Below, piece after piece: positions 1 to 64,000 of a stretch of DNA of 64,000 nt. How positions within the stretch are numbered: the stretch's first letter is position 1; the number at the start of each line of letters is the position of its first letter. A program made the position numbers and the translations under genes. The notes beneath the pieces are model-generated. The model was not told where the DNA came from. It saw only the letters and a program-made list of their open reading frames with translations, and did no database searches. This DNA comes from Candidatus Saccharimonadales bacterium (GTDB lineage: Bacteria > Patescibacteriota > Saccharimonadia > Saccharimonadales > EFPC-124): positions 690,659 to 754,658 of the forward strand of contig DATIBO010000006.1 of NCBI GenBank assembly GCA_035457485.1. Direction: 5' to 3'.

Positions 1-51
1 ATGGGAATGCACAAAATTGATATTGCCGAGCTTGAAGCAGCTGTTAGGTAA
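1..51 (+). CDS. 3' end of an upstream gene cut by the window edge (..MGMHKIDIAELEAAVR*); product unknown
   Basis: Frame 1 is open from base 1 to TAA at 49-51. Too short to classify. Confidence 0.2.
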   Translation: MGMHKIDIAELEAAVR

Positions 52-83
52 TAAGTTCTTGGGTTTGTTTCCCTGTAATAAAT

Positions 84-902
84 CTATCGCAGTCTCGCGG
101 CCGCTTCAGGAACTAAATCAATAAGTTCCGCAAGAATAAGTCCTTGGTCGCCATGTAGCTTGCTCCAAAGCTCACCCGCCTGGCTATGCAAAGCAACTCC
201 TAATTGCGCGCACTCGAACAAATCGAGCTGCTTAGGGTAGAACTGAGCAACCAGGCCGGCAATTAAACCCGACAAAACATCGCCGCTTCCGGCAGTAGCT
301 AAGGCCGGGTTGGGTTTATCAAGTTGCCAAGTTTGCTCGCCGCTGCAAACAGTTGTAGTAGAATTTTTAACCACAAACACTACACCGAGCTTTTGCGCAA
401 GCTTAGCTGCCCGAGACTGCACACTTGTATTAGTATCGATTCCAAACGTCTTAGTCAAACGTTCAAATTCGCCAATGTGCGGGGTTAGAATTGCGTCGGT
501 TTTAGCCGGCCACCCTTCGGGATTTTCGGCAATAATACTAAGTGCGTCGGCGTCAATCACCATAGGCACATTTTTGCTTAGCAAATTCTGAAGTAAAGTG
601 CGCTGAGTTTTTTCGCGCCCCAAGCAAGGACCAACCAAAAAGCATTGCGCTTTAGGATGAGATTGTTCGCTCATCGATTCGCCAACTGCTTGAGGTAGCA
701 TTTCGATCGCCACTGGCAGTATATTCTGCGGCATTACAAGCGTGACTTTACCAGCACCGGCTTTAAGCGCGGCAGTCGCAGCTAAAACTGTTCCGCCAAA
801 CATCACGCTCTGATCAGTTTTGTAACCCCCAAAAACAGCAACCGTTCCAAAGGTGCCTTTGTGGCCAATCGGCGATCTTTGAGGGAGTTTAGAGAGATTC
901 AT
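84..902 (-). CDS. nnrD: ADP/ATP-dependent NAD(P)H-hydrate dehydratase (YjeF C-terminal, carbohydrate-kinase fold)
   Basis: 272-aa ORF with motifs GHKGTFGTVAVFGG, TPHIGEFERL and ATAGSGDVLSGLIAG (GxGD nucleotide-binding signature). Confidence 0.75.
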   Translation of the reverse strand: MNLSKLPQRSPIGHKGTFGTVAVFGGYKTDQSVMFGGTVLAATAALKAGAGKVTLVMPQNILPVAIEMLPQAVGESMSEQSHPKAQCFLVGPCLGREKTQRTLLQNLLSKNVPMVIDADALSIIAENPEGWPAKTDAILTPHIGEFERLTKTFGIDTNTSVQSRAAKLAQKLGVVFVVKNSTTTVCSGEQTWQLDKPNPALATAGSGDVLSGLIAGLVAQFYPKQLDLFECAQLGVALHSQAGELWSKLHGDQGLILAELIDLVPEAAARLR

Positions 903-917
903 AACTAGCTACGATGG

Positions 918-1103
918 CTATTTTATTTTGCTAAAGCCAATAGTGCCAGTAACCTGAAGTACGAGGCCAAGTGTAAGCCAGAAAGCTTGCCAACCTTGAG
1001 ATTCGTTCTGTATTACCCCCATGATGATCAAGTAGATACCAACCCCGATCAGCACAACATTAACTACTTTTAATCCTAAATTGGACGATTGGTTTTTTGC
1101 CAT
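918..1103 (-). CDS. small two-TM membrane protein, unknown function
   Basis: 61-aa ORF with two hydrophobic helices. Co-directional with its neighbours. Confidence 0.4.
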   Translation of the reverse strand: MAKNQSSNLGLKVVNVVLIGVGIYLIIMGVIQNESQGWQAFWLTLGLVLQVTGTIGFSKIK

Positions 1104-1168
1104 ATTTCCTTCTTTTTTACTGCTTATGGTTAGTATAGCAAAAGTATTTAGTGTAGTTAATAAGCAAT

Positions 1169-2446
1169 CTACTGCGCCTTGGCTGGATCTTCTCCGCGAC
1201 TAATTTGGTCTGCTATTTTTGCCTCACCTTTTTTAGCAGATTTACGCGCTAATATTGCAAACGGAACCGCTAACGCAATAATTCCGCCGGCAAGTATGTA
1301 TGAAGTAGAGTAACTCCAAATATCTGCGGCTTTACCAAGCAATGGTTGAGCTACAACGCCACCGCCAGAGCCCAATAAAGAGTCGAAAGACAAAACCGTG
1401 GCACGCTGCTTTGACGGAATAAGGCCATTTATGTAGGCTTGGCGCGCAGGAATGGTGGAGGCAAACGCGAGCCCCCATAAAACAACTAGGCCAATTGCTG
1501 CCCAAAAATTGGTTATTAGGCCGATTAAAACCAAGACCACGGCACTTAGAGTAATTCCTGTCACTAAAATTGTTGTTCGCCGGCTAAAAAACCGCCATAA
1601 CTGAGTTGCAAGCAACCCGCCAGCAATTTGAGCACCGGCTAAAATTGCTGCTGCGAGCCCGGCGATTGCATACGCCTCTTGGTCACCCCATAGCTCTAAC
1701 AGATACGGCTGCAATGCATAAAAGCCGTAGATAGACACACCCATTACAAACGGAGCAGTTAACATTACCCAGCGAACTTGAGGAACCTTTATTCCATATT
1801 TAATAGAATCGTTTAGGATCCTTTTAACTTCTTTAAGAGGGCGTTCACTTTTAACAGGCTTGAATCCCAAATCGCGCATTAACATTAGGGCCAGAACAAA
1901 GGTAACTGCCAAGATTAACGCACGCAGAACGTATGGTACCCCTAAGTTGCTGAGCTGAGCAATTAGGCCTCCACCGAATGAACCAAGCAGCATCGCTATT
2001 CCAGTTACAATTTGACCCTTGGCAAAAATCGTATCTACCTTACCTCTAAAATCGGTTGCATTTAAAGCGTCAACCAACCAAGCCTCTACGGCGCCCGAAA
2101 AAAAGGTAAAACCTAAGCCTAAAAATACTGAAACGGCAGCCCATGCCCAAAACGGTGCTGCAATTTGCCATAGCCAAACATACAAAAGCGTTGAAACTAC
2201 TAGAGTTGCTGAACCAAGTAAAAACGAGAGACGTCTGCCTTTGAGGTCGGCAATTACTCCAGTTGGGACTTCGAATAGTACCATTCCGACAGTGAAAAAT
2301 GCATTAGCCGCGAAAGCCTCAAAATTAGAAAGTCCAGCGTCTAACAAAAATAGCGTATTAACACCCCAGATCAACGAAGCTGCCAAGGTGTTACAGAATA
2401 AAAGAGTTAAAAATGTTCGTTGTACAGCAAGAGATTGGGGATTCAT
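1169..2446 (-). CDS. MFS-family transporter
   Basis: About 12 predicted TM helices and a GVIADLKGRR loop motif typical of MFS. The ORF extends to 2512, but I prefer the ATG at 2446 (MNPQSL..) because it leaves room for divergent promoters with the gene at 2535. Confidence 0.7.
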   Translation of the reverse strand: MNPQSLAVQRTFLTLLFCNTLAASLIWGVNTLFLLDAGLSNFEAFAANAFFTVGMVLFEVPTGVIADLKGRRLSFLLGSATLVVSTLLYVWLWQIAAPFWAWAAVSVFLGLGFTFFSGAVEAWLVDALNATDFRGKVDTIFAKGQIVTGIAMLLGSFGGGLIAQLSNLGVPYVLRALILAVTFVLALMLMRDLGFKPVKSERPLKEVKRILNDSIKYGIKVPQVRWVMLTAPFVMGVSIYGFYALQPYLLELWGDQEAYAIAGLAAAILAGAQIAGGLLATQLWRFFSRRTTILVTGITLSAVVLVLIGLITNFWAAIGLVVLWGLAFASTIPARQAYINGLIPSKQRATVLSFDSLLGSGGGVVAQPLLGKAADIWSYSTSYILAGGIIALAVPFAILARKSAKKGEAKIADQISRGEDPAKAQ

Positions 2447-2534
2447 AAGGTTTATTGTAACATTCGACAGATCATTTATTTGTGATGTTCGGGAATTATA
2501 GCAGCAAAACACAAGTCTAAGATATAATTAGCAC

Positions 2535-3071
2535 ATGCACCAAAGAGCTATTATTTTCCACGGAACTGGCGGCCGCCCCGATGTTTGCTGGTACCCATGG
2601 TTAGCCGAACAACTCACGGCAAACGGCTACGAAGTTGAAGTTCCGTTTTACCCCGAGATTAATCAAGAATCTATAGAAACCTTTGCCCCAAAAGTTTTGG
2701 CCAAACACACAATCAACGAAAGTACAGTTTTGATTGGTCACTCCGGTGGAGCGCCGCTTATTTTAAGCCTCCTTGAGCGTATAGAGTCTCCGGTTAAACA
2801 AGCTATTTTAGTGGCAGGCTATTCCACGCCGCCAAATGCAAACCCAGAGCCTGTTCTGCAAAAAACTTACAACTGGAATAAAATTAAGCAAAATTCTAAA
2901 CAGTTTTACTTTATAAATTCTATTGACGATCCGTACGGCTGCGATGACAAACAAGGAAGGGTGCTTTTTGACAAGCTGGGTGGCAGGCTAATTATCTGCG
3001 ACGAAGGACACTTTGGCTCGCCGGACCAAGAATACAACGATTTTCTTCTATTAAAGCAGCTAATTGTTTAA
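2535..3071 (+). CDS. YdeN/RBBP9-type serine hydrolase (alpha/beta fold)
   Basis: 178 aa. Nucleophile elbow GHSGG, later D and H (DEGHFG). Size and layout match the small Ser_hydrolase family. Confidence 0.6.
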   Translation: MHQRAIIFHGTGGRPDVCWYPWLAEQLTANGYEVEVPFYPEINQESIETFAPKVLAKHTINESTVLIGHSGGAPLILSLLERIESPVKQAILVAGYSTPPNANPEPVLQKTYNWNKIKQNSKQFYFINSIDDPYGCDDKQGRVLFDKLGGRLIICDEGHFGSPDQEYNDFLLLKQLIV

Positions 3072-3084
3072 AGAGACTAGTCTG

Positions 3085-3939
3085 CTATAGCCCCGAAACT
3101 GAATACAGCAAAATTACAGTAATTACGGCTCCCGTAAGCATATTGAGCCAAATGAATCTACGCCAACCACGATTAGCCGATTCGGAGCTTTTATCACTTA
3201 GATTCACAAACGGCAACGCGTTAAATAAATAAATTAAGCTAACCAAGCCTACGACTATAGCAAGTCCGCCTTGAATAATTGTTAAAAAGGCGGCAAGTGC
3301 GTAAAAAGCCACAACCAGCCTTACTGTGTTTTTTGCACCAAAGACGGTTGCGATTGAGGCGATTTTAGCTTGCCTGTCCGGCAAAATATCTTGGACTGCC
3401 CCAAAAGCATGACTGGCTACACCCCACAAAAAGAAGGCGATTATAAATGGCAAGAACTCCGTAAAGTCACCTACTAAGATTGCGGCGTACACCAGCGGGC
3501 CAACAAAATGTATGCTCGAGGTAATCGAGTCCAGAATAGGTCTTTCTTTAAAACGTAGGCCCGGTACGCTATAGGCTATGACAAAAAATAGCAAAACTAC
3601 CAGAGTAAAATTGGAAAGTAAGTCGCCCATAAAAAATAACGCCAGAATAAAAGGTAAGTTGGATGCAATAGCGACCCAAAACACAGTTTTATGAAGCTTT
3701 TTGTTTAAAATTGCGCCTTCTATGCCGCCTTTTCGGGGGTTGCGGATGTCGGACTCATAATCAAAAATGTCGTTTAGTCCATACATTAATAGATTGTATG
3801 GAACCAAAAAGTATAATGTGACAATTACTAGTAGCCAGTTAAATCCTCCAGTTGCAAATAAGTAGCCGGCAAAAAATGGGTAGGCCGTGTTTACCCAAGA
3901 GATCGGTCGCGATGAGAGTATTATTTGTTTTAGGTTCAT
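3085..3939 (-). CDS. crtEb: UbiA-superfamily prenyltransferase, lycopene-elongase-like (CrtEb/LyeJ type)
   Basis: 284 aa, polytopic. Asp-rich motif NDIFDYESD. Last gene of the crt operon, with a 4-nt overlap with the upstream cyclase subunit. Confidence 0.6.
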   Translation of the reverse strand: MNLKQIILSSRPISWVNTAYPFFAGYLFATGGFNWLLVIVTLYFLVPYNLLMYGLNDIFDYESDIRNPRKGGIEGAILNKKLHKTVFWVAIASNLPFILALFFMGDLLSNFTLVVLLFFVIAYSVPGLRFKERPILDSITSSIHFVGPLVYAAILVGDFTEFLPFIIAFFLWGVASHAFGAVQDILPDRQAKIASIATVFGAKNTVRLVVAFYALAAFLTIIQGGLAIVVGLVSLIYLFNALPFVNLSDKSSESANRGWRRFIWLNMLTGAVITVILLYSVSGL

Positions 3940-4232
3940 ATTTTAAATTTAACCTCTAAAATTTTCCATGTACAGACTACAAAGAACAGGGCAAAGATCG
4001 TGTAACTAAAGTCTTCGAGTGGCGCTAATCCGATAAACACACCTAAGATTTTACTAATATCATAATTCACAATGTTTGCGTAAATTATTAAGCTGTCAAA
4101 GATTATTGTTAGCAAAAGTAGTACGACAAGTGCGACGAGGACCACCTTCCAATTTATCAGTTTGCGAGTATAAAAAACTAGTACTGCCAACGTCAGTAAA
4201 AAGGGAAGACATATTATTAAGTACGTTGCCAT
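3936..4232 (-). CDS. lycopene cyclase domain protein, small subunit (CrtYf/CrtYd-like)
   Basis: 98 aa, 3 TM helices, PLEDFSY-type motif. Paired with a second ~100-aa subunit, as in heterodimeric carotenoid cyclases. Confidence 0.6.
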   Translation of the reverse strand: MATYLIICLPFLLTLAVLVFYTRKLINWKVVLVALVVLLLLTIIFDSLIIYANIVNYDISKILGVFIGLAPLEDFSYTIFALFFVVCTWKILEVKFKI

Positions 4233-4531
4233 TTTTGCTCCAAAAATCTATAACTAACTAGCGATATGTAAGATAGATTTATTAAAAACAGAACTTCTTC
4301 GACAGGGAAGTGTGGAAGCAAAAATATACCAGTTGTAAACCATGATGGCCCTTCAAAAAATATGCCGAGTTTTATTCCTAAAATGTCCCAAACTGCAAGT
4401 AGTAGTACACTTAACAGAATTACGATTGCAGTGCGTCTGGGGTTGTTAAAAAAGGCCAGTTTTAATCTATAATCTATCAACAAAAAATTAACTAAAACTA
4501 TGCTTAACGTCAAAAGGTAGATAAATCTCAC
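4217..4531 (-). CDS. lycopene cyclase domain protein, small subunit (CrtYe/CrtYc-like)
   Basis: 104 aa, 3 TM helices, FPVEEVLF motif (the PxE(E/D) motif of lycopene cyclase domains). Overlaps the crtI stop by 4 nt. Confidence 0.6.
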   Translation of the reverse strand: MRFIYLLTLSIVLVNFLLIDYRLKLAFFNNPRRTAIVILLSVLLLAVWDILGIKLGIFFEGPSWFTTGIFLLPHFPVEEVLFLINLSYISLVSYRFLEQKWQRT

Positions 4532-6006
4532 GCAAACTCCTTAGCAATTCGATCTGCCACGAGCTCAGCGCTGATTAAGCACATTGGCAAACCGATACCA
4601 GGCAAAGTGCCGCCACCAACATAAAACAAATTGTTGAGCTTCTTGCTTTTTATACTTGGCCTAAAAATTGCGCTTTGTCCTAAAGTGTGGGCCATACCCA
4701 GAGCAGTACCGTTCCAAGCGTTGAATTTTGCAGCAAAATCGCCCGGACCGAATAGTCTTTTAAATACAATTCTTTTTTTAAAATCGGGAACGTCAACTAC
4801 TTTAGCGATTTTGCCTAGGTATATGTCGGCGAATTTTTCAATGTTTTCGTTGCTCGCTTTGGCAGGCAGTGGTACGAGAACAAAAACGTTCTCGTGATTT
4901 TTTGGCGCCAGCGATCTGTCGGTTTGAGTTGGTTTGCAAATGTACATAGAGGCATTTTTTGGCCACGTTTTTTGATTAAAAATATGATCGAAGTTTTGAC
5001 GCCATTCGTTTGTAAAAAACAAGTTATGGTGCTGTAATTGTGGCAAGTCTCCTTTTACGCCCAAGTACATCAGCAGCGCAGAAGGGCCGGCCTCGCGGTT
5101 CTGCCAATAACTTTCAGGGTAACTTTGGGAGTTTTTAGGCAAAGCGACTGTTTCGGTAAAATGAAGGTCAGCATTGCTAACAACTAGGTCGGCGTTAAAA
5201 ATTTTGCCATTTTTAAGCCTTACGCCAATGGCCATTTTGTCCTCGACAATTATTTCAGAGATTGGCGAATTGTAATTTAACTTCGCCCCGTTTTGCAAAG
5301 CAAGTCGTTCGATCGCTGCTATTAGCGAATAAATTCCGTTTTTTGGGTAAAAAACACCTTGTTTAAAATCTAAGTAGCTCATTAAGCTGTAGATTGCCGG
5401 AGCTTTAAATGGGGAAGTCCCCAGAAAAACCATTGGATATTCCAAGATTTGTTGCAAGGGCTGGCTATTAACAAATTTCGACGCGTAGTCGTTTAAAGTC
5501 GTGGTCGCCAAATAAGCTAATCTGTGTGCATTTTTTAGGATCGTAGGGTGTGCGAGCGTCTTCTTATCTGTAAAGTCATTGTACAAAAAATGTTGTAGCG
5601 CTATTTTGTATGTTTGTTCGGCAGACTGAACGTAGTTCTCAAGGCTCGCACCCGCTCCTTGTTCAACGCCTTCAAACATTTCGCTGTCCTGTTTTAAATC
5701 GCCGGTAACCGTAAGTGGTGCATTGTTTTCGTAAAAGACCTTATAAGCCGGAGTCAGGCGTTGCAAATTTAAAAGTTCATCAGCCGAGTGACCAAAAAAA
5801 CTAAAATAACGCTCAAAAACTTCCGGCATTAAATACCACGACGGCCCAGTGTCGAATGTAAAACCTTTTTCCTTAAGCAAGCCTGCACGGCCACCTGCAC
5901 GATCCAGAGCTTCAAAAACTTCAATCTCATAACCCCTTTTGGCTAGCAAGGCGGCCAAACCCAAACCGCCAATTCCGGCACCGATTATTATAATTTTTTT
6001 AGACAC
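4528..6006 (-). CDS. crtI: phytoene desaturase
   Basis: 492 aa. N-terminal FAD fold IIIIGAGIGGLGLAALLAKRGYEIEVFEALDRAGGRAG, C-terminal GGGTLPGIGLP. Confidence 0.85.
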   Translation of the reverse strand: MSKKIIIIGAGIGGLGLAALLAKRGYEIEVFEALDRAGGRAGLLKEKGFTFDTGPSWYLMPEVFERYFSFFGHSADELLNLQRLTPAYKVFYENNAPLTVTGDLKQDSEMFEGVEQGAGASLENYVQSAEQTYKIALQHFLYNDFTDKKTLAHPTILKNAHRLAYLATTTLNDYASKFVNSQPLQQILEYPMVFLGTSPFKAPAIYSLMSYLDFKQGVFYPKNGIYSLIAAIERLALQNGAKLNYNSPISEIIVEDKMAIGVRLKNGKIFNADLVVSNADLHFTETVALPKNSQSYPESYWQNREAGPSALLMYLGVKGDLPQLQHHNLFFTNEWRQNFDHIFNQKTWPKNASMYICKPTQTDRSLAPKNHENVFVLVPLPAKASNENIEKFADIYLGKIAKVVDVPDFKKRIVFKRLFGPGDFAAKFNAWNGTALGMAHTLGQSAIFRPSIKSKKLNNLFYVGGGTLPGIGLPMCLISAELVADRIAKEFA

Positions 6007-6835
6007 GCCTGAAGTTTTCTTTAACCATTGTTGTTACAAGTAGTGAAATCTTGCTGTGATCGGGAATTCTAATTCGCTCACTTAACAGTTTTTCGACCGG
6101 GCTAGATTCAATCTTATTCAATAAAGCTAAATAATAATTATAGGCTGTCATGACCGCTGGTCTCACTTTGCGTGGCAATTTAAGCAGACCTATGTGTGCA
6201 TTTTTAAAATCTTTTTTAATATCGGCAATTATCTGATCCTTTTGTTCTTCAGTAATTCTACTCAAATTCACCCCGGGGAAATAAGACCGATGCAGCTCAC
6301 TGACGTCCTGTTTAATGTCGCGTAAAAAATTAACCTTTTGAAATGCCGCACCTAAACTTTGTGCGTATGGCAAAAGTTCGTAATAGTGTTTATCGTCGCC
6401 ATTGCAAAAAACTCGCAAACACATTAAACCGACAACCTCGGCCGAGCCGTGAATATATTTTTGATACTGAGTTTTAGAATAAGCGCCAGTTTTATCTACA
6501 TCCATACGCATACTGGCAAAAAATGGCTCGACAATTTGCTTGTCTATACCAAACTTTTTGGCAGATAGAGCAAATGAGTTAACAATTAAATTGGGGCTGT
6601 ATTGGCGAGTTGTCGATATATATGTCTCATGCTCGAGATCGTTTAAAAGTTCGAGCATATCGGCGCCACGATATGTATCGACAATTTCGTCGGCCAGTCT
6701 AACGAGCCCATAAATATTGTATATATGCCGGCGCATTGCTCTTGGTAAAAGCTTAATTGCAATTCCAAATGAAGTTGAATACGCTTTGGTTAAAGCCTGG
6801 CTGGCGGACTGACTAACACTGTTATAAGTATCCAC
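5999..6835 (-). CDS. crtB: phytoene synthase (squalene/phytoene synthase family)
   Basis: 278 aa, GTG start. YSTSFGIAIKLLP.., Asp-rich LADEIVD and FLRDIKQD motifs. 8-nt overlap with crtI. Confidence 0.85.
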   Translation of the reverse strand: MDTYNSVSQSASQALTKAYSTSFGIAIKLLPRAMRRHIYNIYGLVRLADEIVDTYRGADMLELLNDLEHETYISTTRQYSPNLIVNSFALSAKKFGIDKQIVEPFFASMRMDVDKTGAYSKTQYQKYIHGSAEVVGLMCLRVFCNGDDKHYYELLPYAQSLGAAFQKVNFLRDIKQDVSELHRSYFPGVNLSRITEEQKDQIIADIKKDFKNAHIGLLKLPRKVRPAVMTAYNYYLALLNKIESSPVEKLLSERIRIPDHSKISLLVTTMVKENFRRV

Positions 6836-6873
6836 AAAAAAACAATCCTAAGTTTGTTAGCATTGTTAAAATT

Positions 6874-6902
6874 ATATTATCTAAGTGCAGTTTTGCCTAC
6901 AA
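6874..6902 (-). promoter_or_regulatory. candidate sigma-70-type promoter of the crt operon
   Basis: The minus strand reads TTGTAG-17 nt-TAATAT, about 40 nt upstream of the crtB GTG. Pattern match only. Confidence 0.3.
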
Positions 6903-6972
6903 GTTGCTGTACTTTTTAATACCAACAAGCACGGGCACAAAATAGCGCGACGGTAGCGGAAAAACTTGGCGA

Positions 6973-7197
6973 TTATCGCACCCCGATACAATAATCGCTT
7001 TCTCCTTCGCGGCCCCCGCTGCGATCTGACAAAGCCTTGATTATCTGCCGGGCCGGTTCGGTTAAATAGTCAAACCAGCAAGTAGCGTAAAATGACTGTT
7101 CTTTATCTGATATGCGTAACTGGTCGGTTTTATAAAGGTCGGTTTTTGAGGCAGCATTGCGTTGGCGCAGGTCGTAAACTCCTAGGTCAAAAAACAC
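6973..7197 (-). CDS. hypothetical 74-aa protein (possibly a gene remnant)
   Basis: ORF only. No recognisable motif and no clear SD. Confidence 0.2.
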   Translation of the reverse strand: MFFDLGVYDLRQRNAASKTDLYKTDQLRISDKEQSFYATCWFDYLTEPARQIIKALSDRSGGREGESDYCIGVR

Positions 7198-7232
7198 ATT
7201 CTTGTCTTTTTTTATACCAACCTCGGTCGCAA

Positions 7233-7787
7233 TTAAGGTGTCTTTTTTAATAAAAGGCGCTCGTTCACATTGAACGTCCTACTATCATCAACCTGGGGCT
7301 CAGGCAGTTGATTTGCGTAGGTCACAAATTGTGGCGTTAACGTAGCTAGGTGATCAAACCTAAACATAACTCCACATGAGTCGATGAAATCAAACAAATA
7401 CTGCACTTCGCCGTCTTGAATGTATCGAGAGGCTCGATACAAATATCCATCGCGAACCGTATGCACATCTAACTGATTATCCGTGGCGTTGCCCACGGCA
7501 AGGCCTCCATGCGGTTTAAAATCGCCGCCGCGCACTTGTCCCGGCAATAAAACGGAGTCGACCTTATTCGGATCAACTGGCGAGTTTAAAGTGAGCGGTT
7601 CCTCACAAGCTGGCGGATTGCCCGAAGCTTGCCAGTTTTCGCCACCAAAACTCCATTCGACGTAACCCTTTGAATCTGGACTCAAAACATTATTTTTGCT
7701 CAAAATCCACCAAGCTCCAGCACCGATAAGAACAAAAATAACTACAATAATCAAAATCTCAATCAAAGCAAAACCGCGTTGTTCCAT
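7233..7787 (-). CDS. prepilin-type N-terminal cleavage/methylation domain protein (type IV pilin-like)
   Basis: N-terminus MEQRG|FALIEILIIVVIFVLIG is a class III signal (G-F-x-L-I-E) followed by a hydrophobic helix. Confidence 0.75.
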   Translation of the reverse strand: MEQRGFALIEILIIVVIFVLIGAGAWWILSKNNVLSPDSKGYVEWSFGGENWQASGNPPACEEPLTLNSPVDPNKVDSVLLPGQVRGGDFKPHGGLAVGNATDNQLDVHTVRDGYLYRASRYIQDGEVQYLFDFIDSCGVMFRFDHLATLTPQFVTYANQLPEPQVDDSRTFNVNERLLLKKTP

Positions 7788-7853
7788 AACTTTAATCTTA
7801 CAAGCTTTATAAAATCATAACAATAAGGCTTATGCCTTGGGTTTGACGTTACC

Positions 7854-8321
7854 CTAGTTTAAAAGAGCAACTGCAATGTTTAATAAAGTTGCAAAACTAA
7901 CCCATAGAACATATGGGAATAGCATGTAAGCTGCCGACTTGCTAATTGGCCAAAATACATAAATATTACCGATGATCGCGGCAAGAAGCAAAATAATGAC
8001 TACTACACCTGCCCAGGGTGCTTGCAATCCAAAGAACACCAACGACCACAGAACGTTAAGCGCAAGTTGAAACCCAAAAATAATAAAGGCTAATTTTTTT
8101 GGTTTTTTGTACGGTGCGGTCCATACAAGATACAAGCTCAACCCCATCAGTAAATACAAAATTGTCCATACAGGAGCAAAAAGCCAGTTAGGTGGACTAA
8201 AAAAAGGTTTGGCGAGCGTGGCATACCAAGTAGGAATGTTGGCCGACGTAGCCACACTGCCGATCGCTGCGGCAGAGAAGGTAATCAATACTGACGCGAC
8301 AAACTTAGTAAGCTTAATCAT
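7854..8321 (-). CDS. tspO: TspO/MBR tryptophan-rich sensory protein (CrtK homologue)
   Basis: Five TM helices. WYATLAKPFFSPPNWLFAPVWTILYLLMG is the family signature. The ORF runs to 8354, but the ATG at 8321 gives the usual ~155 aa. Confidence 0.8.
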   Translation of the reverse strand: MIKLTKFVASVLITFSAAAIGSVATSANIPTWYATLAKPFFSPPNWLFAPVWTILYLLMGLSLYLVWTAPYKKPKKLAFIIFGFQLALNVLWSLVFFGLQAPWAGVVVIILLLAAIIGNIYVFWPISKSAAYMLFPYVLWVSFATLLNIAVALLN

Positions 8322-8371
8322 AACAAAATTATAGCATGCGACTCCGCTAGACAATAAACCTAGGGGTTGTT

Positions 8372-10738
8372 CTAGTTATTCCACTGCCAATCACGAACCT
8401 CAGGCATATCTATCCCATGTATTTTTATATAATCCGCATGCTCAAGCAGCTTTTTCTGCATGAGCTGTTTGAGTTCCTGAGCCCCTTCCCCTGTAATACC
8501 AGCATAGTCTATGGCGTCAATTACCAAACGAAAACGATCCATATCGTTACGCACCGTCATGTCGAACGCAGTCGTAATAGTGCCTTCCTCTTTATAACCG
8601 CGCACGTGCAAGTTGCGGTTGGCACGGCGGTAGGTTAAGCGATGAACCACCCATGGGTATCCGTGGAACGCAAAAATGATCTGTTTGTTCTTTGTGAAGA
8701 GTGTGTCGTAGTCGGCATCGCTAAGTCCGTGGGGGTGCTCTGTATCGGGTTGCAATCTCATAAGATCAACCACGTTTACAACGCGAATTTTAAGCTGCGG
8801 CAAATGCTCGCGGAGAATAGATACGGCTGCAAGTGTTTCTAACGTAGGAACATCGCCAGCGCAAGCCATTACTAGATCTGGTTCCGAACCGTCATCATTG
8901 CTCGCCCAATCCCAAACACTTGCGCCTTTCGTGCAATGATCAATCGCCTCATCCATCGTGAGCCATTGAGGGCTGTTGTGTTTGCCGGTAATAGTCAGAT
9001 TTATATAATTACGACTCTTCAAACAGTGGTCAATCGTAGAAAGCAAGGTATTTGCATCCGGCGGCAGGTAAATGCGCACCATCGAGGCTTTTTTATTAAG
9101 CAAGTGATCGATAAAACCAGGGTCTTGATGTGTAAATCCGTTATGGTCTTGCCGCCAAACATGCGAGGTTAACAGGTAATTTAACGAAGCTATCGGGTGA
9201 CGCCATGGCAGTTCGTTGCTCATTTTAATCCACTTAGCATGTTGATTAACCATGGAGTCGACAATGCGAATAAAGGCCTCATAGCTATGGAAAATACCGT
9301 GCCTACCTGTTAAAAGATAGCCTTCTAGCCATCCCTGATCCTGGTGCTCACTAAGCATAGAATCCAGCACAGAGCCACTTGCCGCTAAGTGCTCATCGGT
9401 TGGTTTTATTTCAGCCGACCACTGCCGATCGGTCACTTCAAAAACAGCTTCGAGCCGATTAGAGACAAGTTCGTCTGGACCGAATATTCTAAAGTTATGA
9501 TGCGTTTGATTTTGTTTAACAACGTCACGCAAGAATGGACCTAACGCATGAACATTACCTTCGTTAGTAGCGCTTCGGTGTTCCAACTTAACCGCGTAAT
9601 CACGAAAGTCAGGCAGATCAAGTTCACGCAAGAAACCGCCACCGTTTGCATGCGGATTGGCTCCCATGCGATACTTACCAGTTGGCGCAAGTTCAGCCAG
9701 CTCTGGTAGTAATTTACCGTTTTGATCAAACAGTTCTTCTGGTTTATAACTTTTGAGCCACTGCTCCAAAACAACCAGGTTTTCAGGATGATCAGTATCA
9801 ACAGTAAGCGGAACTTGATGAGAACGGAAATTATTCTCGACTTGCTTGCCATCGATGGTTTTTGGACCAGTCCAACCTTTTGGAGAATTAAGAATAATCA
9901 TCGGCCAACGAGGTCGGGTCATATCGTTACCTTCGCGGGCTTCAGCTTGGATCTGCTTGATTTCTTTGACAACTTCATCGAGTTTAGACGCCATAAGCTG
10001 GTGCATCTGCATTGGGTCATCGCCCTCCACAAAATACGGAGTCCAGCCATAACCCCTAAACAATTGATCTAATTCGTCGCGATCAATCCGCGCCAATATT
10101 GTTGGGTTACTAATTTTGTAGCCGTTGAGGTGCAAAATAGGCAGCACGGCGCCGTCAGTTTTTGGATTAATAAATTTATTTGAATGCCAAGCGGTAGCCA
10201 GCGGTCCGGTTTCAGCCTCGCCATCTCCAACGACACAAGCAGTAATTAGATCAGGGTTATCGAATACCGCACCAAAGGCATGACTTAGCGAGTATCCAAG
10301 CTCGCCGCCCTCATGAATTGAGCCAGGCACTTGCGGCGAAACATGACTAGACAAACCACCCGGGAACGAAAACATCTGGAACAATTTTTTAAGCCCAGCT
10401 TCATCCTGTGTAACTTTAGGATAATAGTCGGTAAACGTTCCCTCTAGGTACACGTTGCCGACCACCGCCGGACCGCCGTGACCCGGACCCGAGATATAAA
10501 TCATATTCAAGTCGCGCTCTTTAATTACTCGGTTTAAATGAGCATAGATAAAGTTCTGACCAGGAGTAGTACCCCAATGTCCTAACAGCAACTTTTTTAT
10601 GTGCTCAAGCCTTAATGGTTGCTTAAGAAGCGGATTGTCACATAAGTAAATTTGCCCGACAGACAAGTAATTTGCAGCGCGCCAATAGGCGTCAATATTA
10701 TAAAGCGTCTTAGCGTCTAATGGGTTATTGGGGTTCAT
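8372..10738 (-). CDS. xfp: xylulose-5-P/fructose-6-P phosphoketolase
   Basis: 788 aa. Motifs [16 protein letters not shown] and GDGEAETGP (TPP-binding). Confidence 0.9.
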
Positions 10739-11903
10739 GAGCGCCTTTCATCTTTAAAAGTTGGCTGGCTTCGCGCGCAATAGTAACCGATTCTTCGGTA
10801 TGAATCACGTATGCGCCGACTTTTGCGCCGTCAACCGATATTAAGCGTGCATTTTGCCGGTTGCGAGCTTCGTCTAGTGTGACACCTATAAAACCAAGCT
10901 CTTCACATATCCTCGATCTAATTTTTGGAGCATTTTCGCCGATACCGCCAGTAAACACAAGTGTGTCGAGTCCACCAAGTGCCGCCGCAAAACCACCTAT
11001 ACTTTTTTTGACTTGGTAGCAAAATATTTCTACGGCGTCTTTAGCGCGACTATCTTCGGCCTCAATCTCGAGCAATTTTTTCATATCTGCCGTCGTCTCC
11101 GAGATACCCAGTAGTCCCGATTCAAAGTTGACCATACGGCTAAATCTTTTAGCATCGTATCCTTCAGCTCGGGAGAGATATAAAGCTAAGCCCGGATCAA
11201 GATCACCCGAACGAGTGCTCATTGGAATGCCCGAAGCTGGCGTCATGCTCATTGTAGTATCAATCGGTTTTGAGTTTTCCAAAGCCGTGAGGCTAGCACC
11301 GTTACCTAAATGAGCAATTATAACCCTTCCATCTGCAATGTTTTCGCCCTCAACACGCCGGAGTTCTTCTAAAATATAGGCGTACGACAAACCATGAAAA
11401 CCATAACGCCGTATGCCTTTCGCTTCGAGATGGCGGGGGATCGGCAAAATTCGTGAGCGTGATGGTAAGTCGTGGTAAAACGCTGTATCAAAACAAAGCA
11501 CCTGCAGAGCTTGCGGCAGTAAACTTTGAAAAACCTTAACAAGCTCTAACTCCGTCGGTAAGTGATCGGGGCTAAAAGCTGTAAGTTTTTGCAATTCCTT
11601 TAGTACGTTGTTCGTTGCAATTTGCGCTTGGTAATAGCTTGGCCCGCCATTCACAATTCTATGACCAACCGCGACAATACTGCCAAAATTCACCTGGGGC
11701 TCAAGCCAACTGGTTAATAACTTAACTGCGTCTAAGTGATTATTTGCAGTGACCAGCTTTTTCGCGCTGGAAGTTACTAAACTTGCCGAGGATCCAATAT
11801 TTTCGACTGTGGCTTCTAGGATTTTACGATCGGCCAAAAATAGGCCGAGCTTAACACTAGATGAACCTCCGTTAACCGTCAGAATATATTGGTCACTTTT
11901 CAT
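10725..11903 (-). CDS. ackA: acetate kinase
   Basis: Motifs [34 protein letters not shown] use the ATG at 11903 (MKSDQYIL..). The longer ORF to 12110 overlaps the divergent VKOR gene and adds a non-homologous N-terminus. Confidence 0.85.
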
Positions 11904-12035
11904 AAATCTTACGCTTATTATACCCTCATATCTTAATTGTATGAAATAGCCCGATAAAGCGTAGCTAATTTCACACTCATAGGCTGTGATTTTAGTCACA
12001 GGCACACAACAAGTTTGTGTATATAATTTAAACCC

Positions 12036-12602
12036 ATGATTAAACCAAGAACAATATACGGCATTATGACAACCGGAGGCGTCATTGGCGCAATAGCCGC
12101 CTTTTTGCAAACAACCGAAAAAATACAGCTGCTTAAAAACAAAGATGCGATTTTGGCTTGCGACTTAGGTAGTATATTTAGTTGCTCAGATGTGTTGAGC
12201 GCCTGGCAAAGTTCTGTTTTTGGGTTCCCAAACTCATTAATGTGCATGACCTTGTTTACAATTTTTGCTGCCACTGCGCTAGTGGGGTTGAGCGGCGGGG
12301 TTTTGCCCAAAAAGTTACGACTAAGCATACATGCACTATCTTTATTTACGCTGGGTTTTGCCTTGTGGTTTTTAACACAGAGTATTTATGTTATTAACGC
12401 GCTTTGCATACTCTGTATTTTTTGTTTCGTCGGCTTGTTGCTGGTAAATTGGAGCTGGTTACGACTCAACGCCGCAGATTTACCGATTGGCGAGCGAGGT
12501 CGTGCCCTCATAAAAAGATTAGTGGCACGCGATATCGACACGCTTGCGTGGATTCTACTCACTTTAGCAATGGCGCTCGCGATGTTTACGCGTTTTTATT
12601 AA
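12036..12602 (+). CDS. vitamin K epoxide reductase (VKOR) family membrane protein
   Basis: 188 aa, 4-5 TM helices. Loop Cys pair CDLGSIFSC and TM CxxC (CILC). Confidence 0.7.
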   Translation: MIKPRTIYGIMTTGGVIGAIAAFLQTTEKIQLLKNKDAILACDLGSIFSCSDVLSAWQSSVFGFPNSLMCMTLFTIFAATALVGLSGGVLPKKLRLSIHALSLFTLGFALWFLTQSIYVINALCILCIFCFVGLLLVNWSWLRLNAADLPIGERGRALIKRLVARDIDTLAWILLTLAMALAMFTRFY

Positions 12603-12608
12603 ATCCGT

Positions 12609-13259
12609 TTATAATTCCTCGCCCAAGGCGGCCTCGAGTCGCCGCAAATCATTAATTAAAATTCCACCATTAGCAACCTTTATAAGACCTGCTACTTTTA
12701 GTTCTTGAATGCGTCGGCTGACGGTCTCACGCACTAGGCCGGAGTGGCGAGCAAGGTCATTCTCGTTAAGATTGATCAACACTGAGCCATCGATTTGCGG
12801 CTCGCCAAAGCGGTAGGCGACGTTAAGTAGTTCGAATATAAGTCGACTTCGAGCGCTGCCACCCATTAGGTGAGTCATGCGCCTTAACACGCCGTCAACG
12901 CCACGATACACGCGAGCCAACAGATCGAATAAAATATCAGGTTCATTATGCAAAAAGCGAACAACGTCGGCTTTTGGCGCAACGCGTACAGTCGTTTTTA
13001 GGCTTGCTTCAAAAAAGTAATAGTTTTTAACCTCATTAATAGCCGAGGACATCGGGAAAAACGCCCCGGGCTTAAACACATTAACTACAACTTCGTTGCC
13101 GTTTGGCGCAATATCATACTGGCTAACACGACCATCGACTAGGTAAAAGACTGATTGTATAGGATCATCCGCGCGCAACAATAACTCTCGCTTGTCAAAC
13201 GACTGCGATGGGTAATTTTCAAAAAATAATCTGACTTTATCTTTAATATCCATGCGCAT
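12609..13259 (-). CDS. Crp/Fnr-family transcriptional regulator
   Basis: 216 aa. N-terminal cNMP-binding-like beta-roll and C-terminal HTH (LARHSGLVRETVSRRIQELK). Confidence 0.75.
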   Translation of the reverse strand: MRMDIKDKVRLFFENYPSQSFDKRELLLRADDPIQSVFYLVDGRVSQYDIAPNGNEVVVNVFKPGAFFPMSSAINEVKNYYFFEASLKTTVRVAPKADVVRFLHNEPDILFDLLARVYRGVDGVLRRMTHLMGGSARSRLIFELLNVAYRFGEPQIDGSVLINLNENDLARHSGLVRETVSRRIQELKVAGLIKVANGGILINDLRRLEAALGEEL

Positions 13260-13310
13260 ATTATACAGGCTTGGTTTTTTGTGTTGACTCTAGTGGGAAG
13301 CTAAGTCTGA

Positions 13311-13772
13311 CTATTTTCCACTCGCGATCAAGTTATACTTATAAATCCGTCGCTCAACCTCTGATGCCGACTCTTTGAATTCCGCAGGATTTTTAAAAGC
13401 TATTTCGTCACCATCATCACCGGCGATAAACGACATTTTCTGCGGGTTCACCGCAAAAACCAGGCGTAGCTGCCAAAAGTTGTGCTCACTTAGATGCGCG
13501 GGTTCATCCACGCTTATAATCCTAAAATCAAAGTCTCCTAAAAGATTAACTTCTTCTTTCATTTCGCGGGCAATGGTAGATTTAATATTTTCACCATGAT
13601 CCATACCGCCACCGGGTAAGTCCCACCAATCGCGACCAGTTTCTTTCACAACCAAAACTTCGCCTTTTTCATTCTGAACAAGGCATTTTAATGATATCCG
13701 GTAAAGGTAATCAGTTCTTCGAGTCGAGGGGCTGTCGTAGCTAACAACGCCAAGAGAATTTTGGCTGGACAT
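13311..13772 (-). CDS. NUDIX hydrolase
   Basis: Nudix box GGGMDHGENIKSTIAREMKEEVNL. Confidence 0.8.
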   Translation of the reverse strand: MSSQNSLGVVSYDSPSTRRTDYLYRISLKCLVQNEKGEVLVVKETGRDWWDLPGGGMDHGENIKSTIAREMKEEVNLLGDFDFRIISVDEPAHLSEHNFWQLRLVFAVNPQKMSFIAGDDGDEIAFKNPAEFKESASEVERRIYKYNLIASGK

Positions 13773-13847
13773 GACATAATTATACAGCCAACTTAATTAT
13801 GTACACGTGTATGTTGCGCTTTACTGTAATAAAGATATAATCGGGCC

Positions 13848-14828
13848 GTGAGTATTAAACAGTCGGCATCAAAGGTTAATAAAAACAAAAAAACCAAAAA
13901 ACGTTATTTGATTTACGCGTTAATCTTATTAGTTTTAGCCATCGCGGCATCAATCGCTTTTATAATATTTCGGAATAATCATCAACTAAAGCCAGGGGCA
14001 ACGGCTTATACACTAACTGTAGATGGACTACAACGCACGTATCGTCTATACGTACCCGCTTCGTTGCCGGCGGGCCAGGTTCCGCTCGTTGTAATGCTGC
14101 ACGGGGCTTTGGGAACCGGACAGCAAGCCGAAGAAGACTACGGCTGGGATGCAAAGGCAGATGCTGAAAAGTTTGTTGTAGTCTATCCGGATGGTATCAA
14201 GCGATCATGGTCGGTAAGTAGTGACTGCTGTGGTCCACCAGCCAAAGATCATATTAACGATGTGGCTTTTATTACTTCGGTTGTTTCCGATATTTCCTCA
14301 AAGGTCTCTATAGATTCGTCACGAATTTACGCTACCGGCACCTCAAATGGTGGCGCCCTGGCATACCGTATGGCATGTGATACTGATATTTTTGCCGCCA
14401 TAGCACCAGTCTCAACTGACATGCTCGGCGAATGTCCGGCGCCAAACCCAACCTCCGTAATTCATATACATGGCGCAGACGATGAAACCTTTCCATATAG
14501 CGGCGGCCCCGGGAAACGTAACAATGCAGGAACCGGCGACAGGCCTGCCAATACTACAGGACCTTCTATACCAGACCTCATAGCTATGTGGCGCGAAGTT
14601 GATAGCTGCAAACCACCAACCGATACCATTTCTGAACAGGTTAGGACTTCGCAGTCCAGTTGCGCCGAAGGACGAGATGTAACGCTCGTCACCATAGATG
14701 GTGCAGGACATCAGTGGCCAGGTGGAGCTGAACAAAAGCCAGTAGGCCGGAAGCTAATAGAACTGGATCCGCCTTTCAAGGCACTCGATGCAACGAGCGT
14801 TATCTGGCAATTTTTTAGCGAACACTAA
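13848..14828 (+). CDS. secreted/membrane-anchored PHB-depolymerase-family esterase (LpqC-like)
   Basis: GTG start, N-terminal anchor helix. PLVVMLHG.., VVYPDG, nucleophile GTSNGGALAY. Visibly more GC-rich than the flanks. Confidence 0.65.
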   Translation: MSIKQSASKVNKNKKTKKRYLIYALILLVLAIAASIAFIIFRNNHQLKPGATAYTLTVDGLQRTYRLYVPASLPAGQVPLVVMLHGALGTGQQAEEDYGWDAKADAEKFVVVYPDGIKRSWSVSSDCCGPPAKDHINDVAFITSVVSDISSKVSIDSSRIYATGTSNGGALAYRMACDTDIFAAIAPVSTDMLGECPAPNPTSVIHIHGADDETFPYSGGPGKRNNAGTGDRPANTTGPSIPDLIAMWREVDSCKPPTDTISEQVRTSQSSCAEGRDVTLVTIDGAGHQWPGGAEQKPVGRKLIELDPPFKALDATSVIWQFFSEH

Positions 14829-14835
14829 GTGATGT

Positions 14836-15261
14836 CTAGTGGCCCATTTGGTGGCTTTGCGGAGTGATTTTATAGCCCCAGTCAGTTTGCCAAGTTTGCA
14901 TTTGATCGATTTCTTTAGATTGAGCAGTCAGAATATCGTCAGCCATAACTTTTAGCTCGTCGTGCTTTGTATTCGCCCGAACCAGCCTGGCCATTTCTAT
15001 TGCCCCTTGGTGATGGGCAATCATGCCACTTAAGAACGCCTTGTCGAAGTCGTCACCAGTTTTACCTTGCAAGCCAACCGACATTTCGCTCATTGTCATG
15101 TCGTCGTTATCCATCATTCCTTGCACGTCTGTTCGAGTATGTATGCCCATAGCGTTCATCATGCTAGTATAATTATTATTCACCGAGACTGTAGCAACAA
15201 CCCAGGTTATGCCAATGCCAGCCAGCAGACCGACTCCCCCAAACAATAGTTCTTTTTTCAT
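14836..15261 (-). CDS. DUF305-family (ferritin-like four-helix) exported protein
   Basis: Motifs FDKAFLSGMIAHHQGAIEMA and ILTAQSKEIDQMQTW. ATG at 15261 preceded by GGAGGA. Confidence 0.65.
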   Translation of the reverse strand: MKKELLFGGVGLLAGIGITWVVATVSVNNNYTSMMNAMGIHTRTDVQGMMDNDDMTMSEMSVGLQGKTGDDFDKAFLSGMIAHHQGAIEMARLVRANTKHDELKVMADDILTAQSKEIDQMQTWQTDWGYKITPQSHQMGH

Positions 15262-15315
15262 ATATCCTCCGTTGTTATTAACGTGGCTCAACAAGCCGAT
15301 GTACTACACCAAGAT

Positions 15316-16221
15316 TCACTTTATCCCCGCCGTCATTTGAATGCCAACCTCACCCTTAAACGCGGCGGCATTATCGCTTGCAAATTGTTTCATAGTTGTC
15401 GGAGGTATGTTAAACCAGTCATGCGTCCCAAGATACGTCTTAGAAATACCTTTGGCTTTCCTCTCTGCCCAAAGCTGCGCAAACACACGTGCACGCACTT
15501 CTGGATAACCAAGCTTTAGCCAACGCTCTATTTTTTCTTCGATACTACAATCAACATAAGTAATTGTGCGACCAAGTGCTTCTGAAATATCACTGCAAAT
15601 TTGTGCAATAGTAAGCGCCTCGGGGCCGGTAATTTTATAAATCTGCGAGGCGTGCCGTTTATAATCTTGTAGAATCGCGCTTGCAATCTTTGCGACATCA
15701 ACAAGGGCAACGGGTGCCATGGTAACATTACCGGCAGGCAAAATTACGGCGTCCTCGGCCACGATTGTTGGGACTTCTTCGAGATATACCTCCATAAACT
15801 GAGAAGGACGCAAAATAGTCCAGGCCATACCTGATGCCATAAGATATCGCTCAATTTGAGCGTGATTACGCGTAGATCGGAACTTTTCGGCATCAAATCC
15901 AACAATAGAATCTTCGCCACTAAATTTAACAATGTGTTTAACGCCTGCCGCCTTGCAAGCATCAATAAACGTAATCTGCGTTTCAAGCAGTTCTGGCCCA
16001 GCTCCAGAAATCATTAAAACTACGTCAATATCTTTTAGAGCATTACCGAGCGTGTGCGGCATCATCATGTCGCCTTCGACAGGTTCAATACCTGGCAGAT
16101 TATCTAAAACGTTTGCTTTTTCGACAGTGCGATACAAAGCCCGAGCAGCAATATTATTGCGTGACAGCTCTTTAACAACAGTTAAGCCTGGGCGTCCTGT
16201 GGCTGCAGTAACTAAAATCAT
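15316..16221 (-). CDS. NmrA-like / atypical SDR NAD(P)-binding protein
   Basis: N-terminus MILVTAATGRPG (Rossmann fold). ATG at 16221 preceded by GAGGAG. Confidence 0.65.
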   Translation of the reverse strand: MILVTAATGRPGLTVVKELSRNNIAARALYRTVEKANVLDNLPGIEPVEGDMMMPHTLGNALKDIDVVLMISGAGPELLETQITFIDACKAAGVKHIVKFSGEDSIVGFDAEKFRSTRNHAQIERYLMASGMAWTILRPSQFMEVYLEEVPTIVAEDAVILPAGNVTMAPVALVDVAKIASAILQDYKRHASQIYKITGPEALTIAQICSDISEALGRTITYVDCSIEEKIERWLKLGYPEVRARVFAQLWAERKAKGISKTYLGTHDWFNIPPTTMKQFASDNAAAFKGEVGIQMTAGIK

Positions 16222-16418
16222 AAGACTCCTCAATATTATGTTGATAATTATAATCAAAAAGGCAGTGGCAGTATTGTAAAAAACCGCCCATAGCCATTCC
16301 CAGGACTTTCGCTGTCAATACTACACTATCCACACATTTTTACGATCGCTATACTAAGGTCAGCTGTGAGAGGCTAAAATAAAAAACTACAATAAACAAA
16401 AATGGAGGGGATATTTTT

Positions 16419-17093
16419 ATGTCTCAAAAAAACCAGGTTCACCCCAGTGGGATTAAACAATCTATCGTAGACAAGGTTGTTGCCAGACGCGGCCAGCTGC
16501 ACGCTTTCCCAGAGCTCAATCCAACTAAAACCGCACTTGTTGTGGTTGATTTAGACACAGGAACGGTAACGCGGGTAGACGACGAAATCAAGACGTTTGT
16601 ACCACAAATCAATAAACTGGCAAAAGCGCTTAAGGCAGCTGGCGGAACCGTGGCTTGGGTAACTACGCCAATTGGCAATGCATCTAAAAAATTCCGCGCA
16701 ATATATGGTGACGAGCTGGCGGCCATGTACGAAGAAGAAGGAGCAGAAAAGGGGAAGGCTCGCACAATATGGCACGAACTGGAAACGCAAACCGGGGATA
16801 TATTTGCAACAAAGCGCGGCGCGAGCGCGTTTTTTCCAGGTAAATCAGATCTTCACGATCAGCTTCAGGCGCGAAACATTGAATCAATCTTAATCGTAGG
16901 GGCAGTTACAAATGTGTGTTGCGAAGCAAGCGCGCGCGACGCCAGCGAGCTCGACTACGAGGTAACATTAGTAAGCGACTGTATGTGGGGCCACAAAGAC
17001 GGACAACACGAGGCCACGTTAGCGACTTTTTATAGGAATTATGGAGATGTGCGACCTAGCGAGGAAATAGTGGAGCAGTTTGTCGAGATGTAA
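16419..17093 (+). CDS. isochorismatase-family cysteine hydrolase
   Basis: Motifs ALVVVDLD, ILIVGAVTNVCCEASARDA (catalytic Cys context). Confidence 0.7.
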   Translation: MSQKNQVHPSGIKQSIVDKVVARRGQLHAFPELNPTKTALVVVDLDTGTVTRVDDEIKTFVPQINKLAKALKAAGGTVAWVTTPIGNASKKFRAIYGDELAAMYEEEGAEKGKARTIWHELETQTGDIFATKRGASAFFPGKSDLHDQLQARNIESILIVGAVTNVCCEASARDASELDYEVTLVSDCMWGHKDGQHEATLATFYRNYGDVRPSEEIVEQFVEM

Positions 17094-17224
17094 GGTTACG
17101 ACCACTTCAAGATGATGTCTGTGATCGCTGTCACATCAAAAAGCGTTTTAGCCCTGCTATAATGCAGGCTATCTCTGGCAATCCGTTCCACACAAGGCCA
17201 AGTGACAATATTTAAGGAGCTAAT

Positions 17225-18055
17225 ATGAGTGAGAGTCATGATCTTCAAGAGCATAAAGAAATAAAGCGCTCTAAAAAGAAAAAAATCATATTCTATGTTG
17301 CTGCAGGCATGGTCGGCGTATTTATACTTGTGGGCGGTTTATACGGCTATTTATACGCTTCAACTCCCGAGCACATTAGAAAGCCCACTTTTCAACACTA
17401 TCATTTCCGTACACAGGTTTTGGTTGATAGCAAGGCGGTAGACTTTTCCGAGGACGAGTTTCAAAAAGTGACAGGCGCATCTGCTGCCTGTAGCGCCGCA
17501 GTTGGTGGAACACCAATTGATTTTCACGATAAGACAGACCAACTAACTCACGTACATTGGAATGGTATGACGGGCGGCGAGTTCCTTAAATATTTTGGCT
17601 GGAATTTTATTGGTGGCAGCGACGAACTATTGGGATGGCGTTATGATGCCGGCCTCATACCTAGCGAGGTAAAAATATATGGCAAGCTATTGCCTGCTGC
17701 GCCCGAGAGCGCAAAGTTCTACATTTATGTTGGCGACAAAAATAACTACCAACAGAAAGATTGGGGCAAGTTTATTGAGTCGGACCTTGAAACATTCTTC
17801 GGCAAGCAGAGTAACATTGGGCACGGCGAGGAAACATCATTCAACCCCTTGGACTGGTTTTTTAAAAAAGCGTACGCACACGGGGGAGTTGCAGATGAGC
17901 ATCCTTCTGATAAATCGGAGGAAGAATTGAGCCGTATAAATAACCTAATTGGCAATGTCGTTATATTCGCACAAGAACAAGAACCGACAAAAGAACAGAT
18001 TCAGGCACGTTTTAACAATCTAGTGCCACTACACGAGAGTTCTTGTGGCGACTAG
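17225..18055 (+). CDS. membrane-anchored hypothetical protein
   Basis: 276-aa ORF, GGAG SD, single N-terminal TM helix. No motif recognised. Confidence 0.45.
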   Translation: MSESHDLQEHKEIKRSKKKKIIFYVAAGMVGVFILVGGLYGYLYASTPEHIRKPTFQHYHFRTQVLVDSKAVDFSEDEFQKVTGASAACSAAVGGTPIDFHDKTDQLTHVHWNGMTGGEFLKYFGWNFIGGSDELLGWRYDAGLIPSEVKIYGKLLPAAPESAKFYIYVGDKNNYQQKDWGKFIESDLETFFGKQSNIGHGEETSFNPLDWFFKKAYAHGGVADEHPSDKSEEELSRINNLIGNVVIFAQEQEPTKEQIQARFNNLVPLHESSCGD

Positions 18056-18438
18056 TTGAGTTGAAGATGTCGGTCGTATTAAGCCTTTGCTTAGTATGTT
18101 ACACTACTGTCATGTCAAACTACTTACATGTTTTTCCAAGCTCAAATACAAAAATTAAAAGTTACCTCGACGAAGCATCGGTATTGGATAGGAGTGGCCG
18201 TGCCCCAACACAGCAAGAATTCGACGAAGCTGTAAGCCAAGTCAAACCTTACGATTACAAACTGGACGATGATGGTTCTATGGAGCTACGAAAAGGACCC
18301 GCAGAAGACATCTATACAATTTTAGACAGCATCTCCAATAAGTGCGGTGCTCAAGCAGTTTTCAATGATGATATGAAACTGTTTGTGTTTGTTCCGGGCA
18401 CAACTTTTGAAGCTTTCAAGAAGTCAGACCTAGGCTAA
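18043..18438 (+). CDS. hypothetical protein (start uncertain)
   Basis: 131-aa ORF that overlaps the previous stop. Alternative ATG at 18112. Confidence 0.3.
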   Translation: MWRLVELKMSVVLSLCLVCYTTVMSNYLHVFPSSNTKIKSYLDEASVLDRSGRAPTQQEFDEAVSQVKPYDYKLDDDGSMELRKGPAEDIYTILDSISNKCGAQAVFNDDMKLFVFVPGTTFEAFKKSDLG

Positions 18439-18481
18439 GCACTCATTAATTAAATAGCTCTACAATGTATTTTTAACGAGC

Positions 18482-19714
18482 ATGACTAACAACCAAGCTA
18501 AAAGATTATTGCGCCAGCAACCAATACGGGCTAGCCTTTTGATATTTGGAGTGATCACGTTGCTGTTTTTGGCTTGGCAACTGTTTGCACCAAACTACAT
18601 GACACCTGAATATTTGCGGCGCGTTATCTTTAACGGTGACTCGCAAGTGACCGATTGGCGAGACGTGTTCCCAAGAGCCGACATTGCCAATGATCCAACG
18701 CATATAGGGGCGCTTCCAACGACGGGTAATGATGGGCAGGCTACCGCATGGGCCGCAGTGTCCTATTATCGTGACGGCGCAACCGAGCAAATTGGTCCGA
18801 ATATGGAGAAATTTTTGGCCGACAGTGATACTAGTTCATTCATTGTCGTCCGTAACGGGCAAATCGTTTATGAGGCATATGCACAAGGCACCACGGCAGA
18901 TACGATCCACACCTCAATGTCGGCAGCTAAATCGTTCATGTCGGCGCTTACCGGTATCGCCATTCGAGATGGATTCATTAACAGTGTGAATGACAGCGTT
19001 GTGGAATACTTGCCCGAGCTGAAAGATGATATCTCGGGCGATATGACTATACGCGACCTACTTACCATGACAGCCGGCAACGCCTACGACGACAAAGGAG
19101 GGTTAACAGGCGACGATACCAAGTTCTACTGGTCGCCTCGGTTAAAGCAACTTGTTTTGGATTATTTTCGTTCGGCAGAAACACCAGGCGTACACATGCA
19201 TTATAACGACATTCAACCGCAAGTTCTGGGGATGATTTTGGAGCGCGCCACAGGTAAAAAACTGGCACAATTTACGGAAGAAGTTTTGTGGAGGCCGGCC
19301 GGGATGGAGTATGCAGCTTCGTGGAGCCTTGACAGCAAGACAGGCAGCTTCGCTCAGTCGGCAGTCGGATTTAATGCCCGAAGCCGTGATTTTGCCAGAT
19401 TCGGCCTGCTTTATTTGCAAAAAGGCATCATAAATGGCAGCCAGGTCATCCCTGAAGCATGGGTCGTCGATTCGACCTTTATGGAAGAAAAGCCCGACAG
19501 CTATTTTCAGGGGTGGCACGACAGCAACGCCTATGGTTACTACTGGTGGGGTAATCGAAAAAGTGATGGTTCCTACGATTTTTACGCCCGCGGTAAGTAC
19601 GGACAATTTATCTACGTGTCACCAGCCAACAATACAGTCATTGTCCGCACCGGGGCCTCAACCGGGCAAATTCAAGATTGGCCGCAGCTGTTAGAGCAAA
19701 TAGCCGATCGGTAG
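18482..19714 (+). CDS. serine hydrolase, beta-lactamase/transpeptidase-like family, membrane-anchored
   Basis: 410 aa. N-terminal TM helix, and an SxxK candidate in HTSMSAAKSF. Confidence 0.6.
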   Translation: MTNNQAKRLLRQQPIRASLLIFGVITLLFLAWQLFAPNYMTPEYLRRVIFNGDSQVTDWRDVFPRADIANDPTHIGALPTTGNDGQATAWAAVSYYRDGATEQIGPNMEKFLADSDTSSFIVVRNGQIVYEAYAQGTTADTIHTSMSAAKSFMSALTGIAIRDGFINSVNDSVVEYLPELKDDISGDMTIRDLLTMTAGNAYDDKGGLTGDDTKFYWSPRLKQLVLDYFRSAETPGVHMHYNDIQPQVLGMILERATGKKLAQFTEEVLWRPAGMEYAASWSLDSKTGSFAQSAVGFNARSRDFARFGLLYLQKGIINGSQVIPEAWVVDSTFMEEKPDSYFQGWHDSNAYGYYWWGNRKSDGSYDFYARGKYGQFIYVSPANNTVIVRTGASTGQIQDWPQLLEQIADR

Positions 19715-19738
19715 TCTTCTCCCGCCCGAATGGCATAT

Positions 19739-20914
19739 CTAAGAATACAAAAAATCGCGCGTCAGAGGTAGGTTATTTTGTGGTCCTTTTGTAAAAACGT
19801 ACTGGCCCAAATCAAGCTCGCCATACCGAAATCCGGCTGCCGAACTCGCCAACCAAAGGTGCCAAGTCCTGTAAAAACGCTCATCAAACTTTTTAATAAC
19901 CACCGGGCGATGCGTTTCATACCGCTTCATCCATTCTTCTAATGTCATTGCGTAATGAATGCGCAAATTTTCGTAGTCGATAAGTCGAAAATTATAGGCC
20001 GGAAACGCTTGCACAATTTCACGATTTGAAGGAAGATATCCGCCAGGGAAAATATATTTATCTATCCACGGATCAACAGGCAATTCGGTCTGCTGAGTTA
20101 TGGTGTGGAGTAAAGAAACGCCTTCAGGTTTTAGCATTGCATCGATAGCGCGGTAGTAGTCATTGTGGTTACCCTGGCCAACATGCTCGAACATACCAAC
20201 GCTAACAATTCGGTCGAACATAAGACCACGGCTAGGTAACTCTTGGTAATTTGCGAGTTCAAACGTAACCCTGTCTGACACCTTTGCTTGCTCTGCCGCT
20301 TCGCGCGCGTGTGCAAGCTGTTCTTCACTTAACGTGACACCGTGTCCAACAATTCCGTATTTTTTTGCTGCAGTAATAAGAAGAGTACCCCAGCCCGAGC
20401 CAATATCGAGCAACGTTGAGCCCTTTTGTAGTTGCAACTTCCGTAAGATGTAATCAACTTTTCGAGCCTGCGCGGTTTCGAGTGTGTCGTTCTCGGTTTT
20501 AAAATATGCGCAACTATATGTAAGGCTTTTATCGAGCCACAGCTTATAAAAATCGTTGCCCAGGTCGTAGTGATGAGCAATGTATGATTTCTGTTTGCTC
20601 TGAATATTCTTACGAACTGTTACCTTACGCAGCGCTTTACTTAGTGCAGCGAAGGCTTTCTGGTTTTCAGCCACCAAGCGTGCAATGTTTCTAAGGTCGC
20701 CGGTGACCTCGATCGATCCATCGCTGTATGACTCACCAAAGCCCAATGACATATTTTTAAAAATTGCTCTAATTACTTTGGGGCTTTTTATATGCAAATG
20801 AAAGTATGGCTCTGTCGGACCAAAAGTGAACGAATCGCCGTCCCAATACGTTACGCCAACGCCACCATGGCGTATCTTGCCTAAGAGGGAATTAAGCAGT
20901 TGTTTTTCAATCAT
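19739..20914 (-). CDS. cfa: cyclopropane-fatty-acyl-phospholipid synthase family SAM methyltransferase
   Basis: 391 aa. SAM motif LLDIGSGWGTLL plus the family-typical HYDLGNDFYKLWLD and EHVG. Confidence 0.75.
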   Translation of the reverse strand: MIEKQLLNSLLGKIRHGGVGVTYWDGDSFTFGPTEPYFHLHIKSPKVIRAIFKNMSLGFGESYSDGSIEVTGDLRNIARLVAENQKAFAALSKALRKVTVRKNIQSKQKSYIAHHYDLGNDFYKLWLDKSLTYSCAYFKTENDTLETAQARKVDYILRKLQLQKGSTLLDIGSGWGTLLITAAKKYGIVGHGVTLSEEQLAHAREAAEQAKVSDRVTFELANYQELPSRGLMFDRIVSVGMFEHVGQGNHNDYYRAIDAMLKPEGVSLLHTITQQTELPVDPWIDKYIFPGGYLPSNREIVQAFPAYNFRLIDYENLRIHYAMTLEEWMKRYETHRPVVIKKFDERFYRTWHLWLASSAAGFRYGELDLGQYVFTKGPQNNLPLTRDFLYS

Positions 20915-21070
20915 ACCTTTAAGTTAGCACAATTATTTAATGAACTGTATGAACTAATTGTAGCATAGCCGAACTGATGACAGGCAAGATATTTTCATGT
21001 CTCAAATCAAGTTCACCCTCGGAATACCCTACCGGGGATGTGGGAGTGACTTCGCAGGAGTGGCGAGCCA

Positions 21071-21391
21071 TTATCCAGGAAGAACTTCACTGGACTCGTG
21101 TTTTGGCGGAGCTACTTGCTGTCTGCGAACAAGAATCATAATGGTAAAGCCCGCGGTAGTAAGCGCCAAAGAAGCAGGATATAGCAATGTTACCCAGCTA
21201 AATTGCTGTTGTGCGCCAATCGTCAGTACATGTTTGACAGTGCTCATAAAATTTTGGGCGAGATTCTCGGAGTATGGAAGATGATAGGTCTTTCGAATAG
21301 TAATCCAAAAAGCCACTAAATCGATAACCGAGATGATGATCACAGAAAGCAAAGGCTGCTTTATGCCCACAAAGCCCATGAACTTAATCAT
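21071..21391 (-). CDS. small membrane protein, unknown function
   Basis: 106-aa ORF with 3 hydrophobic segments. Co-directional with the flanking genes. The overlapping + strand ORF 20997-21284 looks less protein-like. Confidence 0.35.
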   Translation of the reverse strand: MIKFMGFVGIKQPLLSVIIISVIDLVAFWITIRKTYHLPYSENLAQNFMSTVKHVLTIGAQQQFSWVTLLYPASLALTTAGFTIMILVRRQQVAPPKHESSEVLPG

Positions 21392-21441
21392 GGGCTTTGT
21401 TCTTTTTTTATCACACCCCCACTTAGAACAAGCTTTACAAG

Positions 21442-22209
21442 CTAGAATTTGGCAATGAAGTCGGCAAGTAAGGCGTTGGTCGCGTCGGACGCCTCCATAT
21501 TTACCATGTGTCCGGCATTTGGCACGATTGCTTTTCGCGAACCAGGAATGCCAGCTGCTAACACATCGGCAATATTATGAAAGTAAGTCAGATCACCTTC
21601 GCCCACTATAACAAGCGTCGGCTTAGTGATTTCGTGCAAACGATCACGCGCATGGGTGCTGGCGGGGTTTTGCGGATCGCGATGCAGCCAGTGCCAACCG
21701 GAATAACCTTCGACAATTGCACCCAAGGCGGCGACTACTTCTGGTCGCCTTTGCGTCATTGTGAAGACCTCGTGATTAAGCCAGTTTTTCTTTGCCTTCT
21801 CAGGTCCTTGTTCTTTAACGTAAACGTTCCAATCAACTTCGCTCTTATAGCCATCGAGGGCAGAATCCATAAGCGTCAAAGTTTTCACCATCTTAAGATG
21901 CGCAAGAGAAAAGTTAATAGCGATACGTCCCCCCATAGACAATCCGACAAAGTGAGCCTGCTCTATACCCAAATGATCAAGCAGGGCGCGCAGGTCGGCA
22001 GTATGATCGTAGAGGCCGTTAGGCAAGCTAGACTTTCCAAATCCACGAGCATCATAGGTGATGACTTGATGGCTTTTGCTAAAGAACTCGACTTGCGGGC
22101 TCCACATTGTGTGATCGAGCGTAAAGCCGTGAACAAAAACAATCGGTTCGCCAAAACCAGCAACCTCATAGTAAATTTGACCATTGTAAGTCAATATACC
22201 GCTACTCAT
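21442..22209 (-). CDS. alpha/beta hydrolase
   Basis: 255 aa. HGFTLDH oxyanion region, GLSMGG nucleophile elbow, C-terminal GHM. Confidence 0.75.
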   Translation of the reverse strand: MSSGILTYNGQIYYEVAGFGEPIVFVHGFTLDHTMWSPQVEFFSKSHQVITYDARGFGKSSLPNGLYDHTADLRALLDHLGIEQAHFVGLSMGGRIAINFSLAHLKMVKTLTLMDSALDGYKSEVDWNVYVKEQGPEKAKKNWLNHEVFTMTQRRPEVVAALGAIVEGYSGWHWLHRDPQNPASTHARDRLHEITKPTLVIVGEGDLTYFHNIADVLAAGIPGSRKAIVPNAGHMVNMEASDATNALLADFIAKF

Positions 22210-22336
22210 GGGGACAATAGTACCAGCATTTAACAGGATTGGGCAGATATGTCAGACTCACGTCAAAAGGGGAGAAGGATTTGAACGTGAGGCCGGTCGT
22301 AAGATACGTGCTATAAACTTTTGATACACTTATAGT

Positions 22337-23317
22337 ATGAGCAAAATCAAACAGTCAGTTTTCGACTTTTCAGACATATCAAAACGGCCTACGGGCTTTA
22401 ACGACTTGGGAGCGCTAAAACCCGCATCGACGGACGAGCTCCGTATATTTGCCAAACGCAACAACCTAACCTACGCGCCCAAAGCCGATTATGATGGCAA
22501 CGAGCCTGTTATGAATGAATTTAGCAGCGATGCTCGGCCGCTCGGCGCTGTAGTCCTAAACCGCTTTGACGGTAGTTATGCGCAAACGCCTTTTAGTGTA
22601 GCGACCATTCGTTTTTCGCCTGGCGAGGTTTACGAATACTGTACGTTTGCGGCCATTACGCTACCACACACTGTGCCGCAAGTTGCAATATGTGCGCTAC
22701 TCGACCACGAGGCCAGTGGCTATTTTGGTCGCCCGGTACGATTCGATGCCGGCCAGCGCACAACGACAGGTAATGAGTTATTAGACGATTACTTTGCCGT
22801 TTATACTCCAGGTGTCTACAAAGAAGCAGTTACAAAAACAATCCTTACCGACGAATTCGTCGATACCTTACTGCAATATGCACCGACATTCGATATCGCT
22901 ATAACCGGCAACAGACTGTACATACTGGCGGCATATCCATTGTGCCTGCAAGAAGATTTTAAGCAAATATTCCTGGCTGCAGAAGCTATGATTGACGCTT
23001 TACGCACTGTGTCTTGGTCAGATGTGCCGCCCGCAGATGGCGATAGGCTAAAGATCAACCGTGCGCTCTCTCGTTTTGTGCTCCGAGCAGTGTTGCCAAC
23101 GCTCGCCGTCAGTTTTGGCATAGGGCTCGTGGTTGCGTATAGTACCCTTGGTTCCGTATCCCCAATCAGTATAGTGACAGTAGTGGCTATAATCATTGGC
23201 TTATTGGTCGCCTTCTTTGCGATGGGTCCAGACAGGAGTCAGCCAAAACGCCCAGCGAACACCAAAAAACTTGTCGATCGCTTTGGCGAGATCAACGACA
23301 TCAAAAGCCTTGCTTAG
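22337..23317 (+). CDS. hypothetical protein with C-terminal TM helices
   Basis: 326-aa ORF. Soluble N-terminal domain plus 2 TM helices near the C-terminus. Confidence 0.45.
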   Translation: MSKIKQSVFDFSDISKRPTGFNDLGALKPASTDELRIFAKRNNLTYAPKADYDGNEPVMNEFSSDARPLGAVVLNRFDGSYAQTPFSVATIRFSPGEVYEYCTFAAITLPHTVPQVAICALLDHEASGYFGRPVRFDAGQRTTTGNELLDDYFAVYTPGVYKEAVTKTILTDEFVDTLLQYAPTFDIAITGNRLYILAAYPLCLQEDFKQIFLAAEAMIDALRTVSWSDVPPADGDRLKINRALSRFVLRAVLPTLAVSFGIGLVVAYSTLGSVSPISIVTVVAIIIGLLVAFFAMGPDRSQPKRPANTKKLVDRFGEINDIKSLA

Positions 23318-23587
23318 GTATTGCAGCCCATTACAGTAATACTTTGGCTAGGATGATGGTTATAGTCGAACCTTTGGGATGAGACTTTACGTCCCGACTA
23401 CGATCGCTTCGCCGTCCCGAAAGTTTTGTAGGGCACTTTTCGTCCTCAAAAAAGGCGACTACTTTATCAATGGCGGCCGACTTACATAGGCTTTATCTTC
23501 AGGCGACCAATACTTGTCGCCAAGCCGTTTACTATCTCGTTCAGATCATACCTTGCAGTGAAAGAAAAAAATCCGCATGTCTCCATT

Positions 23588-24421
23588 TTATCTTAAGATT
23601 GACGAGCCTATACTAAAGCTGTGCGCGCTTGCTGCCTTGCCACAACCTCCTATAACTACCTCCAGAAAACGATGTAGCCCATAGCCTGAGCTACCAATCG
23701 TTAAAGCAGTAACGCCGTTGGGTACGTCAGCAAGCCTGCGGTAGCAAGTTGCCTCCTGTCCATTATGTAATACGACCTGTTTGCCTTGTTCAAAATCAAT
23801 ATCTTCGGGCAAGAGTGTTGTTTTTACGTTGTCGAAGTTATCGATCTGCCATACTTGGTTGTGAGGGCTGGGTAATTCTGCCAGCGATCGTTTCTTTGAT
23901 GGCACAGACCTACCTTTCCATAGCCAGTAGGCGGCAAGCGGCAGGAATTCCAAACTCCGGAACTGGGAGTGGTTGATCTTTTTCGCTTCCGCAGCCAAAA
24001 GATCACCCCACGTAACCGCAGCCGCGGTCACGGTCGGCACGTCCAGAAGCTCAACTTCACCGGCAATACCTAAGTCACGGACTAATGCCAGACAGTGCCC
24101 TTCGTAGGTACTGACTACTAGTGTATTGTCGATACGAAAATAGCAGAACGGCGTGCCGTTATCCCACTTTTGTTTGATGTCTTCGGCGCGGGGCGCAACA
24201 TTCACCAGCACAATATTTTGGCGATTCTTGTCGGCAAGCGGGAACTTTGTAAGTACATCCAGCTGCTCAAGCAAGTTGCCTGCAGCTTCGATTGGTGAGT
24301 ACGACCCCACACCCAGGAACGTTGGTTTTACGCCAAAAAGCGTATTAAACCTGAGCTCTTGGCGCGTTCTGGCCGACCCATCCGCACAGTCAGTTATGAT
24401 TGTTCCTACTACGTTCGTCAT
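23588..24421 (-). CDS. distant SAM hydroxide adenosyltransferase (DUF62, chlorinase/fluorinase-like) family protein
   Basis: N-terminal IITDCADG (compare LLTDFG) and C-terminal VWQIDNFDNVKTTL (compare iDrFGNliTNi). Similarity by eye only. Confidence 0.35.
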   Translation of the reverse strand: MTNVVGTIITDCADGSARTRQELRFNTLFGVKPTFLGVGSYSPIEAAGNLLEQLDVLTKFPLADKNRQNIVLVNVAPRAEDIKQKWDNGTPFCYFRIDNTLVVSTYEGHCLALVRDLGIAGEVELLDVPTVTAAAVTWGDLLAAEAKKINHSQFRSLEFLPLAAYWLWKGRSVPSKKRSLAELPSPHNQVWQIDNFDNVKTTLLPEDIDFEQGKQVVLHNGQEATCYRRLADVPNGVTALTIGSSGYGLHRFLEVVIGGCGKAASAHSFSIGSSILR

Positions 24422-24443
24422 CGTTTACTCCTTATTTTTAGAC

Positions 24444-24470
24444 AAATAAAAACCTCCGCTTTCGCGGAGG
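24444..24470 (-). terminator. rho-independent terminator downstream of rnpB
   Basis: The minus strand reads CCTCCGC-GAAA-GCGGAGG followed by TTTTTATTT. Confidence 0.75.
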
Positions 24471-24489
24471 CTGCTTGTCGTTGGTTAAT

Positions 24490-24922
24490 TATTTTAGGAC
24501 ATGCAGGATAAGCTCCGCGAAGTGCGTGGAGACATCATCATGTCCATAGTTTGGTTGTGGTTTGTAGCCATGAAGTGGAGTATAGGTGAGTTGGACGAAA
24601 ATAGCAAATAGTACGTGGTAAATTAATCGAACTAAGTGAACATGCCTGGCCGTTTTATTGAATATAAAACTCGGCGGGGTGACAATTCTTATCGGTTTTT
24701 CGTAGGCAGATAACTCATGTCTTTGGCCTTGAAATCTTCCTCTACCTTCAAAAAGTGCTCTAGTTTTGTTAACACCAGAGACGCTCTGCCTATATTTGCA
24801 CAGAGGCACTGCTCCGGCGGATGGAAGACCTCTTAGAAGTCTTCCATCGCACTTACTTATGCTTGGCTGGGGAGAGCGGATGGATTCCAAACTTTCCCGT
24901 CCGCCGCGTGCAGTAGCTTATC
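24490..24922 (-). ncRNA. rnpB: RNase P RNA (bacterial type A-like)
   Basis: The minus strand carries GGGAAAGTTTGGAATCCAT (compare CR-I GAGGAAAGUCCGGGCUCCAU), CAAGGCCAAAG (compare CAAGGCCAAAU) and TCCACGCACTTCGCGGAGCTTATC (compare UCCACGACAGAACCCGGCUUAUC). An 8-bp closing helix pairs GATAAGCT with AGCTTATC (24915-24922 with 24507-24514). There is a perfect internal hairpin at 24820-24848. P4 can form between AAGTTTGG and CGGAGCTT. Confidence 0.65.
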
Positions 24923-25583
24923 GTTTATCCGCAACCTCAACCGATGCAGGATCGCGAAGAATCTTTATAAACTTATAGCCATAGTCATCTTGCGAGTAAT
25001 CAAATATTTGCTGCGCCACCCATTCCGGTTCGTGGTAGGTGGACATATCCACGTCTCGTCCTTTATGAAACGCTGTTTTCGTACCAGTAGGGCCTGCGAC
25101 GAGTACCTTTTCAACTCGTTCATCCAGGGAGAGACCATGAGCAAAGTGCGCTACACCTGCTTTTGCAAAATTGTAAATAGGCTCGAGTTTTCGCGGAGTC
25201 CACTGGCTAGACGACGTAATAACGATAGCTTCCTGCAGTTTATTTTGTTTTTTCAAGATTGCACGAGCGACAAATATGAAACTGCTGCCACAGACTTGAA
25301 TCATATCAAGAATTTCGTGCTCGGCGAGGTCGGTGACAGTTCCTTCTTGGTAGTATCCAGGCGAGAATATAAGCCGATCAACATTTTCTGCGTGAGCCAC
25401 AAAGGAGTCAATGTCATTAATATAGCTCGGGTTCGACAAGTCGAGCTCTTTAAAGGTTATATGCTCTGCAGAATGTTCAGGCTTTTTGCGCCCAGTTACA
25501 GTAACTTTTTCACCCTTTGTAGAGTAGATTTTTGCAAGCTCCCAGCCAATGCCCCGACTGCCACCAATAATCAATGTGTTCAT
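24918..25583 (-). CDS. short-chain dehydrogenase/reductase (SDR)
   Basis: N-terminus MNTLIIGGSRGIGWELA (TGxxxGxG variant). YNFAKAG contains the YxxxK catalytic pair. Confidence 0.75.
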   Translation of the reverse strand: MNTLIIGGSRGIGWELAKIYSTKGEKVTVTGRKKPEHSAEHITFKELDLSNPSYINDIDSFVAHAENVDRLIFSPGYYQEGTVTDLAEHEILDMIQVCGSSFIFVARAILKKQNKLQEAIVITSSSQWTPRKLEPIYNFAKAGVAHFAHGLSLDERVEKVLVAGPTGTKTAFHKGRDVDMSTYHEPEWVAQQIFDYSQDDYGYKFIKILRDPASVEVADKR

Positions 25584-25635
25584 TAAAATCCGATCTAATT
25601 TATAAAGAACAGTATATCAAAACACCGGAGAACCT

Positions 25636-25767
25636 ATGGAAGAAATCAACGAGGATCAAAATAAAATCGCCAACCATAAAGTTGACGATTTGTATAATAT
25701 CTGGCTGGGCATACGGTACGGTAATATAACTTTTTGTATCATATTTTTCGGAGCTTTATATGTTTGA
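25636..25767 (+). CDS. 43-aa micro-ORF with hydrophobic C-terminus
   Basis: My own read; below the ORF-track cutoff. GGAGA SD 5 nt upstream. MEEINEDQNKIANHKVDDLYNIWLGIRYGNITFCIIFFGALYV*. Confidence 0.3.
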   Translation: MEEINEDQNKIANHKVDDLYNIWLGIRYGNITFCIIFFGALYV

Positions 25768-25924
25768 TATTAGCGACGAGAAATACGAGGAACTTCGTCT
25801 GATTTTGGAGAAACAAAACAGCCGAACATACACGCCTGAAGAAGCAAAAGAGATTGGTGACGGGCTTATCGATTTCTATGAACTACTCGCCAGACTTAAT
25901 AGTGAAGAAGGCCGCGAGACATAG
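25760..25924 (+). CDS. 54-aa acidic micro-ORF
   Basis: My own read. ATGTTTGA overlap with the previous micro-ORF, and a GGAG SD. MFDISDEKYEELRLILEKQNSRTYTPEEAKEIGDGLIDFYELLARLNSEEGRET*. Confidence 0.35.
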   Translation: MFDISDEKYEELRLILEKQNSRTYTPEEAKEIGDGLIDFYELLARLNSEEGRET

Positions 25925-25926
25925 AG

Positions 25927-27207
25927 CTAGGATCTAGGCTCTTCATCCAATTCGGCGAACTTTGCGGCCATAGTAGGATTGCCGCGAGTAAGCCGTTTAA
26001 TGGTCAAATCTTCAGCCTTATTATTGGCAAGTCGGAGGTTATTCTCCGAAGATAGTAAGGCATCTTTCGTCTTTTGCAGATGATCGATTGTCTTATCTAT
26101 TTCATCAATGGCCGTTTTAAACTTACGGCTGGCAAGATCGTAATTACGGGCAAACCCTTCTTTGAACTGGTTCATATTCTCTTCAAAGTTGGTGATGTCG
26201 ATGTTTTGGGCTTTAACCAGAGCAAGTTCTGATTTGTATTTGAGGGAGTTCATCGCCGCGTTACGCAGCAATGTGATTATAGGAATAAAGAATTGAGGAC
26301 GGATAACATACATCTTCGGGAACCTGTGCGACATATCGACGATACCAGAATTGTAGAACTCGCTATCAGCTTCAAGTAAAGATACGAGCACGGCGTACTC
26401 GCATTTCTTTTCAATCCGATCTTTGTCAAGTTCACGCAAAAAGTCTTCGTTTTTGTGCTTCGTAGCAGTTTCGTCGCCCTCGTTTTTCATTTCAAACATA
26501 ATAGAGATGACTTCATTGCCAGCTTCATCGGTTTCACGATAGATGTAGTCACCCTTGCTACCGGATTTTGCGTCATTGTCTTTCTCAAAATAAGCGTTCT
26601 GAAAACCAGTGGCGCGTAATTTGTTGAACTCGGTTTCACAGTGTTGTTCTAAAGTCTCACCAACCATCTTGGTCGAGAGTCTAGCTTTCATATCTTTGCG
26701 CAGTTCAATTTCTTCATCTTTGAGCTTGATGATGTCGTCTTTAGTTTTGAGCTCAGCGGTAAACTTTTCCTTGAGGGAGGTTTCAAGCAATTGTTTTTCG
26801 GTGTCTTTGTGCTTGAGTTCGTGGGCTAGTTCGTCGCGCTCCTTCTCGACCTTATTGACCGCCTCAGTAACTGCGAGTCTTCTCTCAGTCTCAGCAGATT
26901 CAACCATTGCTTGGAGACGAGCTATTTCAGCATCCTTCTCGGCCTTAAGCTCATTTACCAATGAGTCGCGTTGAGCTTTAAGTTCTGCGAGCTCGGCGTC
27001 CTTCTTGGATACTTCTGTTTGCAGTTCATTTTTAGTATTAGCTTCCGCAAGTTTGACAGCGTTTTCCTTATCTTTCTCCATCATCTCAATGCGGTCGAAA
27101 AGCTCACGTTCAAACTCATGATCGCGTACTTGCTTTAAGATGTCGGCAAAACCTGCTTCATCTACTTTAAAAGCTTTTTTACAGTGGGGACAAATAATTT
27201 CGTTCAT
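25927..27207 (-). CDS. DUF2130-type protein: N-terminal CPHC zinc knuckle, long coiled coil, C-terminal PD-(D/E)XK-like domain
   Basis: 426 aa from the ATG at 27207, 4 nt after the upstream stop. [13 protein letters not shown], then ~200 aa rich in E/K/L heptads, then [17 protein letters not shown] (a D..ExK pattern). Confidence 0.7.
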
Positions 27208-27211
27208 TAGT

Positions 27212-29107
27212 TTATTTCTCTCTGACTTTTTCAAATATTTTCTTTATTGTTTCAGGTATATCAGACTTATCGGTTATTACCGCCTGAAGCACACCTGCCA
27301 GCTCGTCACCTTTTCTGGGTAGAAAATTGATGCGTGTTTGATCTTGATTATCTGCCGCGACAAAATCTCCAAGCTGCTTATGAAGCTTTGTGCTCGCTGT
27401 ACTAACATCTATGTTTGCACGCATGGCGTCAATTTCGGTACCCGTTATAGATACGCCACATATATCCTTTAATATTTGTATCCATATGCCATTAGGAAGC
27501 TCGTCCTCGAAATCACTGATAGCGCCGAGCAGGAAAACTTTATTACTTTCGGATTTACCTGAATCTCGATCAAAAACGTATACTACATTTGCGTCCAGCT
27601 TCCGGAAGTCTTTAAAGATATCATTAACGAGCTGTTCAAAATTACCGGAGTTATCTTTACTGCGCAAATTTAAAAGCTGAATACCATCGCTCAGCATTGA
27701 GTGCCCGTAAACTAACTTGTAAAAATAGTCAAAAATTCCATATTCCGTCGGACCTTCAACAGCAATAAATTTGTCATAAAAAAGAAAATCGCTATTTCTA
27801 ACGCCAAGACTATCAAAGATATCTTCCGTGCTGTTCGTTGATTCAATCACGGTGTATCCGTCTTGTAATGAAACCTTATTTATATCGCGCAATGCAGTTC
27901 TATCAACAAAGAGGGTGGAATGCGTACTAACTACTATTTGAAATGAGTTGGCCGCCATGCTGCTTAGTATTTCCGCTAACTCACGCTGAGCAACTGGATA
28001 CAGGTGAGTTTCTGGCTCATCAAAACACCAGATATAACGTTTTTCACCATCTTCTTTGATTGCTTCGTCTGCTCTTGCCTTAATTAAGCCGAACCAGATT
28101 TGGCGTCGAATTCCGTCCCCTTGTTCATCGATATGGATAGCTTTATCGCTCGTGGTTTTATTGACGAACAATTCCGTGACAGCATGATTTACTTTAATAT
28201 CCACATTAGTACTAAGACCGGATAGGCTTGCAGGCAAGGAAGCTTTATATTTCTCGAATATGCTCTCCAGGGATGTGTTGGCTTTAGCGTTAATTGCTTC
28301 TTTCTTCGTGGTTACATCGTTGATGATTTCTTCGAGCGCTGCCTTGACTATAGGGCTGATCACATCTGCAGTTAGTTGGTTTAGTTCGTCAGTAGTGATA
28401 TTCCAGTCAAGATATCTGTACTCCGGAAACAGGATACGGTCTTTCTTGTAGTCAAATCTTGCCCAGGTTGGCTGAGTTGTGTCGCTTGAGTATATTGCTT
28501 GAACGCGCTCGGTGTTAGTGGGCTTGCCGGTATTATTCCGGTTTAGTATGGAGGCATTATCGATACCTTTTGCTTTTTGGATTGCGGTAAGGTCTGCTGC
28601 TGTTTTTAACCACAACGCCAGGGGCTGTCCCTCTTTATCCAAGCTATCCTCAGTAAGCGCAAAGTATTCATCTTTAGCACCGGTGGAAGTGATGACGCGC
28701 ATAACATAGAGCTTGTCACCAATAGCTTTGTCACTCAGCAAGAATTGTGCATGTCGCGACAGTTTATCTAGCTCATCATCTTTGTAGTCTTTATCTATCA
28801 CGAACTCTGCAACCAAACATACTTGTGTTCGGTCATACGCATCAGGTTCTGGGATTCCAATATCTGTGAAAACGCTTGTAAATTCTTCTTCTGTCAAAGG
28901 CGTATTTGATAATGTACGCTTTTTGGTACTGTCTCCATCGAAGTAGACTTTGGAATTTTCATCAAAGAAGAGGCGCATGCCATTTAGAATGGTTGATTTG
29001 CCGCAGTCATTAGCGCCAATCATAGTAACTGGCTGCCCGTCCTTTAACTCAAGCTGTACATTCTTGGCGCTTTTGTAGTTTAGAATGAATAATTTTGTAA
29101 GCTTCAT
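27212..29107 (-). CDS. OLD-family nuclease: ABC-type ATPase fused to a Toprim domain
   Basis: 631 aa. Walker [10 protein letters not shown], signature-like QGDGIRRQ, Walker [16 protein letters not shown]-loop VVSTHS, Toprim Glu [11 protein letters not shown], Dx[10 protein letters not shown]. Confidence 0.85.
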
Positions 29108-29113
29108 CGCAGC

Positions 29114-29425
29114 CTAAGAGTGTTGGCCCCAATCTCGACCAATAAACCAATTGGGTTGCCATGTCACATATTGTCCTGGCTCAAAAGTGTCATCTAAAAC
29201 AGATATACTTACTAGTTGATCGGGCGTAATTGAAAGGGTATGATTTCCGTTCGGACTGTTGAGGTCATAGAAATGGTACCGATCTGGATTTGGACTTAAA
29301 TTTCTTCTCGATGGACCAAAATCAAAAGGAACACAAATTCGTTTTTTTGCCCCCTCGTCTTTGGAGCCGAACACAATTTCGACAAGCTTCTTTGCATGAA
29401 TGGCCGACAAAAATGTCTCTAGCAT
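29114..29425 (-). CDS. small beta-rich protein (WYL/SH3-barrel-like by pattern), first gene of the OLD operon
   Basis: 103 aa from the ATG at 29425, preceded by GGAGGG. RICVPFDFGPSRR..YHFYDL..HTLSITPDQLVSISVLDDTFEP. Only 6 nt before the OLD gene start. Confidence 0.5.
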   Translation of the reverse strand: MLETFLSAIHAKKLVEIVFGSKDEGAKKRICVPFDFGPSRRNLSPNPDRYHFYDLNSPNGNHTLSITPDQLVSISVLDDTFEPGQYVTWQPNWFIGRDWGQHS

Positions 29426-29571
29426 AACGCCCTCCGCGGTTTTTATTTCATAGTGCCTCACCGCACAATACACTATATCTAATCTACTCCTGTTATTCGC
29501 ATTTTACAACCAGCACAATTTGTGATACTGCTTATCCTTTAGGGCAAAAGGGATTCGAACTTTTTCGATGC

Positions 29572-29600
29572 AAAAAAGACTACAGTTCAATCTGTAGTCT
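29572..29600 (-). terminator. rho-independent terminator after tRNA-Gln
   Basis: The minus strand reads AGACTACAG-ATTGAA-CTGTAGTCT followed by TTTTTTG. Confidence 0.75.
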
Positions 29601-29614
29601 TTCTCATAATTTCA

Positions 29615-29689
29615 TGGCTGGGGAGGAGGGATTCGAACCCCCGAATGCCAGGACCAAAACCTGGTGCCTTACCACTTGGCGACTCCCCA
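29615..29689 (-). tRNA. tRNA-Gln (anticodon UUG), CCA encoded
   Basis: The minus strand reads TGGGGAGTCGCCAAGTGGTAAGGCACCAGGTTTTGGTCCTGGCATTCGGGGGTTCGAATCCCTCCTCCCCAGCCA. It folds as a cloverleaf with acceptor TGGGGAG/CTCCCCA, anticodon stem CCAGG/CCTGG, loop TTTTGGT and T-loop GTTCGAATC. Confidence 0.9.
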
Positions 29690-29823
29690 ATATATTGGGA
29701 TAACGGGGTAATTATACTAAATTTGTGGCTTTTCGCCAAGGGGTGGGGCAGGTAACTTATTATTAAATTATAAAGCTTATGTATAATGTATGTTTGTGTG
29801 TTAAATAAAAAGGAAGGGCATCT

Positions 29824-30267
29824 ATGCACGATTTTTTCAAAAAAATTACTCTTGGGATGGCAGCTCTAGCTACTGTTCTTAGCCTGGGAGCAATCACTAT
29901 GCCTGCGCAGGCTTCGGCGGCTAGCTGTGAACAGCCATATACTTTGCGTAAAGGTAGTAGGGGTATTTGCGTAAAATATCTACAAAGGATGTTAAATACG
30001 GCAAATGACGCGTTTAGGTATTCATCTAAGCCACGTCTTGATGTGGATGGGGTTTTTGGTGACAAAACTTACGCCAAAGTCGTGGCATACCAGGCTTTTG
30101 GACTCTTAACCCGCGATGGTGTTGTCGGTAAAAACACCTTCGATGAGCTCTGTAGCGATATTAAGTTGATTTACCTTAACCGACCCGATATAGCATCGAG
30201 TGGCGACGGTTACGTTGCAGCCGTAAACTCTGATTGCGCTTACTACTCAACCGGAAACAGGTACTAA
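29824..30267 (+). CDS. secreted peptidoglycan-binding domain (PG_binding_1) protein
   Basis: Signal peptide ending AQASA. VKYLQRMLN..LDVDGVFGDKTYAKVVAYQ..DGVVGKNT is the PGBD repeat pattern. Confidence 0.7.
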   Translation: MHDFFKKITLGMAALATVLSLGAITMPAQASAASCEQPYTLRKGSRGICVKYLQRMLNTANDAFRYSSKPRLDVDGVFGDKTYAKVVAYQAFGLLTRDGVVGKNTFDELCSDIKLIYLNRPDIASSGDGYVAAVNSDCAYYSTGNRY

Positions 30268-30315
30268 TGTGGTGGCATAGGGCTCGCGCTTGCGGGCCTT
30301 ATAGCTCTAAAATTA

Positions 30316-30801
30316 TCAGGAGTGTTTTGGCGAGATTTTACTGTAGCTGTAATCCTTAACTTTTCGCCAAACATGGCTTCGCGCGTCAAAACCGCGAAGC
30401 TCGCCACGGATCTTGCTGATCCTAACTAACGCTGGGTTATAAGGAGTCAGGTTACGGTAATAGCGCAAATCGTCATCGCTCACAATTGGCTTACCCGGGA
30501 ACATAGCCTTAAACTTTTCGCGCGCAATGCGATCAAAATACTCAGCTTCGCCATGTAGGGGCAAAAATTCCGCAGCTTCGCACCCCATACGTTGCACAAT
30601 TTTACGCACGTCATCTAAAAGTTGGATCCCTTGCGAAGTCATAAATAAATACACTTGACCACCAGCCTTAAAGATAGTGCCCTTAGACGTGGCGCTTGTT
30701 GGGATCGCGCGGGCAATGAGCTCTTTGACTTCCAGTTCAACGTCAAAATACTTACGGCATTGCCGCTCGATAGTGATTTCATCAAGCAATTCTTGGTTCA
30801 T
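30316..30801 (-). CDS. hypothetical protein
   Basis: 161-aa ORF. No motif recognised. Confidence 0.4.
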   Translation of the reverse strand: MNQELLDEITIERQCRKYFDVELEVKELIARAIPTSATSKGTIFKAGGQVYLFMTSQGIQLLDDVRKIVQRMGCEAAEFLPLHGEAEYFDRIAREKFKAMFPGKPIVSDDDLRYYRNLTPYNPALVRISKIRGELRGFDARSHVWRKVKDYSYSKISPKHS

Positions 30802-30899
30802 TTAATACTATTATATAATACTGCGGCAAAATATAAAGAACGCCCCATTTTTAGGGCGTTCTTTAAAATTTTTGTTTTACGCGTTAAGCTGCCGTAAAA

Positions 30900-31421
30900 C
30901 TACTTACCAGACTTCTTAGGTGCGGCTGAACCACCCAAGTAGTAACTTCGTATCTGAAACAAAAGGTATAAACCAATTGCCGATGCTAGCAAAGAGAATA
31001 GAAGTGAAAAGAAGTTAAAGTCTACAAAAATGTAGAGCACTGCATAAACAACGTTAATCAGCGAAGTCCAATAAACTAAATCCCAACCAAGCTTTTTGTG
31101 ATTTTTAAGGGGCGAAAACGCAGCAAGCAGCATCACTGCCTCAACTACAATCACAACCAGACTAACCCAAATTAGCCAACTAACGTTTTGAGTTGTTACC
31201 CCGTACCCATAAGAAGTGCTAAGTTCGTTTGCAACGTTAGTCCACTGGTTTGCAAAGGTAGCAAGCTGGAACAGACCCCATGCGCCAAGTAGCGACAGCA
31301 CGCCACCAACCAACGCAAGCCAAGGCATAGCCTTAACTAAAATACTCTTGCCAGAGTCCGGCAATTTAGCAGTTACCGTTTTAGTAAACAGGTCATTGAG
31401 TTTTTCCTCAATTTGATTCAT
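30900..31421 (-). CDS. membrane protein, unknown function
   Basis: 173 aa, 4 TM helices. A GC hairpin plus T-run lies at 30838-30861 downstream. Confidence 0.5.
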   Translation of the reverse strand: MNQIEEKLNDLFTKTVTAKLPDSGKSILVKAMPWLALVGGVLSLLGAWGLFQLATFANQWTNVANELSTSYGYGVTTQNVSWLIWVSLVVIVVEAVMLLAAFSPLKNHKKLGWDLVYWTSLINVVYAVLYIFVDFNFFSLLFSLLASAIGLYLLFQIRSYYLGGSAAPKKSGK

Positions 31422-31576
31422 AAAACCTCCAATATCTTGTTAATAGCATAACGCCACAAACCCAGCTAATGCAATAGTATTTATAAATTATGTAAATTAG
31501 ACTTACGCAATTGACACTATACCCAAAAATATCTAGTATTATTTTAACCTTGTTAAGCCACGTAAAGGCAGGGACT

Positions 31577-32509
31577 ATGTTAAAAACAACTTTAGTAAAA
31601 ATCTGCGGCTCAACTGATTTAGCTCATTTATATGAACATCTTTTTTACGACGCCTTAGTTCAGTTTATGACAGACCGAGGGTTAGTAAGTAGGCTGGATT
31701 ACTTTATACATGGTCGTGCGTTCGCTCCAGGCCTGATTCACTTTGATATAGATCTTTATACGGAAGAGGCCCAGAGTATTAAGAATGATCTAACCGAGCA
31801 GCGAATTAACACAGACGATCCTTCCGTTGCGGTCGCACTTCTACAACTGATGTCAGAAAACAAAACTTTATTCCACGGTAACAAGAAAATTTTCGAAGCA
31901 CTTGCCAAAGTAGATGAACAGCCTTGGCAAAATCTAGATTTGTTGAATACCCTTGATCTAAGTGCAAAAATACACGATGACCCGAATATTAATTTTAATC
32001 CAACAAAAGAAGAGCTGATTACAAGCACTCTTAAGTTGACTTTGAGTGCCGAGATACTTGAACAAAAACTAACGCCACTTTTTATAGTTGTTGGTCGAAT
32101 AATTCTGTCCAATCTTGAGAATACATTGATGGACACCTACGGATACTACGCTTTCGGTGAAAGTGGTAGAAAAAATAGCACTTCTTTGGGCTTAAGTAGC
32201 TTGTTTCGAGCTTCCTCAAAGCATCGCTTAAAATTGACCGAAGAGCTATCAGACTGCAAGGAAACTTTAGAGTGGTTGAACGGCATTGATTTTGCAAATA
32301 AGGCACATAGGCACCTAACTAGTTTAAATATACACTTACCGGATGAGCTAGAAATTTACGACGCTTCAAAGCTCTTAATTGGCAGAATCGGATGGCGAAA
32401 CATAGCTACGAAATCTAATATTCAAAAGGTTTTGGAGGCTGCAAAGCTAAACATTAAATACAATAAAGAAGATCAAGAGCTTGAGCTTTCTCAGATTTTT
32501 AGAAACTAA
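31577..32509 (+). CDS. hypothetical protein with an inverted-zincin HxxEH motif (M16/insulinase-like N-terminus)
   Basis: GSTDLAHLYEHLFYDAL resembles the GLAHFLEHMLF motif of M16 peptidases, but at ~310 aa the protein is far shorter than M16 enzymes. I prefer the ATG at 31577 over the TTG at 31511. Confidence 0.4.
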   Translation: MLKTTLVKICGSTDLAHLYEHLFYDALVQFMTDRGLVSRLDYFIHGRAFAPGLIHFDIDLYTEEAQSIKNDLTEQRINTDDPSVAVALLQLMSENKTLFHGNKKIFEALAKVDEQPWQNLDLLNTLDLSAKIHDDPNINFNPTKEELITSTLKLTLSAEILEQKLTPLFIVVGRIILSNLENTLMDTYGYYAFGESGRKNSTSLGLSSLFRASSKHRLKLTEELSDCKETLEWLNGIDFANKAHRHLTSLNIHLPDELEIYDASKLLIGRIGWRNIATKSNIQKVLEAAKLNIKYNKEDQELELSQIFRN

Positions 32510-32541
32510 CAAGCTTTGTAAACACACCCATAAAGGTTACA

Positions 32542-35500
32542 ATGTATGCCATGTCACAATTCGACCAATTGTTAAAGGCGTTAAATCCTGCTCAGCGCGA
32601 AGCTGTTGAAACCATTGAGGGACCAGTTTTAGTAGTTGCCGGCCCTGGCACAGGTAAAACTCAGCTTTTAAGCATGCGAGCGGCAGCAATTGTTAAGAAC
32701 ACCGACGCACTGCCTAGCAACATTTTATGCTTAACTTTTACAGAATCTGCGGCGGTGGCCATGCAACAACGCTTGGTCAAAATTATGGGATCTGAGGGTA
32801 ATCGTGTAGCTATTCATACCTTCCATAGCTTTGGAACAGAAATTATTAACCAAAACCCTGAATATTTTTATGGTGGGGCTAACTTTACGCCTGCCGATGA
32901 CATGACAAGCTATGAGCTACTCGAAGAAATCTTTAGTCAACTATCTCACAGTAACCCGTTATCCAAGACCATTAACGGCGAGTTCGCGGCAATTAAAGAC
33001 GTTCAGCAAGCAATCTCGCACTTAAAAAAAGCAGGGCTTTTACCCGACGAGCTGGCGGCGATCTTAAACAGCAACGACACATGGTGCGATAAAGCTGAAC
33101 CAAAAATCACCCAAATATTTCAAGATAAACGTCTTAGCAAGAAAGATTTTCCACTGATCGAAAAGCTCATGCAAGAGCTCCAGAATTTAACCCCGGAACG
33201 TACCGAAAAACTTTATGGTTTTGGCGATCTAGCCACACTTTGCTACAACAGCTTAGCTGCAGCCTATGATCAGGCTCTGGCTACTGGTAAGACCACAGCA
33301 ATTACTGCTTGGCGCAATTCTTGGTGCGAAAAAAACGGCCAGGGAAAGTTGGTTTTAAAAGATCGCAAACAAAATAAAAAACTACATGCTCTGGCAAAAA
33401 TTTACGACGAATATCGCAAAAAAATGGTCGAAAACCAACTGTTCGATTTTGATGACATGGTCAGCAACGTAGGCCACACCTTGGAGCAAAACCCAGAGCT
33501 CAGATTCGCCTTACAAGAGCAATATCTATACATCATGGTCGACGAGTTCCAGGACACAAACGGTGCCCAGCTCCGATTACTAGAAACCTTAGCCGATAGC
33601 CCAGTTAACGAAGGTCGCCCAAACATTTTGGCAGTAGGCGATGATGACCAAGCAATTTACGCATTTCAGGGAGCAGAGCTCAGTAACATTATTGACTTTA
33701 CTAATCGCTGGCGCAACGTAAAAATCATAACTTTAACCGACAACTACCGATCGACAACGCAAATTTTAGGTCATGCACGAACAGTTATTAAACAGGGCAA
33801 TAATCGCCTTGAGACCACTTTGCAGAATATAAATAAAGAGCTTAACGCACACAACACCAACCCTACGATTACGCAAATTCACGATTTTACCAGCCCTGAC
33901 GCCGAACTTAGATGGGTCGCCGAAAGTATTGCCCAAAGAATCAAAAGCGGCACTGAGCCAAACGAGATTGCCGTTTTAGCTCGCAATCACAAACAGCTAG
34001 TCAGGCTTGTTCCATTTTTGCGCGCTCAAAACATTAATATTACCTACGAGCGTCGCGATAACATTTTGGACCAGCCTCAAATCCGCGAACTACTCAACCT
34101 AGCTGAAACCGTTGTACATTTAGCAGAACAGCGTTTTGACCTGGTGGAGTCACACTTGCCCGAGCTCTTAAGCTATGATTTTTGGAACTTGAAAACAACC
34201 GAGCTCTGGAAGCTGTCGATAGACGCATACAAACAAAAACGTTTCTGGCTCGAGATAATGCTAGAGTCTGATGGCAAATTGAAAGAAATTGCCGAATTTT
34301 TGATCGTATCGTCACACCAATCGCTTCACGAGCCACTTGATAAAATGTTAGACATTTTAATAGGAGCTCAGGAAATTCAGGTCCCCGATGACAATGATAT
34401 AGAGCCAGACCGCCAAACTCTAACCGAAGACTACATTTCACCTTACCGAGCGCACTATTTTAACGAGCAACAACTCACCCAACACCCCGCGGAATATCTA
34501 AAACTGCTAGCCGATCTACGGACCCTGCGCCGCGCAACAAAGAACTATCGCCCAACTTCGGATCTCAACCTAGCTAACTTGGTAGATCTAATGGGCTTAC
34601 ATCAAAAAACTGGCACACAGATTATAAGCAGTGGGCAGCATTCAGAGACTAAAAACAACGTAACTTTAATGACCGCACATAAATCAAAGGGCTTGGAGTT
34701 TGACACGGTTTACGTAATTAACTGCCAAGATGAAATTTGGGGACGAAAAACACGCCACCGAAACAGTAGCGTAAACTTTCCGCATAATATGCCGATCAAA
34801 CCCGCAGGCACCAGCTACGATGATTCGCTTCGGCTTTTCTTTGTGGCAATGACTAGAGCTAAACACCACTTAAACCTTAGCTGGTACGCGGCCGATGGCA
34901 ACGGTAAACAGAGTTCATTGGCGGAATTTTTGCACCAGAATACCTTAGAATGCTGCCAACACACAGACGACGAGAAAGCTGAGTTCTCCTTATTAACCCC
35001 GGGCTGGGAACAACGCTGGCTTGGCGCCGATCACGCAACTCAACAAGATTTACTTGCACCAGTGCTGGAAAAGTACAAACTTAGTGCAACTCACTTAAAT
35101 AATTTTATAGATGTCACTCGTGGGGGACCACAAGCGTTTTTGCTGCAAAATTTATTGCGCTTCCCGCAGGCGATGACCCCAAGCCAGGTCTTTGGACAGG
35201 CTATTCACGCGGTTTTGCAACGCGCGCACACTCACTTAGCCGCGACCGGAGAACAACGCCCGATCGAAGACATTCTGCACGATTTCGAAATTCAACTTCA
35301 ACAGTCACGTCTTGGGGAATCCACGTTTGAACAGCAGCTTGAAAAGGGTAGTGCAGTTCTACAAGCTTATTTGGCAAAAAATTACCATACTTTTAAGGTT
35401 AATCAAAAAGCGGAGCGCAACTTTTACAGCCAAAATATTCTGGTTAATGGCGCTAAACTAACCGGCGCAATCGATTTAATGGAAATCGACAAAACAGCTA

Positions 35501-35871
35501 AAGCCGTAGTCGTAACGGATTACAAGACTGGTAAAGGCATGACTAGCTGGCAGGGCAAAACTGACTTCGACAAAATAAAATTACATAAATACAAACAGCA
35601 GCTCATGTTCTATAAAATTTTGGTCGAGGAATCCCGCGACTTCGCAGGTTACAAAGTTAACCAAGGTGTGTTGGAATTTGTGGAACCATCGGAAAGCGGT
35701 GATCTATACAAGCTTGAATTCAACTTCGATGAGCTTGAACTTGAAAACTTTAAAAAGCTAATTACTGCAATTTGGCAAAAAATTATAAATTTGGATTTTG
35801 TAGATACGTCAAAGTTTGAGCCAACTTACAAAGGCATTTTGGAATTTGAAAAGAGTTTAATAGATCCTTAA
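32542..35871 (+). CDS. UvrD/PcrA/AddA-type SF1 helicase with C-terminal PD-(D/E)XK nuclease domain
   Basis: 1109 aa. Motif I AGPGTGKTQ, II VDEFQDTN, IV DNYRST, V/VI TAHKSKGLEFDTVYV and FFVAMTRAKHHL. Nuclease motifs GAIDLMEID..VVTDYKTGK..YKQQLMFY. Confidence 0.8.
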   Translation: MYAMSQFDQLLKALNPAQREAVETIEGPVLVVAGPGTGKTQLLSMRAAAIVKNTDALPSNILCLTFTESAAVAMQQRLVKIMGSEGNRVAIHTFHSFGTEIINQNPEYFYGGANFTPADDMTSYELLEEIFSQLSHSNPLSKTINGEFAAIKDVQQAISHLKKAGLLPDELAAILNSNDTWCDKAEPKITQIFQDKRLSKKDFPLIEKLMQELQNLTPERTEKLYGFGDLATLCYNSLAAAYDQALATGKTTAITAWRNSWCEKNGQGKLVLKDRKQNKKLHALAKIYDEYRKKMVENQLFDFDDMVSNVGHTLEQNPELRFALQEQYLYIMVDEFQDTNGAQLRLLETLADSPVNEGRPNILAVGDDDQAIYAFQGAELSNIIDFTNRWRNVKIITLTDNYRSTTQILGHARTVIKQGNNRLETTLQNINKELNAHNTNPTITQIHDFTSPDAELRWVAESIAQRIKSGTEPNEIAVLARNHKQLVRLVPFLRAQNINITYERRDNILDQPQIRELLNLAETVVHLAEQRFDLVESHLPELLSYDFWNLKTTELWKLSIDAYKQKRFWLEIMLESDGKLKEIAEFLIVSSHQSLHEPLDKMLDILIGAQEIQVPDDNDIEPDRQTLTEDYISPYRAHYFNEQQLTQHPAEYLKLLADLRTLRRATKNYRPTSDLNLANLVDLMGLHQKTGTQIISSGQHSETKNNVTLMTAHKSKGLEFDTVYVINCQDEIWGRKTRHRNSSVNFPHNMPIKPAGTSYDDSLRLFFVAMTRAKHHLNLSWYAADGNGKQSSLAEFLHQNTLECCQHTDDEKAEFSLLTPGWEQRWLGADHATQQDLLAPVLEKYKLSATHLNNFIDVTRGGPQAFLLQNLLRFPQAMTPSQVFGQAIHAVLQRAHTHLAATGEQRPIEDILHDFEIQLQQSRLGESTFEQQLEKGSAVLQAYLAKNYHTFKVNQKAERNFYSQNILVNGAKLTGAIDLMEIDKTAKAVVVTDYKTGKGMTSWQGKTDFDKIKLHKYKQQLMFYKILVEESRDFAGYKVNQGVLEFVEPSESGDLYKLEFNFDELELENFKKLITAIWQKIINLDFVDTSKFEPTYKGILEFEKSLIDP

Positions 35872-36005
35872 GTAAATATTTATAGGTTATAATAATGTAA
35901 ACCATCCTCGCTTACCGAAAGGGGAGTGGATGGATAAGTACAGTCACTCAATGTCAGCTGCCAACACCGCTATTAGCGCTAGATGTCAACTGGATGGAGG
36001 TAAAA

Positions 36006-36197
36006 ATGCCCCGCGATCCACGCTGGGGTAAGGGTCAGGACAACCACGTCCACGGAGCCGGCTGCTACGTTCAGAATTGTGGGATGCAGGAACACCAGCA
36101 TAGCGATTCCTGCTACAACCAAGACTACAGACTGAAGTGCGGCAGCACGATGCACCACCACTCCATGAGATGTAGGACCCTGAACTGCCCCAAGTGA
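36006..36197 (+). CDS. 63-aa Cys/His-rich small protein (putative metal-binding), GC-rich islet
   Basis: GGAGG SD 5 nt upstream of the ATG at 36006. The motif C-G-x3-H-x-H-x3-C occurs twice (CGMQEHQHSDSC, CGSTMHHHSMRC). Followed by its own terminator. Confidence 0.5.
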   Translation: MPRDPRWGKGQDNHVHGAGCYVQNCGMQEHQHSDSCYNQDYRLKCGSTMHHHSMRCRTLNCPK

Positions 36198-36202
36198 CTC
36201 CC

Positions 36203-36245
36203 GGCCCGCGTTTTGTTTGACACAAGCGCGGGCCATCTTTTATTG
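36203..36245 (+). terminator. terminator hairpin after the Cys/His gene
   Basis: GGCCCGCG (36203-36210) pairs with CGCGGGCC (36227-36234), followed by ATCTTTTATT. Confidence 0.6.
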
Positions 36246-36280
36246 AAATTATGCTGTATTTATTTTATAATATTCATAAC

Positions 36281-37222
36281 ATGAACTTCTGGCAAAATTT
36301 ACCGAAGCCTTTTTTTGTGCTCGCACCAATGGACGCCGTAACAGACACGGTTTTTAGACATGTTGTAGCAAAAGCAGCTCCGCCAGATGTTTACTTTACC
36401 GAGTTCACAAACACTGCGGCGTTTTATAGTGAGTTTGGACGCAAAAGCACTGAAACCAGACTGTTGTTTACTTCTGACGAACAGCCAATGGTCGCGCAAA
36501 TTTGGGGCACAAACCCAGAGCACTACGCATTTATGGCCAAAAATTTAGCCAAAATGGGATTTGCCGGGATTGATATTAACATGGGGTGTCCAGCAAAGGA
36601 TGTTGTAAAAACCGGCGCGTGCTCGGCCTTGATCGAGAACCCTGAGCTGGCCGCTAAACTCATCGCCGCAGCAAAGGAAGGTGGTTTGCCAGTAAGCGTA
36701 AAAACTCGCATAGGTTTTAAAACTCGCAAAACCGAAGAATGGATCAGCTTTTTATTAAACCAAGATCTTGCGGCGCTAACCGTTCATGGGCGTATCCAAA
36801 AAGATATGAGCATTCCACCAGCAGACTGGGACGAAATTGCCAAAGCCGTAAAAATGAGAGACAAAATAGCTCCGCAAACTTTAATAATTGGTAATGGCGA
36901 TGTCTTAAGCAAGCAGCACGGTATTGAGCTCGCCAAAAAAACTGGGGTGGATGGAATAATGATCGGACGTGGCGTTTTTACAAACCCATATTGCTTCGAG
37001 GAGTTACCCACCGAGCATAGCAGACAAGAACTTTTAGAATTACTGAAATTCCACTTGGATTTATATGAAAAAACTTGGCAGGGCCGTAAGATGCCTTTTG
37101 CACCACTAAAACGGTTCTTTAAGATTTACGTTCGTGACTTTGACGGCGCGGTCGATTTGCGCGTTTCGCTAATGGAAACAAAAAATATAGATGAAGTTCG
37201 TCAGATTTTAGCAAAAATCTAG
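36281..37222 (+). CDS. dus: tRNA-dihydrouridine synthase
   Basis: Motifs FVLAPMDAVTD, INMGCPAKDVVK (catalytic Cys) and HGRI. ATG at 36281 preferred over 36251. Confidence 0.85.
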   Translation: MNFWQNLPKPFFVLAPMDAVTDTVFRHVVAKAAPPDVYFTEFTNTAAFYSEFGRKSTETRLLFTSDEQPMVAQIWGTNPEHYAFMAKNLAKMGFAGIDINMGCPAKDVVKTGACSALIENPELAAKLIAAAKEGGLPVSVKTRIGFKTRKTEEWISFLLNQDLAALTVHGRIQKDMSIPPADWDEIAKAVKMRDKIAPQTLIIGNGDVLSKQHGIELAKKTGVDGIMIGRGVFTNPYCFEELPTEHSRQELLELLKFHLDLYEKTWQGRKMPFAPLKRFFKIYVRDFDGAVDLRVSLMETKNIDEVRQILAKI

Positions 37223-37269
37223 CATAAGCGATCTCTATTTGATAAGCTAGTGTCAAGTAAGGGGTAAAT

Positions 37270-38511
37270 ATGGAATCACAACACACACCAGCGTCTACCG
37301 GCGCTGCTAGCAATGGTTACGAGAGTAATCCTTTTAAAATTGTACTGCCGACCTTAAAAACTCTTTGGTCAAATGGTAAAAGCTCAATCTGGAAGATTCT
37401 TGGAATTCAAGTTCTTGTAATAGTTGGAGTAATTGCTGTTGGTGCAATAGCCATAGGTGCAATTTTAGTTTCGGCCTTTGGAATCTTTGCGGACTTTGTT
37501 GGCGGAGCAGAAAAAGCAGCGGAAGCGCTTTATACCATGGCGCCAGTTCCTTTAGACGCCGCAAACGCACTGATTTACGCCAAACCAATCGCAATAACGC
37601 TAGGGCTAACGTGCTTAGCAATCTTAACCATTTTAGTGGCGTTTATGCAGGCCCTTCAAATTGCGTATGTTAGTAAAACCATTATCAACAACGAAAAGCC
37701 AGGTGCTAAACAGGTTTTCGGCGTAGCCATTAGAAGAATGTGGCCAATGCTTGTGCAGTCGTTAGTGGTCTTTGCAGCGGTGTTTTTAGGAGTATTTTTA
37801 CCGTTAATGATCTTTGCGTTTCTGCCAGACGGAGTTGGCGCAGTTCTTATAGTTTTGTTCGTCCTTGCGTTTATTCCAGGGGTTTTTTATTTGACTGGTA
37901 GGTTTACAATGTCACCTTTTCCTGTTGTTAATTCTGACATGGGTCCAATCGCGGGATTAAAGCACAGCTGGGTAATTAGTAAAGGTAAAGTCAGCGAAGT
38001 TTGGGGTGCAATTTCTGTAGCGATGGCGGTGGCCACAGTGGCATCTTTTACTGTTAGTATAGTCTACGGATTACTTATCGGTCTTAATATCGCTTTAATT
38101 ACTATGGCAGCTATGATCGTCTCGCTCTTTGTGAGCGTTGGCGTCTCGCTAGGAGTTTCATCTATAATCGCAAAAAGATACGCGCAGATTGACCACGCGC
38201 ACAAAGCCGGCTTACATGGCCATAATATAAATTGGGGCGCTAATATTGGGGCAATTGCCTTGGCGATCGCAGTGTCGATTGCAGTTTCTTACTTAGATTC
38301 TTTAGTAAACCCAGCTCCAAACCTTGAAAACTTTAGTCCATCAGACTCAACAAGTGCACCTGCAAATGCCGATCTCGACGCCGAGCTTCAAGATATCTAC
38401 AACAACATAGACAAGTACCAAAATCAAAGTGGCGACTTACAGACTGATATGCCTTCGGATTTTAATTACGAACAATACTTTAACGAGCAGCTAAACAGCA
38501 GCGAGCTCTAG
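37270..38511 (+). CDS. polytopic membrane protein, unknown function
   Basis: 413 aa, 6 or more TM helices, low-complexity polar C-terminal tail. Confidence 0.5.
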   Translation: MESQHTPASTGAASNGYESNPFKIVLPTLKTLWSNGKSSIWKILGIQVLVIVGVIAVGAIAIGAILVSAFGIFADFVGGAEKAAEALYTMAPVPLDAANALIYAKPIAITLGLTCLAILTILVAFMQALQIAYVSKTIINNEKPGAKQVFGVAIRRMWPMLVQSLVVFAAVFLGVFLPLMIFAFLPDGVGAVLIVLFVLAFIPGVFYLTGRFTMSPFPVVNSDMGPIAGLKHSWVISKGKVSEVWGAISVAMAVATVASFTVSIVYGLLIGLNIALITMAAMIVSLFVSVGVSLGVSSIIAKRYAQIDHAHKAGLHGHNINWGANIGAIALAIAVSIAVSYLDSLVNPAPNLENFSPSDSTSAPANADLDAELQDIYNNIDKYQNQSGDLQTDMPSDFNYEQYFNEQLNSSEL

Positions 38512-39845
38512 CGTTTGATTTTAACCTTGGCGAACGCAAACTGTCTTTTGATTCTGTGACCAAGCTCTGAATCAAGCAGATTAGGCGCGACAATCAAAAT
38601 AAAGTAAGCAATCAAGCCGGTACCTACACCAACTACTAAATCAATAAAGATCGTTAAGATCATTGTGGTAAGTAGAACAGTAGCGAGGCGCCAGCCTTTT
38701 GTTAAGACGAAGTGACGAACTTCTTTAATCTCGGCAATTTTGTAGGCCGTAACAATCAGTACGGCACTTAAAGCAGTCAAGGGAATAAGTGCCGCAACAG
38801 GAGCGAGCGCCACTAAGAATATAATCACAACCAAGGCGTGGATTATAGATGCAAGGCGGCTTTTTGCACCGTTTTTAATGTTAGTGCCAGTGCGGGCGAT
38901 AACGGCGGTAGCTGGGATTCCGCCGAATAGGGCCGAGCTAATATTAGCTATCCCTTGCGCTGCAAGCTCTTGTCCTGAGCGGTGACTACTTTTAGTGATG
39001 CGGTCAGCAACTAAAGCGCAGAGCAAGCTCTCTATGGCAATCAGTGCGGCAATCTCGAGAGCGGCAGGCCATAAATTAAAATCTAACAGTTTTGAAAAGT
39101 CCAAATCACCACCAATAAACGGAGGTAGACCAAGCTGTAAAGCACCGTACACGCTACCCAAGGTTGCAACGCCATTAAGAAACGGTAGTGTAGCCACTGC
39201 CACGGTTGCGCCTGTTACAGCTATAAGAGTTGATGGGATTTTACCAATAACTGGAACCTTCGGCAAAAACACAATTGCTAAAAGAGTTAGTGCGCCAATG
39301 GCAAGGGAGGCCAGGTTAGTAGCGCCAATGTGACTAAGTGTTTCATAAACCTTACCAACAAATTCGTCGTGACCAGCTAGGCCCGTTAACCCTAAAAAGC
39401 TGTTTAGTTGGCCCATAAAAATCACAACCGCCACACCGATTGTAAAACCAAGCACGATAGGCTCGGGAATTTTACGAATAAGTTTGCCGATCCCTAAGAC
39501 TGCAAAAATGCCCAAAAATATACCTGCCAAAATCGTAATAAAAGGTAGGTTGTTTAGGCCATGCTCTTGGATCGCAACTGCTAAAATTGGTACCATTGCA
39601 GCTGCCGGACCCGATACACTATACGGCGAACCCGCAAAAAAAGCCGAGCTTAAGCCCGCAACTGCAGCTGTATAAAGACCCAATATCGGAGGTACGCCAA
39701 CCGCAATCGCTAAAGCCAACGACAATGGCAAAGCCACTATCCCAACTGTTAACCCTGCACCAAGATCGGGCCAGAGCCATTGTTTTTTATATTTAACAAC
39801 ATCATGAAAACGTGACGCAAGACTTTTTTTAACTTTTTCGAACAT
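38508..39845 (-). CDS. SulP-family anion transporter (no STAS domain)
   Basis: 445 aa. GAGLTVGIVALPLSLALAIAVGVPP..LYTA and SVSGPAAAM are SulP signatures. Confidence 0.75.
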   Translation of the reverse strand: MFEKVKKSLASRFHDVVKYKKQWLWPDLGAGLTVGIVALPLSLALAIAVGVPPILGLYTAAVAGLSSAFFAGSPYSVSGPAAAMVPILAVAIQEHGLNNLPFITILAGIFLGIFAVLGIGKLIRKIPEPIVLGFTIGVAVVIFMGQLNSFLGLTGLAGHDEFVGKVYETLSHIGATNLASLAIGALTLLAIVFLPKVPVIGKIPSTLIAVTGATVAVATLPFLNGVATLGSVYGALQLGLPPFIGGDLDFSKLLDFNLWPAALEIAALIAIESLLCALVADRITKSSHRSGQELAAQGIANISSALFGGIPATAVIARTGTNIKNGAKSRLASIIHALVVIIFLVALAPVAALIPLTALSAVLIVTAYKIAEIKEVRHFVLTKGWRLATVLLTTMILTIFIDLVVGVGTGLIAYFILIVAPNLLDSELGHRIKRQFAFAKVKIKR

Positions 39846-39986
39846 CGTTAATTCCTATTTTAGCCGCAAAGCAAGCATCAGCTGGTTGGCTTTGCGACCA
39901 AAAGGGCGTAGTGAGTCAAGAAGCGTACGTTTGCCGTACGATTTTATCGAATGAATTATATCACTAGCTGCCCGTGTCGTAAAGGT

Positions 39987-40411
39987 TTATTTTATCCGAC
40001 GATGTCTGCGAAGCTCGGCCACTTTAAGGCGTAGTGTTTCGCGATCAACTAAAGTCTGAGCGTGAGCTAGCGAAATCCGATCTTTAGCCTCATCTTTTAA
40101 TTTTTGAGCTAGCTCTAGAGCCTTGCGTGATTCTTCTTCGATTATTTCGCTGCTGTGGAGGGCTTCGTCAACCAAAATTCTAAGCTCGTGCGACTTAATT
40201 TCGACGATCCCGCCTTCGGACGCAAAATGCTCGTAAACCTGAGCGGAGTCTCCCGCTTTATCTACAATCGTGATTACACCCGGCACAGCCACAGTTACTA
40301 GCGGCTCGTGGTTATCAAAAACGGCAATCGCCCCCGTTGCTGTCGGCAAAATCACTTGATAAACATCTTTATCAAACTTAACACCGTCGAGCGTTACAAG
40401 CTGCAAACGCA

Positions 40412-40412
<1 letters not shown>
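39987..40412 (-). CDS. atpC: F1 ATP synthase subunit epsilon
   Basis: 141 aa. Operon position after atpD. Beta-sandwich N-terminus plus helical C-terminus. Confidence 0.85.
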
Positions 40413-41947
<1,535 letters not shown>

Positions 41948-41948
<1 letters not shown>

Positions 41949-42808
41949 TATTTCATAGCCTCGGCACCACCGGTGATTTCGGCAAGTTCTTGGGTAATTC
42001 CAGCTTGGCGGGCGTTGTTGTATACCAAGGTCAGATCGTCTGCAAGTTCTCCGGCATTGTCGGTGGCATTTTTCATAGCCAGCATTCGCATTGAATGCTC
42101 CGAAGCAAAACCGTCTAGCATAGCTTGAAAAACTTGAACCTCGATAAGTCGCAGAACGGTTTGATCGAGCACAAAACCAACCGACGGCTCAAATTCAATA
42201 GGCGTAAATTTTTCTTCGGTTTCGGGTTTTGTGATAGGCAACAACTGCTTAATGCGAACTTGTTGAGTGACGGTGCTTATAAAATGAGTATATACAATCT
42301 CGACTGAATCCGTTTGATCAGCGTTAAAAGCGTCGAAAGCACCCGAAATTAAAGCACGAAGTTCATTGCGATGCGCAGCCTCGGTTACATCCTGAAAAAC
42401 GCCAGAAACTTCTATGTCTTTTAGGCGCGCAACAAACTTAGCAGCCTGACGACCTACCAAAAACAACTTAGTCTTAACACCCGAGGCACTGTCTTTTTTA
42501 AGCTGTTCTACCAGTTTCTTAAGTACATTCGAATTATATGCTCCGGCTAAACCGCGATCACTTGTTATAACTATCAAAGTGCGGTTTTTGATTGGACGCT
42601 CCTTAAAAAAAGCGTGGGCGTTTTGATCAGTCTGCTGTTTTAACTGAGCTAGCAGGTGGCGCGCGGTTTCACTATAAACGCGAGGCTGTTCTGCAGCAGT
42701 TTGCGCACGTCGCAGCTTACTTGCAGCAACAAGTTGCATCGCCTTGGTAATTTGGCGAGTACTTTTTACCGAAGTAATTCGACGTTTAATTTGCTGGACC
42801 GAAGCCAT
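41948..42808 (-). CDS. atpG: F1 ATP synthase subunit gamma
   Basis: 286 aa. N-terminus IKRRITSVKSTRQITKAMQLVAASKLRRAQ, C-terminus ITQELAEITGGAEA. Confidence 0.95.
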
Positions 42809-42811
42809 GGT

Positions 42812-44347
42812 TTATTTTGTTGCCCCTTCAGCAAAGCTCTCGGCGATTTGACGCCCAAGCTTCATGATCTTTTCTTTTACATCATCAGATGGCTTATCGC
42901 CCTTATCGAGCTCGTCCATCATTTTTTTATGATCTGCGTGTAATTTAGAAAGTAGGGAAGCCTGAGCGTCTTTAATACGATCAGTAGGACATGCGTCAAA
43001 CGCGCCGCCATCAGCTGCAATTAGGCTTGCAGTTTGTTCAGCGACACTCAAAGGTTGGTACTGTTTTTGCTTTAATAATTCGGTCAAGCGTTGCCCGCGC
43101 TCGATACGTTGCTTAGTTTCAGCATCAAGATCAGTACTGAACTGCGCAAAGGCGGCTAGCTCACGGAACTGCGCAAGCGACAACTTAAGGCCACCCGAGA
43201 CAGATTTAACAGCCTTAGTTTGTGCAGCGCCACCCACACGCGAAACCGACAAACCAACCGAGATGGCTGGGCGAATACCTTGGTAGAATAGCGAGCCTTC
43301 CAAAAAGATCTGACCGTCGGTAATCGAGATTACGTTAGTCGGGATGTAGGCGCTAATGTCGCCAGCTTGAGTTTCGATAATCGGCAAAGCAGTAAGCGAG
43401 CCCGCACCAAGTTTATCGCTAAGTTTTGCTGATCGCTCAAGTAGGCGAGAGTGCAAGTAAAAAACGTCACCGGGGTAGGCTTCGCGTCCTGGCGGGCGGC
43501 GAAGAAGCAGTGACATTTGGCGGTAAGCTGCCGCATGCTTACTTAAATCATCGTAAATTATTAACGCGTGCTGTTTGTTGTCGCGGAAATATTCTGCCAT
43601 AGCGGTTCCGGCATAGGGCGCCAAATATAAAAGCGAAGCCGGATCAGACGGGCTAGTGGCGACCACGATGGTTTGATCCATAACGCCTTCAGCCTTCAAG
43701 CGTTCTACAAGGCGGCTAACCTTACTCATTTTTTGACCAATTGCAACGTAAACGTTTATAACGCCAGTTTTTTGTTTAGCCTGATTGATCATCGTGTCAA
43801 TTGCAATCGCAGTCTTTCCGGTTTGGCGGTCGCCAATAATAAGCTCGCGTTGCCCGCGGCCAATAGGGGTGGTGGCATCGATCGACAAAATTCCAGTCAT
43901 CAAAGGTTCATGTACGCTTTTGCGTGCAATCACTCCTGGAGCAGAACGTTCGACAAGGCCTTGTTCCTTAGCCTTAACAGGGCCAGCTCCGTCAAGCGGA
44001 CGACCAAGCGGGTCTACAACACGACCCAAAAGCTCTGGCCCAACAGGGACTTTAAGTACCGAGCCGCTGAGTTTTACTTTTGCACCAGCCGACACAAGCG
44101 CATCGTTGCCTAAAATTACAGCTCCGATCTCGTCCTCCATTAAGTTTAGGGCAAAAGCACTAACAGTTGAACCGTCAGAACCTTCAATCTCGAGCACTTC
44201 GTTAAAGCCACAAGCAGTTAAGCCATAAACCCAGGCCACACCGTCACCGATGCGAGTGATAATTCCAACCTCTTCTAGGCCTTTTTGCTGCTTTAAGCCT
44301 TCGATCGAAGCCTGCAGCTCAGCCGACAATTCTTTTACATTAATCAT
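42812..44347 (-). CDS. atpA: F1 ATP synthase subunit alpha
   Basis: Walker [10 protein letters not shown], and [18 protein letters not shown]. Confidence 0.95.
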
Positions 44348-44745
44348 TAATTAACTCCTTTAGCGGCAATTTGATTAAGCTGCCTTTTTACACTTGAATC
44401 AAGTTCGTATTTTGGGGTGCGAACGACAATCCCGCCAATTAGCTCCGGTTTTAGCTCTTCGTTTAGCTCAACATTTTTGGCGCCAGTCTGTTTTTTAAGC
44501 TTGGCGACTACTGCAACTTTGCTAGCGTCCGAGAGCGGACGAGCCGAACTCACTGTCGCCACAAGCTGACCTTGGGACTCTTCGAGTTCATTTGCTATGT
44601 CAAGCATTAACAGATCCGCCTGGTTGGCTTTTTTGTTAACCAAAAGGTGAGCAGCTAGTTGTTGGATCAGCTCTCCTTTGTGTTCAGGGGTGCTTTGTAA
44701 AGCTCTCACAACCTCTTTAGCTAAACGTCGACGAGATATTTTCAT
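44347..44745 (-). CDS. atpH: F1 ATP synthase subunit delta (short, 132 aa)
   Basis: Operon position between atpF and atpA. C-terminal OSCP-like [13 protein letters not shown] motif. Confidence 0.75.
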
Positions 44746-45374
44746 TAGCCACGCTCCTCGGCAAGGGCGCGCTCAATAATACCGGCGTCTTTTTTGTCAT
44801 CCAGTTTTTCACCGATAACTTTTGCTGAAGCCACTGCCACTAACTTAGCGGTTTCGCTTTTGAGTTCTTGGCGAGCCTTAGCAATTTCGTTATCCATTTG
44901 AGTTTTAGCCTGAGCCACGATCGTCTCGGCACGTTTTGCAGCCTTACTTTCAGCAGCTTCTAAAAGTTGCGCGGACTCTTTTTGTCCGTTTGCAACAACT
45001 TCGTCAGCTTGTACGCGAGCCTCTTTAAGCATCTTAGCGATTTTATCTTCGGCGGTCTTAAGCTTTTCCTCGGTCTCGGCAGCATGCTTAATGCTATCTT
45101 CGACCGTTTTTCGACGATCTTCGAGAACTGTGATAACTTTTTTGAATACAAATTGCCGCAAAAGCAAAAATACAATTGTAAAAGATATTAGCTGAAACAA
45201 AAAAGCCTGAAGGTCCAAGCCCAAAGCCGACAAGCCGCCAGCCGCTTCTTGAGTAGCGTGAGTTGCTTCAGCTACTGTATGTTGAACTTCTGGATTAGAA
45301 ACAACTGGGGCAGTAGCTTCCGCTAAAGCCTCATGAACTTCGCCGTTATGTGCAAAAAAGGTGATAATATTCAC
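44745..45374 (-). CDS. atpF: Fo ATP synthase subunit b
   Basis: One TM helix followed by a long A/E/K-rich helix. Operon position. Confidence 0.8.
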   Translation of the reverse strand: MNIITFFAHNGEVHEALAEATAPVVSNPEVQHTVAEATHATQEAAGGLSALGLDLQAFLFQLISFTIVFLLLRQFVFKKVITVLEDRRKTVEDSIKHAAETEEKLKTAEDKIAKMLKEARVQADEVVANGQKESAQLLEAAESKAAKRAETIVAQAKTQMDNEIAKARQELKSETAKLVAVASAKVIGEKLDDKKDAGIIERALAEERG

Positions 45375-45385
45375 CGCTTAACTCC

Positions 45386-45601
45386 TTAGCTTGTGGTAAA
45401 TACGACTAACAATACGAACGCAAGCACGGCGTCAACCAAACCGGCCATAATAAAGGCAGTTGAAAGTATCTTACCTTGAACTTCTGGGTTGCGACCAACA
45501 GCCTTAACTGCAGTCATACCGATTAAAGCAACGCCGATAGCCGGACCTGCCGCACCTAGTGCAATTGTTAAACCTTTAATTAATTGTGGATCAACTTCCA
45601 T
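45386..45601 (-). CDS. atpE: Fo ATP synthase subunit c
   Basis: 71 aa helical hairpin. Loop GRNPE, and ion-binding carboxylate in AGLVDAV. Confidence 0.9.
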   Translation of the reverse strand: MEVDPQLIKGLTIALGAAGPAIGVALIGMTAVKAVGRNPEVQGKILSTAFIMAGLVDAVLAFVLLVVFTTS

Positions 45602-45619
45602 ATTACTCCTTGTTTTTAC

Positions 45620-46504
45620 TTAACTTTCATTCGCTGCCGCAGTTTTTAACTTAGCAGGTTTGGAATGATCTGACTCATGCTCAGAGTGCTCGCCATGACT
45701 ACTTGTAGCCATGTTTAGATAAGCAGTCGTGAGCATAACAAAAATATAAGCCTGAATAGCACTAAAGAAAAGCTCCAAGAAGTAAACAGGAACTGTAGCA
45801 GCCCATCCAAAGGCTCCAGCCAATTGCCCAATTACATGAAGCAGAACTTCGCCGGCATAAATAACACCAAATAAACGCATGCTTAATGTAATAATTCGAA
45901 TAAATTCTCCCATAACTTCGATCAACCCCATAAAAAGGTTGATCGGGTTGTACGGTTTGTTTGTAAAGTAATTTTTTAAATGACCTAAAATCCCGAGCTC
46001 TTTTAGCGCGTAAAACTGAACTAAGCCAATCGAGAGTACCGCTAAAGCAATGGTGCCATTAAGGTCAGTAGTGAATGCGCGAAGTAGCGAAACTTCGCCA
46101 TGTTCGGTGTTCACAACAATCGTACCGACTCCCGGGATTAGTCCAGAAAGGTTCGCCAGTAAGATAAAACAAAATAGGCTTAACAGAAACGGCAAATGTT
46201 TTAAAGCCTTTTTACGACTATTAAAGCCCTCTTCAGCTGTATTTAAGATAAATTCAGCAATAGTTTCTAATGTAAAACTAAACATACTGGTTGGTTTTAG
46301 GTGGCTTTTTTTAACAGCTGCAAGTAAAATCAACACAACGGCCGCACCCGTAATTACGCCGAATAACATCGAATTAGTAACATTAAAGCTACCGATACTA
46401 AAAATTGTCTGCGCAGCGAGCGGAACACCACCCTCTGCTCCAAAAAAAGTTAATGCATTAAACACGGGCAAATCCCTTGGAAGCATATTCAGCAATAGTG
46501 TCAA
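45620..46504 (-). CDS. atpB: Fo ATP synthase subunit a
   Basis: SMRLFGVIYAGE contains the conserved Arg motif. 5-6 TM helices. The start could be an internal Met. Confidence 0.9.
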   Translation of the reverse strand: MTLLLNMLPRDLPVFNALTFFGAEGGVPLAAQTIFSIGSFNVTNSMLFGVITGAAVVLILLAAVKKSHLKPTSMFSFTLETIAEFILNTAEEGFNSRKKALKHLPFLLSLFCFILLANLSGLIPGVGTIVVNTEHGEVSLLRAFTTDLNGTIALAVLSIGLVQFYALKELGILGHLKNYFTNKPYNPINLFMGLIEVMGEFIRIITLSMRLFGVIYAGEVLLHVIGQLAGAFGWAATVPVYFLELFFSAIQAYIFVMLTTAYLNMATSSHGEHSEHESDHSKPAKLKTAAANES

Positions 46505-46647
46505 ATGGCATTTTCATCAGTTACCCCCAGTATACCAAGGAATGATTTACTGTAAACCCCTCGGTACGTTTTAGTTTTACCGTTTTTTATTTTATAATAT
46601 ACAAACTGCAGTATGCAGAGGTAAGTACTCGAGGGCAGGAGGCTTAA

Positions 46648-47064
46648 ATGGTCAATCCGACCACGCTTGCTGGTTTGATCGACGAGCACGCGAACGCGCT
46701 GGCCAGTCAGGTGCGAGCCCACTACTTGTGGACAGCCCAACTCGGTCGGAAGTCGGCGGCAGCGTTTAAAACCGCGAACGTAGCCGTAACTAATCCGTTC
46801 GGGCTGACGATCATCATCGGTATGCAGACCAACGAGCCGCAGGAGGGTGGCAGCAATCCTGTGACACGCAAGTGGGCAACCCTGACCATCAATGGCGTTC
46901 AGGATCCAACATTGCGAGCCCAGGTCACCGCCATCCTGTCGGCGCTGGAAACCTACGGGGTTTTCAGCATAAGCGGGAGTACCGTTACCTTCGGTTACAA
47001 GATCGAGACAACCGATCACGCCGAAGCGGTCACTAAAGCTTTGAACGCCGCCAACCGACGCTAA
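46648..47064 (+). CDS. hypothetical protein, GC-rich islet gene 1
   Basis: 138 aa. AGGAGG SD. Third codon positions are mostly G/C in this frame. No motif recognised. Confidence 0.55.
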   Translation: MVNPTTLAGLIDEHANALASQVRAHYLWTAQLGRKSAAAFKTANVAVTNPFGLTIIIGMQTNEPQEGGSNPVTRKWATLTINGVQDPTLRAQVTAILSALETYGVFSISGSTVTFGYKIETTDHAEAVTKALNAANRR

Positions 47065-47077
47065 AGGCGGGAGAGAA

Positions 47078-47578
47078 ATGAAAATCGTTAACTGGCTTTT
47101 AGACCGGTTTGCTACGGCTAAGACATGGGAGGGTCTCGGGCGATTCTGCGTGGAGATCTCTCTGGAGCTGAACCTCTGGTCGAACGAGGTAGCCGAGTGG
47201 CAAGCTGACCAGGTCCGCCTGGGACAAGCCAAGATCAGCACGACCACGACTCCCGGTCTTCGACGTGAGATCAAAGGAGCCGGCCTCAGAGCGACTCTAT
47301 ACCTGTCGAACGAGATCCGACCGGCGAACATCAGAGGATTCATGCTCCTGAGATCACTGCGTTTCGCCGACAACGAGCAGCCGCGTGGCCTCAAGCGAGC
47401 CTACGAGAACTGGCGCCTCGACAAAGTGATCGCGATGATCACGAACGACACGTTTGTCGGGGTGGTTCGCGACGAACATAGGGCGATGCGGCCGATCGAG
47501 CTCGAGTACCGTAGTGAGGGTTTCTCGTCTGCAATGCGGGCGTTCTCACTAGGAGCACAGCGCATGCCGCGCTCCTAG
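47078..47578 (+). CDS. hypothetical protein, GC-rich islet gene 2
   Basis: 166 aa. GGGAGAG SD. 13 nt after gene 1. Followed by a 12-bp-stem hairpin at 47586-47618. Confidence 0.55.
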   Translation: MKIVNWLLDRFATAKTWEGLGRFCVEISLELNLWSNEVAEWQADQVRLGQAKISTTTTPGLRREIKGAGLRATLYLSNEIRPANIRGFMLLRSLRFADNEQPRGLKRAYENWRLDKVIAMITNDTFVGVVRDEHRAMRPIELEYRSEGFSSAMRAFSLGAQRMPRS

Positions 47579-47678
47579 CACAATTGGGTGCCGTTCCAGC
47601 ATGATTGGAGCGGCACCCGCGGGTACTTACCGTATTCCGAAATTATAATGTATACTTTAAATATTAAGGAGTTTAACT

Positions 47679-47951
47679 ATGACCCCAACAATTGTTATGT
47701 ACAGTAGTCCAACTTGCGCATATTGTCATTTGGCCGCTGAATATTTTGAAAAACTTGGCTTAAAATTCACCGATAAAGACATAAGCCAAGATAGAGAAGC
47801 CTTAGAGTTTATTATGGAAAAAGTCGGTCAAGCCGTTACTCCAGTCATTACTATTAACGATACAATCATTATAGGTTTCGATAAGCCAAAAATCGACGAA
47901 GCTCTAGAAGAAGCTAAAAAAGCGAAACACAGCACAAAAGAAGAAAAATAA
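47679..47951 (+). CDS. glutaredoxin-like protein (NrdH/YruB type)
   Basis: 90 aa. Active site CAYC at the N-terminus of a thioredoxin fold, and TPVITIND. Confidence 0.75.
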   Translation: MTPTIVMYSSPTCAYCHLAAEYFEKLGLKFTDKDISQDREALEFIMEKVGQAVTPVITINDTIIIGFDKPKIDEALEEAKKAKHSTKEEK

Positions 47952-48448
47952 TGGACAAAAGCAAGATCTGGTGGGTGGTCGGAATTGTTGGAGCAATTAT
48001 TCTAATAAGTCTTTGGGTTTTACTTTTCATGACCCAAGATCAACCGTCCGCAAATCAACAAGACACCACTAACAGCACAATCCAAACAGCCCAGCCTACG
48101 ACTCAGCCAGATCAAGCCATTACACCAGTGCAAGCCGGCACGTATCAAAACTACAGCGCCGAGACATTGGCCACATCCAAGGCTAAGACAAACTTAATCT
48201 TCTTTTACGCACCGTGGTGCCCACAGTGTCGCGCTCTTGAAAAATCAATTGAACAAAGTGGCGTCCCAGAAAACATAGCAATTTTTAAAGTAGACTACGA
48301 CACTGCCACCGAATTAAAGAAAAAATACGGCGTTACAATTCAAACCACAATTGTTCAAGTTAATCCAGATGGCAGTCTGATTAAAAAACATGTTGCGTAC
48401 GATAATCCGGCGTTAACATCAGTGCTAAATGCTCTGGGAATCGAATGA
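47951..48448 (+). CDS. membrane-anchored thioredoxin-fold protein
   Basis: N-terminal TM helix, Q/T/P linker, active site WCPQC. Confidence 0.75.
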   Translation: MDKSKIWWVVGIVGAIILISLWVLLFMTQDQPSANQQDTTNSTIQTAQPTTQPDQAITPVQAGTYQNYSAETLATSKAKTNLIFFYAPWCPQCRALEKSIEQSGVPENIAIFKVDYDTATELKKKYGVTIQTTIVQVNPDGSLIKKHVAYDNPALTSVLNALGIE

Positions 48449-49164
48449 TTCAGTTGATAATTTTGTCATTTGTAGCCGGGGTAATGACTGTTTTAGCACC
48501 CTGTATTTTGTCTTTTTTACCAGTAATCGTAGGTGGTTCCTTAGTTCAGAGCGAGCGCAAAATCGTAAAGCCATTCATAATCACTCTCAGCCTGGGCGCT
48601 TCGATCGTGATTTTTACTTTATTATTGAAATTCAGCACCAGTCTACTTAGCGTTCCAACCCAAGTCTGGCAAGTTGCATCTGGAGTTATTATTATTTCTC
48701 TGGGATTGATCATGCTGTGGCCAAAATTATGGGAGACTTTAGGCGCAAAATTAAACCTTACCGGCAATAAATTACTAGGCAAGGCAGGTAAGAAACGTGG
48801 TCTTTTAGGCGACATCCTAACAGGTGTGGCGCTTGGACCGGTTTTCGCAAGTTGCAGCCCAACCTACGCTTTTATTGTGGCGGCAGTTTTGCCGTCGACG
48901 TTCGCAGTTGGACTTACTTATTTAGTAGCTTATGCAGCCGGTTTGAGCGCTGTCTTGCTATTGATTTCTTTGCTGGGACAAAAATTAGTTACAAAACTAA
49001 ACTGGGCAAGCAACCCCAACGGGTGGTTTAAAAAGGCGATTGGTATAATTTTTATTCTTGTCGGAATTTTTATTGCAACAGGACTAGATCATAAACTACA
49101 AGCGTTTTTGGTGAGTCAAGGCTGGTACGATCCCTTTTCGGCATTTGAACAAAGTCTTTTATAA
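48445..49164 (+). CDS. ccdA: CcdA/DsbD-family thiol-disulfide electron transporter
   Basis: 239 aa, 6 TM helices. Conserved Cys residues in VLAPCIL and FASCSP. Confidence 0.8.
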   Translation: MIQLIILSFVAGVMTVLAPCILSFLPVIVGGSLVQSERKIVKPFIITLSLGASIVIFTLLLKFSTSLLSVPTQVWQVASGVIIISLGLIMLWPKLWETLGAKLNLTGNKLLGKAGKKRGLLGDILTGVALGPVFASCSPTYAFIVAAVLPSTFAVGLTYLVAYAAGLSAVLLLISLLGQKLVTKLNWASNPNGWFKKAIGIIFILVGIFIATGLDHKLQAFLVSQGWYDPFSAFEQSLL

Positions 49165-49171
49165 TACAACA

Positions 49172-49759
49172 ATGGCCCTAGAAACAGATAAAGAATTTAA
49201 GAATTACAAAACCAAACCCAGCGTTGTGGTAGTTTACACTGGCGACAGCAAAGGCAAAACCAGCGCTAGCATTGGCTTGATGTGTCGCGCCCTCGGCACA
49301 GATTGGCGTGTTGCTTTTGTGCAGTTTATTAAACACTGGGAAGTAGGCGAGCACAAGTTTTTCAACAAAATCATACCCGTTATGGGCGATCAATTAGTGT
49401 TCTACAAAGGTGGAAAAGGTTTTTATAACGCCGGAGCGCTCAGCGCAAAACAGGTGAGTAATGACGACCATAGGAACGCAGCGTTACAAACTTACGAATT
49501 CGCACTTAAAAGCGTAAAAAGTGGAGAATTTAACCTTGTAATTTGCGATGAGATCAACAACGCCGTAAAAGATGGCTTACTTACCGCAAAACATTTAGAA
49601 AAACTAATCGACGCGCGCCAGGCGAACACAAGTCTATGCCTAACAGGCAGAAATTTCCCTAAAGAATTATTACCAAAAACCGATATTGTTACAAACATGG
49701 TAAAAATAAAACATCATTTTGACGAAAAATACCTTGCAAACGAGGGCATAGACTATTAA
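49172..49759 (+). CDS. cobO: cob(I)yrinic acid a,c-diamide adenosyltransferase (CobA/CobO/BtuR family)
   Basis: Motifs VVVYTGDSKGKTSA, FVQFIK, LVICDEINNAV. ATG at 49172 preferred over 49145. Confidence 0.75.
   Translation: MALETDKEFKNYKTKPSVVVVYTGDSKGKTSASIGLMCRALGTDWRVAFVQFIKHWEVGEHKFFNKIIPVMGDQLVFYKGGKGFYNAGALSAKQVSNDDHRNAALQTYEFALKSVKSGEFNLVICDEINNAVKDGLLTAKHLEKLIDARQANTSLCLTGRNFPKELLPKTDIVTNMVKIKHHFDEKYLANEGIDY
49733..49758 (+). repeat. 26-bp direct repeat, copy 1 (the last codons of cobO)
   Basis: CTTGCAAACGAGGGCATAGACTATTA, identical to 50373-50398. Confidence 0.95.
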
Positions 49760-49801
49760 GATACTTTGTAAGTAGCTCACTGGGGGTTAGGTTGTGGCTA
49801 A

Positions 49802-50032
49802 ATGGCCAAGGCTGGCAAGGATCGCGTACGCCAGGCGGCAGCGGGACTCGGGATCATCGGCATGATCTTCGGGGCTGGCAGCACGAGCGGCGGCGTTCCG
49901 AAGAAGACCTTCGACGCGGGTTCCTCGCTGTACCGCAGCGGGAGGAGTCAGCAGCGACAGCAGCAGAGCTCACACCTGCGGAGCGGCACCGACAGCTCGA
50001 ACCGCCGGCGCGGTGGCAGTGGCCAGCGCTGA
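49802..50032 (+). CDS. 76-aa GC-rich ORF (one hydrophobic segment, S/R/Q-rich tail), possibly a gene fragment
   Basis: G/C-dominated third codon positions in this frame. Low-complexity product. Confidence 0.3.
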   Translation: MAKAGKDRVRQAAAGLGIIGMIFGAGSTSGGVPKKTFDAGSSLYRSGRSQQRQQQSSHLRSGTDSSNRRRGGSGQR

Positions 50033-50125
50033 TGGTACGAGGATCTGACGAAAGCCGGATCTGACAATCATCAAAACAGGGCTGCTCATAATCATTCGTG
50101 ATATTGAGCAGCCCTGCAGTTAGAC

Positions 50126-50344
50126 TTAAAAACCCAAAACATCTTTGATTGATTCCATAGCATCGCTGAATTTATAATCCACAACTAGCATAATCCCTGC
50201 GATTGCAATCCCCACCGCAGGGATTATAACAATCAACCAGTCCCATTTTTGCGCTAATATCTGACTAGCGACAAATATAATAGCAGCCAGAGCCATAACA
50301 ATAATCACACCGCCAAGAATTTTCTTAAAAATATTTTTGTTCAT
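50126..50344 (-). CDS. small two-TM membrane protein
   Basis: 72 aa, two hydrophobic helices, AT-rich native-like composition. Confidence 0.45.
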   Translation of the reverse strand: MNKNIFKKILGGVIIVMALAAIIFVASQILAQKWDWLIVIIPAVGIAIAGIMLVVDYKFSDAMESIKDVLGF

Positions 50345-50372
50345 TCTGACATTCTAAGATTTATTAATAACT

Positions 50373-50398
50373 CTTGCAAACGAGGGCATAGACTATTA
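50373..50398 (+). repeat. 26-bp direct repeat, copy 2 (orphan cobO 3' end)
   Basis: Identical to 49733-49758. Here it is followed by G (TAG) instead of A (TAA). Confidence 0.95.
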
Positions 50399-50500
50399 GT
50401 ATGTTTGTGGGGAGTTCCGCTTCGGCGTGAGCTCTCCACCAGCTATTATTCGCGAGTAAAAACAATTGGGCGCTCACGGCGTCTTTTTTAAAGGAGTAGT

Positions 50501-50776
50501 ATGGCAGTAGAATCAGCTAGCCGTCCCTGGGAAATGGACGCGCCTAAAGATGCGGTGGCAGAATCAATGAGTGGTGTAAATTACGGCTACGAATGGGAGA
50601 AGCCGGGAGCTTGGGGTAGAGAGCACAACATCCCTGCCGAAGTTATGGCACAGATTGAGGTTTCGGCTCCATTTTTTGTGACATCTAAGATGGCTAAAAA
50701 AGCGATCACAATGGCAATCGGCCATCAACCGCAAATGCGCCCACTCGACCTAGAATCCGCTACAACTACTAGCTAA
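50501..50776 (+). CDS. hypothetical 91-aa protein
   Basis: AGGAG SD. No motif recognised. Confidence 0.4.
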   Translation: MAVESASRPWEMDAPKDAVAESMSGVNYGYEWEKPGAWGREHNIPAEVMAQIEVSAPFFVTSKMAKKAITMAIGHQPQMRPLDLESATTTS

Positions 50777-52019
50777 TCTTTTTGTATAGATCAATAATCT
50801 TTTTAGCTTGAGCTTTTTCGGATAACCTGCCAGCAATAATTTTACCCTTCGCAGACATGCTTTTTTGCAACTTGTCATCATTTAAGATTGCTGCAATCTT
50901 GTTGGCCATATCCTTGGCGTTGTTTTTACAGTAAAAGCCATTCTCGCCATTTTTAACGACCTCGCTCACTAACGGATCGCACATTACAATTGGCACGCCC
51001 GCCAATGCAGCCTCGTGTAAGACTAGCCCCTGAGTGTCACTGAGCGACGGGAAAGCAAAGACCTTTGCAATACTTAGCGGAATTCCGAGTTTTTCGCGTG
51101 GCATTCTGCCGGTAAAAATTATTCTAGCATTATTAGATTTCTTAGCATTTCTCTCGAGCGTCTCGCGGTAATCAAAATCACCTACAAAAATCAGCTTAGC
51201 ATTTGGACGCTTTTTGATTAAATCAGGCATCATGTCGATCAACAGATCTAAATTTTTTTCCTGACTTAAGCGCCCTACATAAATTACAACCTCGTCAGTT
51301 GGAGAAATTTTATACTTTTTGCAAAATTCATCTCGCTCTGTCTGGTTTGCCTTAGGCAATGGATCTACACCTGTAGGGATCAAATAAGTTCGATAATTAA
51401 ATTCATCTTTTTGCCAAGATGCCAACTGGCGCGCGCTCTTTTTGGAATGCACGATCACCGTATTGCAACTACTGTGAAGGATTGTCATTAAGTCACGAAT
51501 CAGGCTTTTATTCCATTTGCCAATACCGAGGCGCGGCCTACTGGATCGATAAAGCTCAAATAACTGATCTTTGGTCATGGGGATTGCCAGTGGCAAAAGC
51601 AAAAGCGCGGTAATCAAAACTGGCAACGCAAAAGGATAGTGTTCAACGTACTCAAACAGATCGGTGCAATACTCACTGACAACCGGAATTTTTAGCTCAT
51701 GCGCTGCGTAAAGCCCCATTAAGCCAACCTGGCCGGGTGTCAAAAAGTGAATCACATCAAGATCAAGCTTTTTAATATCATTTAAAAGCATTGGCGGAAA
51801 AAACAGCGGCGTGTTTAAATCGTTGAAAAGACCGCCCTTAAAAGTGGGAAATTTGTAAACATGAACGTCGGCTGTCTGTTCGATTCGTAAGCCTTCGCCC
51901 GGCGCAAACACAAACACCTCATGACCCAATAGGGTAAAGTTATGGCGCAAGATATCTACAACCGACACTACCCCGTTGATTGACGGATGGTATGTATCGG
52001 TAAAAATTCCGATTTTCAT
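50769..52019 (-). CDS. glycosyltransferase family 4
   Basis: 416 aa. N-terminus KIGIFTDTYHPSINGV, C-terminus FPSLSDTQGLVLHEAALAGVPIV (GT-B EX7E region). Confidence 0.8.
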   Translation of the reverse strand: MKIGIFTDTYHPSINGVVSVVDILRHNFTLLGHEVFVFAPGEGLRIEQTADVHVYKFPTFKGGLFNDLNTPLFFPPMLLNDIKKLDLDVIHFLTPGQVGLMGLYAAHELKIPVVSEYCTDLFEYVEHYPFALPVLITALLLLPLAIPMTKDQLFELYRSSRPRLGIGKWNKSLIRDLMTILHSSCNTVIVHSKKSARQLASWQKDEFNYRTYLIPTGVDPLPKANQTERDEFCKKYKISPTDEVVIYVGRLSQEKNLDLLIDMMPDLIKKRPNAKLIFVGDFDYRETLERNAKKSNNARIIFTGRMPREKLGIPLSIAKVFAFPSLSDTQGLVLHEAALAGVPIVMCDPLVSEVVKNGENGFYCKNNAKDMANKIAAILNDDKLQKSMSAKGKIIAGRLSEKAQAKKIIDLYKKIS

Positions 52020-52101
52020 TTACTCTTAGTATAGCATTCGTCAGGTGGTTTAAGAAGCCGAAACTCCCCAAACCGCTAACGGTTTGCTAGAATATAATCA
52101 A

Positions 52102-53139
52102 ATGAAAAAACCAAAACCAGTAAAATTTACTAAGCAAAAATGGGTTAGAGTTGTTGCAGTTATTTTGGCAATTTTAGGCACAATTTTTGTAATTTTCGCA
52201 TTGTTGTATGCGTTTGTCTTTACTCCTGTAAAAAACCCAAGATATGGCGTAAGTTTCGTCAAAGAACGAGCCGAAGAGTATGATCTTGACTGGCGCGAAA
52301 ATTACCTGGCGCTTTTAGATGATCTAAAAATACGCAATTTTAGGCTAGTTAGTTACTGGAGTGCACACGAGCCAAAACGCGGTGAGTTCGATTTTAGCGC
52401 ACTAGATTGGCAAATGGACGAAGCAGCAAAGCGCGGCGCAAAAGTGAGTTTGTCTATAGGTATGCGTCAGCCGCGCTGGCCAGAATGCCACGAACCCGGT
52501 TGGGCACATTTACTAGGCGGCCACGAGTGGAAGCAAGCTCTTTATGCCTACATGGAAATCGTGGTTAACCGGTACAAAAATCACCCTGCACTCGAAAGTT
52601 ATCAACTAGAAAACGAAGCGGTAAACAATTGGTTTGGAACTTGCCGCGAGCCCGATCGAGAGCGTTTAATAGAAGAGTTTAATTTTGTAAAACAATGGGA
52701 TCCAAACCACCCTATTTACATGAGTCTAAGCGACCAGCATGGCATACCGGTAAACCAACCGGTGCCAGACAAATACGGCTACTCAGTTTATCGCTGGCTC
52801 TGGAACGACAAAACCGTGCCAAATGGTTATATTTTGTACCCGACTCCAATTTGGTATCACCGATTACGAGCTGAAGTAATTAAACTAACCAAAAATCGCG
52901 ACATTTTTATCCACGAATTACAGATGGAGCCGTGGGGACCCGAAGAAACTAAGAACTTAAGCATCGAAGAACAAAACCGATCCATGAGCGTAGACCAAAT
53001 TCCTAAGTCGTTTGATTTTGGGCGACGCATCGGCAGTCCGGACATTAGTCTTTGGGGCGGCGAATGGTGGTACTGGCGCAAAGTAAACGGGGATGCTAGT
53101 ATCTGGGAGAAAGTTCGCGAACAATTAAACGCCCCATGA
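52102..53139 (+). CDS. membrane-anchored putative glycoside hydrolase (TIM-barrel, GH5/GH42-like)
   Basis: N-terminal TM helix. YQLENEAVN (an NE acid/base-type motif) and HELQMEPW (a candidate nucleophile Glu). Confidence 0.45.
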   Translation: MKKPKPVKFTKQKWVRVVAVILAILGTIFVIFALLYAFVFTPVKNPRYGVSFVKERAEEYDLDWRENYLALLDDLKIRNFRLVSYWSAHEPKRGEFDFSALDWQMDEAAKRGAKVSLSIGMRQPRWPECHEPGWAHLLGGHEWKQALYAYMEIVVNRYKNHPALESYQLENEAVNNWFGTCREPDRERLIEEFNFVKQWDPNHPIYMSLSDQHGIPVNQPVPDKYGYSVYRWLWNDKTVPNGYILYPTPIWYHRLRAEVIKLTKNRDIFIHELQMEPWGPEETKNLSIEEQNRSMSVDQIPKSFDFGRRIGSPDISLWGGEWWYWRKVNGDASIWEKVREQLNAP

Positions 53140-53966
53140 AAAATCAGATCAACATCTTTGGAAGCACTGTCAAGTATTGGGTTTTTAATGCCGATAAGCC
53201 TAAGACCTTGGTTATGATCCACGGTTTTAGGGGGACGCATCATGGCTTGCAGCTGATAATCGACCGTTTGCCGGACTTTAAAATAATCATCCCTGATCTC
53301 CCTGGCTTTGGCGAATCGACTCCGCTTAAAAACAAGCCACATACAATAAACGGTTACTGCGACTTTTTAAAAGAATTTATCAAACGAGTAGCGCCCGAAC
53401 AGCCCTTTTTATTGGGTCACTCGTTTGGATCAATTATAGTCAGCCATTTTGCAGCAAAAAACCCAAACGCAATCAGCAAATTGATTTTGATTAACGCTAT
53501 CGCCGAACCCCCGCTAAAGGGCCCGCAAAAAGTAGCCACTAAGATTGCAGTTTTATATTATTGGCTAGGGCAAAAACTACCACAAAAAATGGGCGAAAAA
53601 ATGCTACGAAGCAAAATCGTCATATTTGGCGCCAGTTTATTGATGACAACTACCAAAGATAAAGCGCTGCGCAAATTTATCCACGAAAATCATTTAAAAT
53701 ACTTTAGTACTTTTCAAGATCGCGACACTTTGCGTGAAGCTTTTGAAGCCAGCACAAAAAATACTGCGAGCGACAAAGCTGACGTCATTAAGGTTCCAAC
53801 ACTAATGATCGCAGGCGAGCTTGATAAAATTGCACCCTTAAGAAGTCAGCACAACTTAGTAAAAATAATTCCTGACGCCCAGTTGGTTGTTTTTAAAGCT
53901 GGGCACCTGATTCATCACGAGGCGCCAACCGAAGCTGCTAGCTCGATACGAAACTTCTTAACTTAG
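53136..53966 (+). CDS. alpha/beta hydrolase
   Basis: Motifs HGFRGTHH, GHSFGS nucleophile elbow, C-terminal GHLIHHE. Confidence 0.75.
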   Translation: MKNQINIFGSTVKYWVFNADKPKTLVMIHGFRGTHHGLQLIIDRLPDFKIIIPDLPGFGESTPLKNKPHTINGYCDFLKEFIKRVAPEQPFLLGHSFGSIIVSHFAAKNPNAISKLILINAIAEPPLKGPQKVATKIAVLYYWLGQKLPQKMGEKMLRSKIVIFGASLLMTTTKDKALRKFIHENHLKYFSTFQDRDTLREAFEASTKNTASDKADVIKVPTLMIAGELDKIAPLRSQHNLVKIIPDAQLVVFKAGHLIHHEAPTEAASSIRNFLT

Positions 53967-55164
53967 CCGAAAACGGTTTACGTGGCTTGTAGTTTTTTAA
54001 AACCTCGGCGTAAATTTCTTCGAATCGAGTTAGGGTAAATTCCAGATCATGAGTTTTGGCAATTCTAAGTGCCTGAACCCCCATATTAGATTGAAGTTTT
54101 TCGTCTTTTAAGATCGCTATGATTTTTGTAGACATACTTTTAGAATCATCAGGTTTACACAAATAACCATTCAGGCCATCTTGGCAAAGTTCGTGCAGGG
54201 CACCGGCGTTAACTGCAACCGATGGCAAACCGGTCGCCATAGCCTCAAGCAAAGTTAAGCACTGAAGTTCGGCAGGTGAGGGCATTACGAAAACAGTTCC
54301 GCATCTGTAAAGTGGCGCCAAGTCTTCGTCGTCAACTCGGCCAGTCATTGTTACATTACTAAGTAGGTCGAATTCGCGAATAAGCTCGCGCAGGTTTTCG
54401 GCATCATTACCATGTCCAACAATCACCAAGTGTGCATCTATCTCGGCCAAAACTTTTGGCATAGCACGCACTAAGGTGCTAATGTGTTTTTCTCCGTCAA
54501 CGCGACCAACATATAAAATTATTGGTTTATTTTTTGGGATTCCGAAGTAACTCTTAAACTGCGCCTTTACCTCGCCAGGCGAAAAGCGACTCAAATCAAT
54601 TCCGTTAGAAACTGCCTCGAGCGGCATCTTGAACTCTTTTTCATCTAAAAACATTTTAACGGCAGCCTGGGTTGGCATAGTTATATAGTCAACGTTACTA
54701 TGAAAACGCAAACCGTACTCTTTAACTAAACTTGCAAGCGGTTCAGCAAAGGGCGCCATCAACCTCATTTGCTTAAGATTGTCTTGGACGTTCTCGGGCA
54801 TCGCGTGATTAGTGGCGACGACAGGAATATTAAGTTTTCGAGCTGAATTACGAGCCGCTAAACCCAGTCCGAGCGGAGTTTGGATATGAACGAGGTCAGG
54901 TTTAAAGTCCGTAATTATTTTTTTAACCTCTGGCTGAGGATTCAAAACCATGCGGTAATTGGGAAAAAACGGGAAGGGGATAGAAGTTGTTCGCGCAATC
55001 TGGTAGTTGTCGTCAGTTTCGACAAATTTTTTACCATCCTGCGAAGGTGCGATCACCAAAACTTCATGGCCACGCGCTGACAGACCCTTAGCTAAGTTTC
55101 GGGTAAAAGTTGCTATTCCGTTAATCGCCGGCCAGTATAAATCGCATGCAAGAACAATACGCAT
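53938..55164 (-). CDS. glycosyltransferase family 4
   Basis: 408 aa. N-terminus MRIVLACDLYWPAINGIA, C-terminus MPSPAELQCLTLLEAMATGLPSV. Confidence 0.8.
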   Translation of the reverse strand: MRIVLACDLYWPAINGIATFTRNLAKGLSARGHEVLVIAPSQDGKKFVETDDNYQIARTTSIPFPFFPNYRMVLNPQPEVKKIITDFKPDLVHIQTPLGLGLAARNSARKLNIPVVATNHAMPENVQDNLKQMRLMAPFAEPLASLVKEYGLRFHSNVDYITMPTQAAVKMFLDEKEFKMPLEAVSNGIDLSRFSPGEVKAQFKSYFGIPKNKPIILYVGRVDGEKHISTLVRAMPKVLAEIDAHLVIVGHGNDAENLRELIREFDLLSNVTMTGRVDDEDLAPLYRCGTVFVMPSPAELQCLTLLEAMATGLPSVAVNAGALHELCQDGLNGYLCKPDDSKSMSTKIIAILKDEKLQSNMGVQALRIAKTHDLEFTLTRFEEIYAEVLKNYKPRKPFSAKLRSFVSS

Positions 55165-55199
55165 ATCTTGTATTGTATATTATAATATAGCCAAAGCGT

Positions 55200-56384
55200 A
55201 TGAAAATAGCCTTAGTTACAGACTTTTATTTACCTAGCCTTGGGGGTTTACAGACTTCCACGGTTAATCAGCGTAAAGCGCTCGAAAACAGCGGTAACGA
55301 GGTTTTTGTATTTACAGCAAAGTACGATAAAGCAGAGCCCACTGACGATAGTCACGTTATTAGAGTGACCAGTAGGAATATGCCGGGCCTAGGTTTCCCG
55401 GTAGTATCGCCATCGGAAAAGTTAAAAAGCTTTTTGTTAAAAGAATTTTCAAAGCGCAAAATTGATGTTATTCATATTCAAACCGAATTTGGTCTAGCGC
55501 AGACCGCGATGTGGGCAGGCAACGAGCTGGGAATTCCTGTTTTTTATACTTCACACACTTACTCCTGGAAAACCGCTTATCCGATTCCGCGACTCCAAGC
55601 AAAAGTTATTCAAATTTTTTACAGATTTTTGTTTGGAACAGACCTAAAAATGGTCGACAGCATTCCGGGCGAGGACAGTGCTTCGCGCGCCCTGCGTAGT
55701 ATCCGAACAGTGGTTAACAAGCGAGCTGACGTTTTAATTTGCCCATCAAAGCATATGTTCGAAGCACTAAATCCTGAGCGCGACCAAAAACCTGGTTTTG
55801 TGGTTCCTAACCCGGTTACAGCAATCAGTAAGCTCGCACCAAGACCTCTACCAGAAGTGGTTCGGTTTGTTTGGCCATCGCGCATAGAGCCAGAGAAGAG
55901 GATTTTAGAATTTATCGAAGCAGTTTTAATTGCAAACAAGTTAACTAAAATACCGTTTTTTGTCGATATCATTGGCGAGGGTGCGCTACTCGAAAAAGCC
56001 AAGCTATTGGCCGAGGGAGCAAAAAATATAAAATTCCATGGACGTTTAACGCAAGATCAAACGGTCACAATTATGGATAAAGACAGCTTAGTCGTGATCT
56101 CATCAAGCGGCTACGACAACCAGCCAATGATTATCGCCGAAGCACTGAGCAGAGACAGGGGAGTGCTTTACTGCGACCCAAACTTAAACGACAGCCTTAA
56201 AAAAGCTGGGTATTTGTCTGGCGACCAACCAAAGCAACTTGCACGAGCGATTAAAGAATTAGTTGAAGATCCAAGCAAAATCAAAGCCCTAGCTGAGGCC
56301 GCGAAAGTCAATAAAGATCAGTTTTCAGAGCAAACTTACAGCCAAACAATCACTGATCTTTATAAAAAGTTCGCCTCTAAATAA
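55200..56384 (+). CDS. glycosyltransferase family 4
   Basis: 394 aa. N-terminus MKIALVTDFYLPSLGGLQ, C-terminal GT-B domain. Confidence 0.75.
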   Translation: MKIALVTDFYLPSLGGLQTSTVNQRKALENSGNEVFVFTAKYDKAEPTDDSHVIRVTSRNMPGLGFPVVSPSEKLKSFLLKEFSKRKIDVIHIQTEFGLAQTAMWAGNELGIPVFYTSHTYSWKTAYPIPRLQAKVIQIFYRFLFGTDLKMVDSIPGEDSASRALRSIRTVVNKRADVLICPSKHMFEALNPERDQKPGFVVPNPVTAISKLAPRPLPEVVRFVWPSRIEPEKRILEFIEAVLIANKLTKIPFFVDIIGEGALLEKAKLLAEGAKNIKFHGRLTQDQTVTIMDKDSLVVISSSGYDNQPMIIAEALSRDRGVLYCDPNLNDSLKKAGYLSGDQPKQLARAIKELVEDPSKIKALAEAAKVNKDQFSEQTYSQTITDLYKKFASK

Positions 56385-56467
56385 CCTATACTTTTTGTGC
56401 AAAATATTATATAGTATGTAAGCTCTAAGAGTACCTTTTAGCTTTGTCCTACATTGGAGGTGGCTCC

Positions 56468-57418
56468 ATGCTTTGGAGCACAGCCCAGAGAACAATTCTG
56501 GGCATGCAACTCGCCGGACTTGGCGTCGTGGGACTATACCACGCGTGCATGATGTTCGGGCGAGTAAACCCGGTTGGGAGGATCGGGGTAGCTGTCGGTG
56601 CGGTCATCTGTCTGCTTTTCGTCAGTAACGGCGTAGGCATGGCGGACTTCGTTACGCCGACGCGGCCGACGATCTTCCGATCGTCCAACGGACACGCGGA
56701 TCTATTCTTCGTGCCGGGCTACAACGGCAACTCGCAGTCCCTGCACGAGATCCTGGCCCCCTGGACCCGACCCTACGCGACCGCTGGTATCCAGTACGCG
56801 CCTGGTCGCTTCGACGGAGCGCAGGCCGAGCTGGCTGTGCGAGACTTCATCCGAGAACACGGACCCGAGGTCGTCTACAGTGAGTCGATGGGTGCGCCAA
56901 TCGTTCTGGGAGCTCTGCGCCGCGGAGCAACGATCGACACCTGGGTCATCAACGCTGGCCCGGCGAGCCCTTCCAACGTGCGGCCGTGGCAGACGATCAT
57001 CGGATCGATCATGCACGGTGGCCCCGGCCTCACCGCACTGATGCAGCTCGGTCAGAGGGCTTCGATCAACTGGATAACCACCGACGCCAGTCGCATGCCG
57101 GCCAGCCAGGCCGCATACGAACGAAGCACTCATCTGACGTCGCCAATGGCGTTCGGCATGATGGAGTACCTGCGCAGCTTCGAACCGGTTCAACCGGGCG
57201 AGCTCGTCGGCAAGGTTCGCCGGGTGATCTTCGTCAGCGCTCCAGGGGAGTACGACGACCGGATCAACACCGCGAATGCAAGTGGTCGCTGGATGCTGGC
57301 ATCCGGTACGATGTATTCGCGCCGGATCCTCAGCAAGGTTCCGCGTCACGGTCACTGCATGACACCGGAGTACCCAGAAGGCGTCGGAACTGTGCTGTAC
57401 GAACTGCTCGAAAGCTAA
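56468..57418 (+). CDS. membrane-anchored alpha/beta-hydrolase-like protein, GC-rich islet
   Basis: GGAGGTGG SD before the ATG at 56468. Two N-terminal TM helices, YSESMGA nucleophile-elbow-like motif, C-terminal HGHC. A 10-bp-stem hairpin lies at 57424-57463. Confidence 0.55.
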   Translation: MLWSTAQRTILGMQLAGLGVVGLYHACMMFGRVNPVGRIGVAVGAVICLLFVSNGVGMADFVTPTRPTIFRSSNGHADLFFVPGYNGNSQSLHEILAPWTRPYATAGIQYAPGRFDGAQAELAVRDFIREHGPEVVYSESMGAPIVLGALRRGATIDTWVINAGPASPSNVRPWQTIIGSIMHGGPGLTALMQLGQRASINWITTDASRMPASQAAYERSTHLTSPMAFGMMEYLRSFEPVQPGELVGKVRRVIFVSAPGEYDDRINTANASGRWMLASGTMYSRRILSKVPRHGHCMTPEYPEGVGTVLYELLES

Positions 57419-57621
57419 AAGGCTGCGCCCGCAAACCCCATAAAAAGGGTCACTGCGGGCGCAAAAGCCCATGAAATTATTTAACAGATCATAATTATTT
57501 GCTAACAGAGGTGTATTTATGTACATAATCATTGCTTTTTTAACATAAACATGTTATAGTATTTATCACGTTGGAGGGTAACCCTACTCTTCGACAGAAA
57601 CTTCCCATCTGAGGAGACATT

Positions 57622-58155
57622 GTGAACCGGATCATCCGCAACGTTGGCATGTTGCTGGCCTCGGCTGCCCTCGTGGCCGCCTGCGCCGACACCGCCAACG
57701 AGCCCGTCCAGTCGACCCCCGTGGTCGCTACGCCGTACGCCGCACTCAACCCGAGCCCGGCGCCGGCAGGCATCGAGAACTGCGAGAACATCCCCCTGCA
57801 GAGCAGCAACTTCCACAACGGAGAGTGGCTGCAGATGGGAGCTAGCAACCTGACGTTCTCGATCGACGCCACGATTACCCCCAAAGGCAAGAACAGCTTC
57901 ATCATCACCTTCGACTTCAACGGTCACCGTGACGAGCAGTTCGCCGCATGGTTCGGCAAGGTCGACACCGCGAACCCCCGCAACATCAGCTGGAAGCTCT
58001 ACAGCGCCCAGCTGATGGAGCAGGGCGTGACGGTCGACAACGGCCGCTACACGATCTTCCAGGTCTTCGCGGATCCGTCCGCGTGCCCGGTCCCCATGAT
58101 CGGCGGGCTCGTCATTGACGAGCTCAAGGCCGCGGGTCAGTGGCCCACAAACTAA
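57622..58155 (+). CDS. lipoprotein of unknown function, GC-rich islet
   Basis: GTG start after GAGGAG. Signal peptide with lipobox LVAAC. An 11-bp perfect-stem hairpin lies at 58169-58204. Confidence 0.6.
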   Translation: MNRIIRNVGMLLASAALVAACADTANEPVQSTPVVATPYAALNPSPAPAGIENCENIPLQSSNFHNGEWLQMGASNLTFSIDATITPKGKNSFIITFDFNGHRDEQFAAWFGKVDTANPRNISWKLYSAQLMEQGVTVDNGRYTIFQVFADPSACPVPMIGGLVIDELKAAGQWPTN

Positions 58156-58225
58156 GTCTCCTCGTTGGCCGCGAGCGCCCTGGCACCCGCCTAGGCGCTC
58201 GCGGAAACGAGCCTAAAATTATTCA

Positions 58226-58250
58226 CCTCGGTATCGAGGATTTTTTTATT
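58226..58250 (+). terminator. rho-independent terminator
   Basis: CCTCG-GTAT-CGAGG followed by ATTTTTTTATTTT. Confidence 0.65.
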
Positions 58251-58270
58251 TTAAGATATACTTACATCAG

Positions 58271-58741
58271 ATGAAGAAGAAAGCTAAATCAACCGCCAAT
58301 ATAATTGACAACCGCCGCGCTCGGTTTGATTACGCATTGAGCGACGAATTTAGCGTGGGCATAGTTTTAACCGGCCCAGAGGTTAAAGCTGCCCGCAACA
58401 ATCGTGTAACCCTAAAAGGTAGTTACGTAAACGTAAAAGATGGCGAACTTTGGCTTACTAACGCTAGTTTTTCGGTAATTCACACCGAGCCAGGCAAATC
58501 AACAACCGCCGTCGACACCCGTCCGCGCAAGTTACTAGCAAAAAAACGCGAGATTGCACAAATCATTGCCGCAAAGAATCAAGGCAGTACAGTAGTGCCT
58601 TTAAGTATGAGCACAAAAACAAACTTCATAAAACTTAAAATCGCAATTGGTAAGGGTAAAAAACAGTACGACAAACGCCAAACGATTAAAAAACGCGACA
58701 CCGAGCGAGAAAACAAACGAGTTTTAAGATCACTTGGATAG
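58271..58741 (+). CDS. smpB: SsrA-binding protein
   Basis: 156 aa. Motifs NRRARFDY, GPEVKA, GKGKKQYDKR. Confidence 0.9.
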   Translation: MKKKAKSTANIIDNRRARFDYALSDEFSVGIVLTGPEVKAARNNRVTLKGSYVNVKDGELWLTNASFSVIHTEPGKSTTAVDTRPRKLLAKKREIAQIIAAKNQGSTVVPLSMSTKTNFIKLKIAIGKGKKQYDKRQTIKKRDTERENKRVLRSLG

Positions 58742-59773
58742 AGCAGTTAAAATAGCCTGGCCCAAAATGTGCTGATTGTAAACAACACCATGCCTTTCGC
58801 GGGTTGGCAAAGTAGCAGCGTTCAGGTTGGTGAAAGCACCTAATTTATCAGTTGCATATTCGGTTCTAGCTACTGTGTCGCCGTCGGTAAAAAACATGTA
58901 CGAGGGCACGTTAGGGCAACGTTTATTAAAAACACTAAGATCTTCAAAAAAGCTTCCAGCTGCCAAGCCCTGTAGTAATGCCAAGTTGTTGCTAGCCTGG
59001 CGGATCATTGCACCGACACCGGCAACTTCGGTTTTTCTAAAAACACCTTGCCGATGATTGTTTAAGTAGGGAGACATGGCAGCACCCTCACTGGCAAAGC
59101 ATTGCGTTAGGTCGATGATTCCGCGACCTTGTTTCATATTGCCAGGCACGCCCATGATAAGTCCGCCGACTTGTTTGCCTGATTCGACCGCAAGGTTCGC
59201 TAAAACCGGTACCATGCCGCCGCCAAACGAGACACCCATAATATGAACTTTTTCTAGGCCGGGGATAAATTCTTCGGTAGTTTCGAGGTATTTTTCGGCA
59301 ATTGGTCTAAAATTGCCCATTTTTACCTGTCTGACCTGGCTAGAGTTTAGCCTAACTCCTGCGTCTGCAACCGGTGCCGAAAACATGATAACCGGTAAAA
59401 CTCTGCCAAACCTATCACGGCAATCGGCGAACTTGGCGATTCTACGGGTCATCTCGCCAATCAAAACCATGGTTTTTAGGTCTGTTGCAAATGGTCCCGG
59501 CACCAAAATTGCCTCAGTATCCGAGTTAACTTCTTGGCGATCCGGATCAGTAAACAGCGCGTATTTAACACCTGTTCTTGGATTACGGTCAATACCTCTA
59601 CTAAGCCTCTCGATATACCTATATTTACCGTTAGGTTCCTTGCCGGCAGCACGCGCCTCGGCCTCCATTTGGTTCACAATACCATCAACGGCTTTAACAA
59701 CCTCGGGCGAGGGTTCAAACACACTTAAAGCTTGCTCTTTGTAAAAAGAGACTTCGGATTCTGGCCGTGACAT
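58730..59773 (-). CDS. alpha/beta-hydrolase-like hypothetical protein
   Basis: 347 aa. GVSFGGG nucleophile-elbow motif. Otherwise unrecognised. Confidence 0.45.
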   Translation of the reverse strand: MSRPESEVSFYKEQALSVFEPSPEVVKAVDGIVNQMEAEARAAGKEPNGKYRYIERLSRGIDRNPRTGVKYALFTDPDRQEVNSDTEAILVPGPFATDLKTMVLIGEMTRRIAKFADCRDRFGRVLPVIMFSAPVADAGVRLNSSQVRQVKMGNFRPIAEKYLETTEEFIPGLEKVHIMGVSFGGGMVPVLANLAVESGKQVGGLIMGVPGNMKQGRGIIDLTQCFASEGAAMSPYLNNHRQGVFRKTEVAGVGAMIRQASNNLALLQGLAAGSFFEDLSVFNKRCPNVPSYMFFTDGDTVARTEYATDKLGAFTNLNAATLPTRERHGVVYNQHILGQAILTALSK

Positions 59774-59810
59774 AAATCTGCAAGGATTCTACGCCCGAAA
59801 GACTACAAAA

Positions 59811-60524
59811 TCAAGAAATCAACGTACCAATTTTTTCGCCTAAAGCGACTTTTTTAAGATTGTCATGCTGGTCAAGATCACAAACTACGATTGGCATTTT
59901 ATACTCAAGCGCTAGTGCAAGCGCAGCTTTATCCATGACACGAATATTTTCGTCTTCTACTGCTTTTGTAAAACTTAGCTCCGGAATGAGCTTAGCGTCA
60001 GCAAACCTTACAGGATCTCTGTCGTAGACTCCATCGACTTTTGTGATCTTACACACAAGGTCGCAGTCAAGTTCGAGTGCCAAGTTTAAAGCGGCTGTAT
60101 CAGTAGTTAGGTAAGGGCGAGCAACGCCACCACCTAAAATAACCACGCGACCTTTTGTAAGCTGATGAAGTGCGCGGCGCTGAGTGTATTGGTCGGCGAC
60201 TTGGTCAGCGACAATGCTTGTTAAAATCCTCGACGGAACGCTGTTTTCAGCGAAAATATCATTCAGCGCGATTGCATTAATCAAGGTTGCTAGCATTCCC
60301 ATAAAATCGCCCGTCACGCGCTTTATTCCGGACCCTTCGATCTGAGCTCCACGAATAAAATTACCACCGCCCACCATAATCACAACTTCAGTACCCACCG
60401 AGATTGCCTGGGCAACTTCGGCAGCGATCCTTTTTGCAATCTTTTTGTTTATTCCTGAGCCATCGGCGCCAGCAAGTTGCTCGCCCGAAATTTTCACCAA
60501 AATTCGAGTATATTTAAGTTTCAT
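59811..60524 (-). CDS. pyrH: UMP kinase
   Basis: Motifs ILVKISGEQLAG, VGGGNFIRG, DGVYDRDP. ATG at 60524 (MKLKYTR..). The longer ORF to 60686 would overlap xth. Confidence 0.9.
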   Translation of the reverse strand: MKLKYTRILVKISGEQLAGADGSGINKKIAKRIAAEVAQAISVGTEVVIMVGGGNFIRGAQIEGSGIKRVTGDFMGMLATLINAIALNDIFAENSVPSRILTSIVADQVADQYTQRRALHQLTKGRVVILGGGVARPYLTTDTAALNLALELDCDLVCKITKVDGVYDRDPVRFADAKLIPELSFTKAVEDENIRVMDKAALALALEYKMPIVVCDLDQHDNLKKVALGEKIGTLIS

Positions 60525-60571
60525 GAGATTAAGTGTAGCAAACTTTACCCAAAACGGGTTAAAATAGCAAT

Positions 60572-61372
60572 ATGACAACAGTATATTCATGGAACGTAAA
60601 TGGAATTCGCGCAGTTTTGCGTAAAGGTGATTTTGTAAAATTTGTAGACGAGCACAAACCCGACATTTTGTGCCTACAAGAAACAAAGGCTCAAAAAGAC
60701 CAGGTTGAGGTTGACTTGCCAGGCTACATTGAAACCTGGAATTCAGCCGAAAAAAAGGGATACTCCGGCACGGCAGTTTTTAGTAAAACCCAGCCACTTA
60801 GCGTAGCCTTTGGATTTCCAGAAGAAATCGCTAAAAAATACAACTTAAAAGATCATGTTGAGCGTGATTCTTCAACCGAAGGCCGTGTAATTACCGCAGA
60901 ATTCGAAAAATTTTACGTTGTGACAGTTTATACGCCAAATGCCAAAGATGACTTGAGTCGCGTACCGCTGCGCCATGAGCATTGGGATCCAGCATTTTTA
61001 GAGCACTGCAAAAATCTTGAAAAAACCAAGCCAGTAATTTTTTGTGGCGATTTAAACGTAGCTCACACTCCCGACGATTTAGCTCGGCCAAAACCAAACG
61101 AAGGTAAAAAAGGTTTTACACCCGAAGAACGAGAGGGCTTTGACAACTTTGTAAAGGCCGGCTTTGTTGACACTTTCCGTATTTTCACCCAAGGTAACGG
61201 CCACTACAGTTGGTGGACGCACTGGGGTAATGCACGTGCAAATAATGTTGGATGGCGCATCGACTACTTGATGGTCTCGGAAAGCTTAAAAAAACATGTT
61301 AAAAAAGCCGAGATTCACGCAGACGTCATGGGCAGCGATCATTGTCCGGTTAGCATAACTTTGGATATTTAA
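60572..61372 (+). CDS. xth: exodeoxyribonuclease III
   Basis: Motifs SWNVNGIRA, LCLQETK, GDLNVAH, SDHCPV. Confidence 0.9.
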   Translation: MTTVYSWNVNGIRAVLRKGDFVKFVDEHKPDILCLQETKAQKDQVEVDLPGYIETWNSAEKKGYSGTAVFSKTQPLSVAFGFPEEIAKKYNLKDHVERDSSTEGRVITAEFEKFYVVTVYTPNAKDDLSRVPLRHEHWDPAFLEHCKNLEKTKPVIFCGDLNVAHTPDDLARPKPNEGKKGFTPEEREGFDNFVKAGFVDTFRIFTQGNGHYSWWTHWGNARANNVGWRIDYLMVSESLKKHVKKAEIHADVMGSDHCPVSITLDI

Positions 61373-61851
61373 TGAAACAAACCACGATTGTATTTTTGCT
61401 AAAAGATGATCAAGTTTTATTAGCTATGAAAAAACGCGGTTTTGGCGCGGGCAAATGGAATGGTGTTGGCGGCAAGGTTGAACCTGGCGAAACAGTAGAA
61501 CAAGCCGCAATACGTGAGACACAAGAAGAGATTAATGTTACGCCACGTAACCTAGAAAAGGTCGCGCACCATACTTTTATTGTGCCGAGCTTTGCCGACG
61601 GTACCATTATTAGCCACGTTTTTGTAGTTCGCGATTGGCAGGGCGAGCCGACTGAGACCGAAGAAATGGCGCCAAAATGGTTTAAAATTAGCGAGATTCC
61701 GTACGACCAAATGTGGGACGACGACAAACACTGGTTGCCGCAAGTTTTAAATGGCGAAAAGCTGGTTTGCAATTTTGACTTTGACGATAATGACTTGATG
61801 ATTGGTAAAGATGTAAAAGTTGTTGCGGCGACACACGAGTTGCTTGCATAA
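61372..61851 (+). CDS. NUDIX hydrolase (MutT-like)
   Basis: Nudix box GGKVEPGETVEQAAIRETQEEINV. Confidence 0.8.
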   Translation: MKQTTIVFLLKDDQVLLAMKKRGFGAGKWNGVGGKVEPGETVEQAAIRETQEEINVTPRNLEKVAHHTFIVPSFADGTIISHVFVVRDWQGEPTETEEMAPKWFKISEIPYDQMWDDDKHWLPQVLNGEKLVCNFDFDDNDLMIGKDVKVVAATHELLA

Positions 61852-62636
61852 TGGACTTTGACTACTGGCGCAAACAACCGGCCGATAAAGCTATTTTTCC
61901 CGACATTGAATGGGATAAGCCCGAGCAAAAAGCGCTCGCTGGCAAACTTTTGATTATCGGCGGCAATGCACATGGCTTTGCGGCCGTAGCACAGGCACAC
62001 AAAGATGCGGTTAGCGCCGGAATAGGCGAATGCAAAGTCGCGCTGCCAGATAGCCTCAAAAAAAATATAAGCAGCTTAGACTGCGTTTTTGTGCCAACAA
62101 ATATTAGCGGTGGAATATCGAAAGATGGACTGCCAGCCTTAAAAGCCGCAGCCGCTTGGGCTGACACAGTTTTATATATTGGCGACGCTGGGCGAAACTC
62201 CGAAACGGCGATCGTTTATGAGCAACTCTTGCAAGCCTTCCCAGACAAGCAAAATATAGTAACGCGCGACGCAGCCGACTTAGTAAAATCAAGTTGGCCC
62301 GAACTTTTGCAAAATCCCAAAGTCACTTTAATTTTAACTTTGGCCCAGTTACAAAAGCTTTTTCAATCCGTCTATTACCCGAAAACCATTTTATTTAGCA
62401 TGCAGCTTACAAATTTGGCCGAATCTTTGCATAAGTTTACGATTACTTACCAAGCGGCTCTGGTAGTTTTTCACAATAATCAAATGGTCGTTGCTCAAGG
62501 TGGCGAAGTCACTAGTACCCCATGGGAAGACGCCATGATGATCTGGCGCGGAACGGTTGCCGCAAGGGCAGCTACCTACATTACGCACCACCCAGGCAAA
62601 GTACTACAGGCAATTACTACTTCACTTATAAAATAA
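61851..62636 (+). CDS. YjeF C-terminal-like (carbohydrate-kinase fold) protein lacking the GxGD signature
   Basis: LLIIGGNAHGFAAVAQA..GDAGRNSET resembles the fold of the gene at 84-902, but no AGSGDVLSG-type motif is present. Confidence 0.35.
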   Translation: MDFDYWRKQPADKAIFPDIEWDKPEQKALAGKLLIIGGNAHGFAAVAQAHKDAVSAGIGECKVALPDSLKKNISSLDCVFVPTNISGGISKDGLPALKAAAAWADTVLYIGDAGRNSETAIVYEQLLQAFPDKQNIVTRDAADLVKSSWPELLQNPKVTLILTLAQLQKLFQSVYYPKTILFSMQLTNLAESLHKFTITYQAALVVFHNNQMVVAQGGEVTSTPWEDAMMIWRGTVAARAATYITHHPGKVLQAITTSLIK

Positions 62637-62647
62637 AATTTGTCATA

Positions 62648-63373
62648 ATGGCAACTATGTTAAGGGATATGTTCTCCCGCAAAAGCAGCTTTGCAAAACA
62701 AAGTATATCGTATTCAAAGCTTGACCATGTGCAACGCACACTGATCATAGTCATACGACTGTTTTTGTTTGCAGCTTTTGTAGTTATGCTTGCAACCGGT
62801 GCTCCAGGAAAAGCATTTTTAGTTGCAATCTTATTGGTCGCCACCTACGTACCACACTTTTTATTTGAGCGCGGCTACAAAGTCGCACTACCGGTTGAGT
62901 TCCATTTTGTAGCAATCATCTTTTTATTTAGTTGTATTTACGCCGGTACGATTTCACATTTATACGCATTTTGGCCCTGGTGGGATGACGCTATGCACGG
63001 AGTGTCGGGTATAGTTTTTGGTTTCTTAGGGTTTATGGTTTTATACACCCTGCACGAGCAAAAAAAGATTAAAATGTCGCTTAAACTTTTGGCACTTTTT
63101 GCATTTTGCTTTGGCGTTGCCAGTGGTGCAATTTGGGAGATCGCCGAATATTTTAGTGATACTTTTTTGGGAACAAACGCCCAACACGCCAACCAAGATA
63201 CAATGGACGATATAGTTCTAGATGCACTTGGTGCGTTAGTAGTTTCTATCGCAGGCTACCGATATCTGAAGAATGGTAAAGGCTATTTACATCGTCTGCT
63301 TAGCAATTTCAAGTATCACAATCCACAGCTCTTTGGTTCGACGGGCGCCCCCGAGGAAACTGAAGCCAAGTGA
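62648..63373 (+). CDS. polytopic membrane protein (YjdF/DUF2238-like by pattern)
   Basis: 241 aa from the ATG at 62648. 6 TM helices, WWDDAMHG and WEIAEYFSD motifs. Confidence 0.4.
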   Translation: MATMLRDMFSRKSSFAKQSISYSKLDHVQRTLIIVIRLFLFAAFVVMLATGAPGKAFLVAILLVATYVPHFLFERGYKVALPVEFHFVAIIFLFSCIYAGTISHLYAFWPWWDDAMHGVSGIVFGFLGFMVLYTLHEQKKIKMSLKLLALFAFCFGVASGAIWEIAEYFSDTFLGTNAQHANQDTMDDIVLDALGALVVSIAGYRYLKNGKGYLHRLLSNFKYHNPQLFGSTGAPEETEAK

Positions 63374-64000
63374 TTTTTAGCGTAAAGCAATTAGGCAGTG
63401 GCGATAAGTTAGTATTATTTTATATTGGTTGGCGCGGCGAACTAAAAACCTACAATTATCCTATAAAAAAACTGGTGAACGCCGGGTTTAAAGTTATTGC
63501 TTACGAGTATGAGAGTGGTGTTTTGACGCCTAATATAGAAGCCACGCTAAAAAATGCCAAAGCGATTTTAGATGATAGCTTAAGAAAGATCGAAGAGAAC
63601 AAGAGTGCCACTCAAATTGCGACTTTCGGAACAAGTTATGGAACTTTGATCGCGAGTTTAGTGGCCAAAAAATCGCCAAAAGTAAGTAAGGTAATTTTAA
63701 ACTTAGCCGGCGACTGGTTGGGCGACACAGTTTGGAGCTGGGATCGAACCAACAAAGATTTTAAAGACGAGCTAATCAAAGATGGGGTTAGTAAGATTCA
63801 GCTGCATTCAGCCTGGGCGACAATAAGCTCTGCATATCAATCTGAAAAATTAAAAGACAAAGATGTTTTATTGTATGTGGCCAAAAACGATCATGTAATT
63901 CCGTATGACCGCGGAATAGCTTTAGCGCGCGATTTAAAAAAAGGTGGTGCAAATGTGATTCTAAAAACAAATCGGTTTGGTCACATGGTTAGCATAATTG
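63370..64000 (+). CDS. alpha/beta hydrolase, 3'-truncated by the window edge
   Basis: My own read. The GTG at 63370 overlaps the previous stop (GTGA). The frame stays open to base 64000. GTSYG nucleophile elbow, later D and FGHM. Confidence 0.6.
   Translation, partial: MIFSVKQLGSGDKLVLFYIGWRGELKTYNYPIKKLVNAGFKVIAYEYESGVLTPNIEATLKNAKAILDDSLRKIEENKSATQIATFGTSYGTLIASLVAKKSPKVSKVILNLAGDWLGDTVWSWDRTNKDFKDELIKDGVSKIQLHSAWATISSAYQSEKLKDKDVLLYVAKNDHVIPYDRGIALARDLKKGGANVILKTNRFGHMVSII

Follow-up and report, generated by a model that had tools for sequence, protein, structure and literature searches.

What carotenoid, if any, would a bacterium of the Candidatus Saccharimonadales, with a genome of approximately 0.9 Mb (45% GC), make from a five-gene crt cluster that has no gene for its precursor beside it? 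Corynebacterium and Micrococcus make 50-carbon yellow pigments by this type of operon, a known kind that has barely been described for this phylum. The cluster lies in a 64,000-nucleotide stretch of DNA (hereafter the window, meaning the whole stretch analysed) from a metagenome-assembled genome (MAG), and its elongase gene is on an 889-kb Saccharimonadales contig. It probably represents, at about three chances in four, the actinobacterial-type cyclic C50 pathway in a version native to Saccharibacteria, organised as one translationally coupled five-gene unit with its own promoter. The operon first noticed from the sequence is confirmed; the operon type, the elongase, the cyclase domains and the absence of crtE stood in the present analysis, but the link to TspO/CrtK and the view that pigment synthesis is exceptional did not.

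A five-gene operon and its upstream region

The identities of the genes and the anatomy of the operon are shown by the present analysis. On the minus strand, positions 3085-6835 hold five ORFs, for CrtB, CrtI, two lycopene-cyclase-domain subunits of ~100 aa and a UbiA-family prenyltransferase. The crtB gene of the phytoene synthase family (5999-6835, 278 aa, GTG start) is overlapped by 8 nt by the phytoene desaturase gene crtI (4528-6006, 492 aa), which is followed, with overlaps of 4, 16 and 4 nt, by the genes for a crtYe-like subunit of a heterodimeric carotenoid cyclase (4217-4531, 104 aa), a crtYf-like second subunit (3936-4232, 98 aa) and a crtEb-like lycopene elongase (3085-3939, 284 aa). 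These coordinates reproduce the overlaps of the original prediction, and stops and starts overlap similarly in C50 operons that have been characterised (PMC6393565). The gene families recognised by HMMs, in the same order as in C. glutamicum, likewise agree with the crtB-crtI-crtYe-crtYf-crtEb type that had been proposed. The genes are as long as their homologues, and the encoded proteins keep every catalytic motif and invariant residue, which, like the overlaps, points to function. The operon is also AT-rich, as had been remarked: its GC content is 40.3% versus 44.8% for the window, the second lowest value among 241 windows of equal size.

The promoter-like element TTGTAG-17-TAATAT, previously pointed out before crtB, exists in the sequence, and the scan favours an overlapping register 3 nt downstream, TAGGCA-17-TATAAT (6899-6871, minus strand; 10 of 12 matches), whose end lies 36 nt before the crtB start codon and which has the joint best score across positions 2400-8800 (6.4 kb scanned). 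This site is a consensus match only, of a kind that is common (20 found versus 12.8 expected). A terminator-like hairpin (6969-6998, minus strand; 13-bp stem followed by a T-run), likewise a consensus match only, closes the upstream gene at its 3′ end and would shield the crt operon from upstream transcription. This strong hairpin and a frameshifted pilin-like gene stand between crtB and a TspO/MBR-family gene (7854-8354, minus strand). The TspO gene is real (Pfam, 156 bits), yet its closeness to the operon is not conserved: the 24 other Saccharibacteria loci all lack a TspO over a distance of 8-10 kb from the operon. Given the intervening elements and this distribution, the gene is near the operon but not judged a member, and the suggested TspO/CrtK association is not supported.

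Precursor supply and the integrity of the operon

No GGPP synthase was found in the window by a motif scan, tblastn with the CrtE of three relatives gave nothing better than E = 0.18, and none was found in the precomputed Pfam annotation of matching contigs, which covers ~1-41 kb and ~49-64 kb of the window plus ~10 kb past its left end; the reported absence thus holds. The source contig also has no member among the best 120 homologues (50-93% identity) of the nearest relative's CrtE. A GGPP-synthase gene heads the operon in 11 of the 14 Saccharibacteria relatives with sufficient upstream DNA, and its usual position is here occupied by the frameshifted pilin-like gene and the terminator. Because an adjacent crtE is also missing from three Saccharibacteria loci (L021, L023 and L038) and from several Actinobacteria, e.g., Rhodoluna, an operon without crtE beside it is tolerated. 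The gene was lost secondarily here and in a few other genomes; the lineage as a whole does not lack it. With crtE lost from the head of the operon, GGPP would have to be supplied by a different prenyl synthase encoded elsewhere in the genome, or from an extracellular source.

The same loss could have turned the operon into a remnant, decaying or silent, that is deprived of substrate and not yet burdened with disabling mutations. The presence of crtE in most of the comparable loci and the lack of an operon-type crtE from this contig among the best homologues are consistent with such decay, as is the frameshift in the pilin-like gene, which implies that the region has seen disruption. However, the five ORFs are full length and keep every family-invariant residue together with the coupled overlaps, a promoter-like site lies immediately upstream, and crtE is equally non-adjacent in the loci named above, so that a remnant is an unlikely explanation.

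Enzymes, predicted product and origin

The chemistry of a working cyclic C50 pathway can be predicted from the homologous systems of Corynebacterium, Micrococcus and Dietzia, which have been reconstituted. CrtB would convert two GGPP to phytoene and CrtI phytoene to lycopene; the CrtEb-like UbiA enzyme would then add a DMAPP-derived C5 unit to each lycopene end to form an acyclic C50 intermediate, and the heterodimer of ~100-aa subunits would cyclise both ends. The product is most likely a cyclic C50 carotenoid with an epsilon, gamma or beta ring, types that are not distinguishable by sequence; both this product and an active pathway in this cell are inferred.

CrtB matches Pfam SQS_PSY (140 bits), reaches no equivalog cut-off among the NCBIfam models and is assigned at the family level only; its translation shows the motifs DEIVD and DIKQD, and it shares 44-51% identity with the crtB products of other Saccharibacteria operons. 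CrtI scores 507 bits on TIGR02734 crtI_fam (cut-off 238). Both small subunits pass the lycopene-cyclase-domain model TIGR03462 (cut-off 39.4), as anticipated, with thin scores barely over the cut-off (47.6 bits for the Ye-like and 40.7 for the Yf-like subunit); Pfam PF18916 matches the Yf-like subunit alone of the two (32.4 bits). The Ye-like subunit keeps the invariant WD and P-x-EE motifs and the Yf-like subunit FD and P-L-ED. Compared with characterised enzymes (sequences from the supplement of PMC6393565), the former shares 44% identity with CrtYe of C. glutamicum, the same with LbtA of Dietzia and 38% with CrtYg of M. luteus, and the latter 35-37% with CrtYf and 36% with CrtYh. A crude hydropathy scan recovered the three transmembrane segments predicted for each subunit in one of them, and two segments in the other, which gives the prediction only rough support.

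Since neither TIGR03462 nor PF18916 distinguishes C40 from C50 cyclases, and C50 and C40 CrtYc/Yd cyclases are not separable by sequence, the subunits might instead form a CrtYc/Yd-type lycopene beta-cyclase that yields beta-carotene, e.g., as a retinal precursor for rhodopsin, with the UbiA protein doing something else; some Saccharibacteria do have rhodopsins without blh (bioRxiv 10.1101/2022.02.13.480300). This is improbable, because translational coupling ties the UbiA gene to those of the cyclase and its product exceeds the elongase equivalog cut-off, the subunits share 35-44% identity with their characterised C50 counterparts, the genes are ordered as in C50 clusters, and neither rhodopsin nor blh was found in the Pfam annotation of most of the window.

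The prenyltransferase (Pfam UbiA, 94 bits) scores 397 bits on NF009608 (curated cut-off 217), the actinobacterial elongase model: an Arthrobacter cyclase-elongase fusion scores 469 bits on it, versus 103 bits for a haloarchaeal LyeJ orthologue encoded between crtI and cruF (397 bits on NF009516). Over its full length the protein shares 49% identity with the characterised CrtEb of C. glutamicum, 47% with LbtC of Dietzia and 44% with CrtE2 of M. luteus, and the ubiA_proteo model gives only E = 0.003, which places the protein in the lycopene-elongase group, as predicted, and not with quinone or heme prenyltransferases. Its AF2 model (pLDDT 88) has a UbiA fold (TM ~0.7 to 4od4, 4tq4 and 7bpu), and its Asp-rich motifs, N56-D57-x2-D60-x3-D64 and D184-x3-D188, do not vary across 28 homologues.

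These scores also bear on an acyclic C50 (bacterioruberin) pathway of the LyeJ/CrtD/CruF type, as proposed for Lake Baikal Patescibacteria; lyeJ, crtD and cruF matches are reported for Patescibacteria and one Saccharibacteria MAG (PMC9948471). On the CrtID model of haloarchaea, CrtI does reach 546 bits, but the cut-off is 640; the elongase reaches only 139 of the required 205 bits on the LyeJ-type model NF009516 and is ~30% identical to the haloarchaeal LyeJ orthologue; no CruF/Caroten_synth gene was found in the annotated part of the window, and the CruF position is taken by the two cyclase subunits. Such a pathway is very improbable here.

The same operon occurs in at least 24 other Saccharibacteria/Patescibacteria genomes, and the gene order here matches the (idi)-crtE-B-I-Ye-Yf-Eb order of 56 Micrococcales-type and 24 Saccharibacteria loci. 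The operon is common in environmental Saccharimonadales, mostly with its own crtE, contrary to the earlier expectation that pigment synthesis would be exceptional for the lineage. CrtI and CrtB of the window group with the other Saccharibacteria sequences, in a single clade for either protein (200/200 bootstraps), and the GC content of the loci is 40-52% versus a mean of 68% in Actinobacteria, so the operon is native and old, and neither contamination nor a recent transfer. Although the closest cultured relatives are Micrococcales (50-57% identity) and one close homologue carries the label Chloroflexi, mis-assembly or mis-binning of actinobacterial DNA is scarcely credible, contradicted as it is by the operon's composition, the separate Saccharibacteria clade, the position within the 889-kb contig and the identical arrangement in an independent Logan assembly.

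Comparison with known systems

The decaprenoxanthin operon of C. glutamicum, crtE-cg0722-crtB-crtI-crtYe-crtYf-crtEb (PMC3598387, PMC6393565), shares with the window the crtB-crtI-Ye-Yf-Eb order, the small-subunit heterodimeric cyclase and a similar manner of ORF overlap (identities of 49% for the elongase, 44% for CrtYe and 37% for CrtYf). Unlike it, the window has no crtE, no cg0722-like gene and no divergent MarR-type CrtR, and the host is a small Saccharimonadales genome. The Dietzia sp. CQ4 LbtA/LbtBC cluster (C.p.450; 47% to LbtC, 44% to LbtA) and the megaplasmid cluster of Arthrobacter sp. StoSoilB13 (L006; elongase 52%) also have the gene order of the window, but their second cyclase subunit and elongase are fused in frame, whereas here they are separate ORFs with a 4-nt overlap. 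The M. luteus sarcinaxanthin cluster (crtE2-crtYg-crtYh) has the same enzyme families (elongase 44%, subunits 36-38%) but, among the three systems characterised, resembles the window least; its elongase gene precedes the cyclase genes, unlike in the window (PMC6393565). In haloarchaeal crtI/D-lyeJ-cruF clusters, e.g., that of Halarchaeum pCBA1220-01 (L007), a UbiA-family elongase also adjoins a CrtI-family desaturase, but these bacterioruberin genes differ in identity (~30%), in equivalog (NF009516), in having a CruF hydratase instead of a cyclase heterodimer, and in their acyclic product. The six-gene crtE-B-I-Ye-Yf-Eb operons of other Saccharibacteria MAGs (e.g., GW2011_GWC2_48_9, L022; L001, L003 and L004) differ in their first gene, which encodes a 355-aa polyprenyl (GGPP) synthase missing from the window; they are orthologous (elongase identity 53-64%), agree with this operon in gene order and overlaps, and are its true nearest relatives.

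A five-gene carotenoid operon

The five minus-strand genes at 3085-6835 form a compact operon in which successive stops and starts overlap by 8, 4, 16 and 4 nt, as the original prediction had it and as the ORF table also gives, and all of the families proposed for them (phytoene synthase, phytoene desaturase, two lycopene-cyclase-domain proteins and a UbiA prenyltransferase) were recovered in profile searches. The first gene, crtB (5999-6835), matches Pfam SQS_PSY with 140 bits, and crtI (4528-6006) combines a score above the cut-off for crtI_fam (TIGR02734, 507 bits, cut-off 238) with an FAD-binding motif at the N-terminus (NAD_binding_8, 55 bits). The two small genes, which encode a CrtYe-like subunit of 104 aa (4217-4531) and a CrtYf-like subunit of 98 aa (3936-4232), both exceed the cut-off of the lycopene-cyclase-domain model TIGR03462 (47.6 and 40.7 bits, respectively, cut-off 39.4); Pfam PF18916 picks up the Yf-like ORF only, not the Ye-like one. 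The last gene (3085-3939) encodes the CrtEb-like elongase of 284 aa, which matches Pfam UbiA with 94 bits. On the CrtB equivalogs of NCBIfam the window CrtB reaches at most 57 bits against cut-offs of 480-550, and because the CrtB of a bona fide Arthrobacter cluster likewise falls far below these cut-offs, the models are to be regarded as narrow.

The overlaps between the ORFs point to translational coupling, which has also been discussed for characterised operons (PMC6393565). The promoter-like element proposed before crtB, TTGTAG-17-TAATAT, exists in the sequence, but a scan favours a register 3 nt off, TAGGCA-17-TATAAT at 6899-6871. The AT-rich composition is borne out, since the operon has 40.3% GC against 44.8% for the window and is among the most AT-rich stretches of the latter.

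In a scheme modelled on reconstituted C50 systems (PMC3598387; PMC6393565), CrtB would convert two GGPP into phytoene, CrtI would convert phytoene into lycopene, the CrtEb-like enzyme would place one C5 unit from DMAPP on each end of lycopene, and the heterodimer of the Ye- and Yf-like subunits would cyclise both ends. The predicted product is a cyclic C50 carotenoid.

The missing GGPP synthase and the region upstream of crtB

A gene-by-gene look at three relatives shows crtB directly preceded by a polyprenyl synthase of 355-356 aa, homologues of which are annotated by JGI as type II GGPP synthase. Of the 14 other Saccharibacteria loci whose upstream DNA reaches far enough, 11 have this crtE; it is found neither in the remaining three (L021, L023 and L038) nor in the window. 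The original prediction that the window contains no GGPP synthase agrees with a motif scan, with tblastn searches using the CrtE proteins of three relatives, and with Pfam annotation of matching contigs, which over most of the window and about 10 kb beyond its left end contains no polyprenyl synthase, rhodopsin, blh or CruF. Thus a GGPP synthase in or beside crtE-B-I-Y-Eb, as in a complete C50 cluster, is lacking in the window even with about 10 kb to the left included, and no crtE pseudogene remnant lies between crtB and the upstream gene. When the CrtE of the nearest relative was compared with a set of 5.8 billion proteins, none of the best 120 homologues (50-93% identity) came from the source contig, a finding that is no more than suggestive, since a divergent synthase or one of the IspA type would escape the best 120. 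Because the tblastn searches, the Pfam annotation and this homologue search are all negative, the source genome seems to be without an operon-type crtE. An AA_kinase gene at 59811-60686, considered as an isopentenyl-phosphate kinase of the mevalonate pathway, is a UMP kinase (TIGR02075, 246 bits).

Within about 5-8 kb upstream, crtE is also missing from five actinobacterial loci (L043, L051, L062, L081 and L084, Rhodoluna included), as over the same distance from the three Saccharibacteria loci, in one of which (L038) crtB was likewise not detected. Because such loci occur in several Saccharibacteria and Actinobacteria, loss or relocation of crtE has occurred more than once. In the window, the position of crtE is occupied by a pilin-like gene, followed by a terminator-like hairpin and the promoter-like site. 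The pilin-like gene is split between two frames of the minus strand, 7233-7787, which carries the N-terminal methylation motif, and 6973-7197 (74 aa), with the change of frame at about 7197-7235; the two pieces align with one and the same 271-aa protein, encoded in the related locus L003 (positions 1-438), and 6973-7787 is either a frameshifted gene or the site of a sequencing error. The hairpin (6998-6969, minus strand), a consensus match with a 13-bp stem, closes the upstream unit.

The loss of crtE is also the starting point of the main alternative, that the operon is a silent remnant left behind by this loss; all of its genes are, however, intact and conserved, which argues against decay. 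A more far-reaching reading, that the pathway is an ancient, vertically kept Saccharibacteria C50 pathway, sister to that of actinobacterial hosts, in which crtE has been lost in this lineage, selection maintains the other five genes and the pigment is finished from GGPP or a later intermediate not made by an operon-encoded enzyme, is unlikely as a whole, with a probability of roughly one in eight. Under this reading, the precursor might come from a moonlighting prenyl synthase of the FPP/UPP pathway or from material taken up from a carotenogenic host. It would then imply that a lipid-scavenging cell makes a membrane or photoprotective lipid of its own, and that epibiont and host share a pathway.

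The TspO gene said to lie near the operon is real (7854-8354, minus strand, Pfam, 156 bits), but its proposed analogy to CrtK fails. Another gene and the terminator-like hairpin lie between it and crtB, and none of 24 related Saccharibacteria loci has TspO near the operon; membership of the cluster in the manner of Rhodobacter crtK is therefore rejected. Translation of TspO probably begins at an ATG that lies 11 codons downstream of the listed TTG, and the Logan annotation of this DNA (L008, about 2549-3049) calls no gene for the ORF. A TspO homologue does stand beside the crt cluster of an actinobacterial locus, that of Georgenia (L028, 2658-2984).

Directly upstream of TspO are genes for phosphoketolase (1399 bits) and then acetate kinase (8372-12110, minus strand), a pair typical of fermentative Saccharibacteria. 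The acetate kinase gene is adjoined by one for a membrane protein (12036-12602, plus strand) that weakly resembles the VKOR family (28 bits, below cut-off). CRP/FNR-family regulators recur a few kb from Saccharibacteria crt operons, namely at 12609-13259 (minus strand) in the window, at 2648-3313 in locus L001, at 1610-2302 in L004, and as tblastn matches in L017 and L019; in L001 and L004 the regulator is accompanied by a CHASE histidine kinase and a response regulator. These proteins may be regulatorily linked to the crt operons. The window protein matches the model of the Thermus carotenoid regulator LdrP weakly and below threshold (39 bits, cut-off 300). Farther along the minus strand of the window, a homologue of cyclopropane-fatty-acyl-phospholipid synthase (19739-20914, 313-326 bits, below equivalog cut-offs) represents a further enzyme that modifies membrane lipids, in a genome expected to rely on scavenged ones, and a 631-aa OLD-family ATPase/TOPRIM nuclease adjoins a DUF2130 protein (25927-29107), the two looking like an anti-phage defence pair. 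A GC-rich region at about 56000-58200 (53-57% against 45% for the window) has overlapping ORFs on both strands, and its called genes have no Pfam matches.

Elongase and cyclase subunits

The identification of the UbiA-type gene as a C50 elongase is upheld by the profile NF009608, on which its product scores 397 bits (cut-off 217), and the scores on two sister models, NF010119 (166 bits) and the LyeJ-type NF009516 (139 bits, cut-off 205), are both under cut-off. The competing assignment to quinone prenyltransferases was checked as well, and the ubiA_proteo model reaches only E = 0.003. NF009608 and NF009516 were calibrated with two proteins from annotated records: a cyclase-UbiA fusion from an idi-crtE-crtB-crtI-cyclase cluster of an Arthrobacter megaplasmid scores 469 bits on NF009608, and the Halarchaeum prenyltransferase encoded between crtI and cruF, a LyeJ orthologue, scores 397 bits on NF009516 and 103 on NF009608. 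Reference ORFs of the experimentally reconstituted enzymes were taken from the supplement of PMC6393565, and every one translates cleanly. Over its full length, the window elongase is 49% identical to C. glutamicum CrtEb (279 residues, E = 1e-99), 47% to Dietzia LbtC and 44% to M. luteus CrtE2. Both Asp-rich motifs, NDxxDxxxD and DxxxD, which are invariant in the family alignment, are kept, and an AF2 model (pLDDT 88) has a UbiA fold with a TM of about 0.7 to 4od4, 4tq4 and 7bpu; the search of PDB structures with this model confirmed the generic fold and nothing more specific. Because of the NF009608 match, the identities to characterised enzymes, the kept motifs and the fold, the sequence-level outcomes that would have spoken against the original prediction, such as a quinone-type UbiA protein, did not occur. 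The protein is accordingly placed, by sequence, among the CrtEb-type lycopene elongases (NF009608/PRK13105), and its predicted activity is the addition of C5 units to lycopene at C-2 and C-2'.

Two kinds of fusion occur in the elongase family, one joining a cyclase subunit to the elongase as in LbtBC (388-429 aa) and the other joining the elongase to a GT2 glycosyltransferase (534-719 aa; one such protein is named as Saccharimonadales). Fusion proteins were seen among the representatives of the homologue search (P0126, P0127, P0132 and P0152) and at 7659-8858 of L006, the Arthrobacter megaplasmid locus. The second kind suggests that elongation and glycosylation of C50 carotenoids are carried out by one protein in some lineages.

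The cyclase subunits are 35-44% identical to characterised C50 cyclase subunits: the Ye-like subunit is 44% identical to both CrtYe and LbtA, and the Yf-like subunit is 35-37% identical to CrtYf. An invariant Asp and a P-x-E-(E/D) motif are kept in both, the D and E being invariant across 10 subunits. The two ORFs thus appear to fit the pattern of the heterodimeric C50 carotenoid cyclases (CrtYe/Yf, CrtYg/Yh and LbtA/B). Prediction of the ring from identities to these three pairs was tried and abandoned, the epsilon-, gamma- and beta-type values being too close to discriminate.

The small subunits could also be read as a C40 beta-cyclase, but an elongase of equivalog rank is coupled to the cyclase genes and the synteny is of the C50 type. 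A bacterioruberin pathway with LyeJ and CruF was proposed for Patescibacteria of Lake Baikal, in which such genes are described as 'bacterioruberin genes' (PMC9948471). Here, the failure of the LyeJ model, the lack of CruF in the Pfam annotation spanning most of the window and the presence of cyclase subunits all argue against such a pathway, and because the window operon is of the cyclic C50 type, the Baikal assignment may need re-examination. Besides that report, no other account of such genes surfaced when the full texts of the library used were searched for Saccharibacteria or Patescibacteria together with carotenoids, and a study of Saccharibacteria rhodopsins reports no carotenoid-biosynthesis genes in Saccharibacteria (bioRxiv 10.1101/2022.02.13.480300).

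Spread, origin and relation to known C50 systems

The window elongase matches a protein of a Candidatus Saccharimonadales MAG with 100% identity, on a contig of 889,392 bp. The next 119 representatives of elongase clusters are 55-64% identical to it; many lie on contigs of 0.4-1.1 Mb, and several bear the name Saccharibacteria, Saccharimonadales or Patescibacteria. At E <= 1e-10, the UbiA-elongase clades have 816 representatives. When one genome per GTDB species was scanned, at least 600 stretches matched and at least 590 relatives were confirmed, the best 80 of which were retained. These best 80 comprise 24 from Saccharibacteria/Patescibacteria MAGs (53-64% identity; one bears the label Chloroflexi and another 'uncultured bacterium') and 56 from Actinomycetota, mostly Micrococcales (50-57% identity), and nearly all of them share the order (idi)-crtE-crtB-crtI-Ye-Yf-Eb. 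The Saccharibacteria loci have 40-52% GC and the actinobacterial loci a mean of 68%.

In neighbour-joining (NJ) trees, 200/200 bootstraps unite the Saccharibacteria sequences in a single clade, for CrtI as well as for CrtB. In an elongase NJ tree that was rooted on haloarchaeal LyeJ and included the characterised Corynebacterium, Dietzia and Micrococcus elongases, the Saccharibacteria fall outside the group formed by these three and Micrococcales, with weak support (164/300), and they are recovered as a clade in only 31/300, so that their branching order is not resolved. Recent transfer from host to epibiont was considered and set aside on this placement, weak as it is, which bears no sign of recent capture. 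Because of the GC content of the loci, the CrtI and CrtB clades and the LyeJ-rooted tree, the operon is native and old in Saccharibacteria and not contamination; an ancient transfer between the phyla, in either direction, is possible. Mis-binning of the operon into a Saccharibacteria MAG is opposed by its composition and by an independent assembly.

The usual picture of candidate-phyla-radiation bacteria is that they lack most lipid and cofactor biosynthesis and obtain these molecules from their hosts, which for Saccharibacteria are known to be Actinobacteria. In environmental Saccharimonadales, a complete and conserved isoprenoid pigment pathway is widespread, which would imply that the cells spend resources on carotenoids of their own, embedded in the membrane, possibly for photoprotection, as antioxidants or to adjust membrane rigidity. 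The interest of the operon lies in its conservation across a supposedly minimal phylum, in its likeness to that of the host phylum and in the local loss of crtE, the crtE-less variant being a natural experiment on the source of prenyl diphosphates in an epibiont. For pathway engineering, such compact, AT-rich operons offer C50 elongases and cyclases from a new source. In its make-up, the system is a standard C50 cluster of the actinobacterial type, and its pathway is the one characteristic of the host phylum Actinobacteria.

Follow-up and report, generated by a model that had tools for sequence, protein, structure and literature searches.

Our analysis of a 64-kb window, taken from an 889-kb contig of a Candidatus Saccharimonadales metagenome-assembled genome (44.8% GC), indicates that its five GC-rich islets, which together hold six ORFs, are probably accessory transcription units that were acquired or exchanged horizontally and that occupy variable intergenic slots in a conserved Saccharimonadales backbone. 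The identity of the genome bears out the supposition, made in a first-pass annotation of the sequence, that it is of the Saccharibacteria type.

The composition of the islets is markedly different from that of the genes around them. Merging of 150-nt windows with GC > 0.56 produced four long stretches (35955-36239, 46599-47648, 49736-50129 and 56438-58254), outside of which such values occur in the 64-kb window only in runs of at most ~220 nt. The six islet ORFs have a GC3 of 0.70–0.90, that is, z = 7.3–12.7 relative to native genes (0.426 ± 0.037, n = 45, maximum 0.535), and the tetranucleotide distance of all five islets exceeds the maximum for size-matched native windows. At either end of an islet the composition changes abruptly, over no more than a few tens of bases. 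The composition step in the first-pass annotation is thus real and sharp by sliding windows, GC3 and tetranucleotides, and its view of the islets as compositionally foreign, complete gene units is upheld. All six ORFs are on the + strand, an orientation that is not significant alone (chance ~0.06 for five independent islets). A GC3 peak identifies these + strand ORFs as the coding frames and is missing from the antisense ORFs, confirming the earlier strand assignment and the dismissal of the long antisense ORFs as artefacts.

The islets also have a GC-normalised dinucleotide signature in common (delta* 0.06–0.08 among islets versus 0.17 to native sequence). In a low-power test, the pooled islet signature was at a delta* of at least 0.11 from high-GC Saccharimonadales loci and of 0.05–0.07 from unrelated high-GC bacteria. 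Judged by GC3, the source pool has a GC of about 60–72%. GC1 in all six ORFs is below the expectation from the donor GC that GC3 implies; this deficit is the reverse of classical amelioration, and a local process that raises GC3 fits it about as well as transfer does.

The islets follow one layout (Table 1): an AT-rich -10 box of native type comes first, then a leader and an ORF, and a strong GC hairpin closes the unit. Every islet junction is functionally organised.

Table 1. Positions of features of islets I1–I5, the I3-flanking repeat and native terminators in the 64-kb window.
Feature	Position	Strand	Details
I1 -10 box TATAAT	35888..35893	+	Native-type; 112 nt 5' of ORF; leader with potential stem-loop CCATCC...GGATGG
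I1 ORF, 63 aa	36006..36197	+	Cys/His-rich; GC3 0.75; SD GGAGG 5 nt 5' of start
I1 3' GC hairpin	36203..36234	+	U-rich tail AUCUUUUAUU next, then AAATTAT (36246-36252)
I2 -10 box TATAAT	46593..46598	+	Native-type; within the genome's recurrent promoter consensus TTTTTTATTTTATAATATA
I2a ORF, 138 aa	46648..47064	+	Orphan; GC3 0.70
I2b ORF, 166 aa	47078..47578	+	Orphan; GC3 0.71; own SD; two-gene unit with I2a
I2 3' GC hairpin	47585..47619	+	-33 kcal/mol; no U-tract; AAATTAT at 47640-47646
Left copy, perfect 26-nt direct repeat	49733..49758	+	Final codons of CobA/BtuR-like gene
I3 ORF, 76 aa	49802..50032	+	GC3 0.82; weak SD
I3 3' region, two stacked hairpins	50030-50073 and 50077-50116	+	Jointly -43 kcal/mol
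p72, 72-aa membrane protein	50126..50344	-	AT-rich; within repeat-bounded segment
Right copy, 26-nt direct repeat	50373..50398	+	Palindromic TTGCAA, -35 in both directions
I4 -10 box TATAGT	56410..56415	+	Short stem-loop leader
I4 ORF, 316 aa	56468..57418	+	GC3 0.74; predicted N-terminal helical membrane hairpin and alpha/beta-hydrolase domain
I4 3' GC hairpin	57421..57469	+	-30 kcal/mol; no U-tract; AAATTAT at 57474-57480
I5 -10 box TATAGT	57555..57560	+	In 135-nt AT-rich spacer separating I4 and I5
I5 ORF, 177 aa	57622..58155	+	GTG start; orphan; GC3 0.90
I5 3' GC hairpin	58161..58211	+	-36 kcal/mol, strongest in window; followed by AAATTAT (58216-58222), a native terminator and the conserved SmpB promoter
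Native terminator, short stem and T-run	24444-24470	-	
Native terminator, short stem and T-run	29572-29600	-	
Native terminator, short stem and T-run	58226-58250		3' of I5 hairpin

Directly 3' of the I2 -10 box is a small stem-loop, CTGCAGTATGCAG. The I4 arrangement of promoter, small stem-loop and GGAGGTGA is also found 5' of I4-family genes in other genomes. A GGAGG-like SD had been ascribed to every islet ORF; the SD is strong in five of the six, whereas I3 lacks the canonical GGAGG. All five islet hairpins fold strongly (z -2.9 to -7.2), and those of I2–I5 are the four strongest intergenic hairpins when the + strand is folded over the whole window. Their initial description as GC stems without a proper U-tract holds for four islets, which lack the stem-loop plus U-tract of a canonical intrinsic terminator, but not for I1 with its U-rich tail. 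Similarly, the three native terminators first cited do consist of a short stem and a T-run, but a gene of native composition at 29824-30267 ends in a GC hairpin with no T-run, and such hairpins are therefore not exclusive to the islets.

It had also been suggested that the ORF-plus-hairpin format reflects a common, cassette-like insertion mechanism. This suggestion fails, as alignment of the five hairpins revealed no mutual sequence similarity above shuffles and they are therefore not a common recombination site. In addition, GC hairpins equivalent to that of I4, also without T-runs, are present in the I4 family of the three related genomes that were read (L003, L134 and L135). The motif AAATTAT does recur 4–20 nt 3' of four of the five hairpins (permutation ~5e-5 to 6.5e-4), but because it is also found 3' of the tRNA-Gln end and of the hairpin of the native-composition gene, it is a feature of 3' ends in the recipient genome itself.

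I3 and p72 lie between perfect 26-nt direct repeats that probably mark a recent insertion. The segment that they bound is ~614 bp and contains only these two genes, with no recombinase gene. The I3 protein has a single hydrophobic segment and then a Ser/Gly/Arg/Gln-rich tail, and the I3 hairpins adjoin the stop codon of the convergent p72, for which no homologue was found among related loci. The left repeat copy provides a promoter oriented toward I3 (-35 TTGCAA, a 17-nt spacer and -10 TAAGAT at 49757-49762), while the TTGCAA of the right copy is the -35 for both p91 on the + strand (-10 TAGTAT, 50397-50402) and p72 on the - strand (-10 TAGAAT). This arrangement recalls islands that integrate at a gene's 3' end by site-specific recombination and leave att core direct repeats, in that I3 and p72 lie between perfect repeats, the left copy coincides with the 3' end of the CobA/BtuR-like gene, and an in-frame stop (TAA and TAG) is retained with both copies. 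However, it differs in the small size of the segment, the absence of a recombinase, the doubling of the repeat as a promoter, and the lack of a tRNA. No significant flanking repeats were found at I1, I2, I4 or I5.

On the evidence of its sequence and modelled fold, I4 is a predicted membrane-anchored Ser-Asp-His alpha/beta hydrolase, in agreement with the earlier proposal of a membrane-anchored hydrolase, although the start first assigned to it (TTG 56444) is corrected here to ATG 56468, which gives the recorded product of 316 aa. The AF2 model (pLDDT 94, pTM 0.91) has an alpha/beta-hydrolase fold, and its comparison to the PDB with Foldseek returned 608 matches at E <= 0.001, with the 50 listed being almost all alpha/beta hydrolases. 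The putative triad Ser140-Asp263-His296 is invariant in 25 sequences, and E139 and G142 are nearly so. I4 has the fold of the helical-lid carboxylesterases (Foldseek probability 1.0, TM 0.5–0.6), which include B. subtilis CesB/YbfK (4ccy), S. aureus FphH (8tav), RsbQ (1wom) and plant D14/KAI2, as well as their nucleophile elbow E-S-x-G, G-Y-N-G oxyanion region and Ser-Asp-His triad. However, its sequence identity to those enzymes is only 11–17%, and it differs from them in its two-helix N-terminal membrane anchor, its tiny family and its having no match at E <= 0.1 to the curated Pfam (Abhydrolase_1/6, Hydrolase_4) or NCBIfam models.

When 1.84 billion representatives were searched exhaustively, ~30 members of the I4 family and no actinobacterial homologue were found. 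For ten family genes the genomic context is known; it is low- or mid-GC in every case, never a high-GC genome, and in nine cases it is a Saccharimonadales or Patescibacteria-like contig. The slot 5' of SmpB holds a family gene in three Saccharimonadales genomes, L003 and L134 among them, and in L136 the gene is placed after an L003-type GT4. In L005, L133 and L135 the gene is in an RNaseJ-[gene]-UDG slot, and the L004 copy adjoins UDG; the PNPases of those four are 85–92% identical versus only 32–43% for their I4-family genes. Positional homologues of I4 are 30–44% identical as compared to 58–92% for flanking genes. The GC3 of the family gene is higher than that of every flanking gene in all eight genomes (by +0.11 to +0.32, at a background GC of 0.39–0.57), two further contexts have an excess of +0.04 and +0.08, and the flanking genes have no GC3 gradient. 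That the best hits of I4 are in the bacterium's own lineage, in the Saccharimonadales slot 5' of SmpB, is the outcome that the first-pass annotation itself had named as speaking against its proposal. Because I4 has a positional homologue in related genomes that is hypervariable and GC3-enriched there, its source pool appears to be other Saccharimonadales or Patescibacteria rather than the host, and sequence and model together point to a working gene in a Patescibacteria-associated family.

Two more of the product types first described were recognised. The I1 product, whose Cys and His residues form three H-x-H...C...C repeats, has no entry in the protein collection. By inspection, I5 is a lipoprotein-type protein with a predicted signal peptide (MNRIIRN, then a hydrophobic stretch) and the lipobox LVAAC with Cys21, which fits [LVI][ASTVI][GAS]C. 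In amino-acid composition I5 looks like part of a low-GC proteome, with FYMINK at the native value of 0.27, and its GC1 is 16 points under expectation. The GC3 of I5 and of I3 (0.90 and 0.82) is above 0.76, the top median of any Saccharimonadales locus compared, and a very high-GC donor, perhaps an actinobacterial host, is possible for these two. A word-index search with I5 returned only itself, I2a, I2b and I5 had no match to phages and plasmids, and none of the six islet proteins had a match in Pfam, NCBIfam, PHROGs or PADLOC. The searches (exhaustive for I4, by word index for I5) yielded no donor for any islet, and neither I4 nor I5 has its closest homologues outside the recipient clade.

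The backbone order ATPa-[slot]-Grx-Trx-p239-CobA-[slot]-GH42...SmpB is retained in many related loci. The comparison to related genomes that had been recommended found this backbone kept in ~130 loci in which I1, I2a, I2b, I3 and I5 have no tblastn match, these relatives being distant (<=71% identity); I4, with its positional homologues, is the exception. The nearest relatives in the collections (best SmpB 63% and best CobA 71% identity) are too distant for the recognition of empty sites or exact insertion boundaries.

We suggest that the DNA of the islets would have been taken up by natural transformation and integrated at promoters or adjoining them. Natural competence via ComEC has been shown experimentally in cultivated Saccharibacteria, with cassettes entering intergenic sites (PMC10633639), and the donors of transfers detected into Patescibacteria are mostly other Patescibacteria (PMC12455944). 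I3 and p72 would be one recent case, in which a 26-bp promoter-bearing target may have been duplicated, leaving a promoter for the newcomer as well as for the old downstream gene. In a streamlined genome, deletion bias would then trim all but the selected unit, and thereby produce a cassette look without a cassette-specific recombination site.

The first-pass annotation had proposed host-to-epibiont acquisition, by which all islets would derive directly from a high-GC actinobacterial host and be kept for action on the envelope or metal binding. The type of genome agrees with that proposal, as does the GC3 of I5 and I3. GC hairpins without U-tracts are also reportedly common in Actinobacteria. 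Cultivated Saccharibacteria, moreover, are naturally competent and grow on Actinobacteria (PMC10633639). We nevertheless consider direct transfer from the host unlikely, since no islet protein tested returned an actinobacterial homologue, the I4 contexts are low- or mid-GC and nearly all Saccharimonadales or Patescibacteria-like, I5 matches only itself and has native FYMINK with a GC1 deficit, and no phage, plasmid, PHROGs, PADLOC or Pfam match was obtained. In addition, the islet promoters are AT-rich and of Saccharimonadales type, and GC hairpins without T-runs belong to the I4 family in related genomes. Theft from an actinobacterial host is unsupported here, and contradicted for I4. It is quite unlikely, too, that the islets are long-resident, lineage-specific native genes that evolve fast at recombination hot spots and whose GC3 was raised locally by frequent transformation-mediated allele exchange with GC-biased gene conversion, or by selection on codons or mRNA structure. 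The GC3 excess throughout the I4 family, the divergence of the I4 homologues relative to their flanks and the GC1 deficit in all six ORFs would be accounted for; the sharpness of both islet edges, the absence of a GC3 gradient in flanking genes, the extreme shift of I5 (0.43 to 0.90), the insertion marked by the repeat at I3, and the lack of counterparts to I1, I2, I3 and I5 in any related locus would not.

A dedicated cassette system, resembling an integron or consisting of a small mobile element that is non-autonomous, in which the hairpin is the recombination site and one enzyme inserts all units, is highly improbable. The short same-orientation ORF-plus-hairpin units do recall integron gene cassettes, in which an ORF is joined to an attC hairpin, and both AAATTAT and the repeat around one unit could be taken as signs of such a system. 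However, these units form no array but are scattered between housekeeping genes, each behind a -10 box and promoter of its own, their hairpins have no conserved core, AAATTAT belongs to the recipient, only I3 has a significant flanking repeat, and no integrase is listed among the L001 genes, nor any integrase-like product among the Pfam-annotated genes of 46.4–64 kb. Lastly, as the genome is metagenome-assembled, GC-rich reads of another organism could have been stitched into the contig during assembly or binning, but this is scarcely credible. It would need five separate insertions, each placed between genes, flanked by native DNA on either side and comprising exactly a leader, ORF and terminator; a Logan contig, which a different assembler produced independently, matches with 100% identity over 17.5 kb that include I2–I5; and I4 has positional homologues elsewhere.

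Acquired or exchanged units as favoured here are comparable to the genomic islets and single transferred genes of Patescibacteria (PMC12455944; McLean et al. 2020, PMC7427843), where compositionally deviant accessory genes, mostly for hypothetical proteins, likewise occupy variable slots in very small, otherwise syntenic genomes and transfers are mostly within Patescibacteria. The units in our window differ in being very small (0.3–1 kb) and dense (five in 22 kb), and in their GC3 jump of up to +0.47, tidy promoter-leader-ORF-hairpin form and lack of a detectable donor.

The variable genes of tiny, highly syntenic Saccharibacteria genomes are few, and are prime candidates for roles in the recognition or exploitation of the host. 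In this window they enter at defined intergenic slots, as complete small transcription units for predicted envelope-directed or small binding proteins. Tentatively, we link a hypervariable, GC3-enriched hydrolase locus for host interaction in Saccharimonadales to promoter-duplicating insertion of foreign ORFs, a pairing that is possible though doubtful. If the former is true, alleles at the host-interaction loci of competent epibionts would be continually replaced from a GC-rich pool, or subject to recombination-driven GC-biased conversion; if the latter is true, a new foreign ORF would be expressed immediately and the old downstream gene would not be silenced. The I4 hydrolase family, being rare, hypervariable, membrane-anchored, triad-intact and GC-enriched, is a candidate enzyme of the epibiont-host interface, a role that is testable as Saccharibacteria are now genetically tractable.

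Analyses of sliding-window GC, GC3 and tetranucleotides bore out the composition step that the first-pass annotation had claimed for the five islets of the window (I1–I5), which together hold six plus-strand ORFs, two of them (I2a and I2b) in I2. Within a window of 44.8% GC overall, the 200-nt profile steps at the islets from ~0.37–0.45 to 0.55–0.67, and the sole stretches longer than ~250 nt above 0.56 GC in the 64 kb (150-nt windows) are the four listed in the table. Native (non-islet) genes reach at most 0.535 in GC3 (0.426 ± 0.037, n = 45), a value that every islet ORF exceeds. The tetranucleotide distance of each islet to the native mean is likewise greater than that of any size-matched native window, and the GC-normalised dinucleotide signature places the pooled islets 0.17 from native, while I2, I4 and I5 are only 0.06–0.08 from one another. 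The long antisense ORFs in the islets had rightly been dismissed as the usual high-GC artefact, since the third-position GC peak is absent from them. The guess of a Saccharibacteria-type phylum was also right, as the islet proteins are recorded as hypothetical proteins under "MAG TPA: Candidatus Saccharimonadales bacterium" (889,392-bp contig; locus tags VLA77_04245 to VLA77_04320).

Coordinates and composition of features in the window and in loci of its relatives (L-numbers)
Feature	Locus	Coordinates	Motif or gene	GC3 (z vs native)
Stretches above 0.56 GC	window	35955-36239; 46599-47648; 49736-50129; 56438-58254		
I1 -10 box; ORF	window	35888	TATAAT	0.75 (8.7)
I2 -10 box	window	46593	TATAAT	
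I2a ORF	window			0.70 (7.3)
I2b ORF	window			0.71 (7.7)
I3 -10 box; ORF	window	49757	TAAGAT	0.82 (10.5)
I4 -10 box; ORF	window	56410	TATAGT	0.74 (8.4)
I5 -10 box; ORF	window	57555	TATAGT	0.90 (12.7)
Direct repeat, left and right copies	window	49733-49758; 50373-50398		
Palindromic -35	window	50374-50379	TTGCAA	
Leader hairpin of p91	window	50403-50441		
AAATTAT at tRNA-Gln (minus strand)	window	29606-29612		
AAATTAT at native hairpin	window	30310-30316		
GC hairpin of native-composition gene	window	30280-30298	gene 29824-30267	
Native genes with -10 box near start	window	22331-22339; 36266-36283; 55181-55202		
I4 right flank	window	57463-57481	CAAAAGCCCATGAAATTAT	
Native terminator	window	21367-21399	CAAAGCCCATGAACTTAATCATGGGCTTTG + T-run	
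Further GC-rich islets	L002	8389-8796		
	L003	10526-11155		
	L004	1959-3377		
	L005	7197-7526; 3749-4218		
	L134	6147-7639		
WhiB-domain gene	L133	12827-12978	PF02467	
Inverted repeat	L003	5797-5913		
Cys-pair ORFs (minus strand)	L003	7322-7851		
atpZ/atpI-like gene (minus strand)	L090, L097, L099, L104, L106, L115, L119			

The islets do not stem from misassembly. A Logan contig from a different assembler (SRR25158331_103800), which includes I2–I5, is 100% identical to positions 46468–64000 of the window, and every islet lies inside an intergenic gap in the order promoter, leader, ORF, hairpin, an arrangement that five chimeras would not yield. All islets have on their left an AT-rich -10 box like those of native genes, and their extended promoter consensus (TTTTTTATTTTATAATATA) is also present at native promoters (families D2 and D3). 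The leaders extend 40–110 nt after the -10 box and can usually form a small stem-loop. The GGAGG-like SD attributed to all islet ORFs was found as GGAGG or GAGGAG at 5–7 nt in I1, I2a, I4 (whose start codon is corrected here to the ATG at 56468) and I5, and as GGGAGAG in I2b, but that of I3 is weak and has no GGAGG. Several native genes lack an SD and have their -10 box only 2–12 nt from the start codon, which suggests leaderless or very short-leader mRNAs; the islets differ from these genes in their long SD-bearing leaders.

Strong hairpins follow the ORFs of all five islets and fold far better than shuffles (z -2.9 to -7.2). When ranked by a sliding-window fold of the plus strand of the entire window, a strict perfect-stem scan having been set aside as too strict, the four strongest intergenic hairpins were those of I2–I5. 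The distinction drawn earlier between islet stems without a U-tract and native short stems with a T-run stood only in part: the cited native terminators conform, but the I1 hairpin has a U-rich tail, and the GC hairpin at the end of a native-composition gene (29824–30267) has no T-run. The sole Rfam match was tRNA-Gln. GTAAGTA/TAAGTA upstream of I1–I4 was rejected as an islet motif, being present at only three of the five islets and common across the window, and the inverted pair GGTAAGTAC...GTACTTACC around I2 is a single 9-mer pair. In its left arm and loop, a classical native terminator closely resembles the right flank of I4, and the two have the 12-mer AAAGCCCATGAA in common; the likeness may be accidental, or the flank may be what is left of a native terminator that was disrupted.

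Comparison with relatives indicates where the islets sit. Approximately 130 loci, mostly of Saccharibacteria, were gathered by an SmpB scan of GTDB genomes and a scan of JGI metagenomes with the CobA/BtuR-like protein, and these keep the backbone order ATPa(-), slot, Grx, Trx, p239, CobA, slot, GH42 ... SmpB, with slots that vary in length and content between genomes. None of the ~130 loci encodes I1, I2a, I2b, I3 or I5, and I1, I2, I3 and I5 are best read as insertions into a conserved backbone, although these relatives, at 71% identity or less (SmpB 57%, CobA 71%), are too distant for exact empty-site comparison. A GTDB scan with the GT4 protein, which is too variable, found no relative. In seven loci a gene for a ~90-aa atpZ/atpI-like membrane protein lies just upstream of the gene for the ATP synthase a-subunit; there is no trace of it at 46505–46647 of the window, where I2 fills the slot. 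GC-rich islets, whose GC3 reaches 0.83, also lie beside conserved genes in other Saccharimonadales or Patescibacteria-like genomes and are therefore not unique to the genome of the window, though denser there. Their presence or absence between UDG and PNPase differs among L133, L004 and L005.

The product types proposed at first pass were as claimed: I5 has a lipoprotein-type signal peptide (LVAAC, Cys21), I4 is a membrane-anchored hydrolase and I1 is a 63-aa Cys/His-rich peptide with three H-x-H...C...C repeats. No meaningful match to any of the six proteins was found in Pfam, NCBIfam, PHROGs or PADLOC. I2a and I2b had no match among PDB sequences or in IMG/VR, the only PDB match to I5 was non-significant (E = 0.36), and all three proteins had zero matches in 50,697 phage records and 72,556 plasmids. 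Those islet proteins present in the protein collection are all singleton clusters, and a single-sequence structure model of I5 was unusable (pLDDT 35).

Among the islet proteins, relatives are known for I4 only. A word-index search matched only I4 itself, and exhaustive phmmer over 1.84 billion representatives identified 30 proteins with ~25–32% identity. In an alignment of 25 family members, G84, S140, D263 and H296 are invariant; the AlphaFold model (pLDDT 94) has two N-terminal helices and an alpha/beta-hydrolase domain, and the closest structures are lidded carboxylesterases and members of the RsbQ/D14 group. Together, the residues, the modeled fold and the structural matches mark I4 as a probably intact membrane-anchored serine hydrolase.

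Ten genomic contexts of the I4 family were read, and none is from a high-GC genome. In L003 (GCA_029288315.1) and L134 the homolog lies directly upstream of SmpB in the order found in the window (GH42-like, Abhydrolase_1, GT4, I4 homolog, SmpB, AA_kinase, Exo_endo_phos); between these genomes SmpB is 58–65% identical and the hydrolase only 30–33%. L136 is related to L003 (GT4 69% identical) and has a homolog after that GT4, 44% identical to that of L003. L004, L005, L133 and L135 form one clade (PNPase 85–92%, UDG 78–92% and RNase J 75–80% identical), the latter three with a homolog in the slot between RNase J and UDG and L004 with one adjoining UDG on a contig that ends upstream, yet their hydrolases are only 32–43% identical. 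The remaining contexts include L002 (an 899-kb contig) and L137 (a low-GC organism). In eight of eight genomes the hydrolase gene has a higher GC3 than any gene flanking it, by 0.11 to 0.32 with the window copy as the extreme; the excess in L136 and L137 is 0.04 and 0.08. A promoter, a small stem-loop and a GGAGGTGA leader are common across the family, and a GC hairpin without a T-run lies 3' of the gene in L003, L134 and L135. In L003, the promoter of the homolog is closely preceded by an almost perfect inverted repeat of ~117 nt, and two small paralogous Cys-pair (zinc-ribbon-like) ORFs lie between the homolog and SmpB.

WhiB domains are normally actinobacterial or from actinophages, and a WhiB-domain gene in L133 had prompted the reading of L133, L004 and L005 as Actinobacteria. 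This was rejected: the clade's PNPase scores 668 bits against Caulobacter and 527–538 against Mycobacterium and Streptomyces, and that of L133, on the same contig as the WhiB gene, is nearer to proteobacterial/firmicute than to actinobacterial PNPases, so the clade, L135 included, is not actinobacterial. Possibly, the WhiB gene is a host-derived gene in a Patescibacteria-like genome.

Signatures of insertion were found at one islet. A perfect 26-nt direct repeat (CTTGCAAACGAGGGCATAGACTATTA) encloses I3, its hairpins and p72, an AT-rich minus-strand gene for a 72-aa membrane protein. The left copy forms the end of the CobA-like gene, the next base, A, giving the stop TAA, and at the right copy the next base is G (TAG). 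The repeat holds TTGCAA, a 17-nt spacer and a -10 box, its left copy pointing to I3 and its right copy to the plus-strand gene p91 (-10 TAGTAT). I3 and p72 would thus have come in recently, by duplicative insertion or Campbell-type integration, an event that would have left the incoming gene and the former downstream gene each with a promoter. The palindromic -35 in the right copy apparently serves both p91 and the divergent, apparently leaderless p72 (-10 TAGAAT), and the leader of p91 contains a strong hairpin (-26 kcal/mol). No significant flanking repeat was found at I1, I2, I4 or I5, and a 44-nt similarity between the promoter regions of I4 and I5 has p = 0.13.

The first-pass annotation had suggested that the cassette-like format of the islets (ORF plus hairpin) may point to a common insertion mechanism. 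A shared recombination hairpin was rejected as the cause, as the five hairpins have no sequence in common. AAATTAT does occur 4–20 nt after the hairpins of I1, I2, I4 and I5, and any 7-mer was common to four of five windows in only 1 of 20,000 trials with random intergenic windows and 13 of 20,000 with AT-rich ones. However, AAATTAT also lies 2 nt past the 3' end of tRNA-Gln and ~12 nt past the hairpin of the native-composition gene, which identifies it as the recipient's own 3'-end context and rules it out as an insertion scar; its occurrence in this genome seems linked to the 3' ends of structured RNAs. The cassette look may instead arise because every unit is a complete small transcription unit and deletion bias in a streamlined genome would strip everything else.

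GC3 implies a source GC of ~60–63% for I1, I2 and I4, 67% for I3 and 72% for I5. The Saccharimonadales loci compared have 38–58% GC and a median GC3 of up to 0.76, so higher-GC members of the order could have supplied I1, I2 and I4, while I3 and I5 lie above that range; a dinucleotide-signature comparison, which had little power and a comparison set without an actinobacterial control, did not favor high-GC Saccharimonadales. In all six ORFs GC1 is 4–16 points below the expectation from GC3, which is the reverse of classical amelioration, and I5 has the amino-acid composition of a low-GC proteome. Both findings are compatible with a local process that raises GC3.

Natural competence has been shown in Saccharibacteria, with integration of DNA at intergenic sites (PMC10633639). 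For most of the transfers into Patescibacteria that can be detected, the donors are other Patescibacteria; in one aquifer study Actinomycetota contributed little, at 1 of 130 events (PMC12455944). The host-to-epibiont transfer proposed for the islets is unsupported by our results and is contradicted for I4, whose best matches are confined to the same lineage, an outcome that the first-pass annotation had itself named as refuting. On the best reading, the islets occupy variable slots of a Saccharimonadales genome as accessory transcription units that were acquired or exchanged horizontally. What remains of most interest is the I4 family: rare, membrane-anchored and catalytically intact as judged from its sequences, it is hypervariable although its slots are fixed, and its GC3 is raised in every genome.

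What the first reader, a model, noticed from the sequence alone, without database searches (positions are those of the whole stretch)
46620..47631. Two-gene GC-rich cassette inserted between the ATP synthase operon and the thiol-redox operon, bracketed by inverted 9-mers
**Seen in sequence**
- The divergent intergenic region between atpB (minus) and the glutaredoxin-like gene (plus) is occupied by about 1 kb of GC-rich DNA.
- It carries two + strand ORFs of 138 and 166 aa, 13 nt apart, both with strong SDs (AGGAGG, GGGAGAG).
- They are followed by the hairpin GGGTGCCGTTCC/GGAGCGGCACCC (47586-47618).
- The composition step coincides with GGTAAGTAC at 46620-46628 and its exact reverse complement GTACTTACC at 47623-47631.
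- Neither protein has a motif I recognise.

**Inference**
- This is a discrete insertion, possibly with terminal inverted repeats.
- It sits where it could be read from, or interfere with, the atp promoter region.
- A two-gene module of unknown function (toxin/antitoxin-like or phage-derived) is possible but unsupported.
Basis: seen in the sequence. Interest (0 to 1): 0.55.

Follow-up and report, generated by a model that had tools for sequence, protein, structure and literature searches.

The report
Foreign two-gene cassette with inverted ends
About 1 kb of foreign, GC-rich DNA carrying two genes with no detectable relatives anywhere sits between the ATP-synthase and thiol-redox operons of an uncultured Saccharibacteria genome, and its ends look like those of a transposase-less transposable cassette; the insertion is real, the kind is familiar, and what the two genes do is unknown.

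Summary
Window 46620-47631 is a sharp GC island (0.56-0.60 against 0.36-0.44) in the divergent atpB/glutaredoxin intergenic region of a Ca. Saccharimonadales MAG. It carries two + strand ORFs (138 and 166 aa) with coding-type GC3 (0.70) and Shine-Dalgarno sites, followed by a very stable hairpin. The inverted 9-mers extend to a 16-nt terminal inverted repeat (14/16), flanked by a 9-nt imperfect direct repeat (7/9). In 40,000 random pairs of real window sequence, 23 reached 14/16 and none also had such a direct repeat. An independent Logan assembly is 100% identical across both junctions, so it is not a chimera. About 35 related Saccharibacteria loci keep the atpB/thiol-redox neighbourhood and none has the cassette. 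ORF2 has no relative among 1.84 billion representatives under full HMMER. ORF1 has none in word-indexed, Pfam, PHROG, NCBIfam, PADLOC, PDB, phage or plasmid searches. Structure models were too poor to use. Best reading: a horizontally acquired, promoterless, transposase-less cassette like a mobile insertion cassette (MIC), cargo function unknown. No cognate IS or second copy was found, so MIC membership is incomplete. At least four other GC-rich orphan islets lie in the same window, but they lack such ends.

The parts
46611..46619 (.). Left copy of the candidate 9-bp target-site duplication (GTATGCAGA)
   Evidence: It matches 47632-47640 at 7 of 9 positions, directly abutting the inverted repeat. 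P is about 0.002 at a fixed register. None of 40,000 random window pairs combines a 14/16 or better inverted repeat with such a direct repeat.
46620..46635 (+). Left terminal inverted repeat (GGTAAGTACTCGAGGG)
   Evidence: 14/16 complementary to 47616-47631. Chance rates: 2/2000 shuffles and 23/40,000 real-sequence pairs. It coincides with the GC step.
46638..46643 (+). Shine-Dalgarno AGGAGG of ORF1, only 2 nt inside the left terminus, leaving no room for an internal promoter
   Evidence: Read directly from the sequence.
46648..47064 (+). ORF1, 138 aa, pI 9.2, orphan protein (GenBank HSE29766.1, locus tag VLA77_04245)
   Evidence: ORF listing. GC3 0.70 with a coding-type pattern. Only a self hit in 5.8 billion clusters. 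No family, PDB, phage or plasmid match. Accession.
47070..47075 (+). Shine-Dalgarno-like GGAGAG of ORF2
   Evidence: Read directly from the sequence.
47078..47578 (+). ORF2, 166 aa, pI 10.1, strict orphan protein (GenBank HSE29767.1, locus tag VLA77_04250)
   Evidence: ORF listing. GC3 0.71. Only a self hit by full phmmer against 1.84 billion representatives and in the word-indexed search. No family or PDB match.
47585..47619 (+). GC-rich 15-bp stem-loop after ORF2, with no U tract; its 3' arm overlaps the right terminus by 4 nt. Presumed terminator or stabiliser of a high-GC-donor type.
   Evidence: -33.9 kcal/mol, z = -4.5, 0 of 200 shuffles fold as well.
47616..47631 (-). Right terminal inverted repeat (GGTAAGTACCCGCGGG, read on the - strand)
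47632..47640 (.). Right copy of the candidate 9-bp target-site duplication (GTATTCCGA)
46593..46598 (+). Native TATAAT box 22 nt upstream of the left terminus. It is the only candidate promoter element able to drive the promoterless cassette (inferred).
   Evidence: Seen in the sequence. The consensus scan did not call it because no good -35 hexamer accompanies it.
46529..46556 (-). Sigma-70-like promoter for atpB (TTTACA-16-TATACT), outside the cassette and left intact by it
47644..47649 (+). TATAAT box between the right terminus and the glutaredoxin gene. Any matching -35 position would fall inside the cassette end.
   Evidence: Seen in the sequence.

Best explanation
The element is a horizontally acquired, non-autonomous transposable cassette of the mobile insertion cassette (MIC) type.

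It is 1,012 bp long and bounded by 16-bp imperfect inverted repeats. Between them it carries two co-oriented passenger genes and a 3' stem-loop, and it has no transposase.

It most likely entered the divergent atpB/glutaredoxin intergenic region by cut-and-paste or replicative transposition. The transposase would have been supplied in trans by an insertion sequence with related ends, either in a donor or elsewhere in this genome. The insertion duplicated 9 bp of target, which has since diverged at 2 positions.

The cassette has no room for its own promoter, because the Shine-Dalgarno site begins 2 nt after the left end. The two genes must therefore be transcribed from the native TATAAT 22 nt upstream, and the stem-loop limits or stabilises that transcript before the glutaredoxin operon.

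Shown: foreign composition, coding signal, non-random inverted ends, absence from relatives, reproducibility in a second assembly, and orphan status of the cargo.

Inferred: transposition in trans, the promoter used, and the hairpin's role.

Cargo function is not determined. My best guess, at about 0.15-0.2, is an accessory pair from the mobilome of a bacterium of roughly 58-60% GC, such as an addiction, defence or anti-defence pair. Nothing tested here supports a specific activity.
For: - Sharp GC step at both ends.
- GC3 is 0.70-0.71 in both ORFs against 0.30-0.42 in neighbouring genes. Both ORFs have the same composition, which fits a single acquisition.
- The 16-nt inverted repeat (14/16) sits exactly at the composition boundaries. 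Chance rates are 2/2000 shuffles and 23/40,000 real-sequence pairs.
- An abutting 9-nt direct repeat matches at 7/9, P about 0.002. The joint pattern occurs in 0 of 40,000 control pairs.
- There is no transposase or other domain in either ORF.
- The size and layout match the published MIC definition: two inverted repeats, no transposase, one or more CDS, about 0.7-3 kb (PMC6199540).
- The cassette is absent from 14 genome loci and about 20 metagenome loci that retain the atpB/grx/trx/ccdA/cobO neighbourhood.
- The independent Logan assembly of SRR25158331 is 100% identical over 17,533 bp, including both junctions.
Against: - No second copy of the terminus and no IS with related ends was found in the 64-kb window or in 1.38 Mb of fetched loci. 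The feature that makes a MIC mobile is therefore not demonstrated.
- The direct repeat is imperfect (7/9) and its length was chosen after looking at the sequence.
- The closest relatives are only 53-69% identical in AtpB, so no true empty site was recovered. The direct empty-site scan found nothing.
- The four other GC-rich islets in the window have no significant terminal repeats. This genome evidently takes up foreign cassettes by some route that needs no inverted ends.
- The termini could not be matched to a known IS family. IS66-type GTAA ends with an 8-bp duplication do not fit the register (flanks read).
Confidence: 0.5

Rival explanations
1. Foreign DNA taken up by natural competence, which Patescibacteria commonly encode, or delivered by transduction, was integrated by illegitimate recombination into a tolerant intergenic site. 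On this reading the inverted ends are either a coincidence or a feature of the donor transcript unit, and they are not transposon ends.
For: - At least four other GC-rich orphan islets in the same 64 kb sit in intergenic DNA without any significant terminal inverted or direct repeats.
- The atpB/grx gap is a variable spot in relatives, ranging from 83 bp to 2.2 kb with different genes in it.
- No cognate IS was found.
- Competence, conjugation and transduction are the routes proposed for HGT in Patescibacteria (PMC12455944).
Against: - A 14/16 inverted repeat exactly at both composition boundaries is rare by chance (23/40,000). Even after allowing for five islets tested it remains rare.
- No control pair added an abutting 7/9 direct repeat.
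Confidence: 0.3
2. The inverted ends function in RNA. They form a 5'-3' closing stem of the cassette transcript, for stability or processing, and were inherited with the donor operon. They have no role in DNA mobility.
For: Both the MFE and the centroid fold of the 1,022-nt transcript pair the two termini as a 12-bp closing stem.
Against: - Any 14/16 complement would be paired by a folding program, so this is not independent evidence.
- The transcript would have to read through a -33.9 kcal/mol hairpin to include the 3' arm.
- This reading does not explain the flanking direct repeat.
- No Rfam family matches.
Confidence: 0.1
3. The genes are native, fast-evolving and lineage-specific, and were not acquired horizontally.
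For: They are orphans, and small CPR genomes do hold many lineage-specific genes.
Against: - The GC step of 15-20 points has sharp edges, and GC3 is 0.70 against 0.30-0.42 in neighbours.
- The cassette is absent from about 35 related loci with conserved neighbours.
- The GC-rich terminator without a U tract is unlike the neighbouring AT-rich DNA.
Confidence: 0.04
4. The cassette is an assembly chimera or contaminating sequence in the MAG.
For: The source is a metagenome-assembled genome, and the composition is foreign.
Against: - A second assembly made with a different pipeline (Logan, SRR25158331) is 100% identical over 17.5 kb, including both junctions.
- The sequence returns to the exact syntenic neighbour on each side.
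- The cassette fits precisely between intact genes and promoters.
- Caveat: both assemblies probably use the same reads.
Confidence: 0.03
5. It is an integron-type or other site-specific recombination gene cassette: promoterless ORFs followed by a 3' recombination hairpin.
For: The layout is compact and promoterless, ends in a stem-loop, and depends on an external promoter.
Against: - No RYYYAAC or GTTRRRY core sites are present in or around the hairpin (read).
- There is no Rfam hit.
- No integrase appears among the genes annotated over 18 kb downstream or around the tRNA-Gln.
- The islets are dispersed and do not form an array.
Confidence: 0.03

Closest known systems
Mobile insertion cassettes (MICs), e.g. 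MIC231 of Bacillus cereus (Chen et al. 1999; De Palmenaer et al. 2004, as summarised in PMC6199540)
   Same: Two terminal inverted repeats with no transposase between them, one or more passenger CDS, and a size within 0.7-3 kb (1,012 bp here). A short target duplication is also present, imperfect in this case.
   Different: No IS with related ends and no second copy were found, so trans-mobilisation is undemonstrated. The termini match no IS family I could identify. The host is a Patescibacterium and the cargo is two strict orphan genes. The element is promoterless and extremely compact.
MITEs / TIMEs (miniature inverted-repeat transposable elements)
   Same: Non-autonomous, bounded by inverted repeats, with a target duplication and dependent on a transposase in trans.
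   Different: MITEs are typically shorter than about 300-500 bp, non-coding and multicopy. This element is 1 kb, codes for two proteins and is single-copy in everything searched.
Integron gene cassettes
   Same: Promoterless compact ORF(s) followed by an imperfect palindrome, expressed from an outside promoter.
   Different: No attC core sites, no integrase nearby, no array, and inverted repeats at BOTH ends, which integron cassettes lack.
Horizontally acquired genomic islets in Patescibacteria (PMC12455944)
   Same: Foreign composition, accessory content, and insertion into a small streamlined genome.
   Different: Those described are larger islands with recognisable cargo such as restriction-modification systems. 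This one is a 1-kb unit with defined inverted termini and orphan cargo.
Type II toxin-antitoxin pairs
   Same: Two small adjacent co-oriented genes 13 nt apart on apparently mobile DNA.
   Different: No toxin or antitoxin domain was detected in Pfam, NCBIfam or PADLOC. Both proteins are basic (pI 9.2 and 10.1), unlike the usual acidic antitoxin and basic toxin. No structural support could be obtained.

Membership tests
Mobile insertion cassette (MIC) | Terminal inverted repeats at both ends | tested here: met
   16 nt, 14/16, at the composition boundaries. Chance rates are 2/2000 shuffles and 23/40,000 real-sequence pairs.
Mobile insertion cassette (MIC) | No transposase gene between the repeats | tested here: met
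   The only ORFs are 138 and 166 aa. They have no Pfam, NCBIfam, PHROG or PADLOC match.
Mobile insertion cassette (MIC) | One or more passenger CDS; size about 0.7-3 kb | tested here: met
   Two ORFs with coding-type GC3. The element is 1,012 bp. The definition is from PMC6199540.
Mobile insertion cassette (MIC) | Target-site duplication flanking the repeats | tested here: inconclusive
   GTATGCAGA and GTATTCCGA match at 7/9, abutting the ends, P about 0.002 at a fixed register. The repeat is imperfect and its length was chosen post hoc.
Mobile insertion cassette (MIC) | Ends related to those of an autonomous IS whose transposase mobilises it in trans; other copies exist | tested here: not met
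   There is no other copy of the terminus in the window (3 or fewer mismatches) or in 1.38 Mb of fetched loci. The remaining roughly 825 kb of the source genome and ISfinder could not be searched, so this is 'not found' and not 'absent'.
IS66-family-derived element | Ends beginning 5'-GTAA/GTGA with an 8-bp target duplication | tested here: not met
   The ends contain GTAAG from position 2. If the element starts at GTAAG, the 8-bp flanks ATGCAGAG and CGTATTCC do not match (read). The IS66 example ends and 8-bp repeat are from PMC12898284.
Integron gene cassette | attC site with RYYYAAC ... GTTRRRY cores at the 3' end | tested here: not met
   No such cores occur in 47570-47640 and there is no Rfam match.
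Integron gene cassette | Adjacent intI integrase and attI, with cassettes in an array | tested here: not met
   No integrase appears among the annotated genes of L156 or near the tRNA-Gln. The islets are dispersed.
Type II toxin-antitoxin module | Recognisable toxin and/or antitoxin domain | tested here: not met
   Pfam, NCBIfam and PADLOC gave nothing, even at E <= 10.
Type II toxin-antitoxin module | Toxicity of one product neutralised by the other | not testable with these tools
   This requires expression experiments.

The most novel reading that the evidence does not exclude
The cassette may be the best-preserved example of a genome-wide population of small, promoterless, GC-rich orphan gene cassettes. 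At least five lie in this 64 kb, each with a Shine-Dalgarno site, ORF(s) and a GC-rich hairpin, and each sits just downstream of a native -10 box. On this reading a Saccharimonadales lineage captures them into intergenic DNA by an undescribed insertion mechanism that recognises GTAAGTA-type ends. That heptamer is three-fold over-represented, and four of its six intergenic copies sit at islet edges reading inward. This would amount to a CPR-specific system for sampling genes from hosts or their mobilome.
Probability: 0.07. Interest if true: 0.75.

Novelty: new member of a known kind. Interest (0 to 1): 0.36.

Why it matters
- Transposable elements and the routes by which ultra-small, host-dependent Patescibacteria gain genes are poorly documented. 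A cassette with inverted ends and no transposase would show that classical transposition in trans operates in, or delivers DNA into, these streamlined genomes.
- The cargo is two proteins with no relative among about 15 billion predicted proteins. Together with at least four similar islets nearby, this marks the genome as a sink for genes from an unsampled, higher-GC gene pool, possibly the host's mobilome.
- The cassette lies between a promoter region and a thiol-redox operon, so it may alter that operon's expression.
- None of this bears on a long-standing open question, and the kind of element is already known.

Tried and rejected
1. The flanking promoter region might be duplicated on both sides (TTACCGT..TTATAAT..ATAC). 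The local alignment scored no better than 398 of 1000 shuffles, so this was rejected. The only shared word is the TATAAT box.
2. The ends might be of IS66 type (GTAA, recalled from memory). The register gives no 8-bp duplication, and the published IS66 ends differ, so this was rejected.
3. All islets might share one terminus. The 16-mer occurs only at the cassette. The other islets have no significant inverted repeats or direct repeats. The GTAAGTA coincidence is about p 0.05 once restricted to intergenic sites. It is kept only as something noticed.
4. ORF1 gave a tblastn hit to Gordonia phage Phendrix (31% identity, E = 0.3). The alignment runs across the stop codon between genes 69 and 70, so it is a chance hit.
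5. Structure was tried. AlphaFold2 single-sequence models had pLDDT 46.8 and 36.5. Foldseek against PDB gave a best E of 0.11 and TM of 0.37 or less. These are unusable.
6. phmmer against PDB gave only E > 1.
7. The cassette DNA against plasmids in distant mode gave no match. Viral contigs held no relative of either protein.
8. An empty-site pattern (left flank, 0-30 nt, right flank) was scanned across the metagenomes and gave 0 hits.
9. Closer relatives were sought through atpB in genomes and metagenomes. The best was 69% identical, so no strain-level comparison was possible.
10. The antisense 297-aa ORF (46501-47394) lacks the GC3 pattern and runs out of the island into the start of atpB. 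It was rejected as spurious.
11. Exact-sequence context look-ups for ORF1 and ORF2 failed. The context was recovered through the islet-3a protein instead.

Full report
**What is there.**
- Window 46620-47631 is a sharply bounded GC-rich block. GC in 200-nt windows is 0.56-0.60, against 0.35-0.44 on either side and 0.448 for the window as a whole.
- It lies in the divergent intergenic region between atpB (45620-46504, - strand; PF00119) and a glutaredoxin / thioredoxin / DsbD-CcdA / CobO gene string on the + strand (Pfam).
- It holds two + strand ORFs: ORF1 at 46648-47064 (138 aa) and ORF2 at 47078-47578 (166 aa), 13 nt apart. Each is preceded by a Shine-Dalgarno-like motif.
- Both ORFs show the GC1 > GC2 < GC3 signature of real coding sequence, with GC3 of 0.70 and 0.71. 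Neighbouring native genes have GC3 of 0.30-0.42. The long antisense ORF lacks the signature and runs out of the island.
- ORF2 is followed by a 15-bp GC-rich stem-loop at 47585-47619 (-33.9 kcal/mol, z = -4.5) with no U tract after it.

**The ends.**
They extend to a 16-nt inverted repeat with 14 of 16 matches, at 46620-46635 and 47616-47631.
- When the two 50-nt boundary windows are shuffled, 2 of 2000 trials reach 14/16 and 7 of 2000 reach a perfect 9-mer.
- In a stricter control using real sequence, 23 of 40,000 random window pairs 0.3-2.5 kb apart reach 14/16.
- Immediately outside the two arms lie GTATGCAGA and GTATTCCGA, which match at 7 of 9 positions (P about 0.002 at a fixed register).
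- None of the 40,000 control pairs combines a 14/16 or better inverted repeat with such an abutting direct repeat.
- The anatomy is therefore direct repeat, inverted terminus, SD-ORF1, SD-ORF2, hairpin, inverted terminus, direct repeat.
- The element is very compact. The first Shine-Dalgarno site starts 2 nt after the left terminus and the hairpin overlaps the right terminus. There is no room for an internal promoter.

**It is real, not an assembly artefact.**
- The proteins are annotated in GenBank as HSE29766.1 and HSE29767.1 (VLA77_04245 and VLA77_04250) of a Candidatus Saccharimonadales MAG on an 889,392-bp contig.
- An independent Logan assembly of run SRR25158331 (contig 103800, 23.6 kb) was retrieved through the neighbouring islet protein. 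It is 100% identical to window 46468-64000, including both cassette junctions.
- The sequence on each side of the cassette is exactly the syntenic neighbour expected from relatives.

**It is an insertion specific to this lineage.**
- Fourteen Saccharibacteria genome loci (AtpB 53-65% identical) and about twenty metagenome loci (up to 69%) keep atpB next to the same thiol-redox and cobO genes in divergent orientation. None encodes ORF1, ORF2 or any other islet protein.
- The gap at this position is variable in relatives, from 83 bp to 2.2 kb, and is sometimes occupied by unrelated membrane proteins. The site evidently tolerates insertions.
- No close relative exists in the collections. A pattern that could only match an empty site found nothing in the metagenomes. 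The true empty site was therefore not recovered.

**The cargo.**
- ORF2 has no relative other than itself among 1.84 billion cluster representatives scanned by full phmmer, or in the word-indexed search of 5.8 billion clusters.
- ORF1 has only itself in the word-indexed search.
- Neither protein matches Pfam, PHROGs, PADLOC or NCBIfam, even at E <= 10. Neither matches PDB sequences or viral contigs.
- ORF1 has no plasmid match. Its only phage match (E = 0.3) crosses a stop codon between two phage genes and is spurious.
- With no homologues to align, the AlphaFold2 models were poor (pLDDT 46.8 and 36.5), and Foldseek returned nothing meaningful.
- Both proteins are basic and soluble-looking (pI 9.2 and 10.1). 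Their function cannot be assigned.

**Mechanism.**
- The best-supported reading is a non-autonomous transposable cassette of the MIC type. A MIC is two inverted repeats with no transposase between them, flanking passenger CDS, about 0.7-3 kb, and mobilised in trans by an IS with related ends (definition in PMC6199540).
- Four structural criteria are met and the target duplication is suggestive. The criterion that confers mobility is not met. No related IS and no second copy were found in the window or in 1.38 Mb of fetched loci. The rest of the source genome could not be searched.
- The IS66-type reading of the GTAAG ends fails on register.
- The main rival is integration of imported DNA by illegitimate recombination. 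Its strongest support is that the same 64 kb contains at least four other GC-rich orphan islets that lack significant terminal repeats.
- An RNA role for the inverted ends, as a 12-bp closing stem in both the MFE and centroid folds, is possible but is not independent evidence.

**Expression context (inferred).**
- The atpB promoter-like site (46556->46529, - strand) lies outside the cassette and is untouched.
- The cassette points toward the glutaredoxin operon. It sits 22 nt downstream of a native TATAAT (46593-46598) and 12 nt upstream of another (47644-47649).
- It is therefore probably transcribed from the upstream native promoter.

**Verdict.**
- This is a genuine, discrete, horizontally acquired two-gene cassette with non-random inverted termini.
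- It is most likely a MIC-like element (confidence 0.5) carrying two strict orphan genes of unknown function.
- It is a new member of a known kind and of moderate interest.
- The more interesting lead is the multiplicity of GC-rich orphan islets in this small genome.

Noticed in passing
window 35900-36240: A further small GC-rich islet (GC about 0.56) lies in an intergenic gap. It has a GGAGG Shine-Dalgarno site, a 63-aa Cys/His-rich ORF (36006-36197; 6 Cys, pI 8.6) and a GC-rich hairpin. It sits directly after a TATAAT box followed by GTAAAC.
   Followed up: partly
window 49770-50070: A GC-rich islet (GC up to 0.67) lies between cobO and a convergent small membrane-protein gene. It holds a 76-aa very basic (pI 12), low-complexity ORF (49802-50032) that the Logan gene caller did not call. 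Its left edge reads TTGTAAGTAGCTC, resembling the cassette terminus.
   Followed up: partly
window 56444-57418 and 57622-58155: Two adjacent GC-rich islets are separated by about 110 nt of AT-rich spacer that contains a TATAGT box. The first encodes a 324-aa protein with a SESMG motif; it is an orphan in 5.8 billion clusters, and its start is called differently as 259, 316 or 324 aa. The second encodes a 177-aa lipoprotein-like protein with GC3 of 0.90. Each is followed by a GC-rich hairpin. Neither has a Pfam or plasmid match, and the different GC3 values suggest different donors.
   Followed up: partly
whole window; sites 46621(+), 47630(-), 49768(+), 58265(-): The heptamer GTAAGTA occurs 18 times against 6.2 +/- 2.4 expected. 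Only 6 copies are intergenic, and 4 of those sit at islet edges, all reading inward. Once the cassette pair is excluded and the test is restricted to intergenic DNA, this is only about p 0.05.
   Followed up: partly
L001 3761-5950; L005 5265-5909; L012 5137-5829 (atpB-upstream gap in relatives): The atpB/glutaredoxin gap is a variable spot across Saccharibacteria. L005 and L001 carry a membrane-anchored protein of about 215 aa there. L012 carries a 230-aa polytopic membrane protein that looks VKOR-like by eye. L001 has two extra genes. None was examined further.
   Followed up: no
window 25927-29689: A defence-like cluster lies next to tRNA-Gln (29615-29689). It consists of an OLD-family nuclease (AAA_15 plus OLD-like TOPRIM, 631 aa), a DUF2130 protein (435 aa) and a 119-aa protein with no match. 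No recombinase is present.
   Followed up: partly
window 46606-46618: A small palindrome, CTGCAGTATGCAG, directly abuts the left end of the cassette and overlaps the candidate target duplication. The scan called it a weak terminator-like site on the - strand. It could have been the insertion target.
   Followed up: no

Follow-up and report, generated by a model that had tools for sequence, protein, structure and literature searches.

A 614-bp two-gene fragment flanked by a 26-bp duplication of the cobO tail in a Saccharimonadales genome

In the window, by which we mean the whole 64-kb stretch of Saccharimonadales DNA analysed here, a 614-bp fragment with two small genes lies at the end of cobO between two identical 26-bp copies of the gene's tail. 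Comparison with related genomes indicates that the 614 bp are a genuine insertion into the cobO end, with the 26-bp repeat as its footprint. The inserted fragment is a 5′-truncated copy of a two-gene module that is conserved in other contigs. We think that it was probably joined at the cobO stop codon without a recombinase, via short homology or microhomology. The event is a clean but fairly ordinary gene gain. It is legible from sequence in a reduced genome: the site is known with and without the insert, the two junctions are visible, and the cargo can be identified. Data of this kind show how genes continue to be gained by ultra-small epibiotic bacteria. The features of the region are as follows.

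49172-49759, plus strand: cobO (ATP:corrinoid adenosyltransferase), intact, stop codon TAA; Pfam PF02572 CobA_CobO_BtuR, E = 2.8e-47; 100% identical to P0001
49733-49758, plus strand: direct repeat copy 1, comprising the final 8 sense codons of cobO (..LANEGIDY) and the TA of its stop codon
49759-50372, no strand assigned: the insert, 614 bp, a 5′-truncated copy of the two-gene module, absent from L061 and L065
49802-50032, plus strand: gene A (ORF76), 76 amino acids, N-terminal segment hydrophobic and Gly-rich, tail rich in Ser, Gln and Arg; GC 0.69, GC3 0.83
50041-50065, plus strand: GGATCTGAC, 7 nt, GGATCTGAC (copies at 50041-50049 and 50057-50065), a short duplication located after the stop codon of gene A and before the terminator
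50077-50116, minus strand: hairpin terminator common to the convergent genes; -27 to -29 kcal/mol, z about -7
50126-50344, minus strand: gene B (ORF72), 72 amino acids, with two hydrophobic helices; GC 0.37, GC3 0.38
50351-50379, minus strand: predicted gene B promoter from a consensus scan, with -35 TTGCAA (within the orphan 26-mer), 17 nt, -10 TAGAAT, 6 nt, ATG
50373-50398, plus strand: direct repeat copy 2, an orphan cobO tail with G next (TAG), continuous with the ancestral downstream sequence
50399-50495, plus strand: ancestral downstream region, a hairpin (UUCG loop) and an intrinsic terminator before ORF91, kept in L061 and L065
50501-50776, plus strand: ORF91, a conserved hypothetical gene, with homologous frames behind cobO in L061 and L065

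The repeat and the empty sites at the end of cobO

The 26-mer CTTGCAAACGAGGGCATAGACTATTA occurs exactly at 49733-49758 and 50373-50398, which confirms the coordinates given in the initial annotation and its reading of the first copy as the cobO end. That annotation had also proposed a search for further copies; within the window this returned only the same two, even when up to 3 mismatches were allowed. The 26-mer is the longest direct repeat of the window, and it had no chance match in 100 shuffles (0 expected). The two copies agree at 26 of 26 positions and bracket the insert, and the next base differs between them: A follows copy 1 and completes a TAA stop codon, while G follows copy 2 and makes TAG. 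Identity ends abruptly on both sides, where local alignments of the flanks are at the shuffle level (p = 0.31 on the left, p = 0.80 on the right). A longer repeat was rejected because the flanks aligned no better than shuffles; a TCATT(T/C)TGAC match upstream of both copies also failed the shuffle test. The 43 nt 3′ of copy 1 did not match the spacers of relatives. The only self-complementarity of the 26-bp core is a small palindrome, ATAG-A-CTAT. With its perfect repeat and sharp edges, the insertion looks recent.

The arrangement without the insert was found in L061 and L065, the closest relatives with readable downstream DNA (CobO 86-88% identical). In both, cobO and its stop codon are followed by about 25 nt, a hairpin, a terminator and a homologue of ORF91. 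The hairpin is the same one that lies directly behind the orphan copy in the window, and it is conserved in the two relatives with one compensatory pair. It matched no Rfam family, and ORF91 had no Pfam or PHROG match. The spacer of about 25 nt between stop codon and hairpin is missing from the window. As L061 and L065 have cobO joined directly to the sequence behind the orphan copy, we read the 614 bp as inserted DNA. The initial annotation had suggested looking for empty sites, and these two loci provide them; the arrangement that it thought would argue for an old duplication, with diverged copies shared by all relatives, was not seen. An empty-site allele in the population would read ...GACTATTAG joined directly to the cobO upstream sequence, without the insert.

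Across Saccharibacteria, the DNA downstream of cobO is variable, and relatives with 86-88% CobO identity differ from the window at 4-7 of the 26 repeat positions. A search for close strains at the DNA level, by a degenerate 26-mer scan of metagenome contigs, gave 13 loci that were all merely 65-69% identical. The best CobO match in the genome collection was 70%. We considered whether cobO itself is a mosaic derived from a donor and rejected this, because no unusually divergent region was seen in comparison with L061, L062 and L065.

The two-gene module and its truncation

The insert consists of two convergent genes, A and B, with a hairpin terminator between them. The same module is present in three other contigs in unrelated contexts (L063/L064, L067/L068 and L069/L070). 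The homologues of gene A are P0122 (61% identity), P0124 (E = 9e-21) and P0126; when compared with that of L063, its codons carry synonymous changes at 29 of 44 conserved residues. The five B proteins, from four contigs, are equal in length, position and orientation and can be aligned end to end, with W36, L37 and D68 invariant. A hairpin is found at the equivalent position of the module in L063 and L067/L068. In the window, the T-run beside the hairpin is on the minus strand only, so that the hairpin reads as the ORF72 terminator. The GGATCTGAC duplication is absent from the other module copies. A Pfam search with nine family members gave nothing consistent, just scattered sub-threshold transmembrane matches, and PHROGs and PADLOC gave no match. 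ORF76 and ORF72 are an undescribed pair of small membrane proteins. A second copy of the module was found neither in the window nor in 60 cobO-anchored loci, and ORF76 and ORF72 were present in none of the 60 other cobO loci of Saccharibacteria.

All elements that the initial annotation had described inside the insert, namely a 76-codon ORF on the plus strand, a 72-amino-acid two-helix ORF on the minus strand, a GC-rich stretch, a hairpin and a short repeat, were found at the coordinates listed above. Its interpretation of them as a composite was not upheld. We dropped the idea of separate GC-rich and AT-rich sources because the convergent partner, gene B, adjoins every gene A homologue; the two genes form one conserved module. 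The GC content is 0.66-0.78 over 49800-50040 against a background of about 0.44, and the module keeps such a contrast between its genes elsewhere (GC3 0.83 versus 0.38 in the window, 0.84 versus 0.37 in L068). The GC-rich part, which had been taken for an islet of its own origin, is one gene of a module with an intrinsic GC contrast. For this reason the site, which had been offered as a clue to how GC-rich islets arrive, tells little about the arrival of the others. A GC-rich islet need not come from a GC-rich donor; here a GC-rich gene and its AT-rich partner move together.

The copy in the window is incomplete at the 5′ side of gene A. In L063 and L067, gene A is preceded by a leader of 150-200 nt with promoter-like boxes. 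In the window 43 nt of leader remain, and homology to the other copies covers roughly the last 16 of them. With only this short leader, gene A has no promoter of its own here and is presumably expressed by read-through from cobO. The promoter-like site of gene B has a leaderless geometry. The same geometry is seen in L063 (TTGAAA, 17 nt, CACAAT, 7 nt, ATG) and L069 (TTGACA, 16 nt, TATAGT, 8 nt, ATG). The right junction of the insert lies inside CTTGCAA, where the -35 box of the cassette itself would be expected (16-17 nt before a -10 box that is at 6-8 nt from the ATG). The insert has no terminal inverted repeats: its best end-to-end alignment was at the shuffle level (p = 0.42). Flanking repeats or a cobO-like core were also not found at the other module copies (L063, L067/L068, L069). 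Judged from these alignments, the insert in the window is an arbitrary, truncated fragment of a functional unit and not an element with defined ends.

A parallel case in another Saccharibacterium

L038, which is from another Saccharibacterium, carries a 62-bp duplication of the cobO tail (61 of 62 positions identical) that encloses another gene, which is IMPase-like. The start of this inserted gene overlaps the stop codon of cobO as TAATG. Its own stop codon has been lost, and it reads into the orphan tail. This case is an independent parallel, with a repeat of another length and, once more, a truncated cargo. In the two cases the arbitrary ends of the cargo cut functional units, at the leader and promoter of gene A in the window and at the stop codon of the ORF in L038. 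A tandem duplication was rejected, as the sequences behind the two copies differ in the window and in L038.

Among 621 genes surveyed for tail duplications, two cases were at cobO, one was a diversity-generating retroelement (DGR) and one was an artefact. One could imagine that the cobO end is a hot spot at which competent Saccharibacteria capture fragments without a dedicated recombinase, leaving tail duplicates of variable length (26 bp here, 62 bp in L038), and that the ORF76/ORF72 cassette spreads in this manner between distant lineages while keeping its GC contrast. We consider this broader picture unlikely. The DGR, in L055, is genuine: all of its approximately 15 mismatches are at A in the downstream copy.

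Joining of the fragment to cobO

Under the explanation that we favour, a DNA fragment of about 0.6 kb with the rare two-gene module would have entered at the cobO stop codon of this Saccharimonadales lineage. After DNA uptake the fragment may have recombined in a homology-facilitated or illegitimate manner, or it may have been joined by a replicative template switch. Re-entry into the chromosome would have been 19-26 nt upstream of the exit point, so that the cobO tail would have been copied twice. In the resulting structure copy 1 preserves cobO, with a new TAA stop codon made at the junction, and copy 2, with TAG, is still attached to the ancestral DNA with its hairpin, terminator and ORF91. 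Gene B may now use the first bases of copy 2 (CTTGCAA; TTGCAAG on the minus strand) as its -35 box. The cassette and the cobO tail could have shared up to 7 nt of microhomology (CTTGCAA), as judged from distant homologues only. Uptake may have been by natural transformation: cultivated strains of Saccharibacteria are naturally competent, with comEC-dependent integration of DNA by homologous recombination (PMC10633639). If the recombinase-free reading is true, the site would be a natural footprint of transformation-driven illegitimate recombination in Patescibacteria, testable in cultivable transformable strains.

Several observations fit this explanation less easily. By our estimate, about 4-11% of random junctions would give a usable -35 box. 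The usual results of classical homology-facilitated illegitimate recombination are substitutions or deletions, without target duplication. In the window as in L038, the repeats cease to be identical within the stop codon, a precision that a native donor junction or an att-like site would explain more easily. The absence from the window of the spacer of about 25 nt seen in relatives calls for one additional event. The insert comes from one assembly, and the 64 kb examined are part of an 889-kb genome, so that a trans-acting recombinase could lie elsewhere.

Such a recombinase is central to the proposal that the 26-mer is an att core and the insert a small non-autonomous or decayed integrative element. 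On this view the enzyme, of the tyrosine or serine type, would be encoded elsewhere and would have put the element into the cobO 3′ end, and the element would supply a replacement end for the gene. The repeat is perfect and sharp-edged, has the usual length of an att core, and copies a gene 3′ end while leaving the gene intact; the core holds the palindrome ATAG-A-CTAT. The differing stop codons of the two copies are as expected if one flank came from the element, and an empty site exists. In L038 the cobO tail is duplicated too, at the same position and up to the stop codon, which hints at a preferred target. This second case is nevertheless weak as evidence for targeting (p about 0.1), because about 10% of the 621 sampled genes were cobO by design. 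Its repeat differs in length (62 versus 26 bp), and its cargo is unrelated to that of the window. No recombinase domain was detected in the insert, which has two small ORFs only, or in the neighbouring ORFs scanned (about 45.6 to 58.7 kb), and the box-II motif of tyrosine recombinases, H-x-L-R-H, is absent from every frame of the 64-kb window. No integrase family recurred downstream of cobO among 143 ORFs in 47 related genomes. Viral contigs held no relatives of CobO or gene A, and plasmid and phage databases gave no DNA match to the insert; with no plasmid, phage or viral match, a phage or plasmid vector was rejected. The three other module copies lack a cobO-like core and flanking repeats, and the cargo is 5′-truncated. 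We therefore regard integration by a recombinase as rather unlikely. The initial annotation had read the gene-end duplication as the attL/attR footprint of a decayed or non-autonomous element. The empty sites bear out an insertion with a 26-bp footprint; the integrase mechanism is not borne out, as no recombinase, reuse of the core or defined element ends were found.

The sharp end at the stop codon could also be native to a donor. If homologous recombination, Campbell-type or one-sided, brought in DNA of another Saccharibacterium that already had the module directly behind cobO, the left junction would be native and only the right one new. The exact end of identity at the stop codon in the window and L038 would fit, as would the TAATG overlap of L038, a typical operon junction. 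A length of 26 bp is near the minimum for RecA-dependent exchange. The region downstream of cobO varies among Saccharibacteria. The taxon is naturally competent (PMC10633639). Yet neither the module nor the L038 gene was found beside cobO in any genome searched, and comparison with relatives gave no sign of a mosaic cobO. The donor tail would have to match at 26 of 26 positions, when 4-7 of these differ in relatives whose CobO is 86-88% identical, and the shortened leader would still demand an earlier illegitimate event in the donor. Such an exchange is quite unlikely. A false loop or chimeric join in the metagenome assembly might be suspected, since the insert was recovered from a single assembly and scaffolding has created a similar duplicate, of 33 bp, on either side of a run of N in L017. 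We consider an artefact very unlikely here: the region has no N, a graph loop would require reads linking the insert end to the 26-mer, the insert is a coherent conserved module with a working layout of promoter and terminator, and the independent assembly of L038 has the same type of structure.

Other systems that generate repeats are extremely unlikely explanations. For a transposon or MITE target-site duplication, 26 bp is far above the usual length, the insert is single-copy without terminal inverted repeats, and the duplication length, also for an IS, is not fixed (26 bp versus 62 bp in L038). A DGR likewise yields a downstream copy of a gene 3′ end, as it does in L055. At cobO, however, the two copies have no mismatch despite 9 adenines, the neighbouring ORFs (about 45.6 to 58.7 kb) encode no reverse transcriptase domain, and CobO is not a lectin-fold target, for which reasons a DGR was rejected. 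In the 28-bp site of a Xer/dif insertion a 6-nt spacer would separate two inverted 11-nt arms, and the core lacks such arms. An old local duplication is contradicted by the empty sites of the relatives.

When compared with known systems, the site shares with integrase-mediated genomic islets the direct repeat at a gene 3′ end, the intact gene and the empty site in relatives. It differs from them in that no integrase is found at the site, here or in 47 relatives, the insert is just 614 bp, and the cargo is a truncated fragment of a module that elsewhere has no repeat or core. Reuse of the core was not seen. Homology-facilitated and microhomology-mediated illegitimate recombination is known in naturally transformable bacteria such as Acinetobacter and pneumococcus. 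Its classical result is substitution or deletion, in contrast to the 26-bp duplication seen here, which has no demonstrable homologous anchor or donor. Common to both are foreign DNA with arbitrary ends, the lack of a recombinase and a host that is competent, as shown experimentally for this phylum (PMC10633639). A short microhomology (CTTGCAA) would make a plausible joint. A DGR variable/template pair, as in L055, resembles the site in having a copy of a gene 3′ end a few hundred bases downstream, but the cobO repeat is only 26 bp long and without adenine-specific changes, no reverse transcriptase or Avd gene accompanies it, and CobO is the wrong kind of protein for a target. Mobile ORFs in organelle genes, such as those in fungal mitochondrial atp6, bring a new C-terminus with them, and the former 3′ end persists downstream as a pseudo-copy. 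They encode a homing endonuclease, unlike the cobO insert, and share with it the duplication of a gene 3′ end around an inserted ORF and the preservation of the host gene.

A 614-bp insertion behind cobO

A direct repeat of 26 bp (CTTGCAAACGAGGGCATAGACTATTA) encloses 614 bp (49759-50372) behind cobO. It was the longest direct repeat of the window, where it had no further match at ≤3 mismatches, and no chance match was seen in 100 shuffles. Its edges were sharp: alignments of the flanks did not exceed shuffles (p=0.31 and p=0.80). The next base is A after copy 1 (TAA stop) and G after copy 2 (TAG). Both exact copies, and the contents of the insert, were present as the initial annotation had described them.

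Features of the cobO region
49172-49759: intact cobO (Pfam CobA_CobO_BtuR, E=2.8e-47)
49733-49758: copy 1 of the 26-mer, 3′ end of cobO
49802-50032, plus strand: GC-rich ORF of 76 codons (ORF76, gene A; VLA77_04275)
50077-50116: strong hairpin (z about -7), T-run on the minus strand only
50126-50344, minus strand: AT-rich ORF of 72 codons, two hydrophobic helices (ORF72, gene B; VLA77_04280)
within the 614 bp: short GGATCTGAC pair
50373-50398: copy 2 of the 26-mer (orphan copy)
50399-50495 (L061 1189-1265; L065 710-790), cobO-ORF91 gap: conserved hairpin with UUCG/UCCG loop and one compensatory pair, then intrinsic terminator and ribosome-binding site
50501-50776: ORF91

The closest CobO of the species-level genome collection had only 70% identity. 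The 47 cobO loci recovered were all Saccharibacteria-like, with glutaredoxin, cobO, a variable 1.5-5 kb and a conserved 351-aa gene, and a scan of metagenome contigs with a degenerate 26-mer gave no closer relative. The large protein collection held CobO at 86-88% identity, on short contigs. In one of these, L061 (88%), cobO is followed by TAG, 25 nt, the TATGTTTGTGGGGAG... hairpin, a terminator and an ORF91 homologue; in another, L065 (86%), it is followed by TAA, 26 nt, the same hairpin, a terminator and an ORF91 homologue. Neither has an insert. In the window, this hairpin begins directly after the TAG of the orphan copy, with one compensatory base-pair change, and the spacer of about 25 nt is missing. 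The layout in these two relatives and the hairpin abutting the orphan copy indicate that the orphan copy, with the DNA 3′ of it, represents the ancestral state of the cobO end and of the region beyond, and that the 614 bp are extra. Sequences like ORF76 or ORF72 were absent from 60 other cobO loci. The 614 bp are a true insertion, as proposed initially and now confirmed by the two empty sites.

The hairpin of the cobO-ORF91 gap, which matched no Rfam family, might represent a leader or a small RNA. ORF91 is conserved at the protein level in both closest relatives, with the motif PW..xAPKD, and had no Pfam or PHROG family. In most Saccharibacteria (L001-L047), the 0-4.5 kb 3′ of cobO hold a staphylococcal-nuclease homologue, an AAA_33/zeta-toxin-like kinase and a family-2 glycosyltransferase, in place of which the window lineage carries ORF91 together with a family-4 glycosyltransferase. 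The contig of an 87% relative (L062) stops 7 nt past the cobO stop (2949-2956); this end may be an assembly-graph branch and hence reflect population variation at the same position.

A module of two convergent genes

The first homologue found for gene A (P0122, 61% identity) lies in an unrelated context, and gene B then had none. Searching 1.84 billion representatives with a profile added just two small gene A homologues. The composite insert of the initial annotation was rejected on the basis of the DNA around the homologues. Every homologue is followed 3′ by a hairpin terminator and then by a convergent ORF (70-72 codons, two hydrophobic helices), uncalled or separately called in its contig. 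The islet is therefore not composite but a module of gene A, terminator and gene B (window 49802-50344; L068 73-540; L063 3001-3492; L069 925-2018). Beyond the window, the module contigs are L063/L064, L067/L068 and L069/L070, with a second partner copy in L069. Their contexts differ: PolA, NUDIX, a two-component system and MacB in L063, DNA methylases in L069.

The five gene B proteins could be aligned over their full length (19-27% identity; W36, L37 and D68 invariant). Gene A is clearly under purifying selection; between the window and L063, for example, it had synonymous changes at 29 of 44 conserved residues. GC3 of gene A and gene B was 0.83/0.38 in the window, 0.84/0.37 in L068, 0.57/0.34 in L063 and 0.54/0.45 in L069. 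Gene A at 0.83-0.84 thus adjoins gene B at 0.37-0.38 in two independent contexts (window and L068), and the GC contrast is a property of the module. Neither protein had a fitting Pfam, PHROG or PADLOC family; the insert carries an undescribed pair of small-protein genes.

Junctions and duplicated gene tails

The gene A leader is 150-200 nt long, with promoter-like boxes, in L063 and L067 but only 43 nt long in the window, where recognizable homology is confined to about the last 16 nt (GGTTGTGGCTAAATGG). The window module is therefore a fragment cut within the leader, and its gene A would have to rely on read-through from cobO. In gene B homologues, a -10 box lies 6-8 nt before the ATG and a -35 box (TTGAAA in L063, TTGACA in L069) 16-17 nt further upstream, a promoter-like layout that is predicted to be leaderless. 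In gene B of the window, the -10 box is TAGAAT, 6 nt ahead of the ATG, and the -35 box is TTGCAA, at 17 nt. The latter is made up of the opening six bases of the orphan copy, taken in minus-strand orientation, so that the boundary between cassette and cobO may fall anywhere in CTTGCAA. A microhomology of ≤7 nt, shared by the promoter that belongs to the cassette and by the cobO tail, is suggested but unproven.

A different Saccharibacterium, L038, has its own cobO tail duplicated (6501-7491; 62 bp, 61/62 identical, copies 929 bp apart). The duplication encloses a single IMPase/FBPase-like ORF, whose start (TAATG) overlaps the cobO stop. Lacking its own stop codon, this ORF continues in frame into the orphan tail, which closes with TGA; the contig ends 77 nt further on. 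A census of downstream gene-tail copies (621 genes, 645 kb) gave only four cases: the two at cobO, L055 and L017. By design, cobO accounted for about a tenth of the genes sampled, and its second case therefore favors a hot spot only weakly (p about 0.1). In L055 (6260-8191), the last ~130 nt of a 341-aa pilin-like gene are copied 449 bp downstream with about 15 mismatches, all A in the downstream copy, beside an Avd-like 131-aa ORF; its features are those of a genuine diversity-generating retroelement. The L017 case (4737-4902), a 33-bp exact duplicate of the end of a 1123-aa helicase-like gene around a 100-N scaffold gap, was rejected as an assembly artefact.

Origin of the insertion and other GC-rich islets

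The initial annotation had read the repeat as attL/attR of an integrase-type insertion. This reading was not supported: the neighboring genes scanned had no recombinase or reverse-transcriptase domain, no frame of the 64-kb window had an H-x-L-R-H motif, and the other module copies had neither flanking repeats nor a cobO-like core. Inverted repeats at the insert ends (p=0.42) and a second insert copy in the window were also not found. The 143 ORFs 3′ of cobO in 47 genomes included no integrase family with at least 3 members; the recurrent families were staphylococcal-type nucleases, AAA_33/zeta-like kinases, glycosyltransferases, HSP20 and ClpB. Neither cobO nor gene A was found in viral contigs, and plasmid and phage collections had no match to the region.

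Across the window and L038, the repeat length varies, the cargo is cut through functional units, a recombinase is lacking and a microhomology at the joint is plausible. Recombinase-independent insertion of a DNA fragment fits these features best, and we favor it with moderate confidence. Illegitimate or short-homology recombination might have joined the fragment once it had been taken up; alternatively, a template switch might have re-entered the chromosome upstream of its exit point. Saccharibacteria are competent in experiments and recombine incoming DNA (PMC10633639). In both events, however, repeat identity ends inside the stop codon, and the L038 cargo begins exactly at the operon-like TAATG; these features would be more natural with an att-like site or with a left junction native to the donor. 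Site-specific integration by an unseen recombinase is nevertheless unlikely given the negative tests for dedicated mobility systems and the lack of the core at other module copies. A Campbell-type exchange with a donor cobO tail, which would supply the native left junction, seems to us rather improbable. An assembly artefact is very improbable, and all other known repeat-making systems together even more so.

Two further GC-rich islets were seen in the window. One (56444-58155; GC 0.53-0.63) separates a glycosyltransferase gene from smpB, and its overlapping ORFs had no Pfam, PHROG or PADLOC match. The other (46600-47613) lies upstream of the glutaredoxin gene. At its left edge lies one copy (46586-46603) of an AT-rich repeat of 18 nt, the other being at 36259-36276 (17/18 identical); this is probably chance. 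L062 (1-800) has an unrelated GC-rich 172-aa ORF instead of this islet and synteny resumes exactly at 47614, which indicates that GC-rich cargo turns over at a fixed spot.
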